The notes under the pieces: generated by a model
Told to the model about the DNA's origin: nothing
The model's database searches: none
Seen by the model: the letters and a program-made list of their open reading frames with translations, nothing else
Translations under genes and position numbers: made by a program
Assembly: GCA_040767195.1 (NCBI GenBank)
Contig: JAXGPA010000001.1
Span: forward strand, 512,001 to 576,000
Source of the DNA: Syntrophales bacterium
Lineage (GTDB): Bacteria > Desulfobacterota > Syntrophia > Syntrophales > UBA6807
DNA length: 64,000 nucleotides
Direction: 5' to 3'
In this document: positions 1-64,000 of the stretch, piece after piece
Position numbering within the stretch: the first letter of the stretch is position 1
Layout: every line of letters begins with the position of its first letter

Positions 1-1339
1 CCACGTATCCCCTGATCCAGGCGATCCGGATCAGGTTTGGCAGACGGGCCACCCGGTCCAGGTCGAAGTCATGGCGGAAAACGAGAAGGACGTCCACGAG
101 GGAAGAAATCGAATCCCAGTGAGAGATGGGCCTCTCGGGGAAAAAAACGACACGGTACCCGAACCGGGACAGCGCCTTTCCCATGGCCGAGGCGACAAAA
201 TAATCCCCGTAGAGGCTCCGGGGGTGATTTTCCGTGACCGCCATGGCGATGGTAAGGGGACGGGCCGACCAGAAGGGGGGCCGGCCTTCCACCTTCTCCC
301 GCCACATGTCCCGGCCGATGGGGGAAACCCATTTCGGGGGAACGGCCGGCGCGAGAGGGTCGCCGGCAGCGGCGTCCTTTTCTTCGCCTGGCCTGAAAAG
401 GACCACGCTGGCCGGGCAGACCTGGATGCCCCGACCTCTTTCCCGGCAGGCCATGGCGAGATCCAGCCAGTCGTCGGGGGGAAAGGTCCCGCCGGACCGG
501 AGTGCCTCCTCCAGGATACCGGCGTTCCAGCAGGAACAGAGCGGCGAAAATGCCGGGATGGGAGCAGGCCCGTCTCCCCGGTGCAGGGGATCGGCGCAGG
601 GCACCCGGGGCTCCATTTCGATGCGACCGGGCCCGCCCCGGAAAACGAGGCCGTCGGAGGCCACAAACAGGCGATCCCCTCCTCCCTCGTCCTCTCCGCC
701 CGTTTTTTCGACCCTTAGAATTCTCGGCACCGCCGCCGCCGTTTCGGGACTTTTCTCCAGGAGGGTGACAAGGGCGGAAAGCCAGCCCGGCTGAACGCGG
801 ACCCGCTCATCGAGGAAAACGGCATAGGTAAAGGGTCTTTCCCGTTTTGTGAAAAAGTCGGCGGGCCGGGCGGCGGTTTCCCCCTTGTCGATGAGGGTCG
901 CCTGCGGAACTCCCGAGAGACGGCAGACCGTCTCCAGGGAGGCCTTCAGGCGGGGCGGGCAGAGGATGGCGATTTCCCAGTCGCCGTAAAAGGTGTTGGC
1001 CCTCAGGTTCAGGAGGAAGTCCTCGACCCCTCCACTCACGCTTTCCAGGGACACCCAGATCCGGACCTTTCCCGGCGGCTCCTTTCCGGCGTCCGGAATA
1101 TCCGTCCCGAGAAGCGGCAGGATCTCCATCCCCCGACCCCCCCTCGAAGGAACGGCGTCCCGAACCCGCCCGCGGCGACAGGGGACCTTCCCCCCCAGAT
1201 CCCGCCACGTCCTCTTCACGGCGATGGTCCGGGGGCTCTCGAGAAGCCTTTTCCGGAACCGGGCGAGGAAGGGCAGTTTCAGTAAACGCCTCGACCGTGC
1301 CTTTATGGCCAGAAACCCCTGACGGACAGAACGGTTCAT
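1..1339 (-). CDS. Glycosyltransferase, degenerate GT2-like N-terminal part plus CgeB-like part; runs off the left edge (partial)
   Basis: Not in the ORF track. Read by hand from ATG at 1339, the frame stays open to base 1: ...YAVFLDERVRVQPGWLSALVTLLEKSPETAAAVPRIL... then ...TIAMAVTENHPRSLYGDYFVASAMGKALSRFGYRVVFF..., which parallels WGDYHFACALKKYLERRGYAV in the adjacent gene. Confidence 0.7.
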   Translation of the reverse strand, partial: MNRSVRQGFLAIKARSRRLLKLPFLARFRKRLLESPRTIAVKRTWRDLGGKVPCRRGRVRDAVPSRGGRGMEILPLLGTDIPDAGKEPPGKVRIWVSLESVSGGVEDFLLNLRANTFYGDWEIAILCPPRLKASLETVCRLSGVPQATLIDKGETAARPADFFTKRERPFTYAVFLDERVRVQPGWLSALVTLLEKSPETAAAVPRILRVEKTGGEDEGGGDRLFVASDGLVFRGGPGRIEMEPRVPCADPLHRGDGPAPIPAFSPLCSCWNAGILEEALRSGGTFPPDDWLDLAMACRERGRGIQVCPASVVLFRPGEEKDAAAGDPLAPAVPPKWVSPIGRDMWREKVEGRPPFWSARPLTIAMAVTENHPRSLYGDYFVASAMGKALSRFGYRVVFFPERPISHWDSISSLVDVLLVFRHDFDLDRVARLPNLIRIAWIRGYV

Positions 1340-1346
1340 GATTTCC

Positions 1347-2513
1347 CTACCCGGGCTGTCGAAACGGTCGGGTCCTCCGGGACTTCTCCTCGAGGAGGCC
1401 CCGGATCACCTGGTGGATCACCTCCGCCCGGGTATCGAAGCCATGATCCCGTCTGATCATCTCCTTCAGCCTGGCGCCGGCGGATTTCCTTTTCGCCTCG
1501 TCGGAAAGAAGGGTCCGAACGAGGTCTCCCAGCTCGTCCGGCGTCCGGTAGGTGAGAACGGCGTCCCCGAAGAGGCGGGGGATGTCGGCCACGAAATCGG
1601 AAACGATGCAGGCCCCGCAGGCACCGGCGTCAAAGATCCTGTTGGAGATGAACCCGTTTTCCTTCATGGAAGGCCAGTGATCGTTGAGAAGGATCTTACA
1701 GGCGCTGTAATGATGACGCAAGACCTGATTTTCGATGAAGGGGCCCTTGATGTGTTTACCCGGAACAAGGGGTTCCCACATGAGGCCGTACAGGCTCAGG
1801 GGAACGCCGGCGGCGAGGGCGTCCCGAACGGCGGGCCGGAACTGCTTCCTCGAATTCCCCACGAAGAGAATCTCGTCGCCGGCGACTCCCGGCGCCTTTT
1901 CCTCGTAAAAAAGCTCCGGATCGGTGCCTTGAAGAAGGGGGGTCACCGGCACCGGCAGTCTTTTTTCCAGATCCCTGCCGTAACTGAGGGACGCGACGAA
2001 GACGTGATCGTAGAGACCGTATTCATCGAGGGGAACGTGGTCGGGATGGCTGATGTTCCACAGGAGGTTGACCTGGTCCGGGCGGGGGGCGTATCGGCTG
2101 AGCCCCCGAAGAACGATGACGACCTCATCCCGGAAGCCTTTTCTCCTGTGCCAGTCCGGCAGAAGGTCAATCCGGACGGCGTATCCCCGCCTTTCGAGAT
2201 ATTTCTTGAGGGCGCAGGCGAAATGATAATCCCCCCAGAACGGCGCTTCCCTTTTCCGGGGGACGGCGGCCTTGATGGACACCCGGACCGGGGTTTCCGG
2301 AAAGGCTCGCCTCTCCGTGAGGATTGAATCGTCCCGAATCCGTTCTTCCGCCACGTTTTTCTCTCCCGATTTTTTTCCGGGACGCCGTTCAGCAAGAAAG
2401 GATTTCAACCACCGGGGAAGCACCTTTTTCACGTTTTCCAGGGTCGCAAAATCAAGAATAAAAGGTTCAAAAAGACGATCGGGCGGCCTTCCGGGATTTT
2501 CATCCCCGACCAC
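1347..2513 (-). CDS. CgeB-like (Glyco_trans_1_2) glycosyltransferase
   Basis: ORF track 388 aa; motifs WGDYHFA, NLLWNISHP, ILFVGNSR, ILLNDHWPSMKENGFISNRIFDAGACG. Start codon uncertain. Confidence 0.85.
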   Translation of the reverse strand: MVGDENPGRPPDRLFEPFILDFATLENVKKVLPRWLKSFLAERRPGKKSGEKNVAEERIRDDSILTERRAFPETPVRVSIKAAVPRKREAPFWGDYHFACALKKYLERRGYAVRIDLLPDWHRRKGFRDEVVIVLRGLSRYAPRPDQVNLLWNISHPDHVPLDEYGLYDHVFVASLSYGRDLEKRLPVPVTPLLQGTDPELFYEEKAPGVAGDEILFVGNSRKQFRPAVRDALAAGVPLSLYGLMWEPLVPGKHIKGPFIENQVLRHHYSACKILLNDHWPSMKENGFISNRIFDAGACGACIVSDFVADIPRLFGDAVLTYRTPDELGDLVRTLLSDEAKRKSAGARLKEMIRRDHGFDTRAEVIHQVIRGLLEEKSRRTRPFRQPG

Positions 2514-2569
2514 CCGATCCGTTTTTCAAAAACGACGCCTGATCTCTTTGTTATCGGCAGTGATTTCTG

Positions 2570-5281
2570 TTAGAAATCCCACGCCTCATCGAATGGGTGT
2601 TTTTTAATAGGCAACGTCGTTGAGGCCTTACCGGAAGCACCCGTCCCGTCGACCACCTCGAGGGTGATGACATGCTCGCCCTCGGAAAGCTGTTCCGCCG
2701 TCACCTCCATGCCCTGGCCGAGGGGACCGTCCAGGCTGGAAGACCAGGAGAAAACAGCCGTATCGCCGACGGGGACACCCTCCTCGTCATAAGCGGACCC
2801 GGTGAACGTGAGCGTCGGGTACTTGGTGTAGTAAACAAAGCTTCCGTCGCTGTCCTCTTGCGGCGACTTATTGACGGAAATCCGGACAACCAGTTCCCGG
2901 GCCGGCTTATCGACCCCCAGGGCGTTCAGGCTGTCCAGGAGGGCGCCGTAGGCGTTTACCTGGAGGGCGATGACGGCTTCGCTGGACGCATAGCGGATGT
3001 AATTCGCCGAAGAGACATCCGTTCCGAAGTAGTCATCGTTGACAAAGGCCACCTCCTTCGCGCCGGGCGCCAGGGTCAGTCCCTTCACGGCCACCTCGAG
3101 GCCGTCGTTGCTGTAAAGGGTCAGGGTGATCTCCGCCGGGATCTCCTGTGCGTTGAGAATGGAAATACCCGTCACGGCCGTATCGTTCAGAAGCGGCAGA
3201 ATGCCCGATTTCCCCTCGAGACGGAGGGACCGGGACCCGGAAAGAAGGGTGGCGCCGGTATTGGCAAAAAGCTCGAGGCCGTCGGCCAGTTCCTGATCGG
3301 AAACCACGGCGAGCCAGGACACGCCGGAGGAGAATCCCAACGCGCCGGGATAGGTCGTGTATTTCGAGCGGGCCTCCACGGAAACCTCCTCGGCCCCCAG
3401 GAACAGACCGGCATCGTCATAGGCCGTGATGGTCACCTGGGCGGCATTTTCCGACGGATTGACGAGGACCATCGCCGTCCGCCAGGTTCCATTTTCCACC
3501 ACCTGGGGGAAGATCTGTTCCGCGCCGGTGCGGCCCGAAATCAGGTAGGCCTCCATGGTGTGGGTGTTCATGATCTTCGCCATGGCGACCACGCCGCCCC
3601 GGGAGGGGCTCTCGTCCTTGACGATGAGATAGGACGCCCCGGAAACGGCGCCTTCGGGAAAAATCGTCCCCACGTCGACAAAGGCCTGCTGACCCGGTCC
3701 CAGGAAAAGGGGCCGGGATTCCTCGACCATCCCGTCGGCCAGGACGAGCCGAAGCGTTTTTTCCTCCCCCGTCGTGTTCACGAGGTCGACTTCCGTCGAC
3801 CACATGCTGTTGGAAGCGACCTGGCAGGCATACAGGTCGCCCTGTTCGGCCAGGGCACCGCTTCCCACCGCCGGCACCATGGCGCTGTACTTTTCGAAAG
3901 CGAAGAACCGGTTGCAGCCGACGACGGAATCACCGGAGGCGCGGAAAAGGGCGAACCCCTTTCCTTTCAGGCCGGCGTACTTGGGCTGTATCCCGTCGAT
4001 GATGAACACCTTCCTCTGAAGGGGATAGATGGTCAGTTCTTTTGGCTCGGCAGCCGCCGAGCCGTCCTGGTTGTAGACCTCGAAGGTGCCCCTCAGGGTT
4101 GTAACGCGGCTTGCGTTCACCAGGAAGATCTCGGTGCGCCACCCCTGTTCGGCGGTGACATAGGGGAAATAGAGGACATGGGGCCCGTTGACCGGTTTGG
4201 GGTCCTCCCCGGGATCCACCGGACCGGGCGGCGTCGGGGATGTTTCTGTCTGAACCGTGAACGCCATCTTGCTGACAGGCCCCGAACCCGACGAATTTGT
4301 CGGCTGAATCGACCACTCGTATGTCCCGTCGGCCAGGGCGTCGGGGATCCGGTAAGCGCACTGCCCGTCAGCGGTCACCTCATCGGCCCGGAGGGTCCCG
4401 CTGAAAGCGACGGAGGAATTTCCGCTTACGGCGAGCCGGTAGGCGGTGGCGCTTTTTTCCTCGGTCCATTTGAAAAGGGGCCTGTCATCGGAGGTCGTTC
4501 CGGAGGGCGAAATGAGCGTGACGGCCTTGGGCGGCCCTCCGACGGGAAGGCTGTGGGTCGTGAATGTGACATAGAAATTTTCGTAGAATCCCTCCTGATC
4601 GAATCCCGGATAGACGATCCCGATTCTTCCGGTCTCGTTCTCGAGGCCGGCTACGGTGTTGCCCTTGCCGCGGGAGTAGACCTTGATATAATTGAACTGG
4701 ATGTCGTTGGAGCCCTCATGAAGGACCATCTGGAATGTGACGTTGTAATCGTCTCCAAGCCCGGTAGACGAATCGAAACGAACATTTTTGAACTGAACGA
4801 TGAACTGTCTTTTTCCTGAAACCACCCGGGTTTCGTAGTACACCCTGTGCTTGTCCCCTCACGTGCCGCACGCGAACAGGTCATCCCAGAAGCCGGCGAT
4901 GACGCTGTTGATCGCATCCAACCGGTCGGGAAGACCGTTTCCCTGGTACGTCTGGCCATTGATGACGGCACCGGGATCGAAGGACAGGAGTCCGTTTGTG
5001 GCCACACTTACAGAACTGTAATACTGACCGTAAAAGTTGAAACGAAAACCAATGGGAATGTCGGGAACAACGATGTCTCCCGAAGTTCCTATCTGCACCG
5101 GTATTCCAGTCGACGTCCGCTCGATGTCCGTCCAGGAAAAAGCCGGAGCTCCTTCTTCGTGACTGTCGTAATACCGGTACCCGTAACTGTCAGGTCCCCC
5201 CGTCAGCGCCCAGGACAGAGCCGGCACGGACAGGAAGAGAACGAAAGAGAAGGCCAGGAATTTCATGACGGTTCTCTTCAT
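2570..5281 (-). CDS. Secreted multidomain surface protein and putative selenoprotein (~903 aa): signal peptide, nidogen-like domain with C-G-T-U, Fn3-like domain, four repeats of the shared surface domain, PKD-like C-terminus
   Basis: ORFs 4859..5281 and 2570..4843 share a frame and are separated only by TGA at 4859-4861 (...GAC CTG TTC GCG TGC GGC ACG TGA GGG GAC AAG CAC AGG GTG TAC TAC...). The TGA lies inside the nidogen-like motif FWDDL...VYYET. AGGAGG RBS before ATG 5281; signal peptide MKRTVMKFLAFSFVLFLSVPALSWA. Confidence 0.75.
4818..4834 (-). promoter_or_regulatory. Candidate bacterial SECIS hairpin for UGA at 4859-4861
   Basis: mRNA GAAACC-CGGGU-GGUUUC, a perfect 6-bp stem with a G-rich loop starting 30 nt after the UGA. 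Confidence 0.5.
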
Positions 5282-5412
5282 TTTCTATGGGTCCTCCTTT
5301 TTTTTGAAATCCCCATGAAGATGTCACGGGTTTATTACCATGAGGCGGCCTTTTTAACAACCGGTTTTCGTCTCTTTTCGAAGAGAAGGCAACCGCAACT
5401 GACGTCAGATCG

Positions 5413-5428
5413 TGCAAGTAACATACCA
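5413..5428 (-). promoter_or_regulatory. sigma54 -24/-12 promoter
   Basis: Minus strand TGGTATGTTACTTGCA = GG-N10-GC with TTGCA, about 130 nt upstream of ATG 5281. Confidence 0.65.
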
Positions 5429-5474
5429 TGCCGCGGAACTTAAGGCGCACCCGGGCTAAAAATTCTTTATGCCA

Positions 5475-7337
5475 CTATTTTGGATCGGACCGCCCCTTTG
5501 CCGATTCCAGGGGAAAACCGGTCAATTTTTCCTCTTCACCGCTTCTTTTGAACCGTTCCCCCGCCGTCAAAAGATACAGCCCCCGGTCCGGCCCGTTGAT
5601 CCGGCAGACCCATTCGGTCACCCGGCCCTCCCTGACAGCCTCGTCCACATCTTCCTTGATGCCGCCGGGGATCCCGTCCCGGGGAATTTCCCTTTCCTTT
5701 TTCCTGAAAAGGAGCATGGCCGCCGTGGCCTCCCACTCTTCGGGCCAGACGACGGCCCTTTGCCGGTAGACGTGCTCCAGGGCATACCGGGCCTGGAAGC
5801 CGGGGGAGCGGATGATCTTCGGGATGAGCGTTTCCGGGACGGCATAGTGGGGCGTTTCATTGTAGTAGAGAATGAGGAAGTCGATATCCCTTTTTTTCAT
5901 GTACGCCAGGTCGAATCCCCCGCCATGAGTGACCTCGTTGTCCATGAGGCCCCGGATATCGACGACGGTCCGTTTCTCCAGATAATAGGGGACCTGGCCG
6001 CACTGGACCGTGGCGACGACGGCCCCGCCGGGAAGCCGGCGGTTCAGGGCCCGCCCCACCACGCCCATGGGGTGAATGTCCAGGTTTTCGTCGGTCAGCC
6101 AGTCCGCCGCCTTTTCCCGGAAATCCGAGGGGTCCTTCAGGTAATGGAGAAGGTTCGTGACCATGAGGGACCGGGTCGGTGTCTCGGGCTTGAAAAAGGG
6201 CGTCACCGGGGAGCGCGCCAGGGCGAGCTGGGCCAGGACGACGGCACCAAGAAGGACGGCGGCCAGGGGGGCGGCGGCCTTCGGGGAAAGGAATTTCTTT
6301 GTCAGGTCGGCCACGGAGAGGAAGCCGGTGCCGACCAGGAGAAAGAAGAGAGGGATGACGGGAATGATGAAGCGGTAAAAATAGACCCTGAAGTCGCCGC
6401 CCACGAAGACCACGAAGGACAGGTACGCCGCCGTGAAGAAAAGAAGGAGCCCGCTTTCCCGGCACCGCTTCGGGTCGGCGAGAGCGGCCAGGACGAAGGG
6501 AACGAGCCACAGGGCTTGGATATCCCGGAAGTAGGATATGACATAGTCGAACCCTCTCAGGACGGCCTTTTCCGAAAACGGGGCCACCTTGACATAATAG
6601 GGGTTCGGCAGGGGATATCCGTAGTACAGGAACTGGGTCACCGTGTACAGGCCGAAGGGGACGGCGAAAAGGACGACGGCCGCCGCCGCCCGCCTGAGAA
6701 TGGCCGTCTCCCTGCTCTTGAGAAAGAGGACGAGGTCGATGACGAGGGAGGCGAGGAGAAAAACCGGCCCCTCGGGCCGGGTGACGGCGCACAGAAAGAA
6801 GAAAATCGCGTAGGCCGGGAAGGCCCGGTTCTCCTCCAGGGTCCGGATGTAGGAAAGGACTCCGGCAAGGGCCAGGAGGGTGAAGAGGAGTGTTTCCATC
6901 CCGTTCTGGGCGGCCAGGACGAAGTGGGCGCTCGTGGCCAGAAGAAGGGGCGCCGCCAGGGACAGCCCCCCCCATGACCGGTTTCTCTCCAGAAGCCACG
7001 ACCAGGAGATCCACAGGACGGCCAGCGCGGAGACGACGCCCAGGTATCGGGACCAGGAGACAACGGAACCGCCGAGACAGGAAACGGCGGCCAGGATGAC
7101 CGTCCAGAGAAAATTGGAGTAGCCCCACACCGGTTCACCGGGGTTGAAGACGAGACCCTGGCCGGCGGCCAGGTTTTCCGCATAGCGGAAGGAGATGAAA
7201 GCGTCCTCCAGGACGGCGAAAAACACCGAAACGGCCAGGACAAGGAAAATCGACGCGGGAACCAGGTACAGGAGAAACTTGAAAAAGAACGGGTATTTTT
7301 TCCTGTTCACGGGAATCGTCTCACCAAGGGGGTCCAT
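5475..7337 (-). CDS. GT-C multi-pass membrane glycosyltransferase (AftB-like / putative pentosyltransferase)
   Basis: [51 protein letters not shown] and GGDF motifs; many hydrophobic segments. Confidence 0.75.
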
Positions 7338-8618
7338 TCACGGGCCGCCTTTCTTCTGCACGTCGATGGCGATGGGAAGATGAACCTTGCAGTTCACCGT
7401 TCGCCGGCTGGCCGGGGGAAGCACCTCGAAGACGCAGGCGTGGTCCCACCAGTCGAGAAAGGCGGGCTGGTCGGGATCGTGGCCGACGGCCGCCGTCACG
7501 CTGTAGTTCCCCTTCAGGAGAGGAAGCCGGAGACGGAAGGTCACCAGGAGCTCTTCCCCCTGCCGGAGAGACGGCAGACTCCGGCCCTCCACCGCCGTGT
7601 TCGTTCCCAGAAGGTCGTTGCCGAACCGGTCCCGGATGATGAAGCCGACGACGGCGGGGCTGCAGTCCACCCGGGCCAGGATACGCACCCCCACGGACAC
7701 GGGCTGATCGAATTCGACAACCTCGAGGACGCCGCCCCCGTCGTCCCGGAGGCGAACCTCCTCGATTCTCGCCTCTCCCGTCCCGATCCGTTTTTCCTTC
7801 CCCCGGACCGCCGCCTTGGTTTCCCCGGCTTCTTTTTTCATCACGGGGGGTTTTTTCGGCGCCTCCTTTTTCTCCTGCTCCCGATGGGCGATGAGCCCGT
7901 GATAGTAGTTCGCCACGTCCTCGGCCTTGCCCTGGAGAACCAGCCTTCCCCTGTCCAGGAACAGGGCTTCCTGGCACAGGCTCTTCACGGCGCCGATGCT
8001 GTGGCTGACAAAGAGGAGGGAGACCTCGCGCTTCTGGAGGGACCGGATCCGGTGGATGCATTTGTGCTGGAAGGCGATGTCCCCCACGGCCAGGGCCTCG
8101 TCGATGACGAGGATGTCCGGTTCCATGTGGATGGTGCAGGCGAAGGCGAGCCGGGCGTACATGCCGCTGGAATAGAGCTTGACGGGCCGGTCGAAGAAAT
8201 CGCCGATGTCGGCGAAGGCTTCGACCTCTTCCATTTTTTCCCGGGTTTCCCTTACGGAAAACCCCATGAGACCGCCGTAGAGCATCACGTTTTCCCGGCC
8301 CGTGAACTCCCTGTTGAACCCCGTGCCCAGCTCGAGGATGGAGGCGACGCGGCCCGCGGTTTTCACCGATCCCGACGTGGGCGCCAGGTAGCCGCAGATC
8401 ATCTTGAGAAGGGTGCTCTTGCCGCTTCCGTTGAAACCCATGATCCCCAGGGTGACGCCTTTCCGAAGCCGGAAGGAAACGTTCCGGAGGGCCCAGAAAT
8501 CCTTGTGAAAGCTCTTTCCGGAAAAGGAAAGGGCCTCCCTGATCCTGTCGTTGGGAGAGGCGTAGATCTTGAACTTCTTCGACAGGTTTTCGCAGATGAC
8601 GGAATATTCTGGTTCCAT
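7338..8618 (-). CDS. wzt: Polysaccharide ABC transporter ATP-binding subunit with Wzt C-terminal domain
   Basis: Walker A GFNGSGKST, YSSGMYARLAF, DEALAVGD, C-terminal GTGEARIEEV domain. Start set at MEPEYSV. Confidence 0.92.
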   Translation of the reverse strand: MEPEYSVICENLSKKFKIYASPNDRIREALSFSGKSFHKDFWALRNVSFRLRKGVTLGIMGFNGSGKSTLLKMICGYLAPTSGSVKTAGRVASILELGTGFNREFTGRENVMLYGGLMGFSVRETREKMEEVEAFADIGDFFDRPVKLYSSGMYARLAFACTIHMEPDILVIDEALAVGDIAFQHKCIHRIRSLQKREVSLLFVSHSIGAVKSLCQEALFLDRGRLVLQGKAEDVANYYHGLIAHREQEKKEAPKKPPVMKKEAGETKAAVRGKEKRIGTGEARIEEVRLRDDGGGVLEVVEFDQPVSVGVRILARVDCSPAVVGFIIRDRFGNDLLGTNTAVEGRSLPSLRQGEELLVTFRLRLPLLKGNYSVTAAVGHDPDQPAFLDWWDHACVFEVLPPASRRTVNCKVHLPIAIDVQKKGGP

Positions 8619-8637
8619 TAAATCCTTCACTGGGCGA

Positions 8638-9459
8638 TCACAGGTATTCGGCAAAGTGGCCCTTGAGCCGTCGGAAAATCCAGCCGCCGATGAACAGGGC
8701 TGTCAGGGCGAAGAACAGGTAATAGAGAAAATCCACGGGAAGGATGCCCTCGTTCGTCAGGAGGGCCCTGCGGTACCCCTCGGTGATGAAGATGAAGGGA
8801 TTCAGCCTGAGAAGGTATTGATAGGATTCTGGAATGATGGAAGCGGGATAGATGATGGGGCACAGGTAAAACCACAGCTGAAGGACGAGGTTCACCACCT
8901 GTCCCACGTCCCGGATGAACACGTTGACGGAGCTGATGATCCAGCTGAGACCCAGGGCCAGGGAACTGAGGCACAGGAGATAAAAAGGTAGGGTGATGAC
9001 GGCCCAGCCGAGGGACGGCTGAAAGACCAGGAGCAGGGCGACCAGGACCCCGAGCCCGACGAGGTGGTTCGTCAGGGCGGCGCCGATGATGACGACGGGA
9101 AGAAGTTCCGACGGAAAAGGCGTTTTCGTGATGAGGTTCTTGTATTTCTCGATGATTCCCACGGAGCTTCTCAGGATCTCCATGAAGGTGAGCCACGGCA
9201 GGAGGGCGCAGAAAAGCCACAGGGCAAAAGGCGTCTCCCCGATCGTCCGCCCGAAAACGAGCGAAAAAACGAGGCTGTATATGGCCACAAGAAGGAGCGG
9301 ATTCAGGATGGACCACAGGATCCCCCCCACGGAACCCACGTAGCGGGCCTTGAAATCCCGCTGAACCATCATCCAGATCACCTGGTGATGCTTCGCCGCC
9401 CGGGAGAGAAACTTCCTGAAGGACGCCACCAATCCCAGCATGCCTTTAAATCCTTTCAC
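8638..9459 (-). CDS. wzm: Polysaccharide ABC transporter permease
   Basis: RDFKARYVGSVGGILWSILNP, RDVGQVV, PIIYP motifs; adjacent to wzt. Confidence 0.92.
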   Translation of the reverse strand: MKGFKGMLGLVASFRKFLSRAAKHHQVIWMMVQRDFKARYVGSVGGILWSILNPLLLVAIYSLVFSLVFGRTIGETPFALWLFCALLPWLTFMEILRSSVGIIEKYKNLITKTPFPSELLPVVIIGAALTNHLVGLGVLVALLLVFQPSLGWAVITLPFYLLCLSSLALGLSWIISSVNVFIRDVGQVVNLVLQLWFYLCPIIYPASIIPESYQYLLRLNPFIFITEGYRRALLTNEGILPVDFLYYLFFALTALFIGGWIFRRLKGHFAEYL

Positions 9460-9506
9460 CCGCGTCTTGAGGCCTTGTCTCTATTTGCCGACGGCGGCCG
9501 GGATAG

Positions 9507-10547
9507 TCAAGAGGAAAATCCCCTTCCGCCATGAAGCCACCCTTTGTTTTCCAGCACGGTCACGAGCCCCCCGGTGAACCGGCGGGCGTCCCGGAAATCC
9601 AGGTGGGAACCCTCGGGGCATTCGTAGGCGTTCAGGAGGGGTTCATCCATGAAATGGATGGTGTCCGCCCCCGTCAGGGCGGCGATGCGGTCCCAGTAAA
9701 CATTCCGGGGATAGAAGGTCTCGTCGATCGTCCAGTGTTCGCCGCTCGTGGGAAGGCGCAGGAAAATGACCCGGCCTCCCCGAAGGACGATTTTCCGCAC
9801 CCAGGGGGCCGTTTCCGCCGCGTCTCTCTCCCAGGCCGACGGCGGCGGCGGCGGATTCTCGGCGTAAATTTCCCGAATCCGCCCGGTCCGGTAATTCCGG
9901 AGCCTGGGGAGGTTGAGCCGCATGTAATCGGCCTCCCGGGACCGGTCCCGGAAAGTGAGGAGATACCGGTGATCGGGCAGTTTTCCCAGGACATCCAGGT
10001 TGTTGATCAGCCGGCGGATGTGGAGATAGGGATCGACGACGACGAACCGCTCCTGTACGGCCGTCTTGATCTTCCGGTTGATCCGGTTGTTCAGGGTGGA
10101 ACGCCTGTGAAAATAATCGACGAACTCCTGCTGGTCGTTCCAGTACTTCTTTTCGAAGCCCATGGCGGTGATGGCGCACAGGACGACGCCCCGGAACCGG
10201 TCGTCGTCGGCGAGGTCCCGGAGCACCGCCAGGGGGTGGCGGCCGTCAACGGCGAGCTGGATGACCTCGTAATCGGGAAGACGGTCTTTCAGGACCTTCA
10301 GGGAAACCCCGAGCTGAACCCGCGAGGCCCCGAGAATGACGAGTTTTTCCCGGCCCGGGGCGTCGACCCGGAGACGGTGGCAGGACCACAGCTCGGGATC
10401 GTCGGTCACCGAGGGGACATGGCGGTCCAGGCGCCAGAGGATCTCCATGCCCCCGAGGAGGAAGACCCCGAGAAGGAGACCCGCCAGGAGGGATCTCATA
10501 AAAAAGGCGCCCGGCGCCCGGTCAGAACTGGAAATAGATGAACGCAC
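9507..10547 (-). CDS. SGNH-like (AlgJ/DltD-type) partner of the MBOAT acyltransferase
   Basis: N-terminal TM, VILGASR (GxS), C-terminal EGSHL (D/ExxH). Probable GTG start at 10547 overlapping the MBOAT FIYFQF end. Confidence 0.65.
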   Translation of the reverse strand: MRSSISSSDRAPGAFFMRSLLAGLLLGVFLLGGMEILWRLDRHVPSVTDDPELWSCHRLRVDAPGREKLVILGASRVQLGVSLKVLKDRLPDYEVIQLAVDGRHPLAVLRDLADDDRFRGVVLCAITAMGFEKKYWNDQQEFVDYFHRRSTLNNRINRKIKTAVQERFVVVDPYLHIRRLINNLDVLGKLPDHRYLLTFRDRSREADYMRLNLPRLRNYRTGRIREIYAENPPPPPSAWERDAAETAPWVRKIVLRGGRVIFLRLPTSGEHWTIDETFYPRNVYWDRIAALTGADTIHFMDEPLLNAYECPEGSHLDFRDARRFTGGLVTVLENKGWLHGGRGFSS

Positions 10548-11949
10548 GGTCTTCTCCCGAAAGGACGGCAATGCCGACGATCATGCCGGCGATGAGCAGG
10601 GACCGGAGCCACCCGGGCGTTTTTTCGGCCACCACCCGGAGGGACCGGTCCCGCAGGAACCAGTGGGCGGCCAGGAGCAGCGCCATGACCGTCCCCGTGA
10701 TCAAGAGATCGGCAAAGGGAAGAAAAATCGTCTTTTCCCCGCCACCGGGCAGGCCCGCCAGGGAACCCATGAGCATGAAGGCCTGATCGAAGGTCCGGCT
10801 TCGGAAAAAGACGAAGACGAAGCACCACAGGGCAAAGGTGAAGAGGGCGGCGGACAGGGTCACGGGCAGCCCGGTCTTCCAGGCCAGGGGCCGGGTCACC
10901 CTTTTCAGCACCCGCTCAACCACGATGAGAAGTCCGTGAATGCCCCCCCAGACGACGTAGGTCCAGGCGGCGCCGTGCCAGAGACCCCCGATGAGCATGG
11001 TCACGACGGTGTTGAACTGGGTCCGGGCCCACCCTTTCCGGCTTCCTCCCAGGGGGAAATAGACGTAATCCCGAAGCCACGATGAAAAGGAAATGTGCCA
11101 GCGCCTCCAGAAATCGGTGAAACCGGCGGCGGCATAGGGACAGTTGAAATTCTCCATGATGGCGAAACCGAAACACCGGGCAAGACCGAGGGCGCACAGG
11201 GAATAGCCCGCGAAATCGCAGTAGATCTGGCCCGAAAACGCGGCGCACCCGAACCAGGCGGAAAGGAAACCGGGAACGCCCTTTCCGTCGTAGACCGCCT
11301 CCGCCACGGGGGCCAGAAGCCCGTCGGCCAGGGCGATCTTCAGGAAAAGGCCGAGAAGCAGAAGGGAAAGCCCCCAGGCCACCTCATCCCTGGGGACGTC
11401 CGGCGGCCTTTCGCACTGGGGAAGGAAATCCCCCGCCCGGACGATGGGGCCCGCCACCAGCTGGGGGAAAAAGGACACGTAGAGGGCGTAATCGAGAAAG
11501 GAATGCCAGGGCTTCATCTTCCCCCTGTAAATGTCGATGGTGTAGGAAAGGGTCTGAAAGGTGTAAAAGGAAATCCCCACGGGGAGGATCACGTCCACCG
11601 GGGACGGGCTGAACTGAACGTTAAGGAATGACAGAAGCTGATTCAGGTTGTCGATGAGAAAACCGGCGTATTTGAAATAGCCGAGGAGTCCGAGGTTGAC
11701 GGCGAGGCTCGCCGCGAGAAACCCTCGCTTCTTCCCCGGCCGCCGGGCCGACGCGATGCGCCGGGCCAGGAACCAGTCGGCGACGGTGGAAATGGCCAGA
11801 AGGAGGACGAAGGGCGGGTTCCAGGCGGCATAGAAGAAATAACTCGCCCCGAGAAGCCAGACCTTCCTGGCGCGCCAGGGAAGGGGGAGCCGATAAACGA
11901 GGAAGACGACGACGAAAAAAAGAATGAAGGTGAAGGAGTTGAAGAGCAT
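10522..11949 (-). CDS. MBOAT family O-acyltransferase (AlgI/DltB-like)
   Basis: MLFNS, LPVGISFYTFQ, FFPQLVAGPI, FWRRWHIS, GLWHGA, C-terminal FIYFQF. Confidence 0.95.
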   Translation of the reverse strand: MLFNSFTFILFFVVVFLVYRLPLPWRARKVWLLGASYFFYAAWNPPFVLLLAISTVADWFLARRIASARRPGKKRGFLAASLAVNLGLLGYFKYAGFLIDNLNQLLSFLNVQFSPSPVDVILPVGISFYTFQTLSYTIDIYRGKMKPWHSFLDYALYVSFFPQLVAGPIVRAGDFLPQCERPPDVPRDEVAWGLSLLLLGLFLKIALADGLLAPVAEAVYDGKGVPGFLSAWFGCAAFSGQIYCDFAGYSLCALGLARCFGFAIMENFNCPYAAAGFTDFWRRWHISFSSWLRDYVYFPLGGSRKGWARTQFNTVVTMLIGGLWHGAAWTYVVWGGIHGLLIVVERVLKRVTRPLAWKTGLPVTLSAALFTFALWCFVFVFFRSRTFDQAFMLMGSLAGLPGGGEKTIFLPFADLLITGTVMALLLAAHWFLRDRSLRVVAEKTPGWLRSLLIAGMIVGIAVLSGEDRAFIYFQF

Positions 11950-11995
11950 GGGCGAGCGTCAGACTTCCGTCACGCCCGGCGGCGCGACATGAAAC

Positions 11996-12032
11996 GGCCC
12001 CGGAGAGGCTTCCTGAATCCCTCTCCGGGGCC
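11996..12032. repeat. Intergenic 13-bp perfect inverted repeat
   Basis: GGCCCCGGAGAGG-N11-CCTCTCCGGGGCC, with no U-tract on either side. Confidence 0.6.
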
Positions 12033-12076
12033 CGACATGTCACGACCCGGGCTTGGTCACAAAACCTCCGCGATGA

Positions 12077-12493
12077 TCAGGCGCCGGGGAGTTTCAGGGT
12101 GGGGGTGAGATCGACGCGCCAGGCGCCCTTCTCCCATACCCACGTGTCCTTCGCTGTCAGGTCGAAGACGAACGCCTTTACCCCGACCCTGTATTTTACG
12201 GCCACCTCCGCCTTGTCTTCCTTATCGAGAAGGGTCACTTTCTCGATCTCGAAATGTTCGATGTTCAGGTTCGCCGACTTGACGAATCTCACCCGGGACA
12301 CTTGTCTCTTGAATTCCTCTGTGGCCAGATCGTAAGCAGCCCCCCATTCACCGTTCATTTTGGCCGTCCAGAACGCCGTCACGTTCTTCATGAGATTCGC
12401 CTCCGTCTTGCCGTAACCCAAAAGGCCGGCACAGGAGACCAACAGAAGAAGGCCAACGGCGCAGCACAAAACCTTTACCGCTCCATTCATCAT
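12077..12493 (-). CDS. Putative lipoprotein
   Basis: Lipobox LLLVSC after a hydrophobic stretch; ATGA overlap with the upstream gene. Confidence 0.75.
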   Translation of the reverse strand: MMNGAVKVLCCAVGLLLLVSCAGLLGYGKTEANLMKNVTAFWTAKMNGEWGAAYDLATEEFKRQVSRVRFVKSANLNIEHFEIEKVTLLDKEDKAEVAVKYRVGVKAFVFDLTAKDTWVWEKGAWRVDLTPTLKLPGA

Positions 12494-13647
12494 TTCGTTT
12501 CCCCTTGATCTTTCTGCAGCATGAGCTCCCTGTGCTTTTCCGAGAGTTCTTTCCAGAGTTTCTTCGCCTCCTCGAACATTCGTTTATCCACGTCCGCGTC
12601 CCTTGTTTTCATTTCTTCGGTGAGCTTCTTGTAAATGTCGTCCGGCGCGGACCCGATCATCCCGGCGATCCGCGGATCGCCCGGCACGGACCGGTCCAGG
12701 GAAACGATCCCGTTCTCCCCCGGGACTAATTTCCCCGTCTCTCCCCGTATGAGGGTGGCATAGCCGAGGTCCTTTCCCATGTAGTTGGCCCGGTAAACGG
12801 GAACGCCGGACGGGGCGTCACCGGGAGCCCCCGCTTCTGCTCCACCACCGGAACCGCCGCAGTCGCCCGTTTTTTCCTCGAAGGCCGCTGATCCGCCCCC
12901 TTCCGAAAACGGGGAGGCGTCGTTTCCGCAGTAGATGACGAGATCCAACCCCTTCAGTCCGTCCACGACTTCAAGGGTTTCCTTCCTGCCGCAGCTCGAA
13001 AGGAGAACGACCCCGTCCGCTTTTTTCCGCACTTCCGGGATGAGGCTTTCGAGAACGCTCCGGGGGGATGAGACTTGAAAGTTTTTCCCCTCTTCTCCCG
13101 TCAAGGCGGCGATGTTCTCCTGAAGCCTGGGAGGCAGGACACCGATGAAGGCGATCCGGGACTTTCCGGCCTCCACGACGGTGTAAGGCACCCAGAAGGG
13201 ATTCAAAGCGCCGCTATATTCAAGATTCGCCGCCAGGAAGGGAAAAGACGCCTTTTCTCTCACATGATTAAGAAAATCAATGCCATGGGAGAATTCGTTT
13301 TCGCCCAGATTGAGCGCCCTCACGTTCATCGCCCCCAGGGTGGTGACGCCCAGTTCCGCAAGGACCTGAAGTTCCTTAAAAGAATATCGGCTCACGGGAA
13401 AGAGGTTCCCCGCGTCCACCAGGATGACGGGACCCTGTTTTTTTTCCAGTTCATCGATAACCCACTGTGTTCGGGCCAGACCGCCCGAATTATTTCCCCC
13501 TCACCCTCGGACAGGCGTCAGCCGCCCGAGGAGGTCTCCCGTGTAGACAACGGTGACCCTCGTTTCCTCTTCGGCTGAAAAAACAACGGCGGGAAACAAG
13601 GCAATCGCGCACAGAACGAGGGCGCAGGCCCACATCTTTCTCATCAT
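12490..13647 (-). CDS. UshA-like (5'-nucleotidase N-terminal fold) secreted selenoprotein, Sec at about residue 49, ~385 aa
   Basis: ORFs 13501..13710 and 12490..13419 are one frame: ...YTGDLLGRLTPVRG-TGA-GGNNSGGLARTQWVIDELEKKQGPVILVDAGNLF... GGAGGAG RBS before ATG 13647; signal peptide; SECIS-like hairpin follows. Confidence 0.85.
13470..13489 (-). promoter_or_regulatory. Bacterial SECIS-like hairpin for UGA at 13501-13503
   Basis: mRNA UUCGGGC-GGUCUG-GCCCGAA, a perfect 7-bp stem whose loop starts with GG 18 nt after the UGA; GGUCUG recalls the E. coli fdhF SECIS apex. Confidence 0.75.
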
Positions 13648-13716
13648 ATGGCTCCTCCATATACGTTTTTCCAGGGGGGTCTTTACGAACCGCCCGAAAT
13701 GCAATTCCATAACCGA

Positions 13717-16176
13717 TTATTCGGTGAGACCGTCGCCCATGAGGCGCGTTCCGTCCCCCGTGGCGATGAGGTAAAGGCCGCACAGGGGCGTGTCTCCCGA
13801 CGAGATCCTGACATAACGGGCCTCCCCGGCCAGGGCCGCTCCGAAAAGATTTTTCAGGGTTCCGGCGATGCGCTCCCGGGGATTCAGCCGGCCCGTCCAC
13901 GCGCCCAGGGGGGCGCCCCCGGCGTCGTGAAGGGTCATGGTCACGTCCGTTGCGCCGTCGGAGGGATTCAGGACGGCCACCCCCGTTCCCCAGGGACCCA
14001 GGCTCGCCACGTGGGGCAGGTGAAGGACAGGCCCCGTCGCGGGCGCCCGAAGGGGAACCCCCGCCAGCTGGCCTCCCGTATTCGTACTGAAGAGAACGCA
14101 CCCCGTCAGCGGCTCGCCTTCCCGGGAGGTCACTTCCAGGGAGGCGATCTCACCGGGTAAGACGCCGGGAAAGATATCCGGAACGTCCCGGACGAGATTC
14201 TGGCCCGGCTTCAGGAGGCAGCCCGCCTCGCCGAGGAGCCAGCCGTCGGCCCGGTAAGCCCGGAAGACCGCCCGGGTGTCCCCGGCGCCGCTGTTCATGA
14301 CGAGGAGTTTTGTCCGCCAGTAAGCGTTGCAAGCCACCTGGGGGGCAAAAAGACGGGTCCCCGCCCCCTCCCGTCCCAGGGGGACGAGGGCCGTGTCGCC
14401 CGTCGATGACGACTCGTATGAGAGCTTCATGTATCCCAAAAGGGACGGCCGGCCGCTCGTCGTCGCGGCGGTCATGGTGTTCCCTCGAACGGGAGAATTG
14501 GGAAGGACCCAGAGATCTTTCGTATTCGATTCAAGTTTCTGACCCGGCCCGAGGGTGACCGTGTCGGTCCGCAGCGGATGGCCCTCGGAATCGAAGGACC
14601 GCCGTTCCACCTCCTCCGTCTCGTCGCCCGTGTTGATGAGCCCGTAAAAGGTTTTCCACCCGCCCGATCTCGCTGAATAGGGAAAGGAGACCTGTTCGAC
14701 CGCCCCGGTTTGGGAAAGGAGATTGGCGCCGTAGAGAACGCTTTTCCCCTCCGATAAGGCGTTCAGTCCTCTCAGGGTCTCGTCGCTGTCCACCCGGACA
14801 TACCCGCCTCTCGTTGAACCGAGTCCGAAATCGGCCAGAGTCCCCCTGACCTGGGAATCGAGGCCGTTGAACTCGTGAGCCTCTTCAATCCGCCCGGCCG
14901 GATCGATGGTGGCCAGGATGACCCGGCCCAGGGACCCGTCGGGATTGAGAACGGCCATCCCGTTCCCCAGGCTTCCGCCGGGGTCGTCCGGAAAATAGGC
15001 CGTGTTTCCCAGGCGCACGCTGAGGTAGAGATCGTAGACCGGTTCGTAGTAGGTCGTGTCGGAATAATAATCGGGCCTGACGGGAAGAACCTCGAAATAG
15101 TAGTGACCGGCTGCGTACGCCGTCAGCTCCAGGACGTCCTGATGAAGCAGCGTTCCGAGACGCTGCCGGTCGGGATCGGGACCGTAGACCTGGACGATAA
15201 CCTGCCCTTCCCTGGGGGGCGTGCCCTCACCGTTCACCCGTTCCGCCGTGATCCGGTCCCCCGGACCGAGAAATACCTTGAAAAAGTCGGCATTGCAGGA
15301 CATGAGCCTCAGGTGGCCTCCCGGGACGGCCGCGGCCGTCTCGAAGGTGTCGTTCTCCTCGTAGCGGTCATCGTAGGTGTAAACGATGTCCCGGACCCGC
15401 GCGTAGTCGATGCCGGGGTTGAGGCAGTCCCGGACGGGATCGTAGGATGAAACCCCGGCGCTTCCCCTTTCCCAGCCGCTTCCGGTGATCCGGCTTCCCT
15501 CGAGGGTGAAGTAATAATAAAACGTTTTCGCCGCTATTTTCGATCCCACGTAGTCCGGGGAGACTTCGTCGGAAACATAGTAGACTTTCGTCGTGTAATG
15601 CCGGGTGCCGCCCTCTTCCGTGTAACCGGTCTCGTACTTGTAGACGGGGTAATTCCAGACCTCATCGTCGGTGCCGAGATCCATGATGAAGGGGAGACCC
15701 CGCTCTCTGATGTATTCCTCCAGAATGGCATGGAATTCTTCCGGTGTTTCCGTTCGCAGGCGGATGCTTTTCGTGTAGGCGTTGTCGTTCGCCACGGTGA
15801 GAAGGGCCTTCTTGTCGCCCACGTAAAAAATCGTTTCCCCGTAAAATCCGCCGTTTACCGGTTCTTCCTCGAGGATGGCCGCCGCCGCCCAGCAATAGCA
15901 CATTCCCTCCCAGTACTTGGCGAAAGGATTCCGGTAATACCTCATCCCGTAAGCCGTCGCTTCTCCCCCGTACGTTCCGGAGGTGACGAAATCATATTTC
16001 TCCAGCGGCGACGGATGGCCCCGGTAGGCAGCTCCCGTGACAAGCCCCCCCTGCCTGAAAGGCCACCAGTACCCGGACCAGGGCACGTAATCGGCCTCGT
16101 ACGTGTCCGCCGCGGCGGACAGGGGAAAGGCAAGAAGAAGGGCCAGAAGGACCGCCGCGATCGATTTCCCGCTCAT
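13717..16176 (-). CDS. Secreted protein: GP42/TGase_elicitor-like transglutaminase domain, PPC-like domain, four repeats of the shared surface domain
   Basis: Signal peptide MSGKSIAAVLLALLLAFPLSAAA (ATG 16176 overlaps the upstream TGA). Motifs PWSGYWWP, SPLEKYD, WEGMCYCWAAAAILEEEP, GDKKALLT, FIMDLGTDDEVWNYPV. Confidence 0.75.
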   Translation of the reverse strand: MSGKSIAAVLLALLLAFPLSAAADTYEADYVPWSGYWWPFRQGGLVTGAAYRGHPSPLEKYDFVTSGTYGGEATAYGMRYYRNPFAKYWEGMCYCWAAAAILEEEPVNGGFYGETIFYVGDKKALLTVANDNAYTKSIRLRTETPEEFHAILEEYIRERGLPFIMDLGTDDEVWNYPVYKYETGYTEEGGTRHYTTKVYYVSDEVSPDYVGSKIAAKTFYYYFTLEGSRITGSGWERGSAGVSSYDPVRDCLNPGIDYARVRDIVYTYDDRYEENDTFETAAAVPGGHLRLMSCNADFFKVFLGPGDRITAERVNGEGTPPREGQVIVQVYGPDPDRQRLGTLLHQDVLELTAYAAGHYYFEVLPVRPDYYSDTTYYEPVYDLYLSVRLGNTAYFPDDPGGSLGNGMAVLNPDGSLGRVILATIDPAGRIEEAHEFNGLDSQVRGTLADFGLGSTRGGYVRVDSDETLRGLNALSEGKSVLYGANLLSQTGAVEQVSFPYSARSGGWKTFYGLINTGDETEEVERRSFDSEGHPLRTDTVTLGPGQKLESNTKDLWVLPNSPVRGNTMTAATTSGRPSLLGYMKLSYESSSTGDTALVPLGREGAGTRLFAPQVACNAYWRTKLLVMNSGAGDTRAVFRAYRADGWLLGEAGCLLKPGQNLVRDVPDIFPGVLPGEIASLEVTSREGEPLTGCVLFSTNTGGQLAGVPLRAPATGPVLHLPHVASLGPWGTGVAVLNPSDGATDVTMTLHDAGGAPLGAWTGRLNPRERIAGTLKNLFGAALAGEARYVRISSGDTPLCGLYLIATGDGTRLMGDGLTE

Positions 16177-16880
16177 TCCGTCACCATCCCGTATTCCATG
16201 TCGGCGTTTCTCCCGAAAAGACAAAAGGGCCGCCCCTCTTCCCAGTACTGGGTGAAGATCTCCCGGCCGCCCTCGCCGGTGACCCGGATTTCGATGAGCT
16301 TACGGTCCCGGAGTAACGGCGGAACCCCGTCGGGGTTCGTCACTTCCCGGACTTCCTGGGCCAGGAGGACTTCCCGGTAGAGCCCGCCGCCCGCGGCAAT
16401 CTCCCGCCGGTACGTCCGTACCGAGGGCACCTGGGCGGGAAAGGCGGGGAAATCGAAGGGGACGAGGGATTTTTCGGCGACAGCGGGCGTCCCATCGGGG
16501 TATTCCAGGGTGAAGGTCACCGCCTTTCCCCGCCGGCTCTGGGTGAGGTCGGCCCGGACCAGGGACCGGGAACCGCTGAATTCCAGGCGGGCCGCCTGGT
16601 CCAGGCGCCCGCCGGCGTCCCGCACCTCCACCGCCGTGCCGCCCGGCACGGCGGCTTCCCGTGACGGGAGGGGGAGGAAACGCCAGGTAACCGGTTCGGA
16701 CCATTTCTCCCGATCCAGGGCCGAGCGGTAGACGGCCCGTACGAGCCAGGCCTGTCCCTCGCCGGGAATCACGGGCTGAAAGACCGCATCCGCCGCGGCC
16801 AGGAGTCCCGGCGCGAGGGCCAGGATCACCGCCAGCCCGGCGGCTGTCGCTTTTCTCTTGAATGACGCAAACCGTCCCAC
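16173..16880 (-). CDS. Hypothetical exported protein
   Basis: ORF track 235 aa with a signal-like N-terminus; translationally coupled to the transglutaminase-like gene. Confidence 0.65.
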   Translation of the reverse strand: MGRFASFKRKATAAGLAVILALAPGLLAAADAVFQPVIPGEGQAWLVRAVYRSALDREKWSEPVTWRFLPLPSREAAVPGGTAVEVRDAGGRLDQAARLEFSGSRSLVRADLTQSRRGKAVTFTLEYPDGTPAVAEKSLVPFDFPAFPAQVPSVRTYRREIAAGGGLYREVLLAQEVREVTNPDGVPPLLRDRKLIEIRVTGEGGREIFTQYWEEGRPFCLFGRNADMEYGMVTE

Positions 16881-16899
16881 CTTCCAAGTCCTCCCGCTT

Positions 16900-16932
16900 A
16901 AAAAATTTGGGCGGGATTTCTCCCGCCCAAAT
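16900..16932 (-). terminator. Rho-independent terminator downstream of the Cys-rich S-layer candidate
   Basis: Minus strand ATTTGGGCGGGA-GAAA-TCCCGCCCAAAT (12-bp perfect stem) followed by TTTTT. Confidence 0.85.
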
Positions 16933-16965
16933 GGTGATGCATTTTCAATACCAGGCTGCTTGTTC

Positions 16966-18318
16966 TTAGAAGCCCGCGTTCATCAACGGAGACAGCATGT
17001 CGTAGAGCCAGGACTTCATGGCCCACTCGACGGCATAGCCGCAGGGCCGCGCCATGGTGCTTCCACCGAAACCGCCCAGGAGCACGAACTCATAGCCGTC
17101 GGCCGGGAAGTTGGTCTCGATTTTCATCATCATGGGACCGGATGCGAGGCTCCCCATGCCCAGAGCGTCGAAGGTGTCTTCGTCCAGAACCCACGTCACG
17201 ATGGACTTGTCGAAGTCGGTGAGCTTCTTGGAGAGGGTGTTACCGTACTGATCGGTGAACGTCACCGTCACTTCCATGTCGGCAATGGAAACGCCGCCCA
17301 GGTTCGTCAGGGCGATTCCCGTAGCCCAGTTGTCGTCCTTCCCGATGACATAGGGGAAGTAGATGCAGCCGCCCATGAGCGTGTCGTCGCAGCACATGAT
17401 GCCGATTTCGATTTCGCACGCACACACGTCATCACAGGTGGGGCAAACGCCGCCCTTGCCGGTGACGAGTTCCGCGAGGACCTTCACGGTCTGCCCGGGA
17501 ACGATTTCCGACTTGACATACCACATGGCCGGCACGTTGAAGAGCCAGTAGTTGGTGCCTTACATTATTCCTTGGCATCGGCTGATCACGTAGCCGTTGT
17601 CCGTAGCCGTGCAGATCCGTGGCCGTGCAGATCTGCTTGACTCTCGCCGCCTCGGTGGTCGTGGGTTCGCAGACATCCTTGAGGTCCTGAACTCCCCTTT
17701 CGTGAGCAGCTTGTCGCAGGTGACGGCGGATCCCGTGGAACCGGGGGTCGTGAGATAGAGAAGAAGATCGCCACAGTTGAAGTACTGGGGGTTCTTCATG
17801 TAACGGGGATACTCATCGGAGCAGGCCAGTTTCAGATCGGTGAAGGTCTTCACGAAGATCTCGTCGCCCATGAAATACACGCCGTTCCCCTGGGTGATGG
17901 TGAACCGGAAGCCGACCGTGTTGCCATCCTCGAGAAAATCTTCAGGATCTTCGCACTCGCAGACGTCGAAAATCAGGCGGCAGTTCCGTCCAAGGATGCC
18001 GGACATCGCTGATCCATCACCGTTTGTTTTATAATGCGAGGGAAGATCGATACCCAGTTTCGAGAGATCGGCGTTGCCCAGGCAGGCCCAGCCCACCAGG
18101 TCGTGCTCATTCGGATATTCACCGATCATATCCCAGTCGAAATAGGTGCAGCACGGGTCCCCCTGTCCGAGGGTTATGCCGCAGTTGATGTTCCAGAGGG
18201 GACACTTGCAGTTCAAGCAAGCAGCCGACTCATCCGCCGCGGCCGCCGTCATGGCGAAGCCCATGACGAGCGCCATAGCCATCAGAGTAATCAATACTTT
18301 TTTCATTATCTCCTCCAT
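16966..18318 (-). CDS. Cys-rich secreted protein, candidate major S-layer subunit; frame disrupted around 17560-17700
   Basis: Signal peptide MKKVLITLMAMALVMGFAMTAAAA; more than 20 Cys. ORFs 17560..18318 and 16966..17535 are in frame across TAA at 17560. C-terminal CIYFPYV...WATGIALTN domain; own promoter and terminator. Confidence 0.65.
17601..17632. repeat. 16-bp tandem duplication (one mismatch)
   Basis: CCGTAGCCGTGCAGAT / CCGTGGCCGTGCAGAT inside the disrupted part of the Cys-rich gene. Confidence 0.85.
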
Positions 18319-18431
18319 AGAAATTTTTCTGTCTTAAACGTACCCATCTACTTTTTTACAAAGCCTTTTTTCCCTGTCTCACACCCCTCCTTTCTTTTTT
18401 TCTTTCCTTGTCCAGCCCTTACTTTCAGGAA

Positions 18432-18461
18432 AATATAATCGAAAGACTTTCCCGTTGTCAA
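18432..18461 (-). promoter_or_regulatory. sigma70-type promoter of the Cys-rich gene
   Basis: Minus strand TTGACA-N18-TATATT, giving an A/G-rich leader of about 110 nt. Confidence 0.7.
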
Positions 18462-18482
18462 GGGCTTTTCTCGCTCTCATGC

Positions 18483-19937
18483 TCAAAACCCTTCATCTTC
18501 CGCCGTCAGGGGGAAAAAAAGGATCCTGTTTTGCGTCTTCACATCGAAACATCGAAAATGTATCTCGCCGCTCACGTCCACCGTCACCGAGTAGATCCCC
18601 GGGCCGGCCTCGCAGCTGAAGCCGCCGGCCGAATCCGTTTTCAGCGGGACTTTCGTTCCATCCTGCCCCTGGACGGTCACGGCCACGCCTTCCAGGCCCT
18701 CTCCCCAGCCGTACAGGCCGTCCCCGTCGGCGTCGTGAAAAACCAGGCCGGTAATGTGCGTGCGGCGGCTGTCGGGGATAGGGATCCCGTAATCGGCCAC
18801 GGCCATGGTGACGTCTCCCCGGCATAAATCATAGGCGCTGTCGTCGGTCCCGAAATATCCCGAAAGGATTCCGAAGCCGGCGTGCCGGGTCCTTTCGTTC
18901 ATCATGTCAAGGCGCTCCTTCTGATCCAGGCGCTCCATGTCGCGGAAAAACCACGCCCGGAAAAAGCGCTGCAGCAGTTCCCCTTCGGGGATCGCCGGTT
19001 CCTCCCGGTACCACCGCCCCAGGGTCTCCCGGACGGCCGCCACGGGATATCCTTCCCCGGCCGCCCGGTCTTCCGGGTAAAGGCCGTCCGGTGTCACCGA
19101 GCCGAAATAGATCCGGTCGAACATGTCCCGAACATGTCCCTGGGCGGACCTGACAAGCCGCCCGTCCAGGGTCAGCGGCGGCAGGCCGTACCGAAGGAAA
19201 TACTCCCGGTCCGGATAGGCCCTGAAAAGGCTTTCCCCGCTCTTTCCCAGCCGTTCCGCCATGGCCAGGGGCTGTGCCCGGGCCTGGTTGATCCGGTAAA
19301 GCAGTTCCAGGTACGCCCGGCTCGGGCCGGAACCAAAGGTGCAGGTGGCCACGTACACGTTGGAGGACAGACCGTCCATGACGAGGATCCCGCCGTCAAA
19401 GGCAAGACCGATATCGTCGAAATCGGGAGAGAGAACGTATCGTTCCGCCGTCCTTCCCGGGTCGAACTCATCCCGGACGATTTTCTCGAAAAGGATTGTC
19501 ACGGCCTGGCCCGGATCCATGTAATTGGAAAAACTGACGAGACCCACCGTCTCGCCGATCCGGAACGCCAGGTACCCCGCCGTCTCGGCCCGCTCCGCCG
19601 GGGAGACGCCCCCCTCGCCACCGGGAGCGTAAACATCGTCTACGAGCATGTTCCCGTTCCCCGCCCGGGCCGCCTCATCGAGCCGGCCTTCTCTCACAAG
19701 GGGGCCGAAACCCGCCTCGAACAGGGTCTCCAGGCCGGGATCTTCCCGGAAGAGGGGCTCGAGATCGATGCCGAGGCGCGCCGCGGCAGCCCGGGGGTTC
19801 TCCCGGACCTCGTTGATCCTTTCCAGGAGCCACTGCTCTTCAAAGGAGAACTCCCCGTCGGCGGCGGCGGCACAGATGGGGAAAAGCATCACCCCCGCGA
19901 GAAGGACAAGGCTGAGACGCAGGACTTTTTTCTTCAT
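18483..19937 (-). CDS. Secreted protein with two CAP/SCP-like domains and a C-terminal SdrD-B-like domain
   Basis: Signal peptide; LERINEVRENP and LYRINQARAQP...PPLTLDGRLVRSAQGHVRDM; ITGLVFHDADGDGLYGWGEGLEGVAVTV. Confidence 0.8.
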   Translation of the reverse strand: MKKKVLRLSLVLLAGVMLFPICAAAADGEFSFEEQWLLERINEVRENPRAAAARLGIDLEPLFREDPGLETLFEAGFGPLVREGRLDEAARAGNGNMLVDDVYAPGGEGGVSPAERAETAGYLAFRIGETVGLVSFSNYMDPGQAVTILFEKIVRDEFDPGRTAERYVLSPDFDDIGLAFDGGILVMDGLSSNVYVATCTFGSGPSRAYLELLYRINQARAQPLAMAERLGKSGESLFRAYPDREYFLRYGLPPLTLDGRLVRSAQGHVRDMFDRIYFGSVTPDGLYPEDRAAGEGYPVAAVRETLGRWYREEPAIPEGELLQRFFRAWFFRDMERLDQKERLDMMNERTRHAGFGILSGYFGTDDSAYDLCRGDVTMAVADYGIPIPDSRRTHITGLVFHDADGDGLYGWGEGLEGVAVTVQGQDGTKVPLKTDSAGGFSCEAGPGIYSVTVDVSGEIHFRCFDVKTQNRILFFPLTAEDEGF

Positions 19938-19949
19938 GGATTGTTACAA

Positions 19950-19965
19950 TGCACAAGAAATGCCA
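19950..19965 (-). promoter_or_regulatory. sigma54 -24/-12 promoter candidate
   Basis: Minus strand TGGCATTTCTTGTGCA (GG-N10-GC); predicted +1 near 19939, next to ATG 19937. Confidence 0.5.
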
Positions 19966-20049
19966 GGCACGGGCCTGCCGAAACCACGGGAAAAAAGCCC
20001 TTTCGGAAAGACCTTCTTCGGGACACTGGTCAAAAGTGATCTTCTCTGG

Positions 20050-22521
20050 CTATTTCGAGCCAGTCTCATGGGTGCTTTCTCCGGTGCCGGCGGCTTTCTG
20101 CCTTTTTTCCAGGTCTTCGAGAAGGCCCTTGAAGTCCGCCCGGTCCCGGAGACCGGCCAGGTCGCCGTCATTTGCAAGAAACGCCCCGTTTCGGAAACCT
20201 CTTTCAACGGCTTTTTTCAGGGCCGTCACGGCGTCTTCGTTCCTGCCCTGGGCCGCCCGAACCCGGGCGATCTGGTAAAAAGCCGTCACTTCGACACGGG
20301 AATCCCCCGTCATGGCCTCCCTGAAGGCCGTCACGGCTTCCTCGTATTCTCTTTGCCGGGCCAGGGCCGCGCCCAGGCTCATCCGGGCCTGCGCGTCATC
20401 GGGACGAATGCGGAGCGCCTCCCGGTAGGCCTTTTCCGCCTCCCCGGCCCTTCCCTGGATCATGCGCAGGTCGCCCAGGCGGCTCAAAGCATTCGGCGAG
20501 GGCGGATCCAGGCGGGCCGCCGCTTCCAGGTGATCCGCCGCCTCGTCGAGCCTTCCCATCCCCGCCAGGGTGACGCCGAGCCTTTCACGGGCCTGCTGGT
20601 AGAAGGGATCGAGGCGGACCGCTTCCCTGAGGCTGGCGATGGCGTCCTCCTGCCGCCCCAGGGCACCAAGAACCAGAGCCAGGTTGTAGCGGATCTGGGG
20701 GCTTCGGGGGTCCGCCACGGCGGCCCGGCTGTAGAATTTCAAAGCCTCCGCGGTGTCTCCCTTCCTGTAGAAGAGGTTCCCGAAACGGGCCAGCATCTCC
20801 CCGTCAACGCCGGTTTTCTCTTCCAGGAGTTTCTCATAAATGGCCCGGGCTTCCTCCACCCTGCCCAGCCTGGAATAGGCGCCGGCCAGGTTGATCAGGG
20901 CGTCGGGATAAGAGGGATGAAGGTCGAGGCTCTTGCGGAAAAGGGCTATCGATTCCTCCGCCTGGCCCGCCTTGAGCTTTTCCAGGCCGAGGTTGTTGTA
21001 GGCCCGTATGTTCCAGGGCGACTTGGACAGGACATCGCTCCAGAGAGTCGTCTCGTTCAGCCAGACACGGTTCCTGAGATGGGCCGCCGTCCCGTAGGAC
21101 ACGATGAGGGCGACAGCCACCGCCACGGCCAGGACGGACTGCCTTGAAAAGAGCCGGAAAAGCAGGTCCGCCAGGAAGAGGGCGAAGCCGAAGAGGGGCA
21201 GGTAGAGCCGGTGCTCGAAGAGGGCGTCCCGGATGGGAATGAGGCTCGATTCCACGGAAAGGGTGACGAAAAACCACAGGACGGCGAAGGCAAAAACGGG
21301 CCAGCGCCGGTTCTTCCAGACAGCCAGGGAAAGGAGGCCGACCAGGAAAAGAAAAGCCCAGGGCGTGACGCCCGTGAAAAAACCCTGGACGAAGGGCATC
21401 ATGTAATCGGCGTTCTGGTGGACGGGCAGGACGAAGAGCCTCAGATAGATGACAAGCACATTGAACTGGGTGAAGAGGTAGGTGGAACGGCTCACCAGCG
21501 TCGTTTCCCGGGTCAGCCCGTACGCGTCCTCCAGGAGATTCCCCCGGCCGGCGAGGAGATCCCCGAGACCGAAGACGAGAAGGCCTGAGACGATAAAAAA
21601 GAGCGCCGTTCCCCCGATCCAGGGAAGTTTTCGCTTCCAGTCGGCGGCGGAACCGCGGAAGCAGAAAAACTCCGCCAGGAGGAGGGCAAGGGGAAGGCTC
21701 ACGGCGTTCTGCTTGGAAAGGACAGCCAGAAGGCCGGAGAAAACGGCGAGGACGAAAAAGACGGCGGCCCTGGGATATGAAATCTCGGTCGCAACAGAGG
21801 CATGGGCCGGGAGGGCGGGAGCCGGGGAAACGTGCTCCGGCGTTTTCCTTTTTCTCTTTTTTCCGTCTTTCCCTTTTTCGGGGCTCTTCGCCGCGGTCCC
21901 GCCGTCTTCACCGGCGGGCACGATGCCGCTGTCCCGCCTCCCGAGGACGGCCATGCGGCCCCTCAGGTAGAACAGGACGGCAGCCATGTAAAAAAGGGCT
22001 GCCATGGACGCGTAGCGCTGGACCGTGTAGGTGACCGCCTGGGTCTGGACGGGGTGGACGACGAAAAGGAGCGCCGCGAAGAGGGAGCAGGCGGAAAGCC
22101 AAAGCGGGGGAAGCCCCCCTTCCCGGCCGTTTCCCTGGAAGATGTTCCACAGGAGGGTCCGGGCGAGAAAATAAACGACGAAACCGTTCAGGATATGGAG
22201 GAGGACATTCACCAGGTGATAGCCGAAGACATTCGTCTGCCCCGCCCAAAAATTGAGGGCGAAGGTGAAGTCGACGACACCTCTCGGCCTGAAAAGATTC
22301 TTTCCTTCGAGAAGACCGGTGAGATCCCGGATGGATCTGTTCTCCTCGATCAACTTGATGCCGTCGAAGACGAACTCGTTTCCGTAGATGTTTCCGTAGA
22401 CGATGAAAGCGGCGAGGGCGATGACGAAAAGATGAAACGCCCCGTGGTAAAAAATCCGCTCCCGCGGTTCCGGGCTCCCTTTTTTCAAAGTTTTCATTTC
22501 AGCCATTGGCCATATTCTCAC
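20050..22521 (-). CDS. TMTC-like GT-C membrane glycosyltransferase with C-terminal TPRs
   Basis: YGNEFVFDG, YHLVNVLLH, FVVHPVQTQAVTY, EHRLYLP, RNRVW followed by multiple TPRs. Confidence 0.85.
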   Translation of the reverse strand: MRIWPMAEMKTLKKGSPEPRERIFYHGAFHLFVIALAAFIVYGNIYGNEFVFDGIKLIEENRSIRDLTGLLEGKNLFRPRGVVDFTFALNFWAGQTNVFGYHLVNVLLHILNGFVVYFLARTLLWNIFQGNGREGGLPPLWLSACSLFAALLFVVHPVQTQAVTYTVQRYASMAALFYMAAVLFYLRGRMAVLGRRDSGIVPAGEDGGTAAKSPEKGKDGKKRKRKTPEHVSPAPALPAHASVATEISYPRAAVFFVLAVFSGLLAVLSKQNAVSLPLALLLAEFFCFRGSAADWKRKLPWIGGTALFFIVSGLLVFGLGDLLAGRGNLLEDAYGLTRETTLVSRSTYLFTQFNVLVIYLRLFVLPVHQNADYMMPFVQGFFTGVTPWAFLFLVGLLSLAVWKNRRWPVFAFAVLWFFVTLSVESSLIPIRDALFEHRLYLPLFGFALFLADLLFRLFSRQSVLAVAVAVALIVSYGTAAHLRNRVWLNETTLWSDVLSKSPWNIRAYNNLGLEKLKAGQAEESIALFRKSLDLHPSYPDALINLAGAYSRLGRVEEARAIYEKLLEEKTGVDGEMLARFGNLFYRKGDTAEALKFYSRAAVADPRSPQIRYNLALVLGALGRQEDAIASLREAVRLDPFYQQARERLGVTLAGMGRLDEAADHLEAAARLDPPSPNALSRLGDLRMIQGRAGEAEKAYREALRIRPDDAQARMSLGAALARQREYEEAVTAFREAMTGDSRVEVTAFYQIARVRAAQGRNEDAVTALKKAVERGFRNGAFLANDGDLAGLRDRADFKGLLEDLEKRQKAAGTGESTHETGSK

Positions 22522-22687
22522 ATTCGAATGGCGCGGGCGTCAGCCTGAAACGGTGTCCGGCCTGGCCCGTCCTTCATTCCTATCGATTCTCTTTACCCCA
22601 TAAAAAAAGGGTTTCATACCCCGCTTCGCGCTCCCGCGCTGCTGCGCCAGGCGCCAGGGCCTCCCGGCTTCATCCCGAACCCTTCCA

Positions 22688-23554
22688 TCATAAATAAATG
22701 AAGAAAACGAAGGCGAGGATCCACCCCAGGACGGCGCCCTGGATCATGGGATCCCGAAGCAGGATGGCCGTCGGGGAACCGGAATCGTTCTTCACGAAGG
22801 TGAGCTGAAGATACCGCAGAAGCCCCATGAGGACGAAGACCGTGGTGAGATACAGGCGCTCCGTATGGAACTTGGCCATGATCTCGGGAGACAGGGTGTA
22901 CATGGTGTAGGCCACGATGATGACCGCCGCCATGACCACCATGGACGACTGGACGAAAAAGACGTTGTATCCGCCCAGGGACCGCCGGGGCCGGGCGTTG
23001 CCGTTCTCGAGGATGAGAAGATCGTCCCTTCTCTTGGCCAGGGCGAGAAAGAGGGCCAGGAAGAAGGTCATGATGACGATCCAGGGATAGATGGTCACAT
23101 CGGTCACGGCCCCTCCCACAAAAACACGCAGGACGAAGCCCAGGGCGATGATGAAGATGTCGATGATGGCCACCTGCTTCCACTTCAGGGTGTAGCCGGC
23201 ATTGATGAGGACATAGACGAGGGTCAGGAAAAAAGCCTCCCGGCCCAGGAAGGATACGATGACGAACCCGCCCAGGAAAAGGGCGGTCATGACGGCCCGG
23301 GCCGGGGGACCGGCGATCCGGCCCGCCGCCAGGGGCCGGTCCTTCTTTCGGGGATGGTGGCGGTCTTCCTCGAGATCGTGAAGGTCATTGAAAATATAGA
23401 CGGCGCTCGCCGCCATGGAGAAAGCAACGAAGGCCAGGCCCGCCCGGGCGAGAAGCTCCACCCGCATGATTTCATGGGCGAAGAAAAGGGGGAGGAAGAT
23501 GAAGAGATTCTTGATGTACTGGTGTACCCGAAGAAGATTGATCCAGTCTTTCAT
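22688..23554 (-). CDS. UbiA-family decaprenyl-phosphate phosphoribosyltransferase-like protein
   Basis: LLRVHQYIKNLFIF, YIFNDLHDLEEDRHHPRKKDRPLAAG, LALAKRR, GSPT motifs. Confidence 0.88.
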   Translation of the reverse strand: MKDWINLLRVHQYIKNLFIFLPLFFAHEIMRVELLARAGLAFVAFSMAASAVYIFNDLHDLEEDRHHPRKKDRPLAAGRIAGPPARAVMTALFLGGFVIVSFLGREAFFLTLVYVLINAGYTLKWKQVAIIDIFIIALGFVLRVFVGGAVTDVTIYPWIVIMTFFLALFLALAKRRDDLLILENGNARPRRSLGGYNVFFVQSSMVVMAAVIIVAYTMYTLSPEIMAKFHTERLYLTTVFVLMGLLRYLQLTFVKNDSGSPTAILLRDPMIQGAVLGWILAFVFFIYL

Positions 23555-23575
23555 GGGATGGAAACGCAAGGACCC

Positions 23576-24634
23576 TCAAAAGAGATATTTGACCAGGGAA
23601 AAGATCCCCTGCCGCCAGGGAACCCGGTGGGAAACACCGGACTGATTCCGGATTTTTTCCCGGTTTTCCACGTACCAGCGGTAATTCCTCACCAGGGCCC
23701 GGCGGTTCGAATACCGGGGGGCGAATCCCAGGCGCTCCTTCGCCTTTTCGATGGATACGAAGGAATCCCGGGAGGCCGTCTCGTAGATCCACGGATAGAG
23801 GGGCGACAGGCGAAGGCGTTCCAGGATCCTGAGGGCCGCGATGACGGGCCCCGCGGGAAGGGGAACGACACGCTTCCCGAACCCCGCCGCATCGAGAACG
23901 GCCTGGTAGTCCTCCCGCATCGTGGCGAATTCGGCGGCCCCGATGTTGAAGGTGTCGTCGACGACCCGCCGGTCCCCGGTGAGGCATTTTTCCACGGCGT
24001 CGCAGAGATCCTCCACGTCGAGAAGCTGGTACCGGTTCTTTCCGCTTCCGATCATGGGGAACCCCCGGCCCTCGGAGGCCCACTCGAAGAGGAGGGCGAA
24101 AACCCCCAGTCTTTCCGGCCCCACGAAGGACTTGGGCCGCAGGACGGGAACGCACAGGCCCTTTGCCCGGTATTCCCCGCAGCGTTCTTCCGCCAGGATC
24201 TTCGCCTTTCCGTAGGGTCCCACGCCGACGAGGGGATCCGCCTCGAAAAGGGGGTGGTGATGGGGGATCCCGTAAACGGCCGTCGACGAGACGTGAACGA
24301 ACCGCTCGACGCCGCCTGCCAGGGACGCTTCCAGGAGGTTTTCCGTTCCCGTCACGTCCGTCGAATAAATGTCCTTTTCGCTGTAAAGGGGAAGGGCCGC
24401 CGCGCCGTGGACGACCTGGTCCATTCCTTTCACGGTCTCCCCGACGAGGGCCCGGTCCCGGATATCGCCCCGGATGAACCGGACCCGGTCTTTCACGTCG
24501 GAATAATCGAAGTCCGCCGTATCGAGAACGTGGATGTCGTACCCCTTCTTCCGGAGAAGGAAACGGACCAGGTTGATGCCGAGGAACCCAGACCCCCCGG
24601 TGATGAGGATCTTTTTCGTCACGCCGCCGTCCAC
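23576..24634 (-). CDS. NAD-dependent epimerase/dehydratase
   Basis: [21 protein letters not shown] (YxxxK). Confidence 0.9.
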
Positions 24635-24711
24635 CCTTCAGGCCGGTTCAGAACCGCCGCCCCGCTGACCCTCCCGGCGGAGGCGACGCCCGGTGACGGA
24701 CAGAACCCCGT

Positions 24712-26949
24712 TCACGGGACCTCGGGGATGTCATAATCGATGATCGTTTCCGCCTCCCCGTTCAGATCGAGTTTCACCACGCCGATGCCCTCGCCGAGCC
24801 AGTAGTAGAGAGGCGGCAACGCATAGGTATCGCTACCCACATAAGATATAAAAAAGGAGTTTTTAGACTTAATCTTGATGTCTTGGGAAATCCGGATGAC
24901 GTTCCGGTAAAGGGAATCCCGGCTCGTCACATCCTCGATACCGACGATGGTGGTCTTGATCTCGATGCTGAGCGGTATATCCATACTAAAAATACCGCTA
25001 GATACTCTTATTGTGGCCGTCGTCGTGTCCTCGTAGACCTGGCCGACCTGGATGTTCTTGGGTATATAAAGGAGCGGCGCATCGAAAAGGACGTCGCCGA
25101 TCGGCAGCGGCTGGCCACCATTTTCCCTTAAGACGTAGTACATGCCGTGAAACTTGATCCCGTCGGCATCGCTCGTGAAATACTGCTTCGTTCCCGTGTC
25201 GTACTGGTAAACCAGGGTGGTGGCCTCCGAAACCGGTTTCGTCCCGCTAATGTCCGTCCGGGTTTCTTCACCCGACTCCTTTTCGTAGGTCCACCAGCTT
25301 CCCAGCACGAGGGGAAAGTAGTCCGACGCCACGTAGGCGGAGGGGTCGACGGACACGGCGGCGGTGGCGCTTATCTCGCCAATTTCGGCGGTCACGGTGG
25401 CCGCGCCGACTTCCTTGCCCTTCACGAGGCCGGCCTGGCAGATCGAATTCTCCACCGAGGCGGTCCCGCTGTTCGACGAGGTCCAGGCCACCTGGTCCGT
25501 GATCTCCCGGCACGTCCCGTCGGAATACCAGCCAAAGGCGCCCAGGCTGGCGGTCTCATGGATTTTCAAGGCCAGGACGTCGGGCATGATTTCAATGGAC
25601 GTGAGCACGGCCGGGGCCGGGGCCGGGTTCAGGCTTCTGATCGAGTCCAGGGTCTGACCGTTGGTGGAGGCGTTCATCTGGAAGGCCACCACCTTGTCTT
25701 CCGACGCATAGGCCAGGTAGGTGGCCCCTTCAGGCTTTGTGCTGAAAAGATAGTTCATGGAAGCCAGCGGCTCGCCCACCGGAAAAACGAAGGCCACCCA
25801 TTTCTGCCGGGGCCCGAGATTAATAACGGTGCTGTCGATCACGTCTCCCCCGTCGTCACAGGCATCAACGTTGACGGATGTACTTTCGGCATTGTCGTTC
25901 ACAAAAACGACGCCGGTCGCCGCGGAACCCGTTTCGATCTTCGGCAGGATTCCCGTCGTGGCCCCTTCCCGGGGCCCCATGTATCCGGCCAGCTGCCTGC
26001 TGTGGGCGAAAAGCTCAAACCCCGAGAGGGGCCTGGTCGCCGTGATTTTGGCCCAGCCGTCGGTGATGCCCAGTGGCAGCGTGCTCGCCAGGCGACTGAT
26101 CCGTTCGCCCCCTTTCAGGAGAAGATCGACAGGGGGCCGGGCCGTTCCGCCCGTCGTAAAAGGGGAAACGGTGATCGTGCTGTCCTGGTAGCTGGTGTTG
26201 TAGGCCACGATCCCCGTGTTCCACCCTCCGGTCATGACGAGATGGGGGTAATAGACCTGAAGGGCCACCTGGTCGTCCAGGGGAATGCCGTCGAGGACCC
26301 GGCCGTTGGAAAAGAGGATGAGTCCGACGATGCCTTCGGCCCCCCGGATTTTGGCCGCGCTGATCCTGGGCTGGGGGGTATCGTCGAAAAGCGCTCTCAT
26401 GAAGAAAACCTCGTGGCGCCCGGCCGCCACGGATTTCGTCTTCGTGATGCCCGTATCGAACTCGAAGCACATGTCGATGGCGGCGTCCGTCGTGTTGACG
26501 ACGCTCACGCCCGTGGCCCAGGTGTCCGTTGAGGCGATGTGGGGAATGAAGATTTCCCCCCGGGCCGGCGATTGACTGGCCGGGATGGCGACGCTGTATT
26601 TCAGGGGATCCTGAAATTTCAGGTACCCCACGGCGTTATCAGAAGTGGTGGAAAAAACGAGGTAGCCGATCGTTTTCCCACCGGCATAATCCCGGACAAG
26701 GTCGGCGCCCCAGAAAACCCGCTTTCCCCGGGGCGGCAGGGTCACGTCGATCTGGTCGATGAGAGCGCCGCTGTCCTCGTGGAGATCCAGGGTTCCCGAG
26801 ACGGAATCGCTGTCGCTTCCGTTGATCAGGCCGATTTCCGTTTCCCAGTAAGCGTTACTGGCAAAGTGGGGATAATAGAGATCCCCGTGGGCCGGCGACA
26901 GGGCCGTGAGTATAAGAGCCAGGGCGGCGAAAGCGATTTTCTTTTTCAT
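24712..26949 (-). CDS. Secreted protein: four repeats of the shared surface domain, Big_2 Ig-like domain, C-terminal beta-rich domain
   Basis: Signal peptide MKKKIAFAALALILTALSPAHG; repeats LYYPHFASNAYWETEIGLIN etc.; Big_2-like ITDQVAWTSSNSGTASV...GAATVTA; YFPLVLGSWWTY. Confidence 0.8.
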   Translation of the reverse strand: MKKKIAFAALALILTALSPAHGDLYYPHFASNAYWETEIGLINGSDSDSVSGTLDLHEDSGALIDQIDVTLPPRGKRVFWGADLVRDYAGGKTIGYLVFSTTSDNAVGYLKFQDPLKYSVAIPASQSPARGEIFIPHIASTDTWATGVSVVNTTDAAIDMCFEFDTGITKTKSVAAGRHEVFFMRALFDDTPQPRISAAKIRGAEGIVGLILFSNGRVLDGIPLDDQVALQVYYPHLVMTGGWNTGIVAYNTSYQDSTITVSPFTTGGTARPPVDLLLKGGERISRLASTLPLGITDGWAKITATRPLSGFELFAHSRQLAGYMGPREGATTGILPKIETGSAATGVVFVNDNAESTSVNVDACDDGGDVIDSTVINLGPRQKWVAFVFPVGEPLASMNYLFSTKPEGATYLAYASEDKVVAFQMNASTNGQTLDSIRSLNPAPAPAVLTSIEIMPDVLALKIHETASLGAFGWYSDGTCREITDQVAWTSSNSGTASVENSICQAGLVKGKEVGAATVTAEIGEISATAAVSVDPSAYVASDYFPLVLGSWWTYEKESGEETRTDISGTKPVSEATTLVYQYDTGTKQYFTSDADGIKFHGMYYVLRENGGQPLPIGDVLFDAPLLYIPKNIQVGQVYEDTTTATIRVSSGIFSMDIPLSIEIKTTIVGIEDVTSRDSLYRNVIRISQDIKIKSKNSFFISYVGSDTYALPPLYYWLGEGIGVVKLDLNGEAETIIDYDIPEVP

Positions 26950-27000
26950 TCCGTCGGATTTCTCCTTAGATCGTTATTTTTCAGTAAAAGAAATTTAATT

Positions 27001-27016
27001 TGCAAGATCCGGACCG
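27001..27016 (-). promoter_or_regulatory. sigma54 -24/-12 promoter candidate
   Basis: Minus strand CGGTCCGGATCTTGCA (GG-N10-GC, TTGCA), about 50 nt upstream of ATG 26949. Confidence 0.5.
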
Positions 27017-27048
27017 CTCCGAAAAAAGCCCCGCCATCACGGGCCCGG

Positions 27049-28728
27049 TCATTTCAGGAGCGTGGAAAGAAAGCAGGTGCTGCCTCCCGAATCACCGGTG
27101 CTTTCGGTGACCTGGTAAACGTCAAAGCCGTAGAAGGGATTGGCCGACCCCGCCATGAGGCCCCCCTCGGTGGCCTTCAGGGTCCTGATCCCGTAATTGA
27201 AGCGATCGTCGAACCCGTCCCGGGTCACCGGCGAGAAATTCACGCCGTCTTCGGACACGAAAAGATCCGCCCCCGGCGGGTTGTCCTTGTTTTCTTCCAG
27301 GATGAAGGCGATGTCGTCCTTGAATTCCTCCAGGAAGCCCTCATCCACGCCGGGAAGCATGGCCTGGATGAGGGGAACGAGGAACTCGAAAAAGACGCCG
27401 ATGTCGAAGGTGCTGCAGTAGAGCTTGCCCTTGTACTCTTCCATCCACCACACGTAGAAGTTGAGGGAATAGTTCCTTCCCCTGTCCGTAACCTTTTCCG
27501 GGTCGAAGAAACCGGCGGCGTAATTGCCGAGACGCCCGTCGAAGAGGGAATTCTTCCCGGGATCGCCGATGATCATTTCCCACTGGTCATCCTTGTCGAA
27601 CCGGTAGATTTCCGCCCTGGGATCGGAGAAACGATTCAGGAGAATGTCCGGCCGGCGGTCGGCGAGGTGATAGGGCAGGCCGAAAAGGGTGCCCACATAG
27701 ACGTACTCGCCGAAACGGAAGAGGCCGGCGATCTCGTTCATGGAGTTCCCCGCCCCATTGGACATGGTTTTTTCCCATTTCCAGTTGGCCGCCACCAGGG
27801 GGTCCCCCTGGGGTTTCCCCTTGAACACCCAGAACCCGCCTTCGGTGTCCCGTGTGTTCAGGTAGTATGTCGTGGTGTACAGGTACCCGTTGAACGGAAG
27901 AAACTGCCAGTTGAGGATGGGTTCGGTCCTGTCCGCGTCCTGTCCCTCATCCTTGTCGGGCAGGCCCAGGGCCGTGAAGATGCCCCGGTCCGCTATTTTT
28001 TTCCATACCTCCGGACGGGGAGCGAGGCCGGCCCCCTGGGATTCCGGGCGATCCGTGATCCAGATATCTCCGTTCATCATCCCCACGACAAGGTGTCCGT
28101 CGTGGACGTCCAGGGAACGGATGGAGTTTTCCTGATCCGACGACACGCTCCGGAACACGACAACGGGCTCGTCCTCGGCGGGGTTGAAATCGTCGGAGAA
28201 GCGGAGCACCTCCACGGGGAGAGAGGGGATGAAACCGGTGGTCGCCACGTAGAGGGCCGTTTTCCCGCCGGCGTCCGTGTAAGTTTTCATCACCCGGTAC
28301 CCCAGGTGGCGGGGCATGCCGACGGCGGTCTCAACGGGTGAGGTGTACACGAGTTCCCAGGGTTTCGAACCGTCGGTGCGGTAACGGAAAATCCGGGCCC
28401 GGATATCCGTGGGGGGCACGATGTTTCCCTTGAAGAGCGTCACGATCTGTTCATCCGTGAAGCCGGCCTCGTACAGGACGAGATAGGCCAGGGCCCGGTT
28501 GGATCCCACGTAGAGGTATTCTCCGCCTCCCCCGGAAGGATCCCGGATGGTCTCCATGCACCAGGCGTAAGAATTCTGTCGGTCCCCCGAAAGGCCGTCG
28601 TCCCCGATTCCCCCGGTCCCGACCTGGCGCAACCCGAGATCGGCCTGGGCCCCGCCGATCACAATGAATAGAAATGAGAGGCAAATCAACGCCCCTACCA
28701 TCTTTTTCCCGGAAGAAACCTTTTTCAT
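27049..28728 (-). CDS. Secreted protein (probable beta-propeller) with a C-terminal Gly/Ser-linker-CFL tail
   Basis: Signal-like MKKVSSGKKMVGALICLSFLFIVIGGAQA; repeated blade-like motifs (NSYAWCM, YLYVGS, GFDDRFNYGIRTL); ends TGDSGGSTCFLSTLLK. Confidence 0.75.
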   Translation of the reverse strand: MKKVSSGKKMVGALICLSFLFIVIGGAQADLGLRQVGTGGIGDDGLSGDRQNSYAWCMETIRDPSGGGGEYLYVGSNRALAYLVLYEAGFTDEQIVTLFKGNIVPPTDIRARIFRYRTDGSKPWELVYTSPVETAVGMPRHLGYRVMKTYTDAGGKTALYVATTGFIPSLPVEVLRFSDDFNPAEDEPVVVFRSVSSDQENSIRSLDVHDGHLVVGMMNGDIWITDRPESQGAGLAPRPEVWKKIADRGIFTALGLPDKDEGQDADRTEPILNWQFLPFNGYLYTTTYYLNTRDTEGGFWVFKGKPQGDPLVAANWKWEKTMSNGAGNSMNEIAGLFRFGEYVYVGTLFGLPYHLADRRPDILLNRFSDPRAEIYRFDKDDQWEMIIGDPGKNSLFDGRLGNYAAGFFDPEKVTDRGRNYSLNFYVWWMEEYKGKLYCSTFDIGVFFEFLVPLIQAMLPGVDEGFLEEFKDDIAFILEENKDNPPGADLFVSEDGVNFSPVTRDGFDDRFNYGIRTLKATEGGLMAGSANPFYGFDVYQVTESTGDSGGSTCFLSTLLK

Positions 28729-28848
28729 CGATACCATTCTCCTTCCTTTATTTTCGCCTCCCCCGGCCGTTTCTTCCCCCGTATTGCCTTTTACCATAAT
28801 ATAACGGACAGGAACAGGAACCAAAGAGACCCCTTACCTTCTCCGCTG

Positions 28849-30047
28849 TCATTCAAAGGCCCGCCTTTCTTTTCCCGATTTTTCTTCCAGGGCACCATGG
28901 AGAAAGCCCCGGAATCGATCGACATGACGGTCCCAGCTGAATCCTTCCACCGATTTTCTCGCATTTCGTCTTATAAAATCATACCCACGGGAATCGGAAA
29001 GAAGGCGGTCTATCGCTTCACTTAAAGAGGGCGCCGTCATCCTGTCCAGCAGAACCCCGTTGAACCCGCTGCGGACTGTCTCCCGGACGCCGCCGGAATT
29101 CGAGGCAATCACGGGGGTTCCGCAGGCGAGGGCTTCCACGGGAACCATGCCGAAAGGCTCATTTTTCGTAGTAAATATCAATACTCTCGCTCCGGAGTAA
29201 AGGGACGGCAACTTTTCATGGGCGACCCCTCCCGTGAGAATCACCCGGTCACCGAGACCCATCCGGTCAACGAACAGCCGGAGTGCCTCCTTCTCTTCCC
29301 CTTCCCCCCCGATGAGAAGCCTGTAATTTCGATTCTTCAACCGCGAAAAAGCTTCAATGGCTACCGGGACGTTTTTGAAGCGGGTGAGACGGCTTATCAT
29401 GAACAGGTAATCCGATTTCTCACCGGTCGGTGAGAAATAATCCAGGTCCACGCCGGGATGAATGTACCCTCTCGGCTCGATCCCGTAAGTTTTCCGGAAC
29501 CGGTCCATGGTGAATCGGGAATTGCAGAGGGCGCAGTCAACGTTCCGCCTCACAAGACGGCGGTCGATGGCCTTCAGAAGGGGCGTCAGGATCCTGGCCC
29601 CGGTCCGCAGAAGGATATCATCGATGGCATTCTGCCACTCGGGAGAATGGATAAAGGCGCTCGGCTCGTGGCAATACCACAGGCAGAAGGTGTTTCTCCG
29701 GCGCCGCCTGTACAAAAGGCCCACCAGTTCGCCGGCAGGACGGAGGGCAGGAGAACATCGGGTTTCAGGCGATCCAGAATCCCGTTTATCTTCCGTTGCA
29801 GGACGGGCCAGGAAAGCCAGAAAAGACGCTCGTTGGACAGGTATCCCCCTGTTTCCACGAAGGCGATCCCGGGAAATTTTCTCCTGTACTCCCCGGACAC
29901 CCGGATGCACAGCACGGTGACGCGATAACGGTCCGGGGGCAAGCGGCGGGCCACCTCCAGAACGACATTCCCGGCACCGCCCGGCAATGTGAAATGAGGG
30001 TGAAGGAAAACGAGATGAATGGGCTCCATCGAATTCCGGTGGGTCAC
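28849..30047 (-). pseudogene. GT4 glycosyltransferase with one frameshift (or sequencing error) at about 29714-29717
   Basis: N-terminal FLHPHFTLPGGAG in ORF 29586..30047; C-terminal WYCHEP and EPFGMVPVEALACGTPVI in ORF 28849..29910. One extra T in GCC TTTT GTAC joins the frames. Confidence 0.8.
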
Positions 30048-30068
30048 CGCTTCCGTTCCTCCAGGGAA

Positions 30069-31193
30069 CTACTGGAAAAAAGAGACATGCCTGACCAGGT
30101 CCTGGGGCCTGAAACGGCAGATGATTTCCAGGCTTTTTTCTTTCATTGCCTCCAATTCGGCGTCAGAGCGCAACACGACCCGGAGGGCTTCCGTCAGAGC
30201 CTCCTGGTTCCCACCCTCGAAAACGACCCCGTTGCCCGAGATCAGGTCCCTCGAACATCCGCATCGATCGGACACCACGACAGCGCAACGGCAGGCCATG
30301 GCCTCGTTCACCACGAGCCCCCAGGGCTCTTCAATCGACGGAAGAACAAGGATGTCGGCCATGGCATACAATGCCGGTATTTCATTCACGGCCCGGTGAC
30401 CGAGAAAATGAACATCCGGCAAGCCGCCGGCCAGACGCTGCAGTTTTGCCATCTCAGGTCCGTACCCCACCACGACGAGGTGAAGATCCCTCCGTTCCTT
30501 TCTCAGGGTCTTATAAGCCTCGATGAGGCGATCGATGTGCTTGATGGAAACCAGTCTTCCGGAAAACATCAGGACTTTCGAATCGTGACGGATGCCCCGT
30601 CTGGTTTTTTCATCCTGGGTCCGATCCTTGCTTAGACAACCCTCTTTCATGAAATGATCCACATCCACCGTGTTATAAAAAGGATCGATCCTCTTTTTCG
30701 CCCCCAGGTGTTTCAGGTAGTCCGCAGCCGCCGTCCCGCCACTGATGAATCCGTCGAACTGCCGTATCAGGGTCTTCACGTAAGGTTTGAAGAACAGGCG
30801 TGGGAGACTTTTTTCATGAACGGTGCTGTCCGAATACAGGATGATTTCCTTCCGGTTCAGCTTGCAGTATGAAAGAGCGACAAGAGTCGCCGGGCTGTCC
30901 CAACCGGATATGATCACCCGGTCGGGACGGCATTTCACCAGCTCAAAATAGATGTTATAATTAACATTAAGTGTGTAGGCCTGATTCACCCGGAGTGGGA
31001 TGCCGATGTTCTTCAGAAAAAGTGCATGATACGAGTCGGGATTTACCTTCTCGTTCCACTTTCGGTAGGAACTTCCCGGATTCTGGTAAAAGACATGGAG
31101 ATCCCAGTTTCCGCATTCCTCCGCGATCGCCTTGAAACGTGCATGGTTGTATGGTGTCCAGAGGACCTGAATGAAGAGTAATTTCTTTCTCAT
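30069..31193 (-). CDS. GT4 glycosyltransferase
   Basis: FSGRLVSIK, EPWGLVVNEAMAC. Confidence 0.92.
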   Translation of the reverse strand: MRKKLLFIQVLWTPYNHARFKAIAEECGNWDLHVFYQNPGSSYRKWNEKVNPDSYHALFLKNIGIPLRVNQAYTLNVNYNIYFELVKCRPDRVIISGWDSPATLVALSYCKLNRKEIILYSDSTVHEKSLPRLFFKPYVKTLIRQFDGFISGGTAAADYLKHLGAKKRIDPFYNTVDVDHFMKEGCLSKDRTQDEKTRRGIRHDSKVLMFSGRLVSIKHIDRLIEAYKTLRKERRDLHLVVVGYGPEMAKLQRLAGGLPDVHFLGHRAVNEIPALYAMADILVLPSIEEPWGLVVNEAMACRCAVVVSDRCGCSRDLISGNGVVFEGGNQEALTEALRVVLRSDAELEAMKEKSLEIICRFRPQDLVRHVSFFQ

Positions 31194-31482
31194 GAATCCA
31201 GGATCCTTTCAGATGGAAATATGACCGCCGTCTTATCCATCGGTCCCATTATCCTCAGAGTCGTCGGATAACTAAAAGGAGCTGAACCTGAAATTTGAAC
31301 TGGGAGAGGCAATCTGATGCCGAAAGGGACACTGCTGAGAAAAAAGCGGAAGATTCTTGACATTCCCAGTCGTCATTGATCACGTTTCTCATGAAGTTTC
31401 GGCCGGTCTGATTCGGTACAGACTGAATGGTTTAGCCATACCCACCTTCTAAAATGAGAGAATGATGGCGGAAACAAACATG

Positions 31483-32247
31483 TCAGGAAAGAAAAGAGTA
31501 GATGGCGTTCAATGTCAGGACATGCATGAAATGGCGATAGATGTAAATTTCTTCCCCCGGCCTTGCGTGTTTTTTAGCAATCCCGTAAGCCTCCAGGGCC
31601 GCTTTTCGATAGTTATTCTTCGATTTTGAGGTCCTGTGCCACCGGAATCTCGCGAGATAGCGGTCTATGTACAGGGGCGGATAACGGCAGGCAAGACGAA
31701 GCCAATAGTCGTAATCCATGGCATAATCATATGCCAGATTCAGGAACCCCGTCTCTTCGAAGGCTTTTTTCGAGATAAAGACGGCCGGCTGGGGTATGAA
31801 ATCCTTGGTCAGGAGTTTCCCATGGGAATAGCGCCTGCTCTCAAAATTCTTATAACGGGTGATGAATTTCCTTATTTCCCGGCCCTCATCATCGATATTC
31901 CAGCAGTTCCCGAAGCACCACTTGAATTGATTTGTTTTGTAAGCCTCGGCCACCGTCGCAAGGGCCCCCTCCTCGTACAGGTCATCCGAGTTGAGCCAGC
32001 CGAGGACGTCACCTGACGCTCTCGTAAAACCCTTGTTTACGGCGTCTGTCTGCCCACGGTCGGGTTCGGATATCCATAAAAGAGACCCGTCGAACTTTTC
32101 AAGAGTTCTCAATGTTCCATCGTTTGATCCGCCATCTATCACTAAGTATTCGAGTTCGAAGTCCCCTTTCTGGCATAATACACTCTGTATGGTTTTCTCG
32201 ATAAAAACGTTCTGATTCAGGGAGGGTGTAACTATCGAAATTTTCAT
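31483..32247 (-). CDS. GT2 glycosyltransferase (WcaE-like)
   Basis: ISIVTPSLNQ, IDGGSNDGT, GWLNSDD, MDYDYWLR. Confidence 0.93.
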   Translation of the reverse strand: MKISIVTPSLNQNVFIEKTIQSVLCQKGDFELEYLVIDGGSNDGTLRTLEKFDGSLLWISEPDRGQTDAVNKGFTRASGDVLGWLNSDDLYEEGALATVAEAYKTNQFKWCFGNCWNIDDEGREIRKFITRYKNFESRRYSHGKLLTKDFIPQPAVFISKKAFEETGFLNLAYDYAMDYDYWLRLACRYPPLYIDRYLARFRWHRTSKSKNNYRKAALEAYGIAKKHARPGEEIYIYRHFMHVLTLNAIYSFLS

Positions 32248-33170
32248 TTCTTAAGGTTTTCAAGTTGTGTGATCAAGGCTCCAATCTCCGAAATAGGAAA
32301 TCTCAGAGAATAATACAACCTCCTCTTAAAAGGCATGATACGGGGATTCATGAATTGCATCAGACCGACAGCCATAGCCCCTGACAACCTGAACAGGCGG
32401 ATTAACAGGCCAAAGCTACGATTCATTGTTTTATCATAGGTTCTGCCAATTTTATAAAAAGATCGCAGATTCCATTTAAGAGACAGCTTGTACTCCAAAA
32501 TCAGATGGTCGACTTTTAAATCATGAAGATAATATACAGGGTAACCAGCCCTCTGGATCGTAAGGAGCAAATTCGTTTCCTCACCATAGCCGATCTCCGT
32601 GCCCGACATGCCGAGCTGTACATTAAAGCCCCCGAATGCCTTAAGGATATCCTTTCGAAATACCATATTGCATCCTGTATATATTTCGTCGGGTAAATGA
32701 ATGATTCTTTCCAGGCCTCTTCCTGGATCCAACTCAATCTGCATATATTCAACAGGTAACCATTCTGGACGACCTGAAAGAACATATCCATAATCTGGAC
32801 CGCCGAACGCGACAGCTTCCGGCTTACGGCGAATAAAATCAAGCATTATAGATATCCAGTTATTGCGGGCCTTCGCATCATCATCAATATACGCTACATA
32901 AACGCCAGTTGCCTCTTCAAATCCGCGGTTCCGCGCTCTGCTGAGACCAATTTCAGATTCCAATACAATCTTGTAATTGCTATGCTTTTTTAAATATTTC
33001 TCGCACATTTTTTGAGTGTCATCGGTTGAATTGTTATCCACAACGATGACTTCCCACATATCTTTTTCCGCATCCTGTTCGGACAAAGCTTCCAAACATA
33101 ATTCCAATACTCCGCTTCTGTTATACGTACAGACAATCACTGAAACTAAGACCTTATTTTCTTTTACCAT
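32244..33170 (-). CDS. GT2 glycosyltransferase
   Basis: SVIVCTYNR, VVDNNSTD, AYIDDD, GEET. Confidence 0.92.
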   Translation of the reverse strand: MVKENKVLVSVIVCTYNRSGVLELCLEALSEQDAEKDMWEVIVVDNNSTDDTQKMCEKYLKKHSNYKIVLESEIGLSRARNRGFEEATGVYVAYIDDDAKARNNWISIMLDFIRRKPEAVAFGGPDYGYVLSGRPEWLPVEYMQIELDPGRGLERIIHLPDEIYTGCNMVFRKDILKAFGGFNVQLGMSGTEIGYGEETNLLLTIQRAGYPVYYLHDLKVDHLILEYKLSLKWNLRSFYKIGRTYDKTMNRSFGLLIRLFRLSGAMAVGLMQFMNPRIMPFKRRLYYSLRFPISEIGALITQLENLKK

Positions 33171-33272
33171 ATTAATTTTCCTTCTGCCATATTACTTTCC
33201 TTTGCGGCTTCTACCTCATTATTTTTCGATGGGTGGATTTGTGATCTGGAATTACCTTGAACAGCAATGCGA

Positions 33273-34059
33273 TTACATATATTCTTGGTATTTCCTTCTT
33301 AAAATTCCAATAAGCGACCTATCGGAATATTCTTTATTTATTTCAAAGTCTTTTTCACGTTTTCTCATTTCGTTCCATAGGTGTATCGAATACGTCGCTC
33401 CAAATAAAAAATTTGATCGAAAAATGTATCGTCAAATACACTTTTCCAACAGCTGTAATGAATTGGATAAAAAAAGGTAAATGGTTTTGCTTTATGAAAT
33501 AGATTATATTTATTGAGTTCTCTTGTAAGGGCGTGTGGTCCTACTTCCCCCACATTACACGATATCTCCTATTCCCCAGCAGATACTTTCTAATGGCTTT
33601 AATGATTTTTGTTTTCGAACTGTCGTCTCTTAATATTACATTCGGCGCCTTACAAAGATGTATTAAGTTTTTAAGAATAACGTGTCCAACAGGAAATCTC
33701 AATACTCCGCTAGCTACCGTGTATGAGTCTTCTTTTCCGAAAACAAAATCCTCCTGAAAGATATAGGGTTTAAGACATATATTGTCCATGTCAACCCAAA
33801 AGTGCCCCTTTTTAAACAATAATTCGTATCTAAACCAGTCAGAAAAGAGTGCATACTTTCTTCTATATGCGTGTAGTTGTGCTTCAGGAATTATTTCATT
33901 TGCATCCACTATCTTTACACCGCTGGGAACATCCTTTATATCATCATAAACATACAAATGAAATTTATGGCCATTCGCCAAAAAAGACGCAGCTGCAATA
34001 CGTTCTATAATAGACAATTTATTTCCGATCCATAACGATTGTATTATATTTTTCTCCAT
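33273..34059 (-). pseudogene. DXD-motif (GT32-like) glycosyltransferase with two homopolymer frameshifts
   Basis: IQSLWIG...FSDWFRY...WVDMD (33541..34059), then WGEVGP in a second frame after the G5 run at 33547-33551, then YSIHLWNEM...KYQEYM-TAA(33273) in a third frame after the T-rich run near 33410. Confidence 0.75.
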
Positions 34060-34208
34060 ATCTCCTCTCTTCCTTATTTATAGCCCTACTTTAAACCTGA
34101 TGTCCCTTGTCCAGACTCAAGACCAAAGTTGATCAGTCGTCGTAAAATAGAATATATTTTGAAAGTTGGGCTCCCCTGAACTTTACGGGGAGAGCCTGAC
34201 TTTTACAT

Positions 34209-35582
34209 CTAATCTTTGAACAGCAGTTGTTTTTTTAAGAAAAAGAAGGGTGCGACCAGAGAGGCGTGATGAAAACGGTACAGATCTATAGTTCTATTCC
34301 AAAATATAAAGACAATATGTGCAATCACAATCTGCGTCAGCACGGTTGTATATGCAGCACCAATGTTTCCGTATTTCGGAATAAAAATTAAATTTAATGC
34401 AACATTTAAAAACATTCCAATCGGATTAATTATCAACCATATTCTCTGAAGATTTTCAGCAACAATCCATTTACCATTTACTATACCAATGAAAATAGGA
34501 ACAGATGACCATATGAGAACTGCCAATACTTCACTACTGTTTGAATATGAATCGCCAAAAAGATAGAAGATGATAGGCTTGGAAAATAGTGAAATCGGCA
34601 CCGATATAAATATGGAAATCCATACCAATAAAGTAAAAAGTCTTTGCATTCTGAATTTATAGAGGCTCTCTCCTCTACGTTTTGCATATATGATGGCAGG
34701 AAAAAACGAAGCCGTTATTACTGCCGGAAGAACGGTCCACGCCTCCGTCATCGACACAGCTACAGCATAATAGCCAAGCTCTTGATTGCCCAGCAAGTAT
34801 TTGATCATGATTTGATCTACTCTTGTATAAGCCATGGCAAAAAGCCAAGCTACTGCAAGCGGCCAAGAGTCACTTAAAAGTGAAATGGCTCTTCCCCTCA
34901 AAAATTTCCAATCAAGGACACTGTTTCCATCGGCATGATAAAAAGCGACCAGACAAATTGAGAGAATCATAGATTCTACCAACATTGAAAATGCAAAGCA
35001 TACAACAGTAGCGCTAATCATAACCAAAATGATTTTAAATACAGATGAACCTAATAAAGCTATCAAAAGGGACCTCGAAGAAATACGAGCTTTAACTTTT
35101 GATTCAAAAAAACTTTCAATGACGTTAAATGACAAAAAAATATGACTCGAAGCCACTATCATAACCATTGTTATCGAAGATTTATCAGGGAAAACCATCA
35201 GTGATATAATTGCTACAGTTAGCAGGAGGAGACAGGCACCCGCAAGGCGTAGCAGAAATGTAGTTCCAAGGAGTTCCTCTCTTTTATCACCTTCCTTTAT
35301 GAGTTCTCTAATCAGCACATCTTGAAAACCGAGACTGCTCATCACACCAAAGATCGATACAAAACTTATCGCGTAGGCTAAAAGACCATAGTCCCGTGGT
35401 CCTAGGTATCTGGCTATTATAATTCCGATTATTAAGTTGATACCCAAACGGATGGATTTCTCTCCCATCATCCAAGAGGTATTAGCAAGATATTTCCTGA
35501 ATCCAGAAGATTTCATAAGATCTGTCAGTCTGAGCTCTCCAGACGGCAAATAGGCCCGGTCAAGCAGACGTTTTTTCTTCAC
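34209..35582 (-). CDS. wzx: Wzx-type flippase
   Basis: NTSWMMGEK, ARYLGPRDYG, RVDQIMI; about 12 hydrophobic segments. Confidence 0.9.
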   Translation of the reverse strand: MKKKRLLDRAYLPSGELRLTDLMKSSGFRKYLANTSWMMGEKSIRLGINLIIGIIIARYLGPRDYGLLAYAISFVSIFGVMSSLGFQDVLIRELIKEGDKREELLGTTFLLRLAGACLLLLTVAIISLMVFPDKSSITMVMIVASSHIFLSFNVIESFFESKVKARISSRSLLIALLGSSVFKIILVMISATVVCFAFSMLVESMILSICLVAFYHADGNSVLDWKFLRGRAISLLSDSWPLAVAWLFAMAYTRVDQIMIKYLLGNQELGYYAVAVSMTEAWTVLPAVITASFFPAIIYAKRRGESLYKFRMQRLFTLLVWISIFISVPISLFSKPIIFYLFGDSYSNSSEVLAVLIWSSVPIFIGIVNGKWIVAENLQRIWLIINPIGMFLNVALNLIFIPKYGNIGAAYTTVLTQIVIAHIVFIFWNRTIDLYRFHHASLVAPFFFLKKQLLFKD

Positions 35583-35868
35583 TTTTCCTTTGCCTCTCTT
35601 TGAACCGGATATCTAGAAGTGCAATCTGCTGGGCAAGTTGTTTTTGCTTATCTTTCATTTTAGATATGACAAGTGAAAAATGGATGAGAATCGTAATTAC
35701 AGCAAGAATAAGAATGAGAAAAAGTGCCGCCGGCGGATAGGCAATGCCGAGAAGAGACGAGATGAATTTCAGTCTTCTGATTCGTATGAGATAGATCATG
35801 AAGATGAGGAACGCCAAGCTGAAGAAGATAGAGATGAACTGAATGGTGTGCGGATTGAAATCTTTCAT
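35560..35868 (-). CDS. DUF2304-like small membrane protein, apparently with an internal deletion
   Basis: LIRIRRLK joined directly to FISSLLGIAYPP; C-terminal ISKM...LAQQIALL; next to a DPM-synthase-like GT2, its usual partner. Confidence 0.7.
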   Translation of the reverse strand: MKDFNPHTIQFISIFFSLAFLIFMIYLIRIRRLKFISSLLGIAYPPAALFLILILAVITILIHFSLVISKMKDKQKQLAQQIALLDIRFKERQRKSEEKTSA

Positions 35869-35982
35869 GGTTATCAGCCGTCTTTTTCCAGTCGTCTGCT
35901 TTGATCCATACTTTTTTCCCCTCCATGGAGAAAAGAATATGCAGCCATGACAAGGTCTCCGGTCACGCGGAGGAACGGGACA

Positions 35983-36690
35983 TCAGGGGGTTCGACCGGG
36001 TCGCATCGCCGTCACGAAGATGGCGAGAAGCACCTTGACCATGTAGTAGAGGGAACGGAAAGCCGTGATGGAGGACCGCCCACTGGTTCTTTCCTGCATC
36101 TCGACAGGAACCTCCTTCAGCCGGAAACCATTCCGGCCCAGGAGGATGACCGCCTCCGGCTCTGGGTAATCGGAAGGGTAATATCGGGACAGGAAGATGA
36201 GGGCCTTCCTGTTGTAGGCCCGGAATCCCGATGTGTTGTCGGTGATCCGCTGTCCTGTGAGGAGGGAATTCACCCACTGGAAAAGCCTGATCCCCGCCCG
36301 GCGGGTGAAAGTTGACCGGAAGCCTTCGTTCCCCTGGAGAAAGCGGGACCCGATGACCACGTCGGCCTCTCCTGCGAGGATCGGGGCCAGAATCTTGTCC
36401 ACTTCGGAGGCCAGGTGCTGGCCGTCGCCGTCGAACTGAAAGGCGGCCTCATAGCCCTCTCTCACAGCGTAGAGAAATCCCGTCTGGACGGCGCCGCCGA
36501 TGCCCAGGTTGCAGGGAAGGTCGACGACCAGGGCCCTTTTTGTCGCGGCGGCTTTTTCCGAGGTCCCGTCGGTGGAACCGTCGTTGACGACGATGATATC
36601 CAGGGCGGGTAACCGTTCTTTGAGGGAAAGAATGACCGCCCCGACGGTCTCCTCCTCGTTGTAGGCGGGGACAATGGCCAGAGTCTTCAC
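35983..36690 (-). CDS. GT2, polyprenol-phosphate glycosyltransferase (DPM-synthase-like)
   Basis: IVPAYNEE, VNDGSTD, NLGIGGAVQTG, QFDGDGQH, TDNTSGFRA, DYPEPE. Confidence 0.92.
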   Translation of the reverse strand: MKTLAIVPAYNEEETVGAVILSLKERLPALDIIVVNDGSTDGTSEKAAATKRALVVDLPCNLGIGGAVQTGFLYAVREGYEAAFQFDGDGQHLASEVDKILAPILAGEADVVIGSRFLQGNEGFRSTFTRRAGIRLFQWVNSLLTGQRITDNTSGFRAYNRKALIFLSRYYPSDYPEPEAVILLGRNGFRLKEVPVEMQERTSGRSSITAFRSLYYMVKVLLAIFVTAMRPGRTP

Positions 36691-36694
36691 GGCC

Positions 36695-38788
36695 TCACCA
36701 GCGGTATCTCAATGTCACAATGGCCGTGATGGGATTCCCCTCGATAGTGCTGTAGGTTCCCGGTGTTTCATACTTCCGGTCGGCCAGGTTTCTGACGGAG
36801 AGATCCAGTTCGAGGCCCTTGTGGAAAATGTCCTTGAACCGGGCGTTCGCGTCGATGAGCCAGACATCGGAACTGGATTCGAAGGTCTGGACGCGGGGAT
36901 AGATGAGATCCCGGGAGGAGAAATACCGGAGCCTCAGGGACGTCCGAATCCAGTCCAGTGGTTTCCAAGTTCCCATGAGGTTCACCATCGTGTGGGGGCC
37001 CTTGTTGTAGGGGTATTGGATGTCGACGTAGTGCTTCACCCACTTCTCGCCGTCCCAGTATGTGTAGTCGTTGTAGTGGTAGGTCTCGTCGGGGCCCTTG
37101 TTGTTCACGAGGGTCACGTTGCCGGAAAGGTCGATGCTGTCGATGGGCGAGTAGCGTCCTTCCACCTCGAGCCCCAGCATCTCCTGATGGTTGGGGTTGG
37201 AAAGCCCGGCGTAGGGGTCTTCCATGAGATGGTTGTCGATCCGGCTGTAGAAGCCGCAGACGCTCATGCCGAAACGCTTCGACGGTTTCCAGGACACCTG
37301 GGTGCTCACCGTCTCAATTTTCTCCAGGTCCGGTTCCTCGCCGTCGAGAAGCTGCCGGGCGTAAGGTGTCCGATAGGCCGTGCCGTAAAGGAGTTTCCAG
37401 GCCCACTGGGAGGAGACGGACCAGACGACGCCGGTGTTGAAGCTCAGGTGATCGGCATACTCGTCGTGCCGGTCTCCCCGAAGGCCGAGAAGAAAATCGA
37501 AATTTCCTACCTTGTGGGTGTACTGGCCGAAAAGTGACAGGAGCCTCGTCCGATAGTCCTCCTCGGTGACCCGGGGCAGGAAAAAGAGATTACTGGGATC
37601 CAGATAATCGGGGAAATAGCTGTCCCAGATCGGGGCGTCATCGATGGATTTTTCCCGGTAGGACAGACCCCCGGTGAAGAGCCCCTTCCCTGAAAAGAGA
37701 GAGCGGTCGTAAACGAGTTCACCGTAGATAACATTTTCCTTCTGTTCCAGGGTCTTGTCGATGATCTCGTACTCGGGCCGGAGGGTGCTGAATAAGCCCT
37801 CGAAACGAAGGGTTGAACCGGGGTCCAGCTCTTTCCTCGCCTCGATCTTGACAAAACCGAAGGGCGCGCTGCGGCTCTCCTTCCAGGTATAACGCTTGTC
37901 GGGCGTGGACATGGCGTAGGGTCTCTCGTAATCGGAAAGGAGAAAAGAGACACTCAACCAGTCACGGAACTGCAGGCGGCCCGAAGCCTCGAAATAATGA
38001 GATTCTCCCGTATCCGTCTCCCCGAAACGGGAGTCCGGCGGAACGGGCCGGGTTCCCTCTCCCCAGAACCGGACCACGTTGCAGGACTTGTCGTCCTCCG
38101 TTCCCATCCAACCGCTGATAGAAAGGAAGGCGTCCCAGGGGCCTTCGTCATGGCCCATGTTGAGGTAGACGCCCGTCTGGTTCCCCGGCCCCTCGTAGGA
38201 GACGCCCGTCTCGACGCCTTCAAAATCCTTGCCCGTCATGGGAACCACGTTGACGATGCCGGCGAAGGCATCGGGCCCCCAGAGGACCGACCCCGGCCCC
38301 CGGATGATCTCCACCCGCTTCACCGGCGCCAGAGACAGCTCCCGGTCCAGGGGATGAAGGAACTTGGAAACGTCCGATCCCAGGGGAACGGTGTCATAGA
38401 GGAAGAGAACCGAATCGGGGATTCCTCTCAGGTAGGGCTGGGTTCCCCATTCCTTCTGCGCCATGTAAAAACCGGGAACGGTGTCAAGGGCGTCGGCGAG
38501 GGTCCGCGCCCCCCGGGTTTCCAGATCTTCCCGGGTCAGCACCTCGGCGACCGCCGGCGCCTGCCAGGCGCTTTCCTGCCTTTTCGATGCGATGGAGAGA
38601 ACTTCAAGATCCTCGCCCACAAAAAGAAGAAGGGTGTCATCCTCCACCGGCGGGTTCTCCGCTGCGGCGATGGCGACCGCCCCCACCGGCGCGAAAGCGA
38701 TGAGGAGCAGCCAGACCGCCAGTGTCTTGATTGAGTCCGAAATCACTTCTTTCAGCCGCCCGATCATTGAATCATCCCCACGGATCAT
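36695..38788 (-). CDS. TonB-dependent receptor
   Basis: Plug motifs ASKRQESAWQAPA and RVEIIRGPGSVLWG; NLADRKY; C-terminal VTLRYRW. Confidence 0.9.
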   Translation of the reverse strand: MIRGDDSMIGRLKEVISDSIKTLAVWLLLIAFAPVGAVAIAAAENPPVEDDTLLLFVGEDLEVLSIASKRQESAWQAPAVAEVLTREDLETRGARTLADALDTVPGFYMAQKEWGTQPYLRGIPDSVLFLYDTVPLGSDVSKFLHPLDRELSLAPVKRVEIIRGPGSVLWGPDAFAGIVNVVPMTGKDFEGVETGVSYEGPGNQTGVYLNMGHDEGPWDAFLSISGWMGTEDDKSCNVVRFWGEGTRPVPPDSRFGETDTGESHYFEASGRLQFRDWLSVSFLLSDYERPYAMSTPDKRYTWKESRSAPFGFVKIEARKELDPGSTLRFEGLFSTLRPEYEIIDKTLEQKENVIYGELVYDRSLFSGKGLFTGGLSYREKSIDDAPIWDSYFPDYLDPSNLFFLPRVTEEDYRTRLLSLFGQYTHKVGNFDFLLGLRGDRHDEYADHLSFNTGVVWSVSSQWAWKLLYGTAYRTPYARQLLDGEEPDLEKIETVSTQVSWKPSKRFGMSVCGFYSRIDNHLMEDPYAGLSNPNHQEMLGLEVEGRYSPIDSIDLSGNVTLVNNKGPDETYHYNDYTYWDGEKWVKHYVDIQYPYNKGPHTMVNLMGTWKPLDWIRTSLRLRYFSSRDLIYPRVQTFESSSDVWLIDANARFKDIFHKGLELDLSVRNLADRKYETPGTYSTIEGNPITAIVTLRYRW

Positions 38789-40155
38789 ATATCGGCATTT
38801 TCGCTGTTCTCTTCGATGGACTGCCTGAGAAGAACCCTGAATTTCGCCCGTGTCAGACCCAGGAGCTTGGCCGCCGCCGTCTGGTTGTTTCCGGTCATGT
38901 CAAGGGCCTGCCGGACCAGGGAATGTTCCAGGTATTCCAGGGACACCCCCTCGGGGGGCAGCCGGAAGGCGCCCCGGCCATTGGCGGCGGCCGATGCCGT
39001 CTTCAGGAAAGACAGGGTCTCCGAGGTGATGGCCCCCCGGTCGTGGGCCAGGATGACGGACCGTTCCATCACGTTGGCCAGCTCGCGGACGTTTCCCGGC
39101 CAGGGGTATTCCATGAGCACCCGGACAGCCCCGTCGCTGAGCTGGATGCCCTGCCCACGGTCGAACCGCTCCAGGAAATGGCGGGCCAGGGTCGGAATGT
39201 CTTCCTTTCTCTCCCGGAGCGGCGGCGTCAGCAGGGGAAAGACGTTGATCCGGAAATAGAGATCCTGGCGGAAAAGCCCCTTTTCCACCCTCTCCTGGAG
39301 GTTCTGGTTCGTAGCGCAGATGAAACGGGCATCCACGGGGATTTCCTCGTTGCCTCCCACCCGCTGGACCTTGCGCTCCTGGAGGGCCCGAAGCAGCTTC
39401 GCCTGGGCGTCCGGGGAGAGGTCGCCGATCTCGTCGAGGAACAGGGTCCCCCCCGTGGCGTACTCGAACTTTCCGATAACCCGCTTGATGGCCCCGGTAA
39501 AAGAGCCTTTCTCGTGTCCGAAAAGCTCCGATTCCACGAGATTCGGTGAAATAGCGGCACAGTTCACGGGCACGAAGCGGTTTGTTCCCCGGGGGCTCAC
39601 GCGGTGGATGTACCGGGCGATGAGCTCCTTCCCCGTTCCCGATTCCCCCGTGACAAGAACGGCCGACTCGCTCTCGGCGACCCGGGTGGCGAGTTTCATG
39701 AGGTCGCTCATTTTCCGGGAGGAAAAAACGATGTCCTCCTCCCCTTCCCGCTTCCTGAGTTCTCGTTTCAGCTCCCGGTTTTCTGACAGGATCCGCGAGA
39801 AATTGAGAGTCCGCTCCACGGTGAGGAGAATCCGTTCCTCCTCGAAAGGCTTGGTGACGTAGTCCACCGCTCCCTGCCTCATGGCGTCAACGGCCGAGTC
39901 GATGGTGGCGAAGGCGGTGATGAAGACGACGGGGCAGGTGAGATTCTCCTCGGTCATCCGTTCCAGGAGCTCCATGCCGTCCATGCGGGGCATCTTGATG
40001 TCCGAGATGACCATGTCGAAAGGTTCCGCCTTGATTTTCTCTAGCCCCTCCAACCCGTCGGCAGCCTGAGAGACGCGATAGCCCCGCCTTCCCAGCATGA
40101 TGGAAAGAAGGTGGCGCATCCTTTCTTCGTCGTCGATGATCAGAATGTGGGCCAT
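38785..40155 (-). CDS. sigma54-dependent NtrC-family response regulator
   Basis: Receiver ILIIDDE...ISDIKMP; GESGTGKE; ELFGHEKGSFTGA; WPGNVREL; Fis-type HTH. Start set at MAHILIIDD. Confidence 0.95.
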   Translation of the reverse strand: MAHILIIDDEERMRHLLSIMLGRRGYRVSQAADGLEGLEKIKAEPFDMVISDIKMPRMDGMELLERMTEENLTCPVVFITAFATIDSAVDAMRQGAVDYVTKPFEEERILLTVERTLNFSRILSENRELKRELRKREGEEDIVFSSRKMSDLMKLATRVAESESAVLVTGESGTGKELIARYIHRVSPRGTNRFVPVNCAAISPNLVESELFGHEKGSFTGAIKRVIGKFEYATGGTLFLDEIGDLSPDAQAKLLRALQERKVQRVGGNEEIPVDARFICATNQNLQERVEKGLFRQDLYFRINVFPLLTPPLRERKEDIPTLARHFLERFDRGQGIQLSDGAVRVLMEYPWPGNVRELANVMERSVILAHDRGAITSETLSFLKTASAAANGRGAFRLPPEGVSLEYLEHSLVRQALDMTGNNQTAAAKLLGLTRAKFRVLLRQSIEENSENADI

Positions 40156-40202
40156 AATGTGTGTTTCACCTGTGTCAGCAATTAGCCATCCGTTACGCCC
40201 GC

Positions 40203-41609
40203 TCAGGCGGGCCGCGAAGGCCGGGCCGCGGAAAGTTCGATGCGAAAAACCGCCCCGCCTTCGGGATGGTTGCCTTCCTTCATGTGGCCTCCGTGGGCTT
40301 CCACAACCTGGAGAACGTAGGCGAGACCGAGGCCTGTTCCCCTCGACCGGGTCGTGAAAAAAGGCTCGTAAAGCTTCTCCCGGGCGTCTGCGGAAATGCC
40401 GCCGCCATTGTCTTTCACTTCCACGGAGACCCGGTCTCCGCTCCGGTCGAGGGTAACGGCGATGCGTCCCTTCTCCCCGTTCGCCTCGAAGGCGTTCTTG
40501 AGAATGTTGTCCACCGCCCGCGTCAGGAGGTCGGGGTCTCCCTCGATAAGACAGTCCTCCTCGAGGCATTTGAGGGAAACGTCGAGAGGGACGTTTCCGT
40601 GCTGCATTTGAAACCGCGCGACGATCCCTCGAAGGAGATCGTTTATCTCCAGCTCCCGGAAGACGGGCCGTGACGGTCGGGCGAAGGCGAGAAAATCCTC
40701 GATGAGTCGGTTCATCCGCCGGACCTCTTCTTCCATGTACAGGATCATGGTGTTTTCCGCCAGCCCCTCCTCTTTTTTCAGAAGATCCAGCGACGTCTTG
40801 ATGACGCTGAGAGGATTCTTCACCTCGTGGGCGATCATGAGGGAGAATTTCCCCATCTCCGCCAGGGTGTTCCGGCGCATCATCTCCTCCTGGACTTTTT
40901 CGAAGGCTCTCCGGCTCTGTTCCAGGGAATCGAGCATGGTGTTGAAGGCCAGGGCCAGTTCCCGGGTCTCGGGCAGTCTCCCGGGATCGGCCCGGAACTT
41001 CATGTCTCCCTTGGCCACCCGCCTGGCCGCGGCGGCCAGATTGGTCACCGGGGCGACAAGGGAATGGGAAAGAAAATAAAACACGACGCCGACAAGAACG
41101 ACGAGGGCGATGGAAAGGAGAACAAAGCGGCTTCGCAGTGTGACGATAAGCTGGTCAATCCCCCGGGTGCTGTATGCGACGAGGACCCGGCCGATGACGT
41201 TCTCCCCCGTGGGGATGCCGTGGACCTGCTCTGCGAAGGCCCGGATTTCCTCCTCCGTTTCCCTGAGGATGACAGGATATTCCTTGAAGAGAATCGATCC
41301 GGCCGTTTCCCGGGTCGACTCGGCCAGTTTTTGACCCGAACGGTCGTAAACGGAAACGGCGGCGAGGTCTTTTTCCGAAAGGAGGTTGACGGTCAGCCTT
41401 TTCAGCATGTCCCGGTCATCGATGAGGATGCCCAGCTCAGCGTTCAGCGCGAGCTGCTGGGTGAGAAAGGCGATTCGGTCGTCGAACCGGGTCTGGACGA
41501 ACTGCCGCGAGATCCGGGCCCCCATGATTCCGAGGATCAGCGTCGTTACGACGATGATGGCGAAACCCGCCGCCAGGAGCCGGAAGTGAATGCCGAAACG
41601 GACTTTCAT
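40203..41609 (-). CDS. Sensor histidine kinase (2 TM, HAMP, HisKA, HATPase)
   Basis: IAHEVKNPL, NILKNA, DNGGGI, FFTTRSRGTGLGL. Confidence 0.93.
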   Translation of the reverse strand: MKVRFGIHFRLLAAGFAIIVVTTLILGIMGARISRQFVQTRFDDRIAFLTQQLALNAELGILIDDRDMLKRLTVNLLSEKDLAAVSVYDRSGQKLAESTRETAGSILFKEYPVILRETEEEIRAFAEQVHGIPTGENVIGRVLVAYSTRGIDQLIVTLRSRFVLLSIALVVLVGVVFYFLSHSLVAPVTNLAAAARRVAKGDMKFRADPGRLPETRELALAFNTMLDSLEQSRRAFEKVQEEMMRRNTLAEMGKFSLMIAHEVKNPLSVIKTSLDLLKKEEGLAENTMILYMEEEVRRMNRLIEDFLAFARPSRPVFRELEINDLLRGIVARFQMQHGNVPLDVSLKCLEEDCLIEGDPDLLTRAVDNILKNAFEANGEKGRIAVTLDRSGDRVSVEVKDNGGGISADAREKLYEPFFTTRSRGTGLGLAYVLQVVEAHGGHMKEGNHPEGGAVFRIELSAARPSRPA

Positions 41610-42583
41610 GGGCCCACCTCGACAGGATTTTCCGAAAGGGGCGCCAGGGACACGGCCATGCTTTTCGCCACCTTCTCGTTAAGCCACAACCGGTAGAAGG
41701 GTGAGCGCCTGTCACAGGGACCGCCCGCGAGGACCCGGAGGACCTCCTCGCCGCACTGGCCTCCGATCTCCCGGTAGTCGAAAACGAAGGACAGGACGGC
41801 CCCGCTTTCGTAAAAAAAGCGGTTGTAACCGATGGCAGGCACCCGGTTGTATATGGCTTCCCGGAGGATGTAGCGGATGAGGCTTTCCGTGGTGACGGTC
41901 CGGTCCGGAATGAGCCACAGGGCGTCGATTTTCTCCCAGTGATCTTTCAGGACCGCCGGGATGTCCTTCCGGGATGAGACGGGAACGGGGACGACGGACA
42001 GGCCGGGCTCGTCCCAGGCCCTTGCCTCGTCATAGAAATCGCTGTTGTTCTCCGGGTCGAAGAGAAGGCCGATTTTTTCGACACCGGGAAGAGTCCTTCG
42101 GACGGCCCGAAGCTGCTCCGCCACGGGCAGGTTCAGGGAAACCCCACAGGCCCCGTCACCGGGGACCATCTTTTCCGGGTTGAGAACCATGGAATAGAAA
42201 CGGGCCCCTGTTTCCGGCTCCAGGTCGTCCCAGAGAAAGCGCACCGCCAAGGGTCCGATGGCAACATAGACCCGGTATTCTTTCCGTGAGAGCCGGTCCA
42301 CAAGCGCCTTTTGCTCATCGGCGGGCAGTTTCTCCAGGTGAAAAGTGTCGAGAAATACGCCAGGATCGGAGTCGAGAACAGCTGCGAGGCCTTCCAGGGC
42401 CGCGATGTAGGGGCTGATCTCCTGGGAAACGAAAACGGCGACGGTTTTTTTCCCCGGTTCTTCCGCCCGAACGGGAGTCCCGCCGGAAAGAAAACACCAC
42501 GAGAGAAGAAGAGACAAAAGGGTCGCCTGAACCACCGCGGAGCGCTGGCAGGAATTACGTCGAAAAGAATCGGGACAACGCAC
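41606..42583 (-). CDS. Periplasmic ABC_sub_bind-like substrate-binding protein
   Basis: Signal-like N-terminus; KIGLLFDP, DALWLIPD, GAVLS, LWLNEKVA. Start uncertain. Confidence 0.75.
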   Translation of the reverse strand: MRCPDSFRRNSCQRSAVVQATLLSLLLSWCFLSGGTPVRAEEPGKKTVAVFVSQEISPYIAALEGLAAVLDSDPGVFLDTFHLEKLPADEQKALVDRLSRKEYRVYVAIGPLAVRFLWDDLEPETGARFYSMVLNPEKMVPGDGACGVSLNLPVAEQLRAVRRTLPGVEKIGLLFDPENNSDFYDEARAWDEPGLSVVPVPVSSRKDIPAVLKDHWEKIDALWLIPDRTVTTESLIRYILREAIYNRVPAIGYNRFFYESGAVLSFVFDYREIGGQCGEEVLRVLAGGPCDRRSPFYRLWLNEKVAKSMAVSLAPLSENPVEVGP

Positions 42584-42631
42584 TTGGAACCTGGATACTC
42601 TCCGTTCAAAGACGACCCTGAAAGGGTCGGG

Positions 42632-44974
42632 CTATTTGCTCTCCAGCCTTTTCCGATGCTCCTCGAACTGCCTGGTAACCGATTTCACCTTTTTCTTGAA
42701 TTCATCCGTCACCGCGTCCACGTCCTCCAGGCTCACGATGACCCGGGGTGTGATCATGATGATCAGCTCCTTCTTATTAGATACCTTTTTCTCACTGCCC
42801 GCCAGGAACCTCAGGACAGGAACGTCGATGAGACACGGAACGCCTCCGGCGGAATCGGATTTCGTCTCCTTGATGAGCCCCCCGATAACCAGGGTCTGAC
42901 CGTGCTTCACCGACAGGGTCGTGTTTACCGCCCGCTTCGTGAAAGCAGGATAGTCCTTGCCGGCCACCTTGACACTCCCCGCGGGATCGCTGACTTCCTG
43001 GCTGATGTCCATGGTGACCATCCCCGTGTCATTGATATGGGGTGTCACGGTGAGAAGAATACCCGTGTCCCGGTACTGAATCGTGGTCTCGAAAACGGGG
43101 GTCGTCGTCGATGACGTGGTTTCGTAGGACGTGCTCGCCACGGGGATTTCGTCGGAAACATCGATCTTCGCTTCCTTGTTGTCCGAGGCCAGGATGTGGG
43201 GAGAGGAAAGGACGTTGACCTTGTTGTCCGTGGCCAGGGCATAGAGGGCCGCCTTCCATCTTTCCGTCAGCTGAACGGCATACCTGAGTCCCCCCGTCGT
43301 CGCCCCGATGCCCGCTGACAACCCTCCCGTGAAGGAGGCCACCGGGTTTACATTGTCAAAAGTCCATTCCACGCCCAGATCCGTCGTCTTATCCAGGGTG
43401 ATCTCGGCGATGGTTGCCTCGATGAGGACCTGGCGGGGCATGATGTCCAGTTGCAGGAGCACCTTTTCAATGATCCGGTAGTCCCTCGGCAGGGCTTTGA
43501 TGATGAGGGCGTTCCGCACCTCGTCCGTGGTGATGCTCACCTCACCCCGGATAGCGCCGGACTCGCTTTCCGCCCCTCCCGCCGCCGACGGTCCCGGTGG
43601 CGGCGAGGCCGCTGCCGGTTTCGCCGCTTCCTCCGTCTTTTGAGCAACGGCGGCCATGGACAGGGGGTTGGTCGGTGTACGGACCCGGCTTGGAAGCTCC
43701 TCCTTCTTGTCCGTCTTCTTCTCCGTGAAGATGCTCTGGAGGAGTTCTCCAATCTGTTTCGCTTCCCCGTTTTTCACGAAATAGACGTATATCTGCGGTT
43801 CCGCCGCATCACTGGGGATATCCAGTTCCCGCAGGAACGAATCCATCTCATCGAGGACTCGTTTCTGCATCGAAATCAAGAGAATGGCGTTCAGCCTCTC
43901 GATGGGGACGATGCTCACGTCGTCCTTCTTGCCTATAGTATAGGAAGAGAGCACTTCCTTCAGAATTTTGGCCAGATCCTCGGCCCTGGTGTTCTGGAGA
44001 AAGTAAAACCGGTGGCTCACCCGCTCGAACAGATCGGCATCGAAAACCTCCACCAGCTTCAGGCACTTCAAGACGTTTATCCCCTTGTCCACCAGGAGGA
44101 GCAGGTTCGAGCCGTCATGGGCCAGGATCGTCCCGTCCGCTGAAACAAAAGGTGTCAGGATCTTGGTCATTTCCTGGACGGAAATGAACCGGAGGGGCAC
44201 GATCTGCATGATGACCCTCTGGTCCGGCGAAAGGTCTTCCTGATCCTCGCTATCCCGTATCAGGAGAGGCAGCCGCGTGCTTTCCTTCATTTTGATAATC
44301 CGGTAAAGACTCCCCTCCTTCACGGCGGTGAGGCCGTTGGCTTCGAGAATCTGGTAGAAAACGGGAAACAGGTCCGCCTTCCCCAGCATCCCCGCTGTGT
44401 GAACGGTCACCCGGCCTCCCACGCCGGGATCCATGATGTAGTTGAACGCCAGTATTTCGGAAAATGTCCGGATGACTTCATAGATGTCGGCATCATCAAA
44501 ATTGAGGGTCACGCCTCCCTCGGCCTCTTGTTTTTCCTCTTTCGAGGTCTCTTCCGCCACCGGCGGGACGGCCGCGGCGGCGGGTCTCTTTTCATCGGGA
44601 ACAGCCGTTGTCTTTTCTTCCGGTACCGGCTCTTTTTCCGGAACCTTTTCGCCGGGAGAAGAACCCCACGGAAAATAGGGCGTCTTTCCTTTCTCCTCCG
44701 GAGGGGCCGCCTGGGCTCCGGGCCGTGACACCTTCAGCTTCATGAACCCGAAGGGCGTGTTCACGTACTCGTATTCTCCCGATTCGTCCACGACCCTGTC
44801 AGGTGCAATGTCGGGAAGGGATTCCTTCGAAGCCTCCTGTTCGGTCGCTGCCGGACGGTCGCCGCCGGACGGGCCGTCGGGCAGCGCCTGTGATCTTTCC
44901 GCGGCGCATCCAGCGGATGCCATCATCAGAAGAAGACAGGCTATCACCCTTATCATTACCGATCCTTTGCTCAT
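42632..44974 (-). CDS. gspD: Type II secretion secretin
   Basis: Lipobox-like SAGC; LNFDDADI; LDIMPRQVLIEATIAE; YRDTGILLTVTPHIN; GVPCLIDVPVL. Confidence 0.95.
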   Translation of the reverse strand: MSKGSVMIRVIACLLLMMASAGCAAERSQALPDGPSGGDRPAATEQEASKESLPDIAPDRVVDESGEYEYVNTPFGFMKLKVSRPGAQAAPPEEKGKTPYFPWGSSPGEKVPEKEPVPEEKTTAVPDEKRPAAAAVPPVAEETSKEEKQEAEGGVTLNFDDADIYEVIRTFSEILAFNYIMDPGVGGRVTVHTAGMLGKADLFPVFYQILEANGLTAVKEGSLYRIIKMKESTRLPLLIRDSEDQEDLSPDQRVIMQIVPLRFISVQEMTKILTPFVSADGTILAHDGSNLLLLVDKGINVLKCLKLVEVFDADLFERVSHRFYFLQNTRAEDLAKILKEVLSSYTIGKKDDVSIVPIERLNAILLISMQKRVLDEMDSFLRELDIPSDAAEPQIYVYFVKNGEAKQIGELLQSIFTEKKTDKKEELPSRVRTPTNPLSMAAVAQKTEEAAKPAAASPPPGPSAAGGAESESGAIRGEVSITTDEVRNALIIKALPRDYRIIEKVLLQLDIMPRQVLIEATIAEITLDKTTDLGVEWTFDNVNPVASFTGGLSAGIGATTGGLRYAVQLTERWKAALYALATDNKVNVLSSPHILASDNKEAKIDVSDEIPVASTSYETTSSTTTPVFETTIQYRDTGILLTVTPHINDTGMVTMDISQEVSDPAGSVKVAGKDYPAFTKRAVNTTLSVKHGQTLVIGGLIKETKSDSAGGVPCLIDVPVLRFLAGSEKKVSNKKELIIMITPRVIVSLEDVDAVTDEFKKKVKSVTRQFEEHRKRLESK

Positions 44975-45028
44975 TTCCTGTTCTTACCTTTCACCGGGAT
45001 CCATCATTCCAAACCCGGTTTACCGTTC

Positions 45029-45757
45029 TCACTTCTTTCTTATTTTCATCTTTCCGAAGGGGGTGTCGATGGTTTCGAATTCCTCTTCCGCCTTCCCTTT
45101 CTTGCCCGGGGCGGTACCGGAAGCCGGCGGGGTGCCGCCTGTCTTCTCCCCCGCCGTGGAAGCGGAGGCCGTTCCCCTTTTCTCATCGCCAGCCGGCGCG
45201 ATCACCGTCGGTTTGTCATCAGGAACGGAAACGGCCTTCCGGGGCTTGTCTTCCCCATACAGGGCGATCTCGTATTCCTGGCCGTTTCCCTCGAGGAAAA
45301 CCTTGTCTTTCTCGATCCGGGACACCTTGAAGGCTCCATAGGCCTCCCCTTCCCGGATCCAGAGAACGTCACGCTCACGGCCTTTTTTCTCCAGGTTGGT
45401 GACAAGGGCTTTCCGGTATCCTTCCATGAGGACGATGCCGTACAGAACCACTTTCTTGCCTGGAATTTTGAGTTCCTCCACCTCGGGCTTGTCTTCCCCG
45501 GAAGGTTCCGGGGGCGGCAGGTATTCTTTCCGGTTCGGGGAGAAAATGTTTTTTTCGAGGACCGCCTCGTAGGTCGTTTCGGGCGGCATGGTCTCCCGGC
45601 TGATTTTTTTCTCCGGAGCCCGTTCCGCTGGTCTTTCCGAGACTTTGCTGTCCAGAACTGACCGGTCGTCGTCGAACCAGACGTCGGCCGCCTTGATCCC
45701 GGAAAAAACAACGAGGACAGCCAGGGCCAGATTGATGAGCCATATCTTGGGGATCAT
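45029..45757 (-). CDS. GspC-like T2SS inner-membrane protein
   Basis: N-terminal TM, NIFSPNR, LYGIV...ALV; lies between gspM and gspD. Confidence 0.6.
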   Translation of the reverse strand: MIPKIWLINLALAVLVVFSGIKAADVWFDDDRSVLDSKVSERPAERAPEKKISRETMPPETTYEAVLEKNIFSPNRKEYLPPPEPSGEDKPEVEELKIPGKKVVLYGIVLMEGYRKALVTNLEKKGRERDVLWIREGEAYGAFKVSRIEKDKVFLEGNGQEYEIALYGEDKPRKAVSVPDDKPTVIAPAGDEKRGTASASTAGEKTGGTPPASGTAPGKKGKAEEEFETIDTPFGKMKIRKK

Positions 45758-46320
45758 GATGCCGCCTTTCTCATGTATCCCGATACGATGATGTCCCCCT
45801 GCACCTGTTCGCCCTCCTTCCCCATGGCGCTTATCCGGACCCGTTCGAAAACGAGGAGCTTGGGCGACGATTCGATACCGTAGAGAACATCCCGGAGCTG
45901 ACGGGGGGAGCAGGTCACCAGGAACTGGACGGGAATGCGCAGGTAACTCTGTTCCTCCAGGTCCTCAGGTCGGAGGACCCGGACCGTCCTTATGTCCACA
46001 CTGGCTCTTCCCGTGATGTCCGCCAGGATATTCTGTATGTCCACCGCCGCCAGGGAGGGCGTGTCCCCGTTCAGAAGCCGGGAGTCGAACCGCTCCACCG
46101 TCCGGGTCAGGGCGAGGAGGCGGCCCTCCAGGTCCCCCGCGTTTTGGACCGTCTCGCGGTACTTGGAAATCTGTTTTGCCTTGACGAGGATCTCCTCGTC
46201 TCCCGGCCACAGCCCCGAAAGGGCGGGGTAAAAACGGTACACGAGGCCCATAAGCAGCAGGACCGCCCCGATGCCGAGAAGCCATTTTCGCTCTTTTGTC
46301 AGTTCTATTTTCCGGATCAT
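45754..46320 (-). CDS. gspM: Type II secretion protein M
   Basis: LTKREK-like N-terminus, TM, LYGIESSPKLLVFE; position in the gsp operon. Confidence 0.8.
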   Translation of the reverse strand: MIRKIELTKERKWLLGIGAVLLLMGLVYRFYPALSGLWPGDEEILVKAKQISKYRETVQNAGDLEGRLLALTRTVERFDSRLLNGDTPSLAAVDIQNILADITGRASVDIRTVRVLRPEDLEEQSYLRIPVQFLVTCSPRQLRDVLYGIESSPKLLVFERVRISAMGKEGEQVQGDIIVSGYMRKAAS

Positions 46321-46325
46321 GAGGG

Positions 46326-47708
46326 CTACTGTACCTTGAGGCCGATGCGGAATCTTTCTTTGCCGTCCCGCCCCTTGGTGATCGGGGACAGGAAGGCGAC
46401 ATCCCGGAACCGGGGCGCAGACTCGAGAAGGGGAATCAGGTTTGACGTGGTGTCGGCATATCCCTCGATTTCAACGGACCCCGCCGAGAGGGAAAAACGC
46501 TGTACCCAGGCTGTCTCGGGGAGGATCGCCGTTATTTCCTTCAGGATTTCAAGCAGCGGCAACCGGTTTGCGGAGATCCCATTGAGGAAATCGATCTCAT
46601 CCTCGAGGGTCCGGACCTGTCCCTGGAGACGCTCGATCCTCCGGACGTCCTTGGTGAGGCTCTCCAGTTCCCCGTTCAGCCGGTCCATGAGGACTTTCTG
46701 GTGAAGGACGGCGCTTCCCAGCCAGCCCGCCGTGGCCAGAATCGCCAGGAAAGCCAGGATGAAAAGGGCGTAATATCCCGCCCGGCTCGCCTTCTTCCGG
46801 AGTTCCGGGGGCAGGAGGTTAACGTTCAGGGGAACCTTTCGCACCCCCTTGAGGGCCAGGCCGTAGGCAGGGATGAGGGATGGCGACTTCAGGCCCCGGG
46901 CGGCGGCGTTGACGCCGTCGACCCGGATGTTCCCCGCTTCCGCCAGGTCCCGGAGGATTTCCTCGCCGAAGGGCTCACCGGCGCAAAGAACCGGCGGAAG
47001 GGACCCGTCAGGGCTCTTCCCCCGGAGTTCCGAAATAATGGACGCCGCCTTTTCCAGTGTCGCCTCCCGCCCGCCGTCTCCCCCATGGACCGCCTTGGAG
47101 AAAACCACCTGGTTTTTGCGCAGCAGGCTCCCTTCCAGGTAACCGTCGCCGGCGAAGAGGATGGCCCTCTCCGGGGCCTCGGGCACATCCCTGTCCGTGG
47201 CGATGTAGTTGACCAGGGCCGAGGAGAGGGTTTCCACGCCCGAGAGGCCCGGGCCGATGGTCTTCATGAGATCGATGTAAGGTTCCGCCGCTTTCTTCCG
47301 GACGACGGTCAGAAAAGCGCGAAGCTGGCCGTCTTCCCGCTCCTCCTGAATGACCCGGGCGTCGAAATGGACGGTGTCGGCGGCGAAAGGCGTAAATTTT
47401 TCCATCTCGTAGCCCACCGTCTCCCGGAGATTCTCCCGGGCGGCCGATGGAAGCTCGATAAGCCGGGAAAGGATTTCCCGCCGGGGGAGGGCCATGTAGA
47501 CCTCGGCGGACGGAGGAACATGGTTCGTCTCCAGGAAGGTCTTGATGTGTCCGCACAGGGCCTGCATCCGCTCTTCCGGGGAAGAGGATTCCGCGAGGGA
47601 AAGGGCGAGCTGGTCCGCCAGGACAATGCCCCGGAACGAGCTTTTGAGAAAAACCAGGCCGAGGCGGTCCTCCTCGATATGTATTCCAAGACTGGATTGA
47701 AAAAGCAA
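46326..47708 (-). CDS. gspL: Type II secretion protein L (PilM/PilN-like)
   Basis: YEMEKFTPF, VNLLPPE, TM, C-terminal LIPLLESAPRFRDVAF. Confidence 0.8.
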   Translation of the reverse strand: MLFQSSLGIHIEEDRLGLVFLKSSFRGIVLADQLALSLAESSSPEERMQALCGHIKTFLETNHVPPSAEVYMALPRREILSRLIELPSAARENLRETVGYEMEKFTPFAADTVHFDARVIQEEREDGQLRAFLTVVRKKAAEPYIDLMKTIGPGLSGVETLSSALVNYIATDRDVPEAPERAILFAGDGYLEGSLLRKNQVVFSKAVHGGDGGREATLEKAASIISELRGKSPDGSLPPVLCAGEPFGEEILRDLAEAGNIRVDGVNAAARGLKSPSLIPAYGLALKGVRKVPLNVNLLPPELRKKASRAGYYALFILAFLAILATAGWLGSAVLHQKVLMDRLNGELESLTKDVRRIERLQGQVRTLEDEIDFLNGISANRLPLLEILKEITAILPETAWVQRFSLSAGSVEIEGYADTTSNLIPLLESAPRFRDVAFLSPITKGRDGKERFRIGLKVQ

Positions 47709-47735
47709 CCGTTCCTCCCCGTTATTCCGACGCCG

Positions 47736-48725
47736 TCATTCTTCCCGCCAGGACAGGAACCTGTACCCTGTCGGGCTTCTCCGGTCCAGTTCCACGGTCA
47801 CGGAAAGACTGTCTCTGACGCCGCCCTGGCCAGCCTGTCCGGTGGACCTCACGGTGTAGAAGGAAGACAAGGCGAAGGTTAGATAAGGCGTCACCGCGGC
47901 GTAAACGTCCGGCCCCAGGATATCCGCCAGTTCGGAAGTCACCTTGAAATCCTTTTCCTTGCGGTACTCCAGGATCTGTGACACCAGGTCCTCCGTCATG
48001 AGGGGCAATGCAAGAAGCACTTCCGGTGAAGCGGCATTGATGTTGACTCGCTGGGTCACCTTCCGTCTCGCCGATTTCTTGGCCGCGGAATCGGGTTTTC
48101 GTTCCTGGAAAACGGTGAGCCTTTCACTCAGGCCACCGAAGAAAATCTCCGGCGTCATTCCCCTCACGAGAAGCAACTCGTCCACCGAATCGAAATCGCC
48201 GTCCTTGCAGTCATAGGGATCGCTAAGGTTCCTGTAATAGTCATCCTCCGCCCCGTTGACCCGGTGAAAGCCGTCCACATCCCGCCAGTCCTGGATGGAA
48301 TCCACGATGATGTTTTTTTCCTCATCGGTCAGGTCAAAACCGTTCAGCATGACCCGGAGAAGTTTTTCATCCGCCAGATTCAGATTGATCTTCCCCATTT
48401 CATTGCCCAGCATGACGACATAGTGCCCTGTTCCATACGGGATGGGGGGCTGCTCCACATTCACCCGCCATCGCTGCTCCTCTGTCGGCAAGAGGTCTTC
48501 CTCCCCCTCCTTCAACGGTATGAGGTCGTTCCTGAGGAGCTCCACAACGGCGTGGTTGATTCCCGCCAGGGCGATGTAGTACGCCTCGGTTTCTTCCTTG
48601 AAGTTGCGGGTGACGTTCACCTCCGTGCGCATGGCGTGGCAGAACTCACCGACGATGACCATGAGAAGAGCCAACACCCAGAGAACGAGAAAGAGCGCGA
48701 TGCCGCGGTCGTTTCCTTTTATCAT
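47736..48725 (-). CDS. gspK: Minor pseudopilin K
   Basis: RGIALFLVLW, GKINLN, DSIQDWRD, FDSVDELLLVRG, VNINAA. Start set at MIKGNDRG. Confidence 0.92.
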   Translation of the reverse strand: MIKGNDRGIALFLVLWVLALLMVIVGEFCHAMRTEVNVTRNFKEETEAYYIALAGINHAVVELLRNDLIPLKEGEEDLLPTEEQRWRVNVEQPPIPYGTGHYVVMLGNEMGKINLNLADEKLLRVMLNGFDLTDEEKNIIVDSIQDWRDVDGFHRVNGAEDDYYRNLSDPYDCKDGDFDSVDELLLVRGMTPEIFFGGLSERLTVFQERKPDSAAKKSARRKVTQRVNINAASPEVLLALPLMTEDLVSQILEYRKEKDFKVTSELADILGPDVYAAVTPYLTFALSSFYTVRSTGQAGQGGVRDSLSVTVELDRRSPTGYRFLSWREE

Positions 48726-48730
48726 GACCC

Positions 48731-49378
48731 TTACCCGGTATCCACGGTGACGCGCGCCACCACCGTCACGGGGGGTAACGATTCCTCCTCCGTCAGCGAA
48801 ACCCGGACGGCCAGAGGCGCCTTGCCGTCCATCTCGGGGTCCCACGCACTCTGCCATTGGGGCTCCGCGCCTTCCTCCCCCTGTTTCAGGTAAGCGAAGG
48901 AAATGCGATAAAAACCCGGGAGGAGCTCATGAAAATCCTCCTCGGCCACGGCGGCGGGATTTGCCGGGTCGGGAAGAAACACCCGATTTTTTTCGAAGAG
49001 AAAAAGGGACTCCCGGTCCCCTTCCTCCTCTTCACGAACCTCATATTTTGCATAAACCATGCCATATTCGTTTCCTGGGACCAGGGCCACCGAGGAAAGA
49101 AAGGACAGGGATTTTTCGTCTCCCCGGAAAGCGAAGGCGCCGCCGGGATCCTTCACCATGACGGGCCAGGCCATGGAAGCCATCTGCCGCTGGAGAAGAT
49201 CCATGACGATCCGCTCCCGCTGCCTCGTCTCGATGGTGGCTTCCCCTTTTTCCCAGGCCCGGACGCCCAGCCTCAGGGCGCCGAAGACGAGAACGGCGAT
49301 GACGCTGAGGAGAGTGAGCGAGATGAGAAGTTCGAGGAGGGTGAATCCCCGGTTTCCAGGGTTCTCATAGCCTGTCAT
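48731..49378 (-). CDS. gspJ: Minor pseudopilin J
   Basis: Prepilin motif RGFTLLELLISL; start uncertain (ORF extends to 49474). Confidence 0.8.
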   Translation of the reverse strand: MTGYENPGNRGFTLLELLISLTLLSVIAVLVFGALRLGVRAWEKGEATIETRQRERIVMDLLQRQMASMAWPVMVKDPGGAFAFRGDEKSLSFLSSVALVPGNEYGMVYAKYEVREEEEGDRESLFLFEKNRVFLPDPANPAAVAEEDFHELLPGFYRISFAYLKQGEEGAEPQWQSAWDPEMDGKAPLAVRVSLTEEESLPPVTVVARVTVDTG

Positions 49379-49473
49379 GGCGATTTTTGAAGCAGACTCC
49401 ATTTTGCTGCCGTACGGTCGGAGAGGCTTCATTTTCGCCATTGTCCCCGCTCCGGAATCGCGACGCCGGTCCA

Positions 49474-49911
49474 TCAGGCCGCCGCGGGTTCCTTCTCCAG
49501 GATACGGTTTGTCAGGAGTTCGAGAGATTTTTCCCGGAACCCCTGGCTCCAGAACACCCGGACGGTGATTTCAACGACCCGGAAGGGGAGCCTCTCGGCC
49601 TCCTCCTCCGGCAGAGGCACCGGGACGACCGAGGTTTCCCACCGGTAGGCCTTGTCGCACTCACCGGCCAGGAGGCCTTCCTCGAGGGGTGTTTTGAGAA
49701 GCATCTCCTCCATGATCTCCCGGGCGTAGAACACCCCCCGGGTATAGTCCTCCGCGGCTTTTCCCGCTTTCAGCCCTCCGGAAAAAAGCTGAAAGACAAC
49801 GACGAGGGCGATGGCCAGGACGGAAATCGCCACGAGGGTTTCCATGAGGGTGAATCCCGGGGAAAGGCCCTTTCGGGTCCCCTGTGGCAGCGCCTGGTCA
49901 GAACGTTTCAT
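49474..49911 (-). CDS. gspI: Minor pseudopilin I
   Basis: PGFTLMETLVA; VEITVRVFW. Confidence 0.8.
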   Translation of the reverse strand: MKRSDQALPQGTRKGLSPGFTLMETLVAISVLAIALVVVFQLFSGGLKAGKAAEDYTRGVFYAREIMEEMLLKTPLEEGLLAGECDKAYRWETSVVPVPLPEEEAERLPFRVVEITVRVFWSQGFREKSLELLTNRILEKEPAAA

Positions 49912-50485
49912 CGGTGATGTCCTCGATCCGCACCGTGCCGGTTATGAAATCGATGTTTATGCCGTAAGCCCGCTCCCTGTCGTTAACCATCTCCAGGGTC
50001 CCGCCGCTGCATCCGCCGGTAGGCAGGAAAAGGATTTCCACCGTCCCGTCCTCCCACGACTCTTCTCCCTGGTGCACCCGTTTCCACCGGACTCCGGAGG
50101 GGAGAACATATTCCCGCCTCTCCGATCTCTTGCCGTCATCACGTTCCCCTTCCGCCAGAATGTCGTCCTCCCGCCTTTCCTCTTCGGGAAAGAGAACCAT
50201 CCGATTTTTCTCGAAATCGACCTGGACAACCCAGGTCGCTTTCTTCGCCGTTGCCTGGTTCCGGGCATACCGGAGGGACCCCGCCGCCTTCTTCACCGCC
50301 GATGTCAGCTCCAGGTTGGCCAGGGAATCAGACACCCGGGGAACGACAAGAAGAAAGGAAAGGCCGATAAGGGTCAGGACGATGAGAAGCTCGAGAAGGG
50401 TGAACCCCGCCGGCCCCTTTCGGCCGGTCCAAAGAGCCAGGACGGACCCCCGGGCTTCCGGGCCCGGCGTTTCCGAAGGTTTCAA
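49898..50485 (-). CDS. gspH: Minor pseudopilin H
   Basis: AGFTLLELLIVL; FLPTGGCSGG. Confidence 0.82.
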   Translation of the reverse strand: MKPSETPGPEARGSVLALWTGRKGPAGFTLLELLIVLTLIGLSFLLVVPRVSDSLANLELTSAVKKAAGSLRYARNQATAKKATWVVQVDFEKNRMVLFPEEERREDDILAEGERDDGKRSERREYVLPSGVRWKRVHQGEESWEDGTVEILFLPTGGCSGGTLEMVNDRERAYGINIDFITGTVRIEDITDETF

Positions 50486-50497
50486 GGCGTTCCTCGG

Positions 50498-50929
50498 TTA
50501 ATCGGACAGACCCTTCCAGTTCACCACGTCCTCATCTTCCCCTTCGCCGCCCTCTTTCCCGTCGCCGCCGAGGGAAATGATGTCAATTTCCCCGTTTTCC
50601 CCCGGTGACTGGTACACATAGGCGTGCCCCCAGGGATCCACGGGGATTTCCTTGGGAAGGTACGGGCCGTCCCAGCGCTCGGCATCTTCCGGCTTTTCCC
50701 GGAGGGCCTCCAGGCCCTGCTCCGTGGTGGGGTATTTCCCCACGTCGAGCCGATACGTGTCGAGGGCCGTCTCGAAGAGGGCGATCTGGGCCTTTGCGGC
50801 CTTCTGCCTGGACTTGCCCACTTTCCCGAACATCCGGGGGGCCACCAGGGCGGCCAGGAGGCCCAGGATGACCATGACGATCAGAACCTCGATGAGCGTG
50901 AACCCTTTTTCGCCTCTTTTGATTTTCAC
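50498..50929 (-). CDS. gspG: Major pseudopilin G
   Basis: GFTLIEVLIV, ALDTYRLDVGKYP, WDGPYL, DPWGHAY, SLGGDGKEGGEGEDED. Confidence 0.97.
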   Translation of the reverse strand: MKIKRGEKGFTLIEVLIVMVILGLLAALVAPRMFGKVGKSRQKAAKAQIALFETALDTYRLDVGKYPTTEQGLEALREKPEDAERWDGPYLPKEIPVDPWGHAYVYQSPGENGEIDIISLGGDGKEGGEGEDEDVVNWKGLSD

Positions 50930-50942
50930 TGTTTCTCACCTC

Positions 50943-52172
50943 TCAGAATGGCATTTCGTTCATGCTGAAGATGGCCGTCAGCATGGAAATAACGATGAGC
51001 CCCACGATGACCCCCATAACGAGGATCATGGCCGGCTCGAGAAGATTGATGAACCGCTTTACCGCGTCTCTCACGATTTTCTCATAATTTTCGGCGACCC
51101 GGAGGAGCATGGCGTCGAGCCTGCCCGTTTCCTCGCCCACGGTGATCATCTGAACGGCCAGGGACGGAAAGAGGTTCAGGTCGTTCAGGGCCTTGGAAAG
51201 GCGGTCCCCCTCCTTGACCCGGTTGTTGACCCGCTCCAGGGACCGGGCGATCTCCCGGTTGCCGATAATGTCCCGGACGAGGGTCAGGGCCTGGAGGATG
51301 GGAACGCCGCTTTTCGTGAGGGTGCCCAAAGTCCGGGAAAAGCGGGCCACCTCGATCTTCCGGACCAGGTCGCCGCTTACGGGAAGCCGGAGCTTCATCC
51401 GGTCGAAACGCTGCCGTCCCGGGGGGGTGGCGATATAGCGCTTCGCCAGGTAAACGAGCCCGATGACGCAAAGAAGAAGGAGCCAACCGTAATCGCGGAG
51501 GAAGTAACTGAATCCGAGAAGAAGCCGCGTGGTCAGGGGAATGGCCTGGCCCATGTCGGCGAAGATGACGGAGAACTTGGGAATCACGTACGTCATGAGG
51601 ATGATGATGGACACCCCCCCCACGGCGACGAGAAAGAGGGGGTAGACCATGGCGGACCGTACGAAATCGCGGAGTTCCTGGGCGCTTTCCAGAAAAAGGG
51701 CCAGCCGTTCGAGGACGGGGCCGATGACGCCCCCCGTCTCCCCCGCCCGGATCATGTTGACGTAAAAAGGGGAAAACACCCGGGGATACCGGGCCAGGGC
51801 GTCGGAGAGATAGGACCCCCCCTGGACGGCCTTCAGGATCTCGCCGATCACCTCCCGGAAGCGCTCCTTCTCCGTCACGTCGATCTGGATGGCCAGGGCC
51901 CGGTCCACGGGAAGCCCCGCGTTGAGAAGGACGGAAAGGTCCTGGGTGAAGATCATCACGTCCCGGGAGGAAACGACGTTGAAAAACCCCTGGAGGCGTT
52001 CCATGATCTTCCCCTCCAGGTTCTTTCCCGCCCCCCGGGAGAGATCGATCTGAATGGGAACGCACCCCATGGCGTGGATCTTCTCCACGGCCCCCTTCTT
52101 GTCAGCCGCTTCCAGGACGCCGCGGACGACCCGGCCCGACGAATCGGCGGCTTTGTAGGAATACACCGTCAT
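50943..52172 (-). CDS. gspF: Type II secretion inner-membrane platform protein F
   Basis: AGETGG, SAMVYP, GEETGRL, LLEP. Confidence 0.95.
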   Translation of the reverse strand: MTVYSYKAADSSGRVVRGVLEAADKKGAVEKIHAMGCVPIQIDLSRGAGKNLEGKIMERLQGFFNVVSSRDVMIFTQDLSVLLNAGLPVDRALAIQIDVTEKERFREVIGEILKAVQGGSYLSDALARYPRVFSPFYVNMIRAGETGGVIGPVLERLALFLESAQELRDFVRSAMVYPLFLVAVGGVSIIILMTYVIPKFSVIFADMGQAIPLTTRLLLGFSYFLRDYGWLLLLCVIGLVYLAKRYIATPPGRQRFDRMKLRLPVSGDLVRKIEVARFSRTLGTLTKSGVPILQALTLVRDIIGNREIARSLERVNNRVKEGDRLSKALNDLNLFPSLAVQMITVGEETGRLDAMLLRVAENYEKIVRDAVKRFINLLEPAMILVMGVIVGLIVISMLTAIFSMNEMPF

Positions 52173-52190
52173 TTCAATATCTTAAAAAGG

Positions 52191-53747
52191 TCACTGTTCG
52201 AGGGTCACCCGGAGAACCTCGGGAATCGTCGTGATGCCCTGGCGTATCTTGCGCCACCCGTCCTGGCGGAGGGTCACCATGCCGCGGTTTATGGCCACCT
52301 CCCGGATCCGGTCGGTGCTCGAGGACTGTATGATCTCCTTTCGAATGGCGTCGTCCACGGGAAGGTATTCGAAAATGGCCGTCCGTCCCCTGAAGCCCGT
52401 GTTCCGGCAGGCGTCACATCCTTCCCCGATGTAGAAGGTGACATCCCTCAGTTCCTCGGGGCTCACGTTCATGGACCGGATGAGCCGCTCTTCCGGTTCG
52501 TAAGGCTTCCGGCACTGCGGGCAGATGACCCGGACGAGCCGTTGGGCAAGGACCCCGAGCAGGGTGGAGCTGAGAAGAAAACTTTCGACCTCCATGTCGA
52601 GAAGCCGCGTGATCGCCCCCGGGGCGTCGTTCGTGTGGAGGGTGCTGAAGAGAAGGTGACCGGTCAGGGCGGACTGAACGGCGATCTGGGCCGTCTCCCG
52701 GTCCCGAATCTCTCCGACAAGGATGATGTCCGGGTCCTGCCGCACGATGGACCGGAGGCCGTTGGCGAAGGTCAGCCCGATCTTGGCGTTCACGTGAATC
52801 TGGTTGATGCCCCGAAGCTGGTATTCAACGGGGTCTTCCAGGGTGATGATCTTGTTTTCCGAAGAATTGATCTTGTTCAAGGTCGTGTAAAGGGTGGAGG
52901 TCTTCCCGCTTCCCGTGGGGCCCGTCACCAGGATCATGCCGTAGGGCTGGGAAATGAGCTTCAGGTATTCGGGGAGAATCTCCCGGGGAAACCCGATTTT
53001 TTCCAGGTCGAGGATGAGGGTTTCCCGGTCCAGGATCCGCATGACCAGGCTCTCGCCGTAAATCGTCGGGATCGTCGACACCCGGAAATCGATTTCCTTG
53101 TCCAGGACCTTGAGCTTGATCCGCCCGTCCTGGGGAAGGCGCCTTTCGGCGATGTCCAGCTTGGCCATGATCTTGGCCCGGGAGATGATGGCCGCCTGGA
53201 GCCTCGTGGGGGGCGACTCGATTTCGTGGAGGACCCCGTCCACCCGGTAGCGGACCTTGAACTCGTTCTCGAAGGGCTCGAAGTGAATGTCGCTCGCCCT
53301 CATTTCCACGGCGTTCAGGATGAGCCGGTTCACGAGCCGGATGATGGGGGCCTCGGAGGCCAGGTCCCGAAGGTAGTTGGCGTCCTCCTCGGTCCCCGTG
53401 GTGATGTCGAAGACCCCTTTTCCGGCCTCCTCGATGATGGTCTCGATGGACTGGCGGCCCATGCCGTAGAGACGCTCGATGGCCTCGAAAATGTCGTCCT
53501 CCCGGCCCGGCACGACATCAACGGCCAGGCCGTAGGCCATTTTCAGGGCTTCCACGGTGGAAAAATCGGACGGATCCGCCATGGCGATCCGGAGGGTGTT
53601 TTCCTCGAGCTTCAGGGGAACGAACCGGGACTGTTTCATGAACTTGACGGACAGGTTGTCCACGACCACCGGTTCCCTCGGGTAGTCGTGATAGGAGAGG
53701 GTTTTTCCCTGATCCCTGCCCTTGTCCACCTTTATTGAATGCGCCAT
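52191..53747 (-). CDS. gspE: Type II secretion ATPase E
   Basis: ASDIHFEP, GPTGSGKT, EDPVEY, RQDPD, LTGHL, CxxC...CxxC. Confidence 0.97.
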   Translation of the reverse strand: MAHSIKVDKGRDQGKTLSYHDYPREPVVVDNLSVKFMKQSRFVPLKLEENTLRIAMADPSDFSTVEALKMAYGLAVDVVPGREDDIFEAIERLYGMGRQSIETIIEEAGKGVFDITTGTEEDANYLRDLASEAPIIRLVNRLILNAVEMRASDIHFEPFENEFKVRYRVDGVLHEIESPPTRLQAAIISRAKIMAKLDIAERRLPQDGRIKLKVLDKEIDFRVSTIPTIYGESLVMRILDRETLILDLEKIGFPREILPEYLKLISQPYGMILVTGPTGSGKTSTLYTTLNKINSSENKIITLEDPVEYQLRGINQIHVNAKIGLTFANGLRSIVRQDPDIILVGEIRDRETAQIAVQSALTGHLLFSTLHTNDAPGAITRLLDMEVESFLLSSTLLGVLAQRLVRVICPQCRKPYEPEERLIRSMNVSPEELRDVTFYIGEGCDACRNTGFRGRTAIFEYLPVDDAIRKEIIQSSSTDRIREVAINRGMVTLRQDGWRKIRQGITTIPEVLRVTLEQ

Positions 53748-53890
53748 TTATGACACCATCTTGTGATGAATGACCGCCCTGAGGGGTTCGCCCGACGGGC
53801 GGGTCTTTCGGCAGGATCCGGCAGGACCGGGCCGCCCCTTCAGGATTATCGGTACCCGCCGGGACTCTGACCCCGCAGAAAAATTATGTA

Positions 53891-53906
53891 TGCAACAATC
53901 GAGCCG
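53891..53906 (-). promoter_or_regulatory. sigma54 -24/-12 promoter of the gsp operon
   Basis: Minus strand CGGCTCGATTGTTGCA (GG-N10-GC, TTGCA) in the intergenic region before gspE. Confidence 0.6.
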
Positions 53907-53957
53907 GACCTGTTCTCCTTCCGATCTTCCGGCCCCGCATTTCCTCAGGACAGCCTT

Positions 53958-55649
53958 TCATGTCTTCCGGTTTCGAACGTCGTCCTTGATTCGCTTTACG
54001 TGTCCCCGGCCGAGCCCCTTGACCTCGCAGCCCAGCTCGAAATACCGGCGGATCCTGGCATCGTCGAGGATGCCGAAACAGTCCACGATGGCGGCGGGAC
54101 GACCCGTCATCTCGACGATCCGGTCCGGGTCCAGGTCCCTGTACGACTCGTGGCGAACCGCCAGGACCACGGCGTCGGCCTCTTTCAGGCAAGCGGCCAG
54201 GTCCTTGTGGACCCGGAGCTCCTTCAGCTTGTCCTGGTTGCGGAAAAACCGCGACCACGAATGACCCGGCGCGGGGTAGGTGTCCTGCTTTTCGAATTCC
54301 CACCAGTGTTTCACGTAGGGGTCGTGGACGGTGACCTCGGCCCCCATCTCGGTAAGCTTCCGGACCACGATCTCCGAACCGCTGTACCGGGTGTCCCCCA
54401 CGTCCTCCCGGTAGGAAGCCCCGAGGACGGCGATCTTCGAGGCCGCCACGATCCTCCCCATGTTCCGCAGGGCGTCCCGGACGAGCTGGGCCGCGTGGAG
54501 TGACCGGGTGTCGTTGATGTCGATGGCCAGAGGGGTCACCCGGAAAATGTCGTCGTCGAAGCCCATGAGCGTGTTGTAGGCCCACACCCCGAGCCCCCCG
54601 TCCTTGGGCAGGCAGTAGCCGCCGATTCCCGGGCCGGGGAAGATCATGTTGGAATGGGTGGGCCGGACCCTGATCGCCTCGATCACCTTGATGAGATCCA
54701 CGCCGTTTCGCTCGGCGAAGAGACTCCATTCGTGAAGGTAGGCGAGAATCGTCGCCCGGTACGAGTTCTCCACGATTTTGCAGGTCTCGCTCTCCAGGGG
54801 CCGGTCGAGGACGGTGAGGGGGAATTTTTCCACGTTCAGAACTTCCGAGAGAAATCGAACCACCCGCTTCTTCGATTCCTCGTTAATGCCGCTGCACACC
54901 CGCCAGAAGTCCCGGATGGAAGAAACGTAATCCCGGCCGGGCATGACCCGCTCAAAGGAGTGGGCGATGAGGGGCTCCCCGGTGATTCCCCGCCTTTCGA
55001 AGGCTTTCTTGATGATCGGGTAGGCCACGTACTCCGTCGTCCCCGGGGGGACCGTCGTTTCGATGAGGACAAGACAGCCCGGTTCGATCTTTTCCCCGAT
55101 GACCCGGAGAGCTTCTTCCAGGGCCCCGATCTCGGCACGTCCCTCCACCACGTTCCCCAGGGCCTCTTTCAGGTAGTCGCACTGGACATCCACCACGACG
55201 ACGTCAGCCAGTTTCAGGACATCGTAGACGAAGGTGGCCGTGAGGGTCTTCTTTTCCGTAACGCACCGCCGGATCATGGGAGCCACCTCGGGGTCCTCCG
55301 CCTCCACCGGGGCGATCCCCTTTTTGATCCACGGGATCTTCCAGTACGACCGAGGGGAGGGCCGCTGCATTCCGATAACGAATTTCTTCGGTTCCCCCGA
55401 ATGCCTGTCCGCCGAATCGGCCACCACCGCCGCCATGACGGCACCGACGAAGCCGATACCCATGACGACGACGATCTCCCGGCCCCGGGCTTTCTCTTCG
55501 TCGACCATCTCCCTGAGACGGTCGAATTCTGTTTCGTAGTCTTCCGGCCCGGGAAGGGTGAACACTTCGCCGTCAGGTGCTATGGAGAGTTCGACACCGT
55601 TTTCCTTCATGTAGCCGATGAGGGCTTCTCTGTTTTCCAGTATGGCCAC
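53958..55649 (-). CDS. Nucleotide-sugar dehydrogenase (UDP-glucose/GDP-mannose dehydrogenase family)
   Basis: GIGFVG, ETTVPPGTT, KIVENSYR, GPGIGGYCLPKD. Confidence 0.92.
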   Translation of the reverse strand: MAILENREALIGYMKENGVELSIAPDGEVFTLPGPEDYETEFDRLREMVDEEKARGREIVVVMGIGFVGAVMAAVVADSADRHSGEPKKFVIGMQRPSPRSYWKIPWIKKGIAPVEAEDPEVAPMIRRCVTEKKTLTATFVYDVLKLADVVVVDVQCDYLKEALGNVVEGRAEIGALEEALRVIGEKIEPGCLVLIETTVPPGTTEYVAYPIIKKAFERRGITGEPLIAHSFERVMPGRDYVSSIRDFWRVCSGINEESKKRVVRFLSEVLNVEKFPLTVLDRPLESETCKIVENSYRATILAYLHEWSLFAERNGVDLIKVIEAIRVRPTHSNMIFPGPGIGGYCLPKDGGLGVWAYNTLMGFDDDIFRVTPLAIDINDTRSLHAAQLVRDALRNMGRIVAASKIAVLGASYREDVGDTRYSGSEIVVRKLTEMGAEVTVHDPYVKHWWEFEKQDTYPAPGHSWSRFFRNQDKLKELRVHKDLAACLKEADAVVLAVRHESYRDLDPDRIVEMTGRPAAIVDCFGILDDARIRRYFELGCEVKGLGRGHVKRIKDDVRNRKT

Positions 55650-55899
55650 GACGAGTTTCCTTTCTGCATTGTTTTTTTCAATTCCGGCCGGCGGATGCTC
55701 CTGAAAAGGCGGTGACGGGAAAGGAGGCGCGGCGGGGCAAAGATGCTTTCGGGCACAGCTCCGCTTTCTCGGTTACATCCCGCCTGCTGGAACCCCACTC
55801 CGGTTCTCTTTTTCAGGAGTTTCTCCGACCGTCCGCCAATCGTATTGTGCCCGTTCCCGGCCCCTGCAAAACCGCCGGGCCGAGGACGGGTTGTTCAGA

Positions 55900-55928
55900 C
55901 ATATATATCAATTCCACCGTGCTGTCAA
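55900..55928 (-). promoter_or_regulatory. sigma70-type promoter candidate heading the envelope locus
   Basis: Minus strand TTGACA-N17-TATATG, about 250 nt upstream of the dehydrogenase start. Confidence 0.55.
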
Positions 55929-55946
55929 AGCCATGAAGCGCCCCCG

Positions 55947-57227
55947 CTACAAGGTTTTAACGGCCCGCCGGCACGCCTCCAGGGTCCGGTCCGTCTCCTC
56001 TGTCCCATGGGCAGTGGAAAGGAACGCCGCCTCGAACTGGGAGGGCGGGAAGAGGACGCCGTTTGCCGCCATGGCCCGAAAAAATCTTGAAAAGCGGGCC
56101 GTGTCGCTTTGGGAAGCCGTGGCAAAATCGCGGACGTCACCGGGCTGAAAGAAAATGGTGAACATGGAGCCCACCCGGTTGACCGCCACGGGAATCCCGC
56201 CTTCCTCGAAGATCCGGGACAGGTCACCGCACAGGCCCGCCGTTTTCCTTTCCAGGTCTTCATAGGGATTCTTTTCTTTCAGGATCTTCAGGACGGCAAG
56301 ACCGGCGGCGACGGCCAGGGGGTTTCCCGACAGGGTCCCCGCCTGGTAGACCGGGCCCGCCGGGGCGAGCATTTCCATGATTTCCCTTTTTCCTCCGAAG
56401 GCGCCCACGGGAAGCCCGCCGCCCACGATCTTGCCCAGGCAGGTCAGGTCGGGGGCAATGCCCGAAAGGGTCTGGCAGCCCCCGAAGGCCAGCCGGAACC
56501 CGGTGATCACCTCGTCAAATATGAGGACGATGCCCTTTGCCGCCGTGAGGTCCCTCAGGGATTCCAGAAATCCCGGCGCCGGGGGAACGACGCCCATGTT
56601 CCCCGCCACGGGCTCGACGATGACGGCGGCCACGGTGTCGCCCCGGCTTTCCAGGAAAGCCCGCACAGCCTCTTCGTCATTGTACGGCAGGGTGGCCGTC
56701 AACTCGGCGAACACCCGGGGAACCCCGGGGCTCCCGGGAATCCCGAAGGTGGCGAGCCCTGAGCCCGCCTTCGCCAGGAGGGCGTCGCCGTGGCCGTGAT
56801 AGCCTCCCTCGAACTTGACGATCCCGTCTCTCCCGGTGAAGGCCCGGGCCAGGCGGAGCGCCGACATGGTCGCCTCCGTCCCCGAACTGACGAGCCGCAC
56901 CTGGTCCATGGCCGGGAAGGCCGAAACGAGGATTTCCGCCATCTCCACCTCCCTTTCCGTGGGAAGGCCGTAGCTCGTCCCGTCGGCGGCGGCCCTCGTG
57001 ATCGCCTCGACCACCGCCGGGTGGGCATGGCCGAGAATGAGGGGACCCCACGAAGAAAGATAGTCCACGTAGGAATTCCCATCGCAATCGTACACCCGGG
57101 CCCCGCCGGCGCGGCGGATGAAGACGGGGTCGCCCCCGACGGCCCGGAAAGCCCGCACGGGGCTGTTCACCCCGCCGGGAATGACTTTTTCCGCCCTTTC
57201 AAACAGGGAAGCGCTCCGTTCTCTCAT
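55947..57227 (-). CDS. hemL: Glutamate-1-semialdehyde 2,1-aminomutase
   Basis: PGGVNSPVRAF, SGTEATMSA, FDEVITGFR, GKIVGGGLP, YQAGTLSGNP. Start set at MRERSASLF. Confidence 0.97.
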   Translation of the reverse strand: MRERSASLFERAEKVIPGGVNSPVRAFRAVGGDPVFIRRAGGARVYDCDGNSYVDYLSSWGPLILGHAHPAVVEAITRAAADGTSYGLPTEREVEMAEILVSAFPAMDQVRLVSSGTEATMSALRLARAFTGRDGIVKFEGGYHGHGDALLAKAGSGLATFGIPGSPGVPRVFAELTATLPYNDEEAVRAFLESRGDTVAAVIVEPVAGNMGVVPPAPGFLESLRDLTAAKGIVLIFDEVITGFRLAFGGCQTLSGIAPDLTCLGKIVGGGLPVGAFGGKREIMEMLAPAGPVYQAGTLSGNPLAVAAGLAVLKILKEKNPYEDLERKTAGLCGDLSRIFEEGGIPVAVNRVGSMFTIFFQPGDVRDFATASQSDTARFSRFFRAMAANGVLFPPSQFEAAFLSTAHGTEETDRTLEACRRAVKTL

Positions 57228-57685
57228 GGAAAATACCTCATGCTCGTTTTTTTGAATTCTCTCACCGTTTCCAGAATCCGGCAGTCTGCGACGCCGGTTC
57301 GGCGGGACATGGACGACACGATGTCCTTCACCGCCCTCCCCCGGCCGTGAACCATCGTGTAAAGGACATACCGTCCCTCGAAAGCGGGTGTTCTCTCGTA
57401 GCAGTGGCTCACCTCGGGAAAAGAGGCGAAGAGCCGCCCCACCTCTTCCCGCCTCTCCGGGGGGACCGCCCAGACGACCATGGCGTTTTCGCCGTACCCC
57501 GCCCGGCGGTGGCGCAGGACCGCCCCGAACTTTCGAAGGGTCCCCTCGTCCAGCCATTGGCGGACCGCCTCGAGGGCCTCCTTTTCCGAAAGCCCGGCCT
57601 CCGCCGCCAGGCGCTCGAAGGGTCTCTTGACGAGGGGGATGTCCCCCTGGATGCTCCCGGCCAGTTTTTTCCTCTTGACGTCCAT
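57224..57685 (-). CDS. ahbB: Siroheme decarboxylase subunit (AhbB/NirH-like, Lrp/AsnC fold)
   Basis: IQGDIPLVKRPF, LRHRRAGY, NAMVVW, VSHCYER, YTMVHG, EFKKTSMRYF. Confidence 0.85.
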   Translation of the reverse strand: MDVKRKKLAGSIQGDIPLVKRPFERLAAEAGLSEKEALEAVRQWLDEGTLRKFGAVLRHRRAGYGENAMVVWAVPPERREEVGRLFASFPEVSHCYERTPAFEGRYVLYTMVHGRGRAVKDIVSSMSRRTGVADCRILETVREFKKTSMRYFP

Positions 57686-57790
57686 TCCCTTCTTCCCGTT
57701 TTCGGCCGCCCCCGGTTCGCGGGCTCCGGTCCGCCTGCGACCTCCCAGGCCGAGTTGTTTTGACGAAGGGAATAACACGGGAAATAACTC

Positions 57791-57819
57791 TTGACAAATT
57801 CTTTTCGAATCGATAGATA
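57791..57819 (+). promoter_or_regulatory. sigma70-type promoter candidate for atpE
   Basis: TTGACA-N17-TAGATA. Confidence 0.45.
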
Positions 57820-57884
57820 GGGCACGCCGAAAGGAGGGCCGCGAAAAAGGCCCTCCCCGGGAAATTCAAGGAAAGGAGAGTAAA

Positions 57885-58259
57885 ATGAGAAAGTCTTTGA
57901 AAACCATTTCCATGGGGCTCCTCGTACTGGGCGTCCTCTTCCTCACCGCCTCGTTCGCCCTGGCCAGTGAAGGCGCGTCGGCAGACACGGCCGCCTACAC
58001 AAAGGCCATCGTCGTCGGCTGCGCCCTCATCGGTGCCGGTCTCGGCGTGGGTCTCGGCGCCATCGGTTCCGGTATGGGAATCGGGAACGCCGCCAGCGGT
58101 GGTTCGAGCGCCGTGGGCCGGAACCCCGACGCCCAGGGGAAAATCATGCTGACCATGCTCGTCGGTATGGCCATGGCCGAGTCCTGCGTTATCTACGCCC
58201 TCGTTATCGGTCTCGTCATCCTCTACGCCAACCCGCTTCTCAGCATCGTGACGGGCTAA
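57885..58259 (+). CDS. atpE: F0 ATP synthase subunit c with an N-terminal extension, stand-alone
   Basis: GxGxGxG helix, RNP loop, [19 protein letters not shown]. Confidence 0.95.
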
Positions 58260-58282
58260 ACAGAACAACCGGACTCATAAGG

Positions 58283-58326
58283 AAAAAGAGGGAAAGCGAA
58301 TAAACCGTGTCTTTCCCTCTTTTTTT
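58283..58326 (+). terminator. Rho-independent terminator after atpE (possibly bidirectional)
   Basis: AAAAAGAGGGAAAG-N14-CTTTCCCTCTTTTT followed by further T. Confidence 0.8.
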
Positions 58327-58429
58327 GTGCCTGCCGCCCGCCGTCCGTCCCCTTACGAAGCCGCGCCGCGAAAGACGGCCCTGAAGGGACCTCCCGCTGA
58401 AGGCGGTACCGAAACAGGAAGGGGCCGGC

Positions 58430-58855
58430 CTAAGGCTCGGGGGCCCGGTTTTTCGACCGCATGGCCTTTTTCTCCGACTGCCTTTCCTTGAAGTCCCGGA
58501 CCTTTGCCTGGGCCCGCCTCGACCGCCGTCTCTTTTGCCGGCGGATCTTTTCCCGCTTCTCTTTTTCCGCCGCCACGGCACCGGCCTCACGGGCCTCCAG
58601 CCGGTCCAGGAGCAGCCGCCGGGCCAGAAACCGGTTCATGGCCTGAGACCGGGTTTCCTGGCACTTGACGGAAAGGCCCGTCGGCTCGTGGACGAGAAAA
58701 ACGCAGGTGGCCGACCGATTGACCTTCTGGCCCCCGGGGCCGGATGACCGGACAAAGGTTTCCCTGAAATCCTCCTCCCGGACACCCAGGGCGGCCATCC
58801 GGTTTTTCAGTTCCTCCTGTTTCCCCGGGGAAACGCTGAACTTGAAAGTCTTCAC
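58430..58855 (-). CDS. Peptide chain release factor-like (RF-1 domain, ArfB-like) protein
   Basis: FVRSSGPGGQKVN, CQETRSQAMNR, basic C-terminal tail. Confidence 0.9.
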   Translation of the reverse strand: MKTFKFSVSPGKQEELKNRMAALGVREEDFRETFVRSSGPGGQKVNRSATCVFLVHEPTGLSVKCQETRSQAMNRFLARRLLLDRLEAREAGAVAAEKEKREKIRRQKRRRSRRAQAKVRDFKERQSEKKAMRSKNRAPEP

Positions 58856-58963
58856 GGGGCCGCACCTCTTGACAGAAACGGGGAAATACCCCTATGAAAA
58901 AACGAGGCCCCCAAAGGACCCCAAAAACGCCCTTGATGGATCACTTCCGCGCCGCGGTGGAAA

Positions 58964-59968
58964 ATGCTCGTCCCTCAGCTCATAAACGACCCTTTCGGAG
59001 ACCCCGGTGTTTACCTGGAGCTGAAGCACCGCCGGGAGGCCTTTCTCCTCGACATGGGGGACCTCTCCCGGCTGTCCCCGAGAAAACTCCTGAAAGTGAG
59101 CCATGGTTTCATCAGCCACGCCCACATGGATCATTTCATCGGTTTCGACCATTTTCTGCGCATCTGCCTGGGCCGGGACCAGGACATTTCCCTTTTCGGC
59201 CCTCCCGGCTTCATGGCCCACGTGGAAAGCAAGTTCGGGGCCTATACCTGGAATCTCGTTGAAAATTACACGAACCGGCTCCGGTTCGCGGTCACCGAGG
59301 TGGGCGAATCCTACCGAAAATCAGCGCGGTACGAGTGCGGCCGCTCCTTTCGAAGAGAGAACTACAAGGAAAAGAAGCAGGGTCCTGGCTGTCTTGTCGA
59401 CAGGGACGACCTGTTCGTCCAAGGCGTCCTCCTGGACCACCAGGTCCCTTCCCTGGCCGTCTCCGTGGCGGAGAAACAGCACCTTCACATCAAAAAGAAC
59501 GTCCTCGACGCCATGAATCTTCCCGTGGGCCCCTGGCTCACGGAATTGAAGAAAAGCCTCCTCCGGAATGACCCCGATGACACGGAAATCACCGTCCGGG
59601 GGAAAAAGTCGGATCCCGCCGCCCCGAAGGTCCGCCTGTCCCTCGGCTATCTCCGGGACAGCGTCGTAGGGGTCTCGCCGGGCAAAAAAATCGCCTACGT
59701 GGCCGATGCCCTTTACAGCGAGGAAAACCGGAGAAAGATCGTCGAACTCGCTTCCGGCGCCACCGTTCTCATCATCGAGGCGCCTTTCCTCCAGGAAGAT
59801 CGGGAGCGCGCCTTCCAGAAATACCATCTCACGGCGGCCCAGGCGGGAAGCCTGGCCCGGGAGGCGGGGGCGGGACATCTCACGGTCTTTCACTTCTCCC
59901 CCATGTACCGCTCCCGGGAGGAGGAGCTGGTCCGGGAAGCCCGGGAAGCCTTCCGACATCCCGGATAG
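58964..59968 (+). CDS. Ribonuclease Z-like metallo-beta-lactamase
   Basis: HAHMDHFIG, KIAYVAD, KYHLT, FHFSPMY. Confidence 0.85.
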   Translation: MLVPQLINDPFGDPGVYLELKHRREAFLLDMGDLSRLSPRKLLKVSHGFISHAHMDHFIGFDHFLRICLGRDQDISLFGPPGFMAHVESKFGAYTWNLVENYTNRLRFAVTEVGESYRKSARYECGRSFRRENYKEKKQGPGCLVDRDDLFVQGVLLDHQVPSLAVSVAEKQHLHIKKNVLDAMNLPVGPWLTELKKSLLRNDPDDTEITVRGKKSDPAAPKVRLSLGYLRDSVVGVSPGKKIAYVADALYSEENRRKIVELASGATVLIIEAPFLQEDRERAFQKYHLTAAQAGSLAREAGAGHLTVFHFSPMYRSREEELVREAREAFRHPG

Positions 59969-60104
59969 GCCTCCCGCCACCCCTCTTTCCTTCACCGGAA
60001 CAGACCGATTCTTGAAAATTCATGTCCCGGCCACCCTGAAATCCAGGCCGATTCTCCGGGATAGTCCATAAGCAGGGCTCATCCCCGGCCCCGGTCCCCT
60101 TTGC

Positions 60105-60617
60105 CTATGCCCGTTCGACCTGGAACCCCTCGAGCTTAATGGCGACGGAGCGCTGAAGGAGATCGATGGACACGACAAAGAGGTTTTTTTTGTAATCCGT
60201 CGCCCGGACAACCCCCTCGATGCCCCGGAAGGGCCCGTCGATGATCCGGGCCCGTTCCCCCAGACGGGGATAGTGATGGGGAACGATTTCCACTTTTGAG
60301 TCGAGAATTCTCCGGATGGCGTCGATCTGGGCCTCCGGGACGGGGGACGGGACGGGGCTGCTTGGCTTGCCGAGGATCCGGACGACGCCGTGGGTTTTCA
60401 GGATGTCCACCTTGACGTCGTTTGTCAGGTCGTCCACGTACGTGAAAAGATACCCGGCAAAAAGGGGAATCAAGATCTTCTTTTTTCGGTCCCTGCGCCG
60501 GCTCCAGACCTCGATTTTCGGAAGATAAGTGGTATATTCCTTGAGCCGGAGGCCCTGGTCGGCCTTGTCCTCGTGGCGGCTTTTCGTGTAAAGGGCGTAC
60601 CAGGGCATGGCCGTCAC
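60105..60617 (-). CDS. UpxY/RfaH-like NusG-paralogue transcription antiterminator
   Basis: PWYALYTKSRHE, PLFAGYLF, KOW motif IIDGPFRGIEG. Confidence 0.88.
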   Translation of the reverse strand: MTAMPWYALYTKSRHEDKADQGLRLKEYTTYLPKIEVWSRRRDRKKKILIPLFAGYLFTYVDDLTNDVKVDILKTHGVVRILGKPSSPVPSPVPEAQIDAIRRILDSKVEIVPHHYPRLGERARIIDGPFRGIEGVVRATDYKKNLFVVSIDLLQRSVAIKLEGFQVERA

Positions 60618-61723
60618 GCCGGGCGTTCCAGGGGCCGGGCGTCCAGGACGACATCGTCCCCGTATCGGCGGACGGTCCGAAACCTTAAACGGACGGCGTC
60701 GTCCATGGTGAGAACCCCCAGGTCTCCCAAGGCCTCGATCCCCTTCCCCGCCAGTTTCGGGGCGACAATGACGAGGTACCTGTCGGCCTTTCCTTCCCGG
60801 ACAAAAGAGGTAATCACGGAACTTCCGCCCTCCACGAGAAGGGAACTGATCCCCCGCCCGGCGAGGACCGGCAGGGCGGCGGCCAGGTCGACGCCCCCCT
60901 GCCGGCCTTCGGGAAGGACCTCCACGGCCACTCCCCGATTCCGAAATTTCTCAAGTTTTTCCTCATCGTGCCCCGACGTGGTAAATAAAAGCGATTTCGC
61001 CTGTTCCTGATTCTGAAAAACATTTGCCGCGGGGGAAACGGACAGGGACGCGTCGAGAACGACCCGCAGGGGGTTTCGCCCCCGGACCAGGCGAACCCGC
61101 AGATCGGGGTCGTCCTTCAGGACCGTCCCCGCCCCGACGAGGATCCCGTCGTGAAGGCTCCGAAGCCGGTGGGCGTATTTCAGGGATGGCCCGGAGCTGA
61201 TCCACCGGGAGTGGCCCGTCGCCGTGGCGATCCGGCCATCCAGGGTCTGGGCGTATTTCACCGTGACAAAGGGCAGGCCCGTTTCCATGAATTTGAAGAA
61301 GGTTTCATTCAGGTCCCGGCATTCCCGTTCCAGGACGCCGACGGTGACGGAAACGCCCGCCTCCCGGAGCCGCCCGACGCTTCGCCCCGACACCCGGGGA
61401 TTGGGGTCGGCGGTACCGATGACGACCCTGGCCGGCTTCTCCCGGAGCACCCGGTCCACGCAGGGCGGTGTTTTCCCGTGGTGGAAACAGGGCTCCAGGG
61501 TTACATACAGGGTTGCCCCCGCCGGTGATTCGGTCGCCCTGTCGAAGGCGTTAATCTCCCCATGAGGCCCCCCGAACCGCTCATGGTATCCTTCGCCTAT
61601 AATCCGGTCTCCCTTCACGAGAATTGCCCCCACCATGGGGTTTGGGCTCACCTGTCCCGCGCCCCTGCGGGCCAGGCGAAGGGCTCTCTTCATAAAGGCA
61701 ATATCTTTATCGGTCATTTCCAT
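60614..61723 (-). CDS. ribD: Riboflavin biosynthesis deaminase/reductase
   Basis: PNPMVGA, HGE, TLEPCFHHGKTPPC, TLDGRIAT, LVEGG. Confidence 0.96.
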   Translation of the reverse strand: MEMTDKDIAFMKRALRLARRGAGQVSPNPMVGAILVKGDRIIGEGYHERFGGPHGEINAFDRATESPAGATLYVTLEPCFHHGKTPPCVDRVLREKPARVVIGTADPNPRVSGRSVGRLREAGVSVTVGVLERECRDLNETFFKFMETGLPFVTVKYAQTLDGRIATATGHSRWISSGPSLKYAHRLRSLHDGILVGAGTVLKDDPDLRVRLVRGRNPLRVVLDASLSVSPAANVFQNQEQAKSLLFTTSGHDEEKLEKFRNRGVAVEVLPEGRQGGVDLAAALPVLAGRGISSLLVEGGSSVITSFVREGKADRYLVIVAPKLAGKGIEALGDLGVLTMDDAVRLRFRTVRRYGDDVVLDARPLERPA

Positions 61724-61956
61724 TTCTTCGAAAATTCAGGAGAAGGCCATGTTCCCTCTATAACATAGAAAAGCTTATCCATGTATTTTTCTCTTGTCCC
61801 TCAGGTATTTGAATTCTAACAGCTCCACGGGAAAGGGAAAACCTTAATCGGCGGGCATCAACCTGCGCCGGCACTCTCAGAGACGAAAATATCCAGGACG
61901 TCTCATCTTACGTTCGAATCGGTGTTCCAAGATCTGTCGACGCAAGCCCAATGCTT

Positions 61957-63456
61957 TCATGTTGAAAAATCATATAGATAGACCGATGCACCGGGGGCCT
62001 TGTAGACATCTCTCAAGGTTGCCCTGTCACTTAGATTATGAATAATGAATTTTTCTTCATTCACGGGACACCAGAAGCAATTGTGAGAGATAATCACCCA
62101 GATCCGACCCTTGCCGGCATGTTTTTCAATATCAAGTATGTATTTTCCAGGGGCTTCTCTTGATCTTATTCCACCTACAGCCTCGTTCTCATCAAAACCG
62201 TATTTCCCGGCGTAAAAGGAAAAGGCCGGCCATGAACTGTAGTAAACATAGACCACATCACTCTGCGATCGTTCTTTCTGAACATGAGCAAGAACCGGTT
62301 TTATATGCTCTCTCATTTCGGGATTTTCAACACGTTGAGCGGCTAGCGCAACAGGATGCATGAATAGATAGATTACCAAAGGAACAAGGCACACCCACGA
62401 GGCCCACGGGTGTATTCTCTTCAGGAGAATCCTCACAGTCTCCAGGGCTTCCGCAATGAGAAGGTATATGACAGGCCCCAGGAAAAGAAGTAACCGTCCG
62501 CTGGCAGGATATTTACGAAAGGCTGAGGCAATGAGGACGGCAGCAAAGGGCACCACGAGAACCAGTCCAGCCGACTTTCTGCGATAGAAGAATGAGACAA
62601 CTCCAGCCGCAACAAGGAGGAAAATGAAAAAGGGCGGATTTGTCAGTCCGGCAGGATCTCTCAGAAAACCACAAAACACATTTATGAACCAGGAGAGATC
62701 CTCCCAGGGAGGCCAGGGCATAAAGGCATTTTTCCAGTAATTTAAAAGGCTTGAATTTGACGCCAGGGTTCTTAGAGACACAATATAAAGAAAAATGTAG
62801 CAAATGAACCATATCAGAAACGTCCACCCTGTCCACACCCATTGCTCTCTTTTTTTTGCAACGAAATCATTTACGATCAGTCCGATCCCGACGCCGGACA
62901 GGATGAACAAAGCCGGATGGGAAAAGAAAATGGACACGGTGCCGAAAGCACACAAAAACATATAATCAATTCGTCCTGCATCCTTTTCAAGACATTTTCC
63001 AGCAAGGAAAAGAAGCAGCAGGGTGAAGAAAACATCCGTGGAATACTGCTTGTTTTCAGATGCGTAATAAATCATTGGGCCGGACAGACTGAACAATCCG
63101 AGCGCAATGAGACCGCCGATACTGCCGACATATCGAAATGACACCCGGTACATCAGATACAGTGCCGCCAGTGACGCCATCACGGGAAAGATTCTCAGAA
63201 CAAAATCCTCGCCGCCGAAAGCTGTCACCATCGTTTTCTGAGCCAATAGAAAACCGATAGGGGCTCCCTGACTGTAATCCAGCGGACCAAGGAGATTCCC
63301 GAAAGACCGGTTAACGATGTTCAGGGCCAGCATTGCTTCATCGAGCCACAGAGACCGATTCGCCGCATACTGATTCAACCTGAGAAAAGCCCCTGCTATC
63401 ATAATTGCAAGAGCGGCGTATCGAGTGGCCTGATCTTTTATTCTCTCTCCTGTCAT
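61957..63456 (-). CDS. GT-C (ArnT/PMT-like) membrane glycosyltransferase
   Basis: RSLWLDEA, QGAPIGF, ENKQYSTD; many TM segments; AT-richer than the neighbouring genes. Confidence 0.8.
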   Translation of the reverse strand: MTGERIKDQATRYAALAIMIAGAFLRLNQYAANRSLWLDEAMLALNIVNRSFGNLLGPLDYSQGAPIGFLLAQKTMVTAFGGEDFVLRIFPVMASLAALYLMYRVSFRYVGSIGGLIALGLFSLSGPMIYYASENKQYSTDVFFTLLLLFLAGKCLEKDAGRIDYMFLCAFGTVSIFFSHPALFILSGVGIGLIVNDFVAKKREQWVWTGWTFLIWFICYIFLYIVSLRTLASNSSLLNYWKNAFMPWPPWEDLSWFINVFCGFLRDPAGLTNPPFFIFLLVAAGVVSFFYRRKSAGLVLVVPFAAVLIASAFRKYPASGRLLLFLGPVIYLLIAEALETVRILLKRIHPWASWVCLVPLVIYLFMHPVALAAQRVENPEMREHIKPVLAHVQKERSQSDVVYVYYSSWPAFSFYAGKYGFDENEAVGGIRSREAPGKYILDIEKHAGKGRIWVIISHNCFWCPVNEEKFIIHNLSDRATLRDVYKAPGASVYLYDFST

Positions 63457-64000
63457 AAGTACCTTTCCTCGTTAAATAAATATGCGAACATCAGATTGTA
63501 ACACGTGTGGGAATAGCGACCGGCGGAACGCGGAAAAAAGCAACATAAAGGCACTCAGAGTTCTCATTTTTAAAAACAAAAAAGATCAAATTTTGAGGAC
63601 GAAGAACCGGAAATCACATTTTTCCATTTTACGACATGACCAGCATAATCAGAATGTTTGCTCTTTCAAGAAATCATTACTCTCAAGGTCGTGGCTTCAT
63701 GGTGGTACTGAAAAATATATTAATCGAACAATTGGCCGCCCTTGTTCTTCCTGCAGTCACAATACCGGCTGTGGCTTGTAAAAAGAGAGGGTCCGAGAAG
63801 ACCAGCAGCATCTTAAACCGGATTCTACGGAAAATCGAAAACAATGCCTTCAATAAAGCCCGTCTCCCAGGAACTATATGAGAGATCGAGGGATCACAAG
63901 TGTTTTTTTTCTATTGAATGTGATAATGGGGCAGTTGGTTGTGGGCAGTTGCAGCCAATGCCAGTTCAGTGGAGGACAGATGATCGAAGGTGTTGTAGTA

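Follow-up and report, generated by a model that had tools for sequence, protein, structure and literature searches.

The window, a 64,000-nucleotide stretch of DNA from a Syntrophales bacterium, carries genes called exclusively on the minus strand from 1 to 55.6 kb (Table 1), in agreement with the co-oriented block of about 55 kb described in an initial annotation. The locus extends at least 20 kb past the window's left end; outside the window a rhodanese protein with four repeats (G000:C1:503322-505346) and further glycan genes were found. A 39% GC insert occupies 32-36 kb, and its glycan genes differ in the same-genus genome G001; several apparent frameshifts were observed in the variable glycan cassette. 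The Pfam search recovered Wzx, Wzm/Wzt and MBOAT as well as the sigma54 two-component module. Of two GT-C transferases that had been proposed, both calls are weak: one matches PF03901 at low significance, and the other (20050-22521) is a membrane TPR protein, which we take to be TMTC-like. The secreted 591-aa protein was not found in the relative loci examined, and an Rfam search across the window gave 0 matches. Synteny, signal peptides, the shared domain, the conserved UGAs with their hairpins and the sigma54 motif were read from sequence; structure prediction supplied the ASRAH assignment, the ring of four and the rigid module of four repeats.

Table 1. Features of the locus, in order from the right end of the gene block to the left.
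Feature	Position	Strand	Support
Nucleotide-sugar dehydrogenase, heads gsp operon	53958..55649	-	TIGR03026 188 bits, cut-off 189.8
Second type II secretion cluster gspE-F-G-H-I-J-K-L-M-C-D	42632..53747	-	NCBIfam, Pfam
Periplasmic binding protein, histidine kinase, sigma54 response regulator, TonB-dependent receptor	36695..42583	-	Pfam
Variable glycan cassette: GT2, DUF2304, Wzx, DXD-type GT, GT2 x2, GT4 x2	28849..36690	-	Pfam
Secreted 591-aa protein	27049..28824	-	no Pfam/NCBIfam match
Secreted cargo: N-terminal four-repeat ASRAH-like module and Big_2 domain	24712..26949	-	structure model
NAD-dependent epimerase, UbiA-family (decaprenyl-phosphate phosphoribosyltransferase-like) enzyme, membrane TPR protein	20050..24634	-	Pfam/NCBIfam
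Sigma54 -24/-12 promoter-like site, 13 nt 5' of CAP start codon	19951..19965	-	
Secreted CAP-domain protein, SdrD_B-like tail	18483..19937	-	PF00188
Sigma70-like promoter for Cys-rich gene, 11/12 consensus matches	18432..18461	-	
Cys-rich S-layer candidate: signal peptide, Ig/pilin-like beta domain, C-terminal ASRAH-like domain	16966..18318	-	
Intrinsic terminator of Cys-rich gene, 12 pairs and T run	16905..16932	-	
Secreted 235-aa protein, weak lead CT021/DUF3108-like	16173..16880	-	ESM Atlas 0.89-0.92, low recognition
GP42-like papain-fold ("transglutaminase-like") protein, ASRAH-like repeats (three clear, one degenerate)	13717..16224	-	
UshA-like metallophosphoesterase-fold selenoprotein candidate	12490..13710	-	UGA 13501-13503, hairpin 13470-13489; NF041198 119 bits, cut-off 275
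Small lipoprotein-like protein, NTF2-like lead	12077..12493	-	PF05223 E=0.006 in one homologue
MBOAT acyltransferase and partner gene (probable glycan acylation), accessory	9507..11949	-	PF03062
Wzm/Wzt ABC glycan exporter, Wzt with C-terminal Wzt_C domain	7338..9459	-	Pfam
GT-C-like membrane glycosyltransferase (weak)	5475..7337	-	PF03901 E=3e-4; NF041481 E=3e-4
Sigma54-like site 5' of NIDO-like gene	5414..5428	-	motif before 1/4 homologues, not conserved
Secreted NIDO-like selenoprotein candidate, Ig domain and four-repeat module	2570..5281	-	UGA 4859-4861, hairpin 4817-4835
Glycosyltransferase-like genes	2..2513	-	Pfam

Type II secretion cluster and its neighbourhood in relatives

The gsp cluster is full, as had been proposed, with gspE, G, M and D above the cut-offs, the remaining genes (gspC as a C-like gene) matching below cut-off, and no prepilin peptidase called within it. 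Another gsp cluster lies elsewhere in the genome (G000:C1:447-462 kb). As the GspE of the locus is 70-74% identical to the GspE of three distant cassettes and only 47% identical to the genome's other GspE, the locus system is a second copy with orthologues of its own.

Gene order within the cluster was the same in G001, G398 and G426, and also in G448, where no gspG was called. In all seven long loci fetched from relatives (these four and G387, G365 and G203) the gsp cluster adjoined the Cys-rich gene, and the second gsp cluster, the Cys-rich protein, the transglutaminase-like protein and the helper genes were syntenic. Among the best 80 of 189 matches, the locus set behind all counts per 80, the Cys-rich gene stood 5' of the transglutaminase-like gene in 60 of the 61 loci that extended 1.5 kb or more upstream. 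The co-occurrence across relatives that the initial annotation had put forward as a check was thus borne out. Counted with 10-kb flanks, 29 long loci contained the CAP gene 26 times, homologues of the small lipoprotein-like gene 24 times and the sigma54 response regulator 20 times; homologues of the 235-aa secreted protein were present in 24/80 loci (best 80 of 189 matches). All such counts overstate independence, since the loci are related and in part come several per genome. In relatives, the module of binding protein, histidine kinase, sigma54 regulator and TonB receptor stands between gspD and CAP. Overall, the cassette was detected in 15 of 401 genomes; a named isolate genome, Desulfatitalea alkaliphila M08but (L081), carries it, and a C-terminal query found nothing in 8 of 9 further genomes from the family.

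The outer parts of the 55 kb, the low-GC insert included, vary between genomes, as would suit envelope genes that gathered by chance in a surface-polysaccharide island and have no joint function. However, the core order persists in Syntrophales, Desulfobacterales, Desulfobulbia and further named lineages, and the core has a shared domain and a conserved promoter. A chance pile-up is largely refuted for the core and hardly credible as a whole, holding only for the accessory glycan genes. The earlier view of the 55 kb as one system stands for the conserved core; it does not extend to MBOAT, the TMTC-like gene and Wzm/Wzt, found in 2, 12 and 15 of the 29 long loci, respectively (MBOAT in 5/80 of the best 80 of 189 matches).

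The site 5' of the CAP gene is, judged by its recurrence, a conserved sigma54 promoter. The motif preceded CAP in 23 of 37 loci compared to 0.1 in shuffles, and in 16 of 25 it lay 12-17 nt from the ATG. Over the whole window the pattern did not exceed chance (25 vs 40.6); the signal is seen only by position across loci.

The Cys-rich protein and its C-terminal domain

In this assembly indels and a TAA near 17560-17690 split the Cys-rich gene into ORFs of 252 and 189 aa; other contigs carry different letters at these breaks, and G001 holds an intact gene of 376 aa. The promoter and terminator ascribed to the gene were both found. A sigma70 promoter conserved before the coat gene was not detected (6/53 homologues vs 3.1 shuffled), and a terminator-like hairpin followed 44 of 59 Cys-rich homologues compared to 2 of 47 CAP genes. 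The family (610 clusters at 50% identity) is acidic and mostly single copy, with a median of 19 Cys; its N-termini, read by eye, carry a Sec signal peptide, lipobox-like in 1/148. Among five cassette genes it was the most divergent (median identity 0.23 vs 0.28-0.61, 18 loci). Its share of C-ending codons ranked top in 22 of 48 loci, where about 7 were expected, and exceeded the neighbours' mean in 42 of 48; the window's own gene shows ordinary codon bias (rank 535 of 1624). Codon bias and terminator across loci would thus suit one of the cell's most abundant proteins, whereas the window's gene does not point that way. Across relatives, codon bias, own terminator, divergence and acidity agree with the S-layer candidacy first proposed, and in the best reading this would be an unlisted S-layer protein family.

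No Pfam or NCBIfam family covers the Cys-rich protein; a PDB sequence search matched signal peptides only, Foldseek gave only low TM-scores for its model and for that of the four-repeat module, and ESM Atlas scores (0.83) reach lead level only. A locus search using the C-terminal half of the window's protein yielded 0 confirmed matches. The family alignment is too variable for search patterns. Cys parity was uninformative (72 even, 76 odd), and the model is of low confidence at residues 40-79, in the N-terminal region, and so gives no ground for disulfides. RNA-library contigs from three studies (X3, X17 and X19) cover the gene at higher depth, and longer X19 pieces fall on it only, neither contig depth nor contig gaps being able to rank genes.

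The C-terminal domain is predicted to have the ASRAH/TM1070 fold. Its model aligned with TM1070 at Z 10.3 (rmsd 2.9, 99 aligned) and with ASRT at Z 8.9, and a repeat of the four-repeat module with TM1070 at Z 14.1 (rmsd 2.0, 101 aligned); the next unrelated rows scored 7.2 and 6.3, respectively. The Asn that closes strand 2 in ASRAH domains is invariant in three of the four repeats (N24, N133, N332), and at least 90% conserved in the fourth (N232); the family consensus has TN/N there. Strand 1, which opens with a Trp in ASRAH domains, begins here with xYFPY/H, and a conserved Trp precedes strand 2 instead; the SHE..C ligand motif is absent here. Four copies of the domain were predicted to form a ring, with ipSAE 0.90 (best control 0.00), run agreement of at least 96% of contacts and pLDDT of at least 88, the ipSAE mark having been calibrated on two copies rather than four (reached by 20/30 true homo-pairs and 1/23 single chains). 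The near-invariant P264/Y265 dock into the neighbour. This prediction may echo the solved TM1070/ASRT tetramer. The predicted ring comprises one domain only, and a ring is not equal to a lattice.

When the domain profile was run on 6921 genome ORFs, the next-best matches were three large secreted proteins, which had already been said to share this domain, and a fourth just outside the window. The profile aligned to all four repeats of the module (hhalign 96.8-75%), whose model in the Big_2 cargo protein folds as one unit (pLDDT 94, pTM 0.91); among the Foldseek matches listed, no solved chain covered the whole module. In 113 of 120 homologues the module is terminal or alone, and its fusion partners include peptidases, CotH, deacetylase, nuclease and RCC1, the cargo domains being mostly hydrolases and adhesion folds. 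The full module occurred with the cassette in 11 of 14 genomes; the draft genomes G107, G340 and G445 have it without a detected cassette.

Genomes of the latter kind suit another explanation, in which the T2SS exports tetrameric, glycan-binding surface or matrix proteins without any crystalline layer. The Cys-rich protein would then be an adhesin or a fibre subunit made in abundance, and the module would act like a lectin, anchoring proteins to polysaccharide of the same cell. ASRAH domains have indeed been proposed to bind sugars, in dyads and tetrads (PMC2739507, in the part available), and the N-terminal domain of the Cys-rich protein finds its best structural matches in Gram-positive pilins and adhesins (Z 5.8-7.2). 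Those Z values, however, fall within the range that the tool calls common; the gene is mostly single copy, with terminator and codon bias, and its place after the gsp cluster matches three proven S-layer loci, slr4, npdA and vapA, each adjoining such a cluster in the accessible parts of the reports (PMC7821379, PMC10765051, PMC4483657). We consider a surface without a crystalline layer unlikely.

Enzymes, selenoprotein candidates and glycan genes

The transglutaminase-like enzyme was present as annotated, its domain resembling Phytophthora GP42 (PF16683, E=5e-12; PDB 3tw5, E=1e-20). GP42-type enzymes have a "CH" motif with the His directly after the Cys (PMC10318531). Among the best 80 of 189 matches the catalytic Cys was kept in 80/80 loci but this His in only 14/80, the window having Cys-Tyr, and cross-linking of the coat was not upheld. 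A helper role in maturation or assembly is likely for the transglutaminase-like, CAP, UshA-like and lipoprotein genes.

Both in-frame UGAs look like selenocysteine codons, behaving as such across relatives, in line with the two UGA-containing secreted proteins first noted. Sequencing error was rejected, as the same UGAs occur in independent short-read contigs and in relatives. Of the 39 loci that have a homologue of the UshA-like gene, 34 keep the UGA at the same site, 2 have Cys and 3 are unreadable; the downstream hairpin spans GGL codons. The candidate is a variant of the UshA-like selenoproteins NF041198 and NF049981 (Table 1 of PMC13188914), with which it has in common the metallophosphoesterase fold and a Sec in the N-terminal loop; unlike them it is shorter, scores below both cut-offs (28 of 140 bits for NF049981), and half of the members lack the CxU/CxxU cysteine. 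A partner Cys stands beside Sec at 17/34 UshA-like sites, the window's motif being without one, and in 0/4 NIDO-like homologues.

In the NIDO-like gene the UGA occupies one column in the window and in 4/4 NIDO-like homologues from the loci, and 6 of 8 hairpin pairs show compensatory changes (5 sequences). No Cys was seen at the Sec position among the motifs listed, which cover 11 of 28 distant homologues. The protein appears to be an unlisted kind of selenoprotein, absent from a 119-family inventory; the BSepDB supplement contains neither "NIDO" nor "UshA" as words and is uninformative. A pseudogene was rejected, 15 of 24 downstream strain differences being silent among those listed. The host has selA and selB above cut-off and FdhA genes with TGA. 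In this assembly selD and tRNA-Sec were not found, and at default settings tmRNA and several tRNAs were missing as well; selD is present in G001. A genome-wide UGA scan recovered FdhA-type sites and neither window gene, the scan being insensitive.

The initial annotation had combined these parts, with GT-C, Wzm/Wzt and Wzx glycosylating the coat, the transglutaminase cross-linking it and the Sec proteins making disulfides. The invariant catalytic Cys and the retained UshA-like Sec speak for this scheme, as do the TMTC-like genes and a Ser+Thr content of about 14% in the Cys-rich family. Against it stand the rarity of the GP42 His, the lack of a thioredoxin or other redox fold or a conserved partner Cys in either Sec candidate, and the locus of G001, which shows neither a UshA-like nor a NIDO-like gene. 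In addition, glycan gene content differs between loci, an O-antigen ligase gene lies directly next to gspE in 2/2 loci scanned, and in Aeromonas the wzm/wzt genes that accompany the S-layer genes produce LPS O-antigen, through which the layer is tethered (PMC4483657, available part). Anchoring on O-antigen fits better than glycosylation of the coat protein. Taken together, co-occurrence, S-layer-like traits and Sec codons held up, whereas cross-linking, coat glycosylation and Sec-based disulfide chemistry did not, and the combined scheme is improbable.

Still less probable is a function in surface redox or metal handling, with Cys residues binding metal and Sec proteins, in certain loci as fusions with a multiheme cytochrome, moving electrons or metals at the syntroph surface. 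The cassette has a TonB receptor, a sensor and two Sec proteins, and in G387 the gene two downstream of the transglutaminase-like gene carries a cytochrome c554 domain. Nevertheless, the window's cassette contains no heme protein, and hydrolases and adhesion folds predominate as cargo. Heme binding by the coat protein was rejected, with CxxCH in only 3/148 family members.

Working model and comparison with known systems

We favour, with a probability of about 0.6, a conserved export-and-coat locus whose second T2SS likely exports the Cys-rich protein, which is predicted to tetramerize via its ASRAH-like domain and would in this way give a square S-layer. In the best reading the coat is probably a square S-layer of the Aeromonas VapA, Slr4 and NpdA type. 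The Cys-rich protein would cross the envelope via the locus T2SS, and four subunits are predicted to form a ring through the C-terminal domain. The ring may be anchored on a surface glycan exported by Wzm/Wzt, likely O-antigen, and a second contact by the variable Cys-rich domain could complete the lattice on the outer surface. Enzymes would attach to the coat with four fused repeats that mimic the ring, and the adjacent sigma54 regulator may control the CAP and coat genes. A bolder extension, tentative at best, is a plug-in S-layer: an enzyme with four fused ASRAH repeats, the NIDO-like selenoprotein being such cargo, would replace one four-ASRAH node and be displayed in the lattice, a display code used throughout the Desulfobacterota; layers of the Slr4 type would share this node. 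The Slr4 profile (PF19526, cut-off 25 bits) matched the C-terminal domain weakly in P0147 (E=8e-4, 19.1 bits) and in the G426 candidate gene (E=0.5, 11 bits); 1 of 40 family proteins scanned matched, and 0 of 5 genomes gave a match above cut-off.

The Aeromonas salmonicida A-layer locus (spsE-L T2SS and vapA, inside a wzm/wzt O-antigen cluster; PMC4483657, available part) is alike in gene layout, with dedicated T2SS genes and Wzm/Wzt next to a gene of the S-layer type, and its LPS-tethered, tetragonal layer is the working model here. It differs from the present locus, where the subunit is Cys-rich and its neighbours include a sigma54 module and genes for CAP, transglutaminase-like, Sec and four-repeat cargo proteins. 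Slr4 of Pseudoalteromonas tunicata, which forms a p4 lattice, and NpdA of Paracidovorax likewise combine a Sec signal peptide, a gsp-adjacent gene and a patchy distribution; they belong to a different phylum, and the available parts of those papers describe no cargo tag for them (PMC7821379, PMC10765051). Named Desulfobacterota S-layers are hexagonal beta-helix lattices in the consulted part of a broad survey (bioRxiv 2024.05.28.596244). As far as searched the present system was not found in print; Table S2 of that preprint, outside this scope, may list a member.

ASRAH proteins (ASRT, Thermotoga TM1070, Chloroflexi amidase tetrads and actinobacterial dyads; PMC2739507) resemble the domain described here in the eight-stranded sandwich, the strand-2 Asn and the occurrence as tetramers or tandem fours, seen here as four tandem repeats and as a predicted homotetramer that may stem from likeness to the solved one. 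The available part of that paper makes no S-layer claim for the amidase tetrads, and we found no link of ASRAH to S-layers in print. Here, in contrast, the T2SS-linked coat candidate ends in a single copy, and tetrads are attached to enzymes of many types. If the model is true, syntrophs and sulfate reducers of digesters and sediments would wear a different, widespread coat where partners and phage meet the surface, and the ASRAH domain would gain a concrete role. A family of secreted selenoproteins, cut in two at the UGA by gene callers, would be added, and the tag of about 410 residues may sort many unrelated enzymes to the diderm surface and be usable for display. In the SLH and C. difficile CWB2 systems, one anchor domain is common to the S-layer protein and many surface enzymes and binds a cell-surface glycan. 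Those anchors are helical three-fold modules of Gram-positives, whereas the module here is four-fold, built of beta structure and found in diderms.

Gene content and conservation of the locus

All genes listed in the initial annotation were recovered on the minus strand by gene calls and family profiles. The genome containing the window (G000) comprises 2.39 Mb in 13 contigs, and DNA nearly identical to the window was present in digester, sludge and sediment sequencing runs. The gsp genes follow the order E-F-G-H-I-J-K-L-M-C-D and form a second T2SS, whose GspE is 47% identical to that of the other gsp cluster. Left of the window, the locus extends with a fourth repeat protein and further glycan genes. 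An UpxY/NusG-family antiterminator gene, also found in the same-genus genome G001, is located a few kb further upstream of the co-oriented genes, and its product may help transcription of the long operon.

Coordinates of the features discussed (window positions unless a genome or locus is named)
Feature	Position	Strand	Remark
NIDO-like selenoprotein candidate	2570..5281	-	
Lipoprotein-like	12077..12493	-	
UshA-like	12490..13710	-	
TGase-like (GP42-like)	13717..16224	-	
Cys-rich coat candidate	16966..18318	-	broken near 17560-17690
CAP	18483..19937	-	
Sigma54 motif before CAP	19951-19965		
Second gsp cluster	42632-53747	-	
UpxY/NusG-family antiterminator	60105-60617	-	NF033644, just above cut-off
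Third GT-C-like membrane protein	61957-63456	-	PMT_2 E=2e-4; low-GC stretch; beyond 1..55650
Other gsp cluster	G000:C1:447-462 kb		
Methyltransferase-GT2-GT4 multidomain glycan enzyme	G000:C1:506819-511333	+	1504 aa; opposite strand, just left of window
Shared-domain protein	G000:C1:858318-859994		distant from locus
Shared-domain protein	G000:C8:28503-29087		distant from locus
UshA-like paralogue	G000:C11:76046-76642		30% identical
Multiheme cytochrome c554-domain gene	L023:13700-14836	-	genome G387

In profile searches across 401 Desulfobacterota genomes, the Cys-rich alignment matched 16 (by match ranges, the gene itself in 13 and the shared domain alone in 3), the TGase-like domain 15 and the four-repeat module, four tandem ASRAH-like repeats on secreted proteins, 18. 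The distribution was patchy, as one of nine other genomes of the family was positive with a C-terminal query. Named loci nearest to the window TGase-like gene include Syntrophales/Syntrophaceae and Desulfobacterales MAGs, and the organism is probably an anaerobe of the Desulfobacterota. The co-occurrence anticipated by the initial annotation was borne out; the gsp cluster lay upstream of the Cys-rich gene on the same contig in all seven long loci fetched. It directly precedes this gene in G387, G365 and G203, is separated from it by genes for a binding protein, histidine kinase, sigma54 regulator, TonB receptor and CAP in G448, G398 and G426, and by inserted glycan genes in G001 and G000.

A Cys-rich family member was found upstream of the TGase-like gene in 60 of 61 loci with at least 1.5 kb of upstream sequence, taken from the best 80 of 189 TGase-anchored loci. 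Among 29 long loci, which are related to each other so that the counts are not independent, the Cys-rich gene was present in 29, CAP in 26, the lipoprotein in 24, UshA-like in 22, the TonB receptor in 21, the regulator in 20, Wzm/Wzt in 15, TMTC-like in 12 and MBOAT in 2, with gsp genes inside the 10-kb flank in only 5. These presence counts define a core of T2SS, Cys-rich protein, TGase-like protein and helpers, and a variable set of glycan genes. A second Cys-rich gene or a second cassette is present in some genomes (L039, L079, L036/L037, G315), which suggests alternative coats. A named isolate, Desulfatitalea alkaliphila M08but (L081), has the cassette as well, with a divergent Cys-rich candidate (E=1e-9, 6 Cys). 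In L031 and L094, TGase-like cassette genes lie on short contigs assigned to Patescibacteria and Thermoplasmata bins, probably through misbinning.

A -24/-12 sigma54 motif was detected ahead of CAP in 23 of 37 loci, compared to 0.1 in shuffles, and also in the window. It usually lies 12-17 nt from the ATG, so the mRNA would be near-leaderless. The motif was rare ahead of other genes (3/53 for the Cys-rich gene), and we infer that the adjacent sigma54 regulator drives it. Of the promoter and terminator first assigned to the Cys-rich gene itself, the terminator held up (44 of 59), while the sigma70-like promoter was seen in the window and not as a conserved feature.

The Cys-rich protein and its C-terminal domain

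The Cys-rich family forms 610 clusters at 50% identity, with a median of 19 Cys and negative net charge; no Pfam family matched the protein, and its identity was lowest among the five cassette genes compared. In 22 of 48 loci, against about 7 expected, its gene had the highest codon bias toward C endings, and in the window the bias is ordinary (rank 535 of 1624). The window copy is broken by indels and a TAA. Short-read contigs carry other letters at the break sites, with many alleles, and the G001 copy is intact in the same gene context (376 aa, 24 Cys). We attribute the break to a consensus error in a hypervariable gene, and frameshifts in the glycan genes point in the same direction. The gene is often frameshifted or cut at contig ends in other assemblies too (L063, L077, L085; G142, G173, G203, G315), as expected for a hypervariable gene. 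Two large multidomain proteins, P0146 (3865 aa) and P0111 (844 aa, with BACON and DUF4214 domains), carry the N-terminal domain of the Cys-rich protein at their tail.

The model of the Cys-rich protein (pLDDT 68.5) contains two beta domains. The first resembles Ig/pilin domains at common Z values only; the second matched TM1070 (Z 10.3, rmsd 2.9, 99 aligned) and ASRT (Z 8.9). These two define the ASRAH superfamily of tetramers, or dyads/tetrads, with proposed sugar binding, according to the part of PMC2739507 consulted. Four copies of residues 255-366 predicted together reached an ipSAE of 0.90, compared to 0.00 for the best control; contacts agreed between runs by at least 96%, and pLDDT was at least 88. 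The ipSAE mark was attained by 20 of the 30 solved homo-pairs, compared to one of 23 single chains. The predicted ring contacts run head to tail, with the near-invariant P264/Y265 in the neighbour's pocket. The high score may derive from the solved tetramer of TM1070/ASRT (11-12% identity).

That large secreted proteins share this domain was confirmed, as the next matches of its profile among 6921 ORFs were the NIDO-like, rhodanese, Big_2 and TGase-like proteins. The profile aligns with each of the four repeats of the module, which was predicted as a single rigid unit (pLDDT 94, pTM 0.91), one repeat matching TM1070 at Z 14.1. Of 286 homologues, the best 120 were sorted by module position: it lies at the C-terminus in 88, at the N-terminus in 18 and internally in 7, and makes up the whole protein in 7. 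Fusion partners include S8 and C1 peptidases, CotH, deacetylase, nuclease, RCC1, PKD and other domains. The cassette is present in 11 of 14 genomes with the full module and was not detected in three by these searches. SLH and CWB2 anchors offer an analogy for a domain common to coat protein and surface enzymes. Two more shared-domain proteins are encoded elsewhere in G000.

The proposed transglutaminase-like enzyme retained its GP42 homology and an invariant Cys. The His of the CH motif (Cys then His in GP42, in the part of PMC10318531 consulted) was found in 14 of 80 sequences and is absent in the window. Its activity may be cross-linking, proteolysis or acyl transfer.

In Aeromonas salmonicida, T2SS and vapA genes are flanked by wzm and wzt, O-antigen is missing from a wzt mutant, and the S-layer is tethered by LPS (PMC4483657, sections consulted). 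O-antigen ligase genes adjoin gspE in G387 and G203 (both loci scanned); the sole Wzy_C gene of G000 lies elsewhere in the genome. The A. salmonicida arrangement and tether, together with these ligase genes, lead to the reading that the coat would, by analogy, be anchored on O-antigen; glycosylation of the subunit is still conceivable.

UGA-containing genes

In 34 of 39 loci the UshA-like gene has UGA at one and the same site; Cys takes its place in 2, and the codon was unreadable in 3. A hairpin spans the GGL codons after the UGA, and 17 of the 34 Sec sites have a neighbouring Cys. The protein is related to NF041198/NF049981, scoring under both cut-offs; G000 encodes a second paralogue.

The NIDO-like protein was named from PF06119 on its best database matches. 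A contig of sequencing run X1 carries its UGA without any difference, all four homologues found (L032, L034, L100, L107) keep it, and database cluster P0176 is split exactly where it falls. Downstream of the UGA, 15 of 24 listed differences are silent, and in the hairpin that follows it 6 of the 8 pairs show compensatory changes. No Cys homologue occurred among those whose motif was listed, no NCBIfam model matched, and the family is absent from Table 1 of PMC13188914 (119 families). Of the Sec machinery, selA and selB were detected in G000, along with FdhA genes that contain TGA; searches of its assembly for selD and tRNA-Sec were negative, and selD is present in G001. The thiol/disulfide role first suggested for the Sec proteins was not supported, as nothing links either protein to disulfide formation.

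In G387 the TGase-like gene is followed by a gene with a multiheme cytochrome c554 domain, and G365 has a similar one. This gene is seen in the loci with gspD directly before the coat gene and may represent the C-terminal end of a UshA-like fusion split at its UGA.

Comparison with known S-layers

The literature searched held no description of the Cys-rich family or of a link between ASRAH domains and S-layers, and the consulted part of PMC9105555 and the BSepDB supplement gave nothing further on these families. In the portion consulted, an S-layer survey gives beta-helix lattices for Desulfobacterota (bioRxiv 2024.05.28.596244). We consider it somewhat probable (about 0.6) that the locus encodes an S-layer, as a variant of the T2SS-linked layers of the VapA/Slr4/NpdA type. 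By score the Cys-rich protein is not a member of Slr4, and its weak Slr4 matches fall on the C-terminal domain. In its proposed mode of working, the locus resembles the VapA, Slr4 and NpdA loci as described in the consulted parts of the sources.

Follow-up and report, generated by a model that had tools for sequence, protein, structure and literature searches.

The locus considered here raises two questions: whether a pair of open reading frames separated by an in-frame TGA encodes a single exported selenoprotein and, if so, what a selenocysteine (Sec) would do in such a protein. The sequence-only reading of the window, by which we mean the whole stretch of 64,000 nucleotides that was analyzed, had proposed that frames of 140 and 757 aa are one frame broken only by the TGA at 4859-4861, together coding for an exported selenoprotein of ~903 aa. 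Both open reading frames are as it described. When TGA is read as U, 2570-5281 on the minus strand forms a single frame of 903 aa, and its sole internal TGA falls at residue 141, in the context FWDDLFACGT-U-GDKHRVYYET (Table 1). The proposed protein is borne out by a TGA that is conserved at one loop position and by a covarying hairpin, with the signal peptide judged by eye.

Table 1. Coordinates of the features discussed in the text (positions within the window)
Feature	Position	Strand	Basis
Exported selenoprotein gene (predicted Sec141), 903 aa	2570..5281	-	One frame with a single TGA; TGA kept in homologues
Predicted signal peptide, residues 1-25	5207..5281	-	Basic start, hydrophobic core, SWA end; judged by eye
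NIDO-like all-beta domain (residues 26-242); the loop behind its conserved IAxxWxxL strand bears the predicted Sec	4556..5206	-	Pfam NIDO in relatives; AlphaFold model; RemA profile match
Cys138 of CxxU, species-specific	4868..4870	-	2/22 TGA-bearing domains, both of this species
In-frame TGA, predicted Sec	4859..4861	-	TGA at the same loop in homologues; Cys in one clade member
bSECIS-type hairpin, coded by a conserved YETRGVS-like peptide	4818..4834	-	6-bp stem, 5-nt loop, 30 nt past the TGA
Ig-like spacer domain, residues 262-344, then Pro-rich linker	4250..4498	-	Pfam Big_13, E 1.1e-7
Four ASRT/TM1070-like (ASRAH-type) beta-sandwich repeats; predicted sugar-binding surface anchor	2918..4183	-	Model and fold match; Pfam DUF5719
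Candidate sigma-54-like promoter motif	5414..5428	-	Regex match, GG-N10-GC spacing
Small lipoprotein-like gene beside the UshA-like gene	12077..12493	-	Homologue adjoins the NIDO-Sec gene in 5/22 loci searched
Gene for a UshA-like selenoprotein; TGA at 13501-13503, RGU in place of the CxU motif	12490..13644	-	NF041198, E 2e-34, below cut-off
Transglutaminase-elicitor-like exported protein, same C-terminal repeats	13717..16224	-	Pfam TGase_elicitor, E 5e-12, below cut-off
Membrane protein with TPR repeats	20050..22521	-	TPR families
Exported protein with the same ASRAH-like repeats and Big_2	24712..26949	-	Repeats common to cluster proteins; domain matches
Type II secretion system gene set (D, M, L/PilN, K, pseudopilins, G, F, E)	42632..53747	-	Pfam matches

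An AGGAGG ribosome site precedes the upstream ATG, whereas the GTG of the 757-aa frame lies inside the domain and is without a comparable site. Homologues start their conserved domain at the same LTGGPD that follows the predicted signal peptide here. Beyond the TGA, a strain of 98% identity has kept the frame whole, differing by 39 synonymous and 38 non-synonymous codon changes over 761 aligned codons, and no carrier has lost the open downstream frame. A sequencing error is ruled out: databases hold the protein as a 140-aa fragment, and 14/14 members of its 90% cluster stop at the same residue; two metagenome contigs of 98% identity carry the TGA; and two contigs of separate studies, one of RNA-library and one of DNA origin (X3 and X5), bridge the site with all differences lying elsewhere. 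This check rests on X3 and X5; X18 falls outside the site, X6 has 40 differences and was judged only among those listed, and X19 and X20, runs with a small word share, are not used. The gene is neither an error nor a chance pseudogene. Genome-wide reassignment of UGA is rejected as well because TGA ends 1518 of ~2340 long six-frame open reading frames (shadows included) and many genes of the window. A first genome-wide scan for read-through gave 466 candidates and was swamped by antisense shadows; a stricter one gave 49, mainly adjacent genes, recovering three of four formate-dehydrogenase-like sites and leaving the window site unlisted.

The TGA recurs in relatives. Among 226 distinct NIDO-like domains with DNA, 22 (20 clusters at 90%) carry it in the same loop, at Trp+8 in 20 and Trp+9 in two, and none of the 226 has TAA, TAG, or a TGA off this site. 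The 18 Sec domains then known form one branch together with a Cys orthologue (L129/P0093), at an SH-aLRT of 99 in a quick tree of 74 rows. This orthologue has TGC (Cys) at Trp+8 and is without the family hairpin; since the Cys was kept where the hairpin is absent, chalcogen chemistry appears to be selected. Cys occupies the Sec column in only 6/685 non-Sec domains, and in most relatives without Sec the position is a gap, Gly or a small residue. The column therefore does not behave as a Cys/Sec catalytic column usually does. The expectation that homologues would show TGA or Cys at this position accordingly held for the 22 TGA-bearing domains and the one Cys-bearing clade member, but not for most of the non-Sec relatives.

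The earlier claim of a 6-bp hairpin at bSECIS-like distance stands for stem and spacing, and the hairpin covaries in the family, but the window's own copy is weak. At the family level, the stem, the loop with G, and the spacing all lie within the bSECIS criteria, namely a 4-16 bp stem, a 3-9 nt loop with G and 16-37 nt of spacing (PMC13188914 section 5). Five of eight pairs changed on both sides over 14 sequences, as high a value being reached in 0/500 shuffles, and the third positions of Glu and Val pair as A-U in seven cases and as G-C in six. Stems of at least 6 bp are found in 17/18 Sec domains versus 42/177 non-Sec domains. The window hairpin, on the other hand, reaches -6.3 kcal/mol with a pair probability of 0.05, where the bSECIS stability model asks for -7.5 kcal/mol or lower, and a competing fold with a 10-nt loop reaches -10.7. 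With the family evidence in hand, we are highly confident that the UGA is decoded as Sec via the standard SelB/bSECIS route.

Where the Sec sits can be described from the domain models. The break had been placed inside a nidogen-like domain, and the relatives lend this support: 65 of 103 aligned ones match Pfam NIDO (PF06119) at E<=0.05, including 10 of the 12 other Sec rows, but the window's own domain has no PF06119 match. It does match the profile of RemA (8gl6_D, E 1.8e-21). The likeness to PF06119 and RemA extends to the IAxFWxDL-type motif and the extracellular multi-domain setting; the wider NIDO family (9918 representatives at E<=0.001), however, has no conserved Cys or Sec at the loop of what we will call the NIDO-Sec family. 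In the AlphaFold model (pLDDT 91) the domain is nearly all beta strand with one short helix, and the Sec lies between strands 102-107 and 121-129 of the domain. A fold search against solved structures returned nothing at E<=0.001 (best Z 5.0, rmsd 4.6). A complex prediction with two copies of the Cys orthologue's domain scored 0.02 against a mark of 0.42, which is evidence neither way.

Toward the C-terminus, homologues replace the Ig-like spacer with PKD, Cu-binding_MopE or other spacers. The repeats that follow are modeled at pLDDT 92.5 and resemble 1nc7 (Z 13.9, rmsd 2.2, 103 aligned) and 2ii7 (Z 10.8); they match Pfam DUF5719 and, weakly, ASRT, and a conserved Trp at the strand start with an Asn after it is a feature of ASRAH domains. 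With the ASRAH superfamily (ASRT, TM1070; PMC2739507) they have in common the fold, the conserved Trp/Asn and the occurrence as tandem copies in secreted proteins. What differs is that four tandem copies here make up a shared C-terminal module under varied passenger domains, one that is also found in three other proteins of the cluster. Sugar binding by ASRAH domains is itself a prediction only (PMC2739507).

The surrounding gene cluster is devoted to type II secretion and glycosylation, with three exported selenoproteins and many glycosyltransferases. The UshA-like neighbor, for which the same combination of UGA and hairpin had been noted, indeed has a 7-bp hairpin in the window, and TGA and hairpin recur in 5/5 copies examined. 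It matches the UshA-like models NF041198 and NF049981 below their cut-offs, with the TGA at the motif, but is shorter than NF041198 and reads xGU without Cys in 4/5 copies. The transglutaminase-elicitor-like protein has homologues in 3/22 loci, and in 3/22 a homologue of the TPR membrane protein, which we take to be TMTC/GT-C-like, lies directly downstream of the NIDO-Sec gene. A second undescribed selenoprotein family is represented just outside the window, with Sec at the mature N-terminus, right after the signal peptide; in 7/10 of its members the small domain holding this Sec has a Cys at its other end. Clustering of several unrelated selenoprotein genes is also known from multi-selenoprotein operons (SAO, Tso; PMC13188914 section 9). 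Unlike in those operons, each of the three proteins here starts with a signal peptide and is encoded amid genes for type II secretion and glycosylation, and no families are shared.

What, then, would the Sec do? Because it is dispensable for the fold and Cys is missing from the domain in half of the family, we consider a covalent attachment point most likely, and give an even chance to the reading in which a single selenol, exposed and unpaired, forms covalent Se-S or Se-Se links within the surface coat. The signal peptide would direct export, with the outer membrane probably crossed by the adjacent type II secretion system, which presumably exports the surface proteins of the cluster. The four ASRAH-like repeats would then hold the protein on surface glycan, while the N-terminal NIDO-like domain would present its single Sec on a variable loop, where the selenol could bond as Se-S or Se-Se to another surface protein or to a component of a partner cell. 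A gained nearby Cys, here Cys138, could close an internal Se-S bond and so cap the site. Se-S and Se-Se bonds resist reduction better than disulfides do, which would matter in sulfidic, methanogenic habitats. A usable figure for diselenide stability was not found in passages of PMC10779653.

In favor of linking, 11/22 TGA-bearing domains have zero Cys, and the cluster encodes two further exported selenoproteins, a transglutaminase-like protein, glycosyltransferases and the type II secretion system. We count against it the patchy occurrence of the gene, the lack of a clear solved fold, a window hairpin that is outcompeted, and the failure to find selD and tRNA-Sec in the assembly. More tentatively, syntrophic and related anaerobes may carry a secreted glycosylated coat whose subunits are stapled by Sec to each other or to partner cells. 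Three or more exported selenoproteins would take part, and two of these belong to families not yet described. If true, bacteria would be using selenium structurally and outside the cell, in place of disulfides where sulfide would break them, and selenium supply could gate aggregation.

Characterized selenoproteins are mostly redox catalysts (PMC13188914 section 7), and this majority favors, as a prior, a Sec that cycles at the cell surface in redox reactions or sulfur/selenium transfer, either as an oxidant sink or as a carrier that the cluster's UshA/SoxB-like hydrolase and rhodanese domain load and unload. Consistent with it, 9/22 domains have a Cys near the Sec (at Trp-20/-21, +6 or +10), as resolving cysteines would be; the UshA-like neighbor, which adjoins the NIDO-Sec gene in 5/22 loci, weakly matches SoxB (TIGR04486, E 2.6e-10); and this genome's member of the second Sec family carries a rhodanese domain, although that fusion occurs in 1/10 members as far as read. 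The context around the Sec is not conserved in the way a catalytic site would be. CxxU, put forward in the sequence-only reading as the redox motif of the protein, does not define the family, being confined to 2/22 TGA-bearing domains, both of this species; UxC is found in 2/22, and a Cys 20-21 residues ahead of the conserved Trp in 5/22. We also rejected a Cys at Trp-23 to -17 as an obligatory partner, given its presence in 5/22 Sec domains versus 75/679 domains with neither Sec nor Cys. The CxxU redox selenoproteins (thioredoxin-like, AhpD-like, GrdA) combine a conserved CxxU with a thioredoxin-like or AhpD fold, and both are absent from the NIDO-Sec family: neither fold is found in the model or among the Pfam and NCBIfam matches, nor is another known redox fold. 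With half of the family Cys-free and no supply of reductant to the cell surface identified, a cycling site seems to us possible but rather improbable.

A role in adhesion, scavenging or detoxification, in which the exposed selenolate would bind soft metals or mineral surfaces (Cu, Hg, Ag, FeS), seems unlikely to us. A lone exposed Sec with His or Asp nearby in several members would suit this role, as would the Cu-binding_MopE-type repeats that follow the domain in three homologous proteins scanned, and Sec is used in the organometallic systems SAO and HgcAB (PMC13188914 Table 1). However, a second ligand is not conserved across the 22 domains, and, with the exception of a single TonB receptor in the window, no metal transporter gene was seen next to the homologues.

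Less likely still, the UGA might act mainly as a selenium sensor, giving the full anchored protein with selenium and a short secreted fragment without it, the chemistry of the residue being secondary. The Sec column is dispensable in the wider family, the UGA comes early and upstream of the anchoring module in both new families, and the window hairpin is weak, all of which would fit. Yet the sole non-TGA member of the clade has a Cys instead of an arbitrary residue, and in the second family the domain with the Sec usually contains a Cys to match it.

The Sec machinery on which the sequence-only reading depends is present in part, so that a lack of this machinery, named there as refuting, partly applies: selA and selB are intact in this genome, but Rfam, HMM, BLAST with the relatives' genes and a motif scan of the 13-contig, 98.8%-complete assembly recovered neither selD nor tRNA-Sec. 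The sole trace is a decayed 39-nt 3' fragment of tRNA-Sec (G000 C1:720241-720279), and ARAGORN at very low threshold gave noise only and no tRNA-Sec. The same assembly is without tRNA-Ser and tRNA-Asn at the default ARAGORN threshold and shows one of each at a relaxed threshold. Relatives have selD in 15/20 and tRNA-Sec in 16/20; other carriers of the gene have selD in 3/5 and tRNA-Sec in 5/7, and selA is present in 11/12 other carrier genomes. In carrier G245 selD and tRNA-Sec were not found, and in G340 selA and tRNA-Sec were not. That read-through was lost in this species with selC and selD, as these gaps and the weak window hairpin might suggest, or that the UGA is a plain stop yielding two proteins, is very improbable against the intact selA and selB, the TGA and hairpin kept at the Sec site of 4/9 molybdopterin-enzyme genes of the genome (formate-dehydrogenase-like), the likewise missing tRNA-Ser and tRNA-Asn, the machinery of the relatives, and the fact that a plain stop would split a folded domain whose downstream frame is open in every carrier.

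Returning to the covalent attachment point, the gene has a patchy spread. The NIDO-Sec profile matches 9/339 genomes of the order, five of these nine with the TGA form; a single-protein search of 40 relatives gave no match, and the gene was not found in the nine other genomes of its family. A gene this patchy is no universal coat component. Sequencing runs that contain it come from digesters, sludge and marine sediment. Communities of syntrophs in digesters and sediments depend on selenium. Should Sec link surface proteins, the assembly of the cell surface in these organisms would be under the direct influence of selenium, offering a testable route for that dependence.

The view that this protein is not among the described selenoprotein families was upheld in the catalogues, NCBIfam models and literature searched. 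The joined protein and its L029 homologue match no NCBIfam family at E<=1, and the NIDO-Sec family has no entry in the catalogues, family libraries and literature searched, where an unnamed hypothetical in the supplements of PMC13188914 or PMC9312934 could match. Like other bacterial bSECIS selenoproteins (PMC13188914), of which Table 1 of that work gives 119 families, it has an in-frame UGA, a Cys homologue, Sec-using anaerobic hosts, and a hairpin 16-37 nt downstream with G in the first two loop positions. It differs in that Cys homologues are rare, with a single one in the clade, that neither CxxU nor UxxC is conserved, and that it shows no redox fold of a known kind; NIDO-like domains and ASRAH-like repeats are absent from all of the listed families. 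The catalogue, in which redox and metal enzymes predominate, gains one well-supported selenoprotein family and probably a second, and the type is unusual: exported and adhesin-like, with Sec on a dispensable loop and Cys orthologues nearly absent. Since methods that require Cys homologues drop such proteins, as PMC12013277 states of deep-Sep, more of them may hide as split genes.

As to expression, a scan for sigma-70 promoters and terminators gave nothing exceeding shuffles. The candidate sigma-54-like motif, with GG-N10-GC spacing that we take as the sigma-54 consensus, gives a regex match in 5/19 loci scanned (the window gene, L127, L118, L135 and L119), two of them of this species.

Read with TGA as U, the NIDO-Sec gene is a single 903-aa frame whose one internal TGA falls at residue 141, flanked by plain ORFs of 140 and 757 aa, just as the sequence-only reading had described. 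The TGA also holds up against sequencing data, as X3 (a contig from an RNA library) and X5 (from a DNA run of another study) both span the site without change there. The study behind X3 is possibly the window's own source, contig X18 does not span the site, and the differences of X6 are listed in part; the contigs give neither the transcription level nor the transcribed strand. All 14 members of the upstream fragment's 90% cluster terminate at the identical residue, and apart from these just three short relatives turned up (P0152-P0154), which finish 7 or 8 residues past the conserved Trp of the IAxxWxxL strand, from which domain positions are counted here.

Coordinates of the NIDO-Sec gene and of associated features (G000, the window's own genome assembly; C1, one of its contigs; L236, a compared locus)
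Feature	Position	Strand	Remark
NIDO-Sec gene	window 2570-5281	-	TGA at 4859-4861
Signal peptide	residues 1-25		by eye
NIDO-like domain	residues 26-242		Pfam NIDO in relatives, RemA profile match, all-beta model
Hairpin	window 4818-4834	-	6-bp stem; loop begins 30 nt past TGA
UshA-like selenoprotein variant	window 12490-13644	-	xGU replaces CxU in 4/5 copies
Transglutaminase-elicitor-like domain fused to shared repeats	window 13717-16224	-	
Sigma-54 activator and sensor kinase	window 38785-41609		
Repeat-module protein with TGA	G000 C1:503325-505460 = L236:8326-10461	-	~6.5 kb past the window's left edge

That the UGA is decoded as Sec, giving an exported selenoprotein as first proposed, is well supported, and we are nearly certain of it: the TGA is conserved, a covarying hairpin follows it, and an orthologue has Cys in its place. 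Among loci from three genome-contig scans, one metagenome-contig scan, and whole-genome searches (339 genomes of the order, 401 of the phylum), 22 of 226 distinct domain cores with DNA carry an in-domain stop, and all 22 are TGA, at Trp+8 in 20 and at Trp+9 in two (the window's species). Clustered at 90% identity, they fall into 20 groups. This count excludes partial domains not spanning the site region, including L137 (a 5'-truncated Sec copy) and L231 (a fragment with two TAG); one fragment from genome G407 with one TAA, to which no locus is assigned, also stands outside it. The carriers' domains are ~31-45% identical to the window's, and their records are titled Syntrophales, Thermodesulfobacteriota, and Deltaproteobacteria, plus one Phycisphaerae bin that lacks selA and tRNA-Sec and has its copy on a possibly misbinned contig of 4 kb. 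Of 195 domains, 74 were placed in a quick tree, namely the 70 with the best scores and every Sec or Cys+8 row. In it, the 18 Sec domains known at that stage share a single branch with the Cys protein L129/P0093 (codon TGC; SH-aLRT 99), and locus L124 is a long branch. In the wider family (9918 representatives) the Sec column is mostly a gap or small residue, and Cys occurs at Trp+7 to +9 in 6 of 685 non-Sec cores. The TGA form is found in 5/339 genomes of the order and in none of nine other genomes of the window's family, a patchy distribution that marks an accessory trait. Three genomes of family f82 (L208-L210, L232-L234) encode two tandem NIDO-like domains with TGA and hairpin in the first only, which is an internal control.

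The proposed hairpin at bSECIS-like distance is likewise borne out by the relatives. In the Sec clade, the codons of a conserved YETRGVS-like peptide make an 8-bp stem whose loop is GGG or GUG, a geometry matching the bSECIS model in the consulted part of PMC13188914; L124 has a different 7-bp hairpin. Counted over 14 of 18 Sec sequences (leaving out three near-duplicates and L124), 90% of cells pair and five of eight pairs show two-sided changes, one pair being A-U in seven sequences versus G-C in six at synonymous positions. None of 500 shuffles and no slid control matched this pairing and covariation, a result that is not a probability because the structure was read from these same, related sequences. 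The later-found members L217 and L207 add further two-sided changes, and a stem of at least 6 bp occupies the hairpin position in 17/18 Sec domains versus 42/177 others. The family hairpin is absent from the Cys orthologue. The window's own hairpin (one mismatch, two extra codons ahead of the stem, -6.3 kcal/mol) has a pair probability of only 0.05 because of a competing fold at -10.7.

The nidogen-like assignment rests on the relatives, of which 65/103 match Pfam NIDO, and on a profile match to RemA 8gl6_D, although the window's own copy has no NIDO match. Its model is confident and almost all-beta, with the Sec in a loop joining two strands; fold searches gave no clear match to a solved fold. 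An Ig-like spacer follows, and then four repeats with a TM1070/ASRT-like fold (Z 13.9, rmsd 2.2, 103 aligned). Most Sec homologues with sufficient sequence keep this domain order with varied spacers, the C-terminal exceptions being L124 and the Cys orthologue, which ends in a CFI-box-CTERM domain. The TM1070/ASRT fold is that of the ASRAH domains, which are predicted sugar binders (PMC2739507, in the part consulted). The CxxU redox motif that the sequence-only reading had seen has to be given up as a family motif: it occurs in 2 of the 22 TGA domains, UxC in two, and Cys at Trp-20/-21 in five (one of which has UxC as well); 11 domains are entirely free of Cys.

The window consists of a single long cluster on the minus strand, which encodes glycosyltransferases, Wzm/Wzt, a flippase, an MBOAT, exported proteins, a sigma-54 two-component pair, and a T2SS; three further cluster proteins share the repeat module. 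Across 22 NIDO-Sec loci, many with short flanks, a small lipoprotein gene adjoins in five, and the same five hold an UshA-like gene (four by BLAST, L042 by NCBIfam); transglutaminase-like and TPR membrane protein genes occur in three each. The UGA-plus-hairpin pattern claimed for the UshA-like gene recurs in all five copies examined, with a preceding Cys in only one; the protein is shorter than NF041198, and the lipoprotein-like gene is always next downstream. The transglutaminase-elicitor-like protein has a G-x-C-x-x-W-A motif, whose Cys we take to be catalytic, and is a possible coat cross-linker.

For the function of the NIDO-Sec residue we favour covalent attachment, at roughly even confidence, because the Sec lies on a surface loop that is dispensable and has neither a conserved partner Cys nor a redox fold around it, because the residue stays Cys where the hairpin is lost, and because other exported lone-Sec proteins and an enzyme of cross-linking type occur together with the protein. 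The attachment would consist of Se-S or Se-Se bonds from the exposed Sec; under reducing, sulfidic conditions such bonds resist better than disulfides. We infer export through the T2SS, anchoring to glycan and, likewise, a partner for the Sec. The CxxU, UxC, and Trp-20/-21 Cys residues would suit a cycling redox or sulfur/selenium-transfer site, which the many Cys-free domains make rather unlikely. A Sec that binds metal or mineral, on the same exposed loop, seems improbable, and a UGA acting as a selenium-dependent expression switch, with chains ending at residue 140, very improbable.

The expected Sec machinery was found in part: selA and selB are present in G000 (2.39 Mb, 13 contigs, 98.8% complete), and in four of nine molybdopterin-enzyme matches the Sec site of formate dehydrogenase is a TGA accompanied by a hairpin, whereas HMM, Rfam, and BLAST searches with relatives' genes recovered neither selD nor tRNA-Sec there. 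An assembly gap is likelier than gene loss because tRNA-Ser and tRNA-Asn are likewise missing from G000 at the default threshold, each appearing once when the threshold is relaxed. Among 20 relatives, 15 have selD and 16 tRNA-Sec; other NIDO-Sec carriers have selA in 11/12, tRNA-Sec in 5/7, and selD in 3/5. That the UGA is not read through in the window's species, as those two missing genes might suggest, is hardly credible. The sole tRNA-Sec trace, a decayed 39-nt 3' piece (C1:720241-720279, in L019), adjoins low-GC and toxin-antitoxin-like genes and resembles an old integration scar.

NIDO-Sec is a real family of exported selenoproteins, apparently undescribed so far, in keeping with the original claim. 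No NCBIfam family matches the joined 903-aa protein, and no NIDO or ASRAH entry appears in the consulted parts of PMC13188914 (Table 1, 119 families), PMC9312934 (including much of its table), or PMC12013277, whose four supplements were covered by term search. The literature searched, to which most subscription papers do not belong, held no description.

The repeat-module protein beyond the window's left edge probably represents a second undescribed selenoprotein family. Its TGA directly follows the signal peptide; next come a small Ig-like domain (presumably InlB B-repeat-like), in the G000 copy a rhodanese domain, and ASRAH-like repeats. For this copy, NCBIfam gives rhodanese matches only. 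Its N-terminal part is matched by 14/339 genomes of the order, ten of which (G000 included) have the TGA with a conserved 5-6 bp hairpin in which a single compensatory change is seen; in the remaining four, the match is confined to the generic repeat further in. In seven of the ten a Cys sits at the opposite end of the small domain, and in two a Cys adjoins the Sec.

Some smaller observations may be added. A sigma-54-like motif lies 5' of the NIDO-Sec gene (window 5414-5428, minus strand) and also at L118, L119, and L135, and in one carrier a multiheme cytochrome c554-like gene (L217:3088-3636) lies two genes 5'. A Cys-rich exported gene (window 16966-18318, minus strand) appears broken: 16 nt are duplicated in tandem near 17613-17644, and a TAA stands at 17560-17562. 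The part after the break looks like a single repeat of the shared module, and the break would be an assembly artefact, phase variation, or a pseudogene. Outside the cluster, an exported protein (C1:858321-860024, minus strand) combines beta-propeller-like repeats, which we take to be LVIVD-type, with a weaker copy of the module. A stricter genome scan gave other candidate Sec codons at C1:839017 (+), C1:839344 (+), C6:98712 (+), C10:17941 (-), and C1:930856 (-).

Follow-up and report, generated by a model that had tools for sequence, protein, structure and literature searches.

Why should one domain occur once in a candidate S-layer protein and four times in tandem in each of three other proteins encoded close by? 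This question is raised by a 64,000-nucleotide stretch of Syntrophales DNA (the window; genome G000), for which the original prediction described 13 repeat motifs in a 1:4:4:4 pattern and proposed that a four-repeat module mimics a homotetrameric node of the major surface protein. The single-copy protein is called S below, and the four-copy cargo proteins A, B and C (Table 1).

A single repeat family

All 13 motifs were found in the genes named originally, on the minus strand and with a spacing of 99-113 aa, and an HMM of the 13 repeats recovered the predicted four, four, four and one copies in the window. With the same HMM, one more protein with four copies came to light some 7 kb beyond the window (G000:C1:503325-505364), along with a two-copy protein elsewhere in the genome (C1:858321-860024). 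Four repeat classes, built from 150 outside proteins and so independent of the initial selection, align with each other at HHalign probabilities of 99.1-99.7, while a single-domain profile drawn from a 31-protein alignment of S aligns with the four classes at probabilities of 97.0-98.5 (E 9e-11 to 4e-15). The most divergent copies are repeat B1 and the S domain, and many pairwise Z values lie near 0; judged by profile comparison, all 13 copies are homologous. Chance motifs are ruled out by the profile scores together with a control on reversed ORFs, where the final repeat HMM had 0 matches in 3,581.

The repeat consensus, W-x-T-G-I-A-x-x-N, contains no His or Cys. Strand 1 reads L/I/Y-Y-F-P, the Trp (64%) opens strand 2, and the Asn at the end of the motif occurs in 95% of 164 aligned domains and is invariant in the 12 cargo repeats of the window. 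Repeats in the same position of the module are 26-29% identical across genomes, as against 19-21% between positions, on which grounds a fresh duplication of the repeats from the local S gene is rejected.

A predicted ASRAH fold

The ASRAH superfamily is defined by Thermotoga TM1070 (PDB 1NC7) and Anabaena ASRT (PF07100, PDB 2II7), solos that form homotetramers, and is known as solos, dyads and tetrads (PMC2739507). Its three families are intracellular solos, Chloroflexi amidase tetrads and actinobacterial lipoprotein dyads, and its hallmarks are a nearly invariant Asn ending strand 2 and a conserved Trp that follows a polar residue where strand 1 begins (PMC2739507). The probable membership of the repeats in this published superfamily had been missed by the original prediction.

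The model of the C module matched TM1070 with Z 13.6 (rmsd 2.7, 103 aligned) and ASRT with Z 10.9, the next match being at 6.0. For the S model the values were Z 11.2 (rmsd 3.0, 107 aligned), 7.8 and 6.8, respectively, and Foldseek paired it with TM1070 at a probability of 1.00 and a target TM of 0.62; Foldseek with the whole module returned loose Ig strings alone (TM <0.16). Sequence searches of the PDB gave nothing significant, with ASRT chains at E 0.14 amid unrelated matches, and Pfam ASRT matched 1 of 44 repeats at E 0.06. On the models, the repeat is predicted to be a beta-sandwich domain with the ASRAH fold.

The window repeats share with the superfamily this predicted sandwich, the near-invariant Asn ending strand 2 and the occurrence as solos, dyads and tetrads, whereas secreted deltaproteobacterial tetrads on dozens of cargo types, and a solo copy ending an S-layer-like protein, are not in PMC2739507. 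The ASRT-like intracellular family differs in its His/Cys ligand signature SHEshChhN, absent here, and in consisting of cytoplasmic stand-alone proteins rather than secreted fusions. DUF5719 (PF18986) is likely another ASRAH branch; one A repeat exceeds its cut-off (30.3 vs 26.2 bits), with a match that covers just 55 of the model's 319 positions, matches with E <1 were obtained for 12 of 44 repeats, and the family is not named in the literature searched.

Table 1. Features of the window, in positions of the whole stretch.
Feature	Position	Strand	Remarks
Cargo protein A	2570..5281	-	903 aa if TGA read as Sec
Tetrad of A	2891..4183	-	repeats 3845-4183, 3527-3844, 3215-3526, 2891-3214
In-frame TGA of gene A	4859..4861	-	likely selenocysteine
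Wzm/Wzt ABC glycan exporter	7338..9459	-	among glycosyltransferase genes
Cargo protein B	13717..16176	-	819 aa; transglutaminase-elicitor-like N-terminal domain, C-terminal tetrad
Tetrad of B	13720..15009	-	repeats 14701-15009 (degenerate), 14362-14700, 14035-14361, 13720-14034
Small gene between S and B	16173..16880	-	no NCBIfam family
S, candidate S-layer protein	16966..18318	-	Cys-rich, signal peptide, Slr4-like
Single ASRAH domain of S	17050..17373	-	motif, predicted fold, profile alignment
CAP-domain/SdrD-B-like protein	18483..19937	-	directly upstream of S
Cargo protein C	24712..26949	-	745 aa; N-terminal tetrad, Big_2 Ig domain, C-terminal domain without named family
Tetrad of C	25630..26889	-	module folded in silico; repeats 26563-26889, 26266-26562, 25963-26265, 25639-25962
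Type II secretion cluster	42632..53747	-	GspE, F, H, I, J, K, L, M, C-like, D

Four copies and no more

Copy number across proteins is not random. Exactly four copies were counted in all 150 of the best 150 of 12,958 matches, and the 69 complete ORFs from fetched loci comprise 20 with one copy, 14 with two, 6 with three and 29 with four, with none beyond; this ceiling at four leads us to reject random copy number. Ranking by total score would favour longer arrays, yet those best 150 are all four-copy. Of the six triples, five can be assigned to a four-slot and the sixth to a two-slot arrangement, and where an S-type gene is present the copy number is nearly always 1, 2 or 4. Apparent triads, in which a fourth repeat is not demonstrable, number three, all 500-511 aa long; they come from G076 and G371, two genomes where an S-type gene was not found. 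Circular permutation as an explanation of apparent triads has no support in L114, L115 and L125 and improves the scores of L120 and L121 by only 1-5 bits, and it is not adopted here.

As a portable, position-specific module of about 410 aa, the tetrad has been shuffled onto varied secreted cargo. Its repeats are spaced by 99-109 aa in 90% of cases among the best 150 of 12,958 matches, and are predicted to pack rigidly into one body (pLDDT 96, pTM 0.93 over 420 aa). It lies at either terminus or mid-chain, and the cargo types seen in the 57 of the 150 best matches that were scanned include S8, C11 and C14 peptidases, serpin, GH16, nuclease, rhodanese, LRR, PKD, RCC1 and CAP. Mean-field DCA on 169 modules gave no signal between repeats 4 and 1, a null result without weight, as the positive control of neighbouring repeats hardly replicated (0.1-0.46 SD). 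A plasmid search with the four-repeat module yielded no match.

S and its genomic neighbourhood

In S, a predicted Ig/CnaB-type body is followed by one C-terminal ASRAH domain; A consists of a signal peptide, an N-terminal domain without named family, an Ig-like Big_13 domain, the tetrad and a C-terminal Ig-like part. None of A, B, C and S matched an NCBIfam family, and an Rfam search of the window found no family. Blocks of high variability are typical of S-layer genes, and such blocks separate the S genes of close strains; as a rule there is one S gene per genome. RNA contig depth over S was 92-224 and 404-811, against <=51 and <=222 elsewhere, in runs chosen with the S gene and by a measure, contig depth, that cannot rank genes.

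The closest known counterpart is Slr4 of Pseudoalteromonas tunicata (PF19526), which forms a p4 layer, is encoded downstream of a dedicated type II secretion system (T2SS) and is the most abundant protein of the cell (PMC7821379). S shares with Slr4 a signal peptide, the gene position downstream of a T2SS and the language-model neighbourhood, since 20 of its 30 Atlas neighbours are clusters where Slr4 proteins account for 12-23% of the entries shown (score 0.92-0.93). The sole match of the Slr4 model in G000 is the ASRAH domain of S (E 0.017), and further matches to domains of the S family were obtained in G287 at E 2.6e-5 and in G378 at E 0.031; these weak matches map to the C-terminal third of the model, and 2 of its 6 matches are unrelated proteins. 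S differs from Slr4 in being shorter (360-450 aa, long forms 570-680), Cys-rich and below the family cut-off of 25 bits (14.4 for S, 24.3 for the best S-family protein, in G287), and in its hosts, which are anaerobic Desulfobacterota-type genomes; moreover, the available part of PMC7821379 describes no cargo family that has a domain in common with Slr4. As originally suggested, the single-copy gene behaves as a Slr4-type S-layer gene beside a second T2SS, and we regard S as a candidate S-layer protein of this type that looks Slr4-like.

S could instead be a tetrameric adhesin of high abundance, or the main building block of some other polymer at the surface, forming no lattice, with the repeat proteins an expanded family of unrelated surface proteins. 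This would fit its score short of the Slr4 cut-off, the likeness of its body to pilin and adhesin Ig domains (Z 6-7) and structure comparisons in which the S model matched no solved S-layer protein. We nevertheless consider it unlikely, given that Slr4-containing clusters dominate the Atlas neighbours, that S is usually a single gene downstream of the second T2SS and that close strains differ in high-variability blocks.

Of the 28 repeat-positive genomes, 14 carry an S-type gene, and among the 15 richest the count is 12; none was found in the 372 repeat-negative genomes. One family accounts for 9 of the 14 S-positive genomes. A second gspD lies upstream of S on the same contig in 4/4 S genomes tested, and also beside the true Slr4 of G154 (5/5 with the S genomes). 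The T2SS and S are 24 kb apart in the window, some 8-9 kb apart in G366, G394 and G414, and 50 kb apart in G001, and each of these other four genomes has another gspD elsewhere. G001 also has an ORF of similar size between S and B, and a protein with a C-terminus similar to that of the CAP-domain/SdrD-B-like protein, likewise upstream of S. The type II secretion cluster of the window is likely the export route for S and the cargo, and the Wzm/Wzt pair is relevant as background to a glycan ligand on the surface or to glycosylation of the S-layer. Judged by eye, a Wzm/Wzt gene pair also lies upstream of the true Slr4 in G154.

The clustering of S, cargo and second T2SS, together with the signal-peptide-like N-termini of all four window proteins, would also suit a domain acting as a folded recognition signal for the neighbouring dedicated T2SS, its tetramer or pseudo-tetramer being read by the machine; T2SS substrates do fold before export. 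However, a module of 410 aa and 45 kDa is a costly tag, and one placed at either terminus or mid-chain. Actinobacteria and Chloroflexi are not known to have a proteobacterial-type outer membrane T2SS. Related ASRAH dyads and tetrads occur in both (PMC2739507), and we judge a secretion signal to be quite improbable.

A proposed four-part foot

The explanation that we favour, with a probability of about one half for the whole, is that four S subunits would bring their single copies together into a four-part foot, the membrane-facing four-fold node of a square S-layer, and that the four copies of each cargo protein would fold into the same foot from one chain. This one-chain foot would attach to the surface glycan that the S foot binds and would occupy as much of the layer as one node does; cargo with one or two copies would have to dimerise, tetramerise or combine with S subunits to make up a full foot. 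We infer that S forms a p4 lattice, with its ASRAH domains joined into tetramers on the side towards the outer membrane; the foot may bind LPS or another surface glycan, and the cargo would occupy lattice sites. The anchoring function offered as an alternative by the original prediction is likely the same mechanism viewed from the membrane side. It is possible, on a tentative view, that square, Slr4-like S-layers in general have an ASRAH tetramer as their four-fold node, and that diderms swap a one-chain copy into the lattice as a plug to display proteases, glycosidases, nucleases, adhesins and selenoproteins across the coat.

The proposed mimicry of a homotetrameric node is only partly borne out. 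It agrees with one repeat family, a ceiling of four, a predicted rigid unit and the homotetrameric solved solos of the fold, but the cargo repeats are no closer to their own S domain. Because identities with the own-genome S domain (17-20%) and with foreign S domains (16-19%; 5 genomes) are alike, the sequences give no sign of co-evolution of the cargo repeats with the local S domain or lattice. This, and the triads in genomes where S was not found, count against strict lattice mimicry. Further points against the favoured explanation are the tetrads of G086, G357, G391, G400 and G448, fragmented assemblies in which no S gene was found; G154, which has a true Slr4 and no repeats detected with this repeat profile; the position of S under the Slr4 cut-off; an Slr4 C-terminus that barely aligns to the repeat profiles (probability 0.3-10 only, for the one compared); and the ASRAH tetrads on Chloroflexi amidases, which carry no S-layer claim (PMC2739507).

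The same lack of co-evolution, and the tetrads and triads in genomes without S found, would be expected if the tetrad were a sugar-binding module with four sites, by which cargo is fastened to glycans of the surface (LPS, capsule or S-layer glycans) without a lattice site, S attaching by the same domain and the four copies reflecting an obligate tetramer fold. The window is full of glycan synthesis and export genes, and this very function, with a cleft partly built by the subunit interface, was proposed for secreted ASRAH dyads and tetrads (PMC2739507). We hold it to be somewhat unlikely, in view of the strong genome-level tie to S, the B orthologues that come directly after the S gene in 6 families, and the layer gap that a membrane-anchored protein of 60-150 kDa would presumably need on a coated cell.

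Two interrupted frames

The genes of A and S need correction, as neither is one open frame. Under table 11, gene A has an in-frame TGA that is conserved at the aligned place in G448 and G378 as well as G000; homologues P0080 and L111 have a Cys near the site, and four database proteins begin just downstream of it. SelA and SelB of G000 are over the cut-off, and no tRNA-Sec was over the cut-off among the 150 of 357 candidates scored. A hairpin after the UGA, in the place expected for a SECIS element and with the fold started 3 nt past the codon, has -10.7 kcal/mol, no better than shuffles. As far as conservation tells, the TGA likely encodes selenocysteine; a pseudogene reading is rejected. In the S gene a TAA stands in frame at 17560-17562, after a garbled stretch of about 45 codons. 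The metagenome proteins P0001 and P0002 are intact, with 96% and 93% identity to S downstream of its stop, and the break is likely an assembly chimera.

Relation to known anchoring modules and significance

In the SLH and CWB2 systems three repeats form pseudo-trimers, and the S-layer proteins carry all three repeats themselves. PMC7821379 names these as anchoring modules of Gram-positive S-layers. There too, one module, placed at either end of the chain, recurs in the S-layer protein and in numerous accessory enzymes and adhesins, and in both cases tandem repeats would build one symmetric binding unit. The module described here differs in its unrelated all-beta fold, four-fold arrangement and diderm host, and in a major protein with one copy, which would build the unit from four chains. 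No SLH or CW_binding_2 Pfam matches were found and the module model is all-beta, not helical; the likeness is one of function only.

The reading of four repeats as a pseudo-tetramer standing in for a homotetramer was already proposed for ASRAH (PMC2739507), and what appears to be new here is the S-layer link of the module; a link between S-layers and ASRT/ASRAH tetrads or DUF5719 was not found described in the literature searched. It would connect the orphan fold of TM1070/ASRT and DUF5719 with an S-layer family for which no solved structure was matched. The portable 45 kDa plug may also be of practical use for displaying molecules in ordered arrays on protein lattices. How Gram-negative bacteria display enzymes and adhesins beyond a crystalline coat is largely open, SLH and CWB2 being the answer for Gram-positives, and the module is a concrete diderm candidate. 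For anaerobic syntrophs and sulfate reducers, it would mark thousands of hypothetical proteins as probably displayed on the surface. With a family of the order of 10,000 sequence clusters, and if the Slr4-like node is an ASRAH tetramer as tentatively suggested above, Gram-negative cells coated by an S-layer would possess in this module a general means of surface display not described so far.

The repeat family and its portable four-repeat module

The cargo genes A, B and C, each encoding a four-repeat module, and S, encoding the candidate S-layer protein with a single C-terminal copy of the repeat domain, all lie on the minus strand of contig G000:C1. The 13 motifs that the original prediction had read in them were all found, each at the start of a 99-113 aa unit, and an HMM of the 13 repeats recovered the proposed copy pattern of 4, 4, 4 and 1. 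As a control, 3,581 reversed ORFs were scored with the final HMM, and none matched. Outside the window, the same genome also holds one two-copy protein and one more four-copy protein. The mutual homology of the repeats was borne out by profile comparison, the four repeat classes aligning at HHalign probability >99 with outside sequences included. The weakest members of the family are repeat B1 and the S domain, the latter aligning with the four classes at 97.0-98.5; as judged from sequence profiles, its homology to the repeats is firm once outside sequences are added.

Locations of the genes, sites and related loci (window positions unless a contig is given)
Location	Feature	Observation
2570-5281	Gene A	Four repeats; in-frame TGA at 4859-4861
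9507-11949	MBOAT acyltransferase and adjoining unannotated gene	Flanked by the S cluster on one side and the Wzm/Wzt exporter on the other; likely glycan acetylation
12490-13647	UshA-like protein, directly behind B	In-frame TGA (PVRG*GG); scores highest with NF041198 (UshA-like (seleno)protein), without reaching its cut-off
13717-16176	Gene B	Four repeats
16966-18318	Gene S	One repeat domain; in-frame TAA at 17560-17562
17560-18130	Part of S	Variant blocks and indels among contigs from four runs of one study
24712-26949	Gene C	Four repeats
27049-28824	Gene with C-terminal tail	Ends C-F-L-S-T-L-L-K
30000-36000; 62000-64000	Low-GC islands	39-51% GC in 60% GC surroundings; glycosyltransferase and flippase genes
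G000:C1:503322-505470	Fifth four-repeat protein, ~7 kb beyond the window	Rhodanese-like region by eye; in-frame TGA after a signal-peptide-like start, possibly a further selenocysteine
G000:C1:858321-860024	Two-copy protein	With 13 similar ORFs, a position-specific class of its own; N-terminus repeat-rich, propeller-like by eye
G000:C8:28491-29084; L044-L048 (genome G150)	Small secreted proteins, one domain copy each	Second C-terminal domain in several; of all classes the nearest to the domain of S, at a mean identity of 21.7%
G154:C111:5469-6917	True Slr4 (L089/L094), over cut-off	In a genome of the phylum Desulfobacterota; preceded by gspD and a Wzm/Wzt-like pair

When 1.84 billion representatives were searched with a profile built from the 12 cargo repeats, 12,958 of them matched (E ≤0.001). 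Of the best 150, the listing split 146 into four stretches and 4 into five, and a recount gave four in all 150; a ranking by summed score would be expected to bring longer arrays to the top, so the upper limit of four copies looks real for these best 150 sequences. In 101 of them the module lies at the C-terminus, in 37 at the N-terminus and in 9 inside the chain; in 3 it makes up nearly the whole protein. Partner domains in the 57 of the 150 that were scanned include subtilases, clostripain, caspase-like domains, serpin, GH16, nuclease, rhodanese, LRR, PKD, RCC1, CAP and beta-helix. Across proteins, repeats at the same position share 26-29% identity vs 19-21% between positions. The module formed by the four repeats is portable, has a single origin and is shuffled as a whole.

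Copy number was also counted in 69 distinct ORFs uncut by a locus edge, from loci picked by profile matches: one copy in 20 (S proteins and fragments included), two in 14, three in 6, four in 29 and more than four in none. Three of the six triples are orthologues of B in which the first slot has decayed; the others show four motifs by eye, a 3+1 split across a frame change, and two repeats plus a spurious match, respectively, and one ORF counted as 'two' covers four slots. Copy number is not random, in that nothing exceeds four, but three proteins of genomes G076 and G371 speak against a strict rule: they have three detectable repeats, and a hidden fourth could not be demonstrated. No S-type gene was found in these two genomes. 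The three proteins (L114, L115, L125) carry a C-F-V-D-S-L tail and L120 and L121 end C-F-I-Q-A-L; together with the end of window gene 27049-28824, these resemble the CFI-box-CTERM sorting tail.

Fold and superfamily

An AlphaFold2 model of module C, built with 79 sequences, reached pLDDT 96.2 and pTM 0.93, and because of these values implies that the four domains are held in a fixed arrangement. Its closest structures are TM1070 (1NC7; Z 13.6, rmsd 2.7, 103 aligned) and ASRT (2II7; Z 10.9), the third-best match reaching only Z 6.0. The model of P0001, an intact S homologue (pLDDT 73.9), matched TM1070 at Z 11.2 and ASRT at Z 7.8, and its body matched pilin/CnaB-type Ig domains at Z 6-7; Foldseek placed the S model on 1NC7 at probability 1.00.

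The ASRAH superfamily was defined from TM1070/ASRT structures by De Souza, Iyer and Aravind (PMC2739507). Its invariant Asn is also present here, in 95% of 164 domains. Solo members are tetramers, with a cleft to which the interface between subunits contributes; further families come as dyads or tetrads, and the authors propose sugar-binding homo- or hetero-tetramers (PMC2739507). The domain superfamily and its 1/2/4 copy logic are already known. Three families are described, namely solos found inside the cell, amidases of Chloroflexi and lipoproteins of actinobacteria; the full supplementary list may contain further members (PMC2739507).

The candidate S-layer protein

The N-terminus of S looks like a signal peptide, and the protein contains Cys pairs; in the gene, a garbled stretch precedes the in-frame TAA. 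Two relatives, P0001 and P0002, are intact. At the broken stretch, contigs from public runs carry a number of indels and blocks of variation, which suggests strain-level hypervariability; the most likely cause of the break is that the assembly made a chimera of this hypervariable gene.

Among Atlas neighbours of P0001 (scores 0.92-0.93), the set common to 20 of 30 is that of the Slr4 S-layer family, Slr4 making up 12-23% of members in the clusters listed; the S domain alone retrieved one cluster of this set, at 22%. The S domain is the single match of the Slr4 model in the source genome (E 0.017), under the cut-off. The 6 matches of the model across 401 genomes comprise the true Slr4 of G154, three domains of the S family and two proteins related to neither. 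The C-terminus of the G154 Slr4 aligns with the repeats in register, weakly (probability up to 10).

Slr4 is reported to form a p4 layer, its gene lying downstream of a T2SS (PMC7821379; also PMC11094555, PMC10765051). In the window, a T2SS cluster lies 24 kb upstream of S. G366, G394, G414 and G001 each have a second gspD upstream of S, on the contig that carries S, and G154 has one next to its Slr4. That the domain is itself a T2SS signal, as the original prediction allowed, we regard as very improbable. Given a score below the Slr4 cut-off together with the Atlas and T2SS likeness to Slr4, we therefore call S Slr4-like and not a member of the family. That S is something other than a lattice protein we regard as quite improbable. 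The G154 protein falls beyond the reported, mainly gammaproteobacterial range of Slr4. Two S-layer structure papers name p4 Vibrio layers, without naming Slr4 in their accessible parts (PMC11410804, PMC12175726).

Genomic co-occurrence

Scoring of at most 12 candidates in each genome turned up repeats in 29 of the 401 genomes of the phylum, the source genome counted. An S-type gene occurs in 14 of the other 28, recognised by the S body in 12, by a contig-edge C-terminus in G150 and by a single C-terminal domain in G195; a B orthologue adjoins it in both of the latter. The S-type gene was found in 12 of 15 genomes with at least 10 repeat matches vs 2 of 13 with fewer, and none of the 372 repeat-negative genomes gave a match. 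This co-occurrence is suggestive and should not be taken for a statistic, since 9 of the 14 S-positive genomes come from a single family and fragmented assemblies are numerous. Of 40 close relatives, G001 was the only one with repeats or S; the named relatives are Syntrophaceae and other Desulfobacterota.

B orthologues lie behind S with one small gene between, and all 10 of them retain the motif W-x-G-x-C-x-x-W. Speculatively, B is a transglutaminase-like enzyme with a possible role in cross-linking or remodelling the layer.

Probable selenocysteine in gene A

Homologues of A in G448 and G378, both likewise fused to a four-repeat module, have TGA at the aligned position; P0080 and L111 have Cys near it. 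Four database proteins start just past the site, the public gene calls beginning after the TGA. SelA and SelB are present, no tRNA-Sec scored over the cut-off (150 of 357 candidates scored), and a SECIS was not told apart from shuffles. The TGA likely encodes selenocysteine, and A is probably a secreted selenoprotein of no named family. A 2026 selenoproteome review includes UshA-like families, and the terms S-layer, secreted and surface do not occur in its accessible text (PMC13188914).

A proposed shared foot for cargo and lattice

SLH/CWB2 modules are pseudo-trimers, with which the four-repeat module may be compared. No description of an S-layer link of the repeat domain was found in the literature searched, most subscription journals lying outside it. 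We favour, with a rough probability of 0.5, a four-part foot shared by S and cargo and seated in the S-layer lattice. Cargo repeats share 17-20% identity with the S domain of their own genome vs 16-19% with foreign S domains; this apparent lack of co-evolution fits a self-contained foot with no subunit interface to S. It fits equally well a tetrad acting as a glycan tether independent of, and outside, the lattice, which we consider unlikely.

If the foot is seated in the lattice, the single domains of four S subunits would come together at the four-fold axis, on the membrane-facing side, and a cargo chain alone would form the equivalent foot from its four repeats. The cargo foot would then bind the same glycan as the S foot and occupy a node-sized site, and the small single-copy secreted proteins are candidates for mixing into S nodes.
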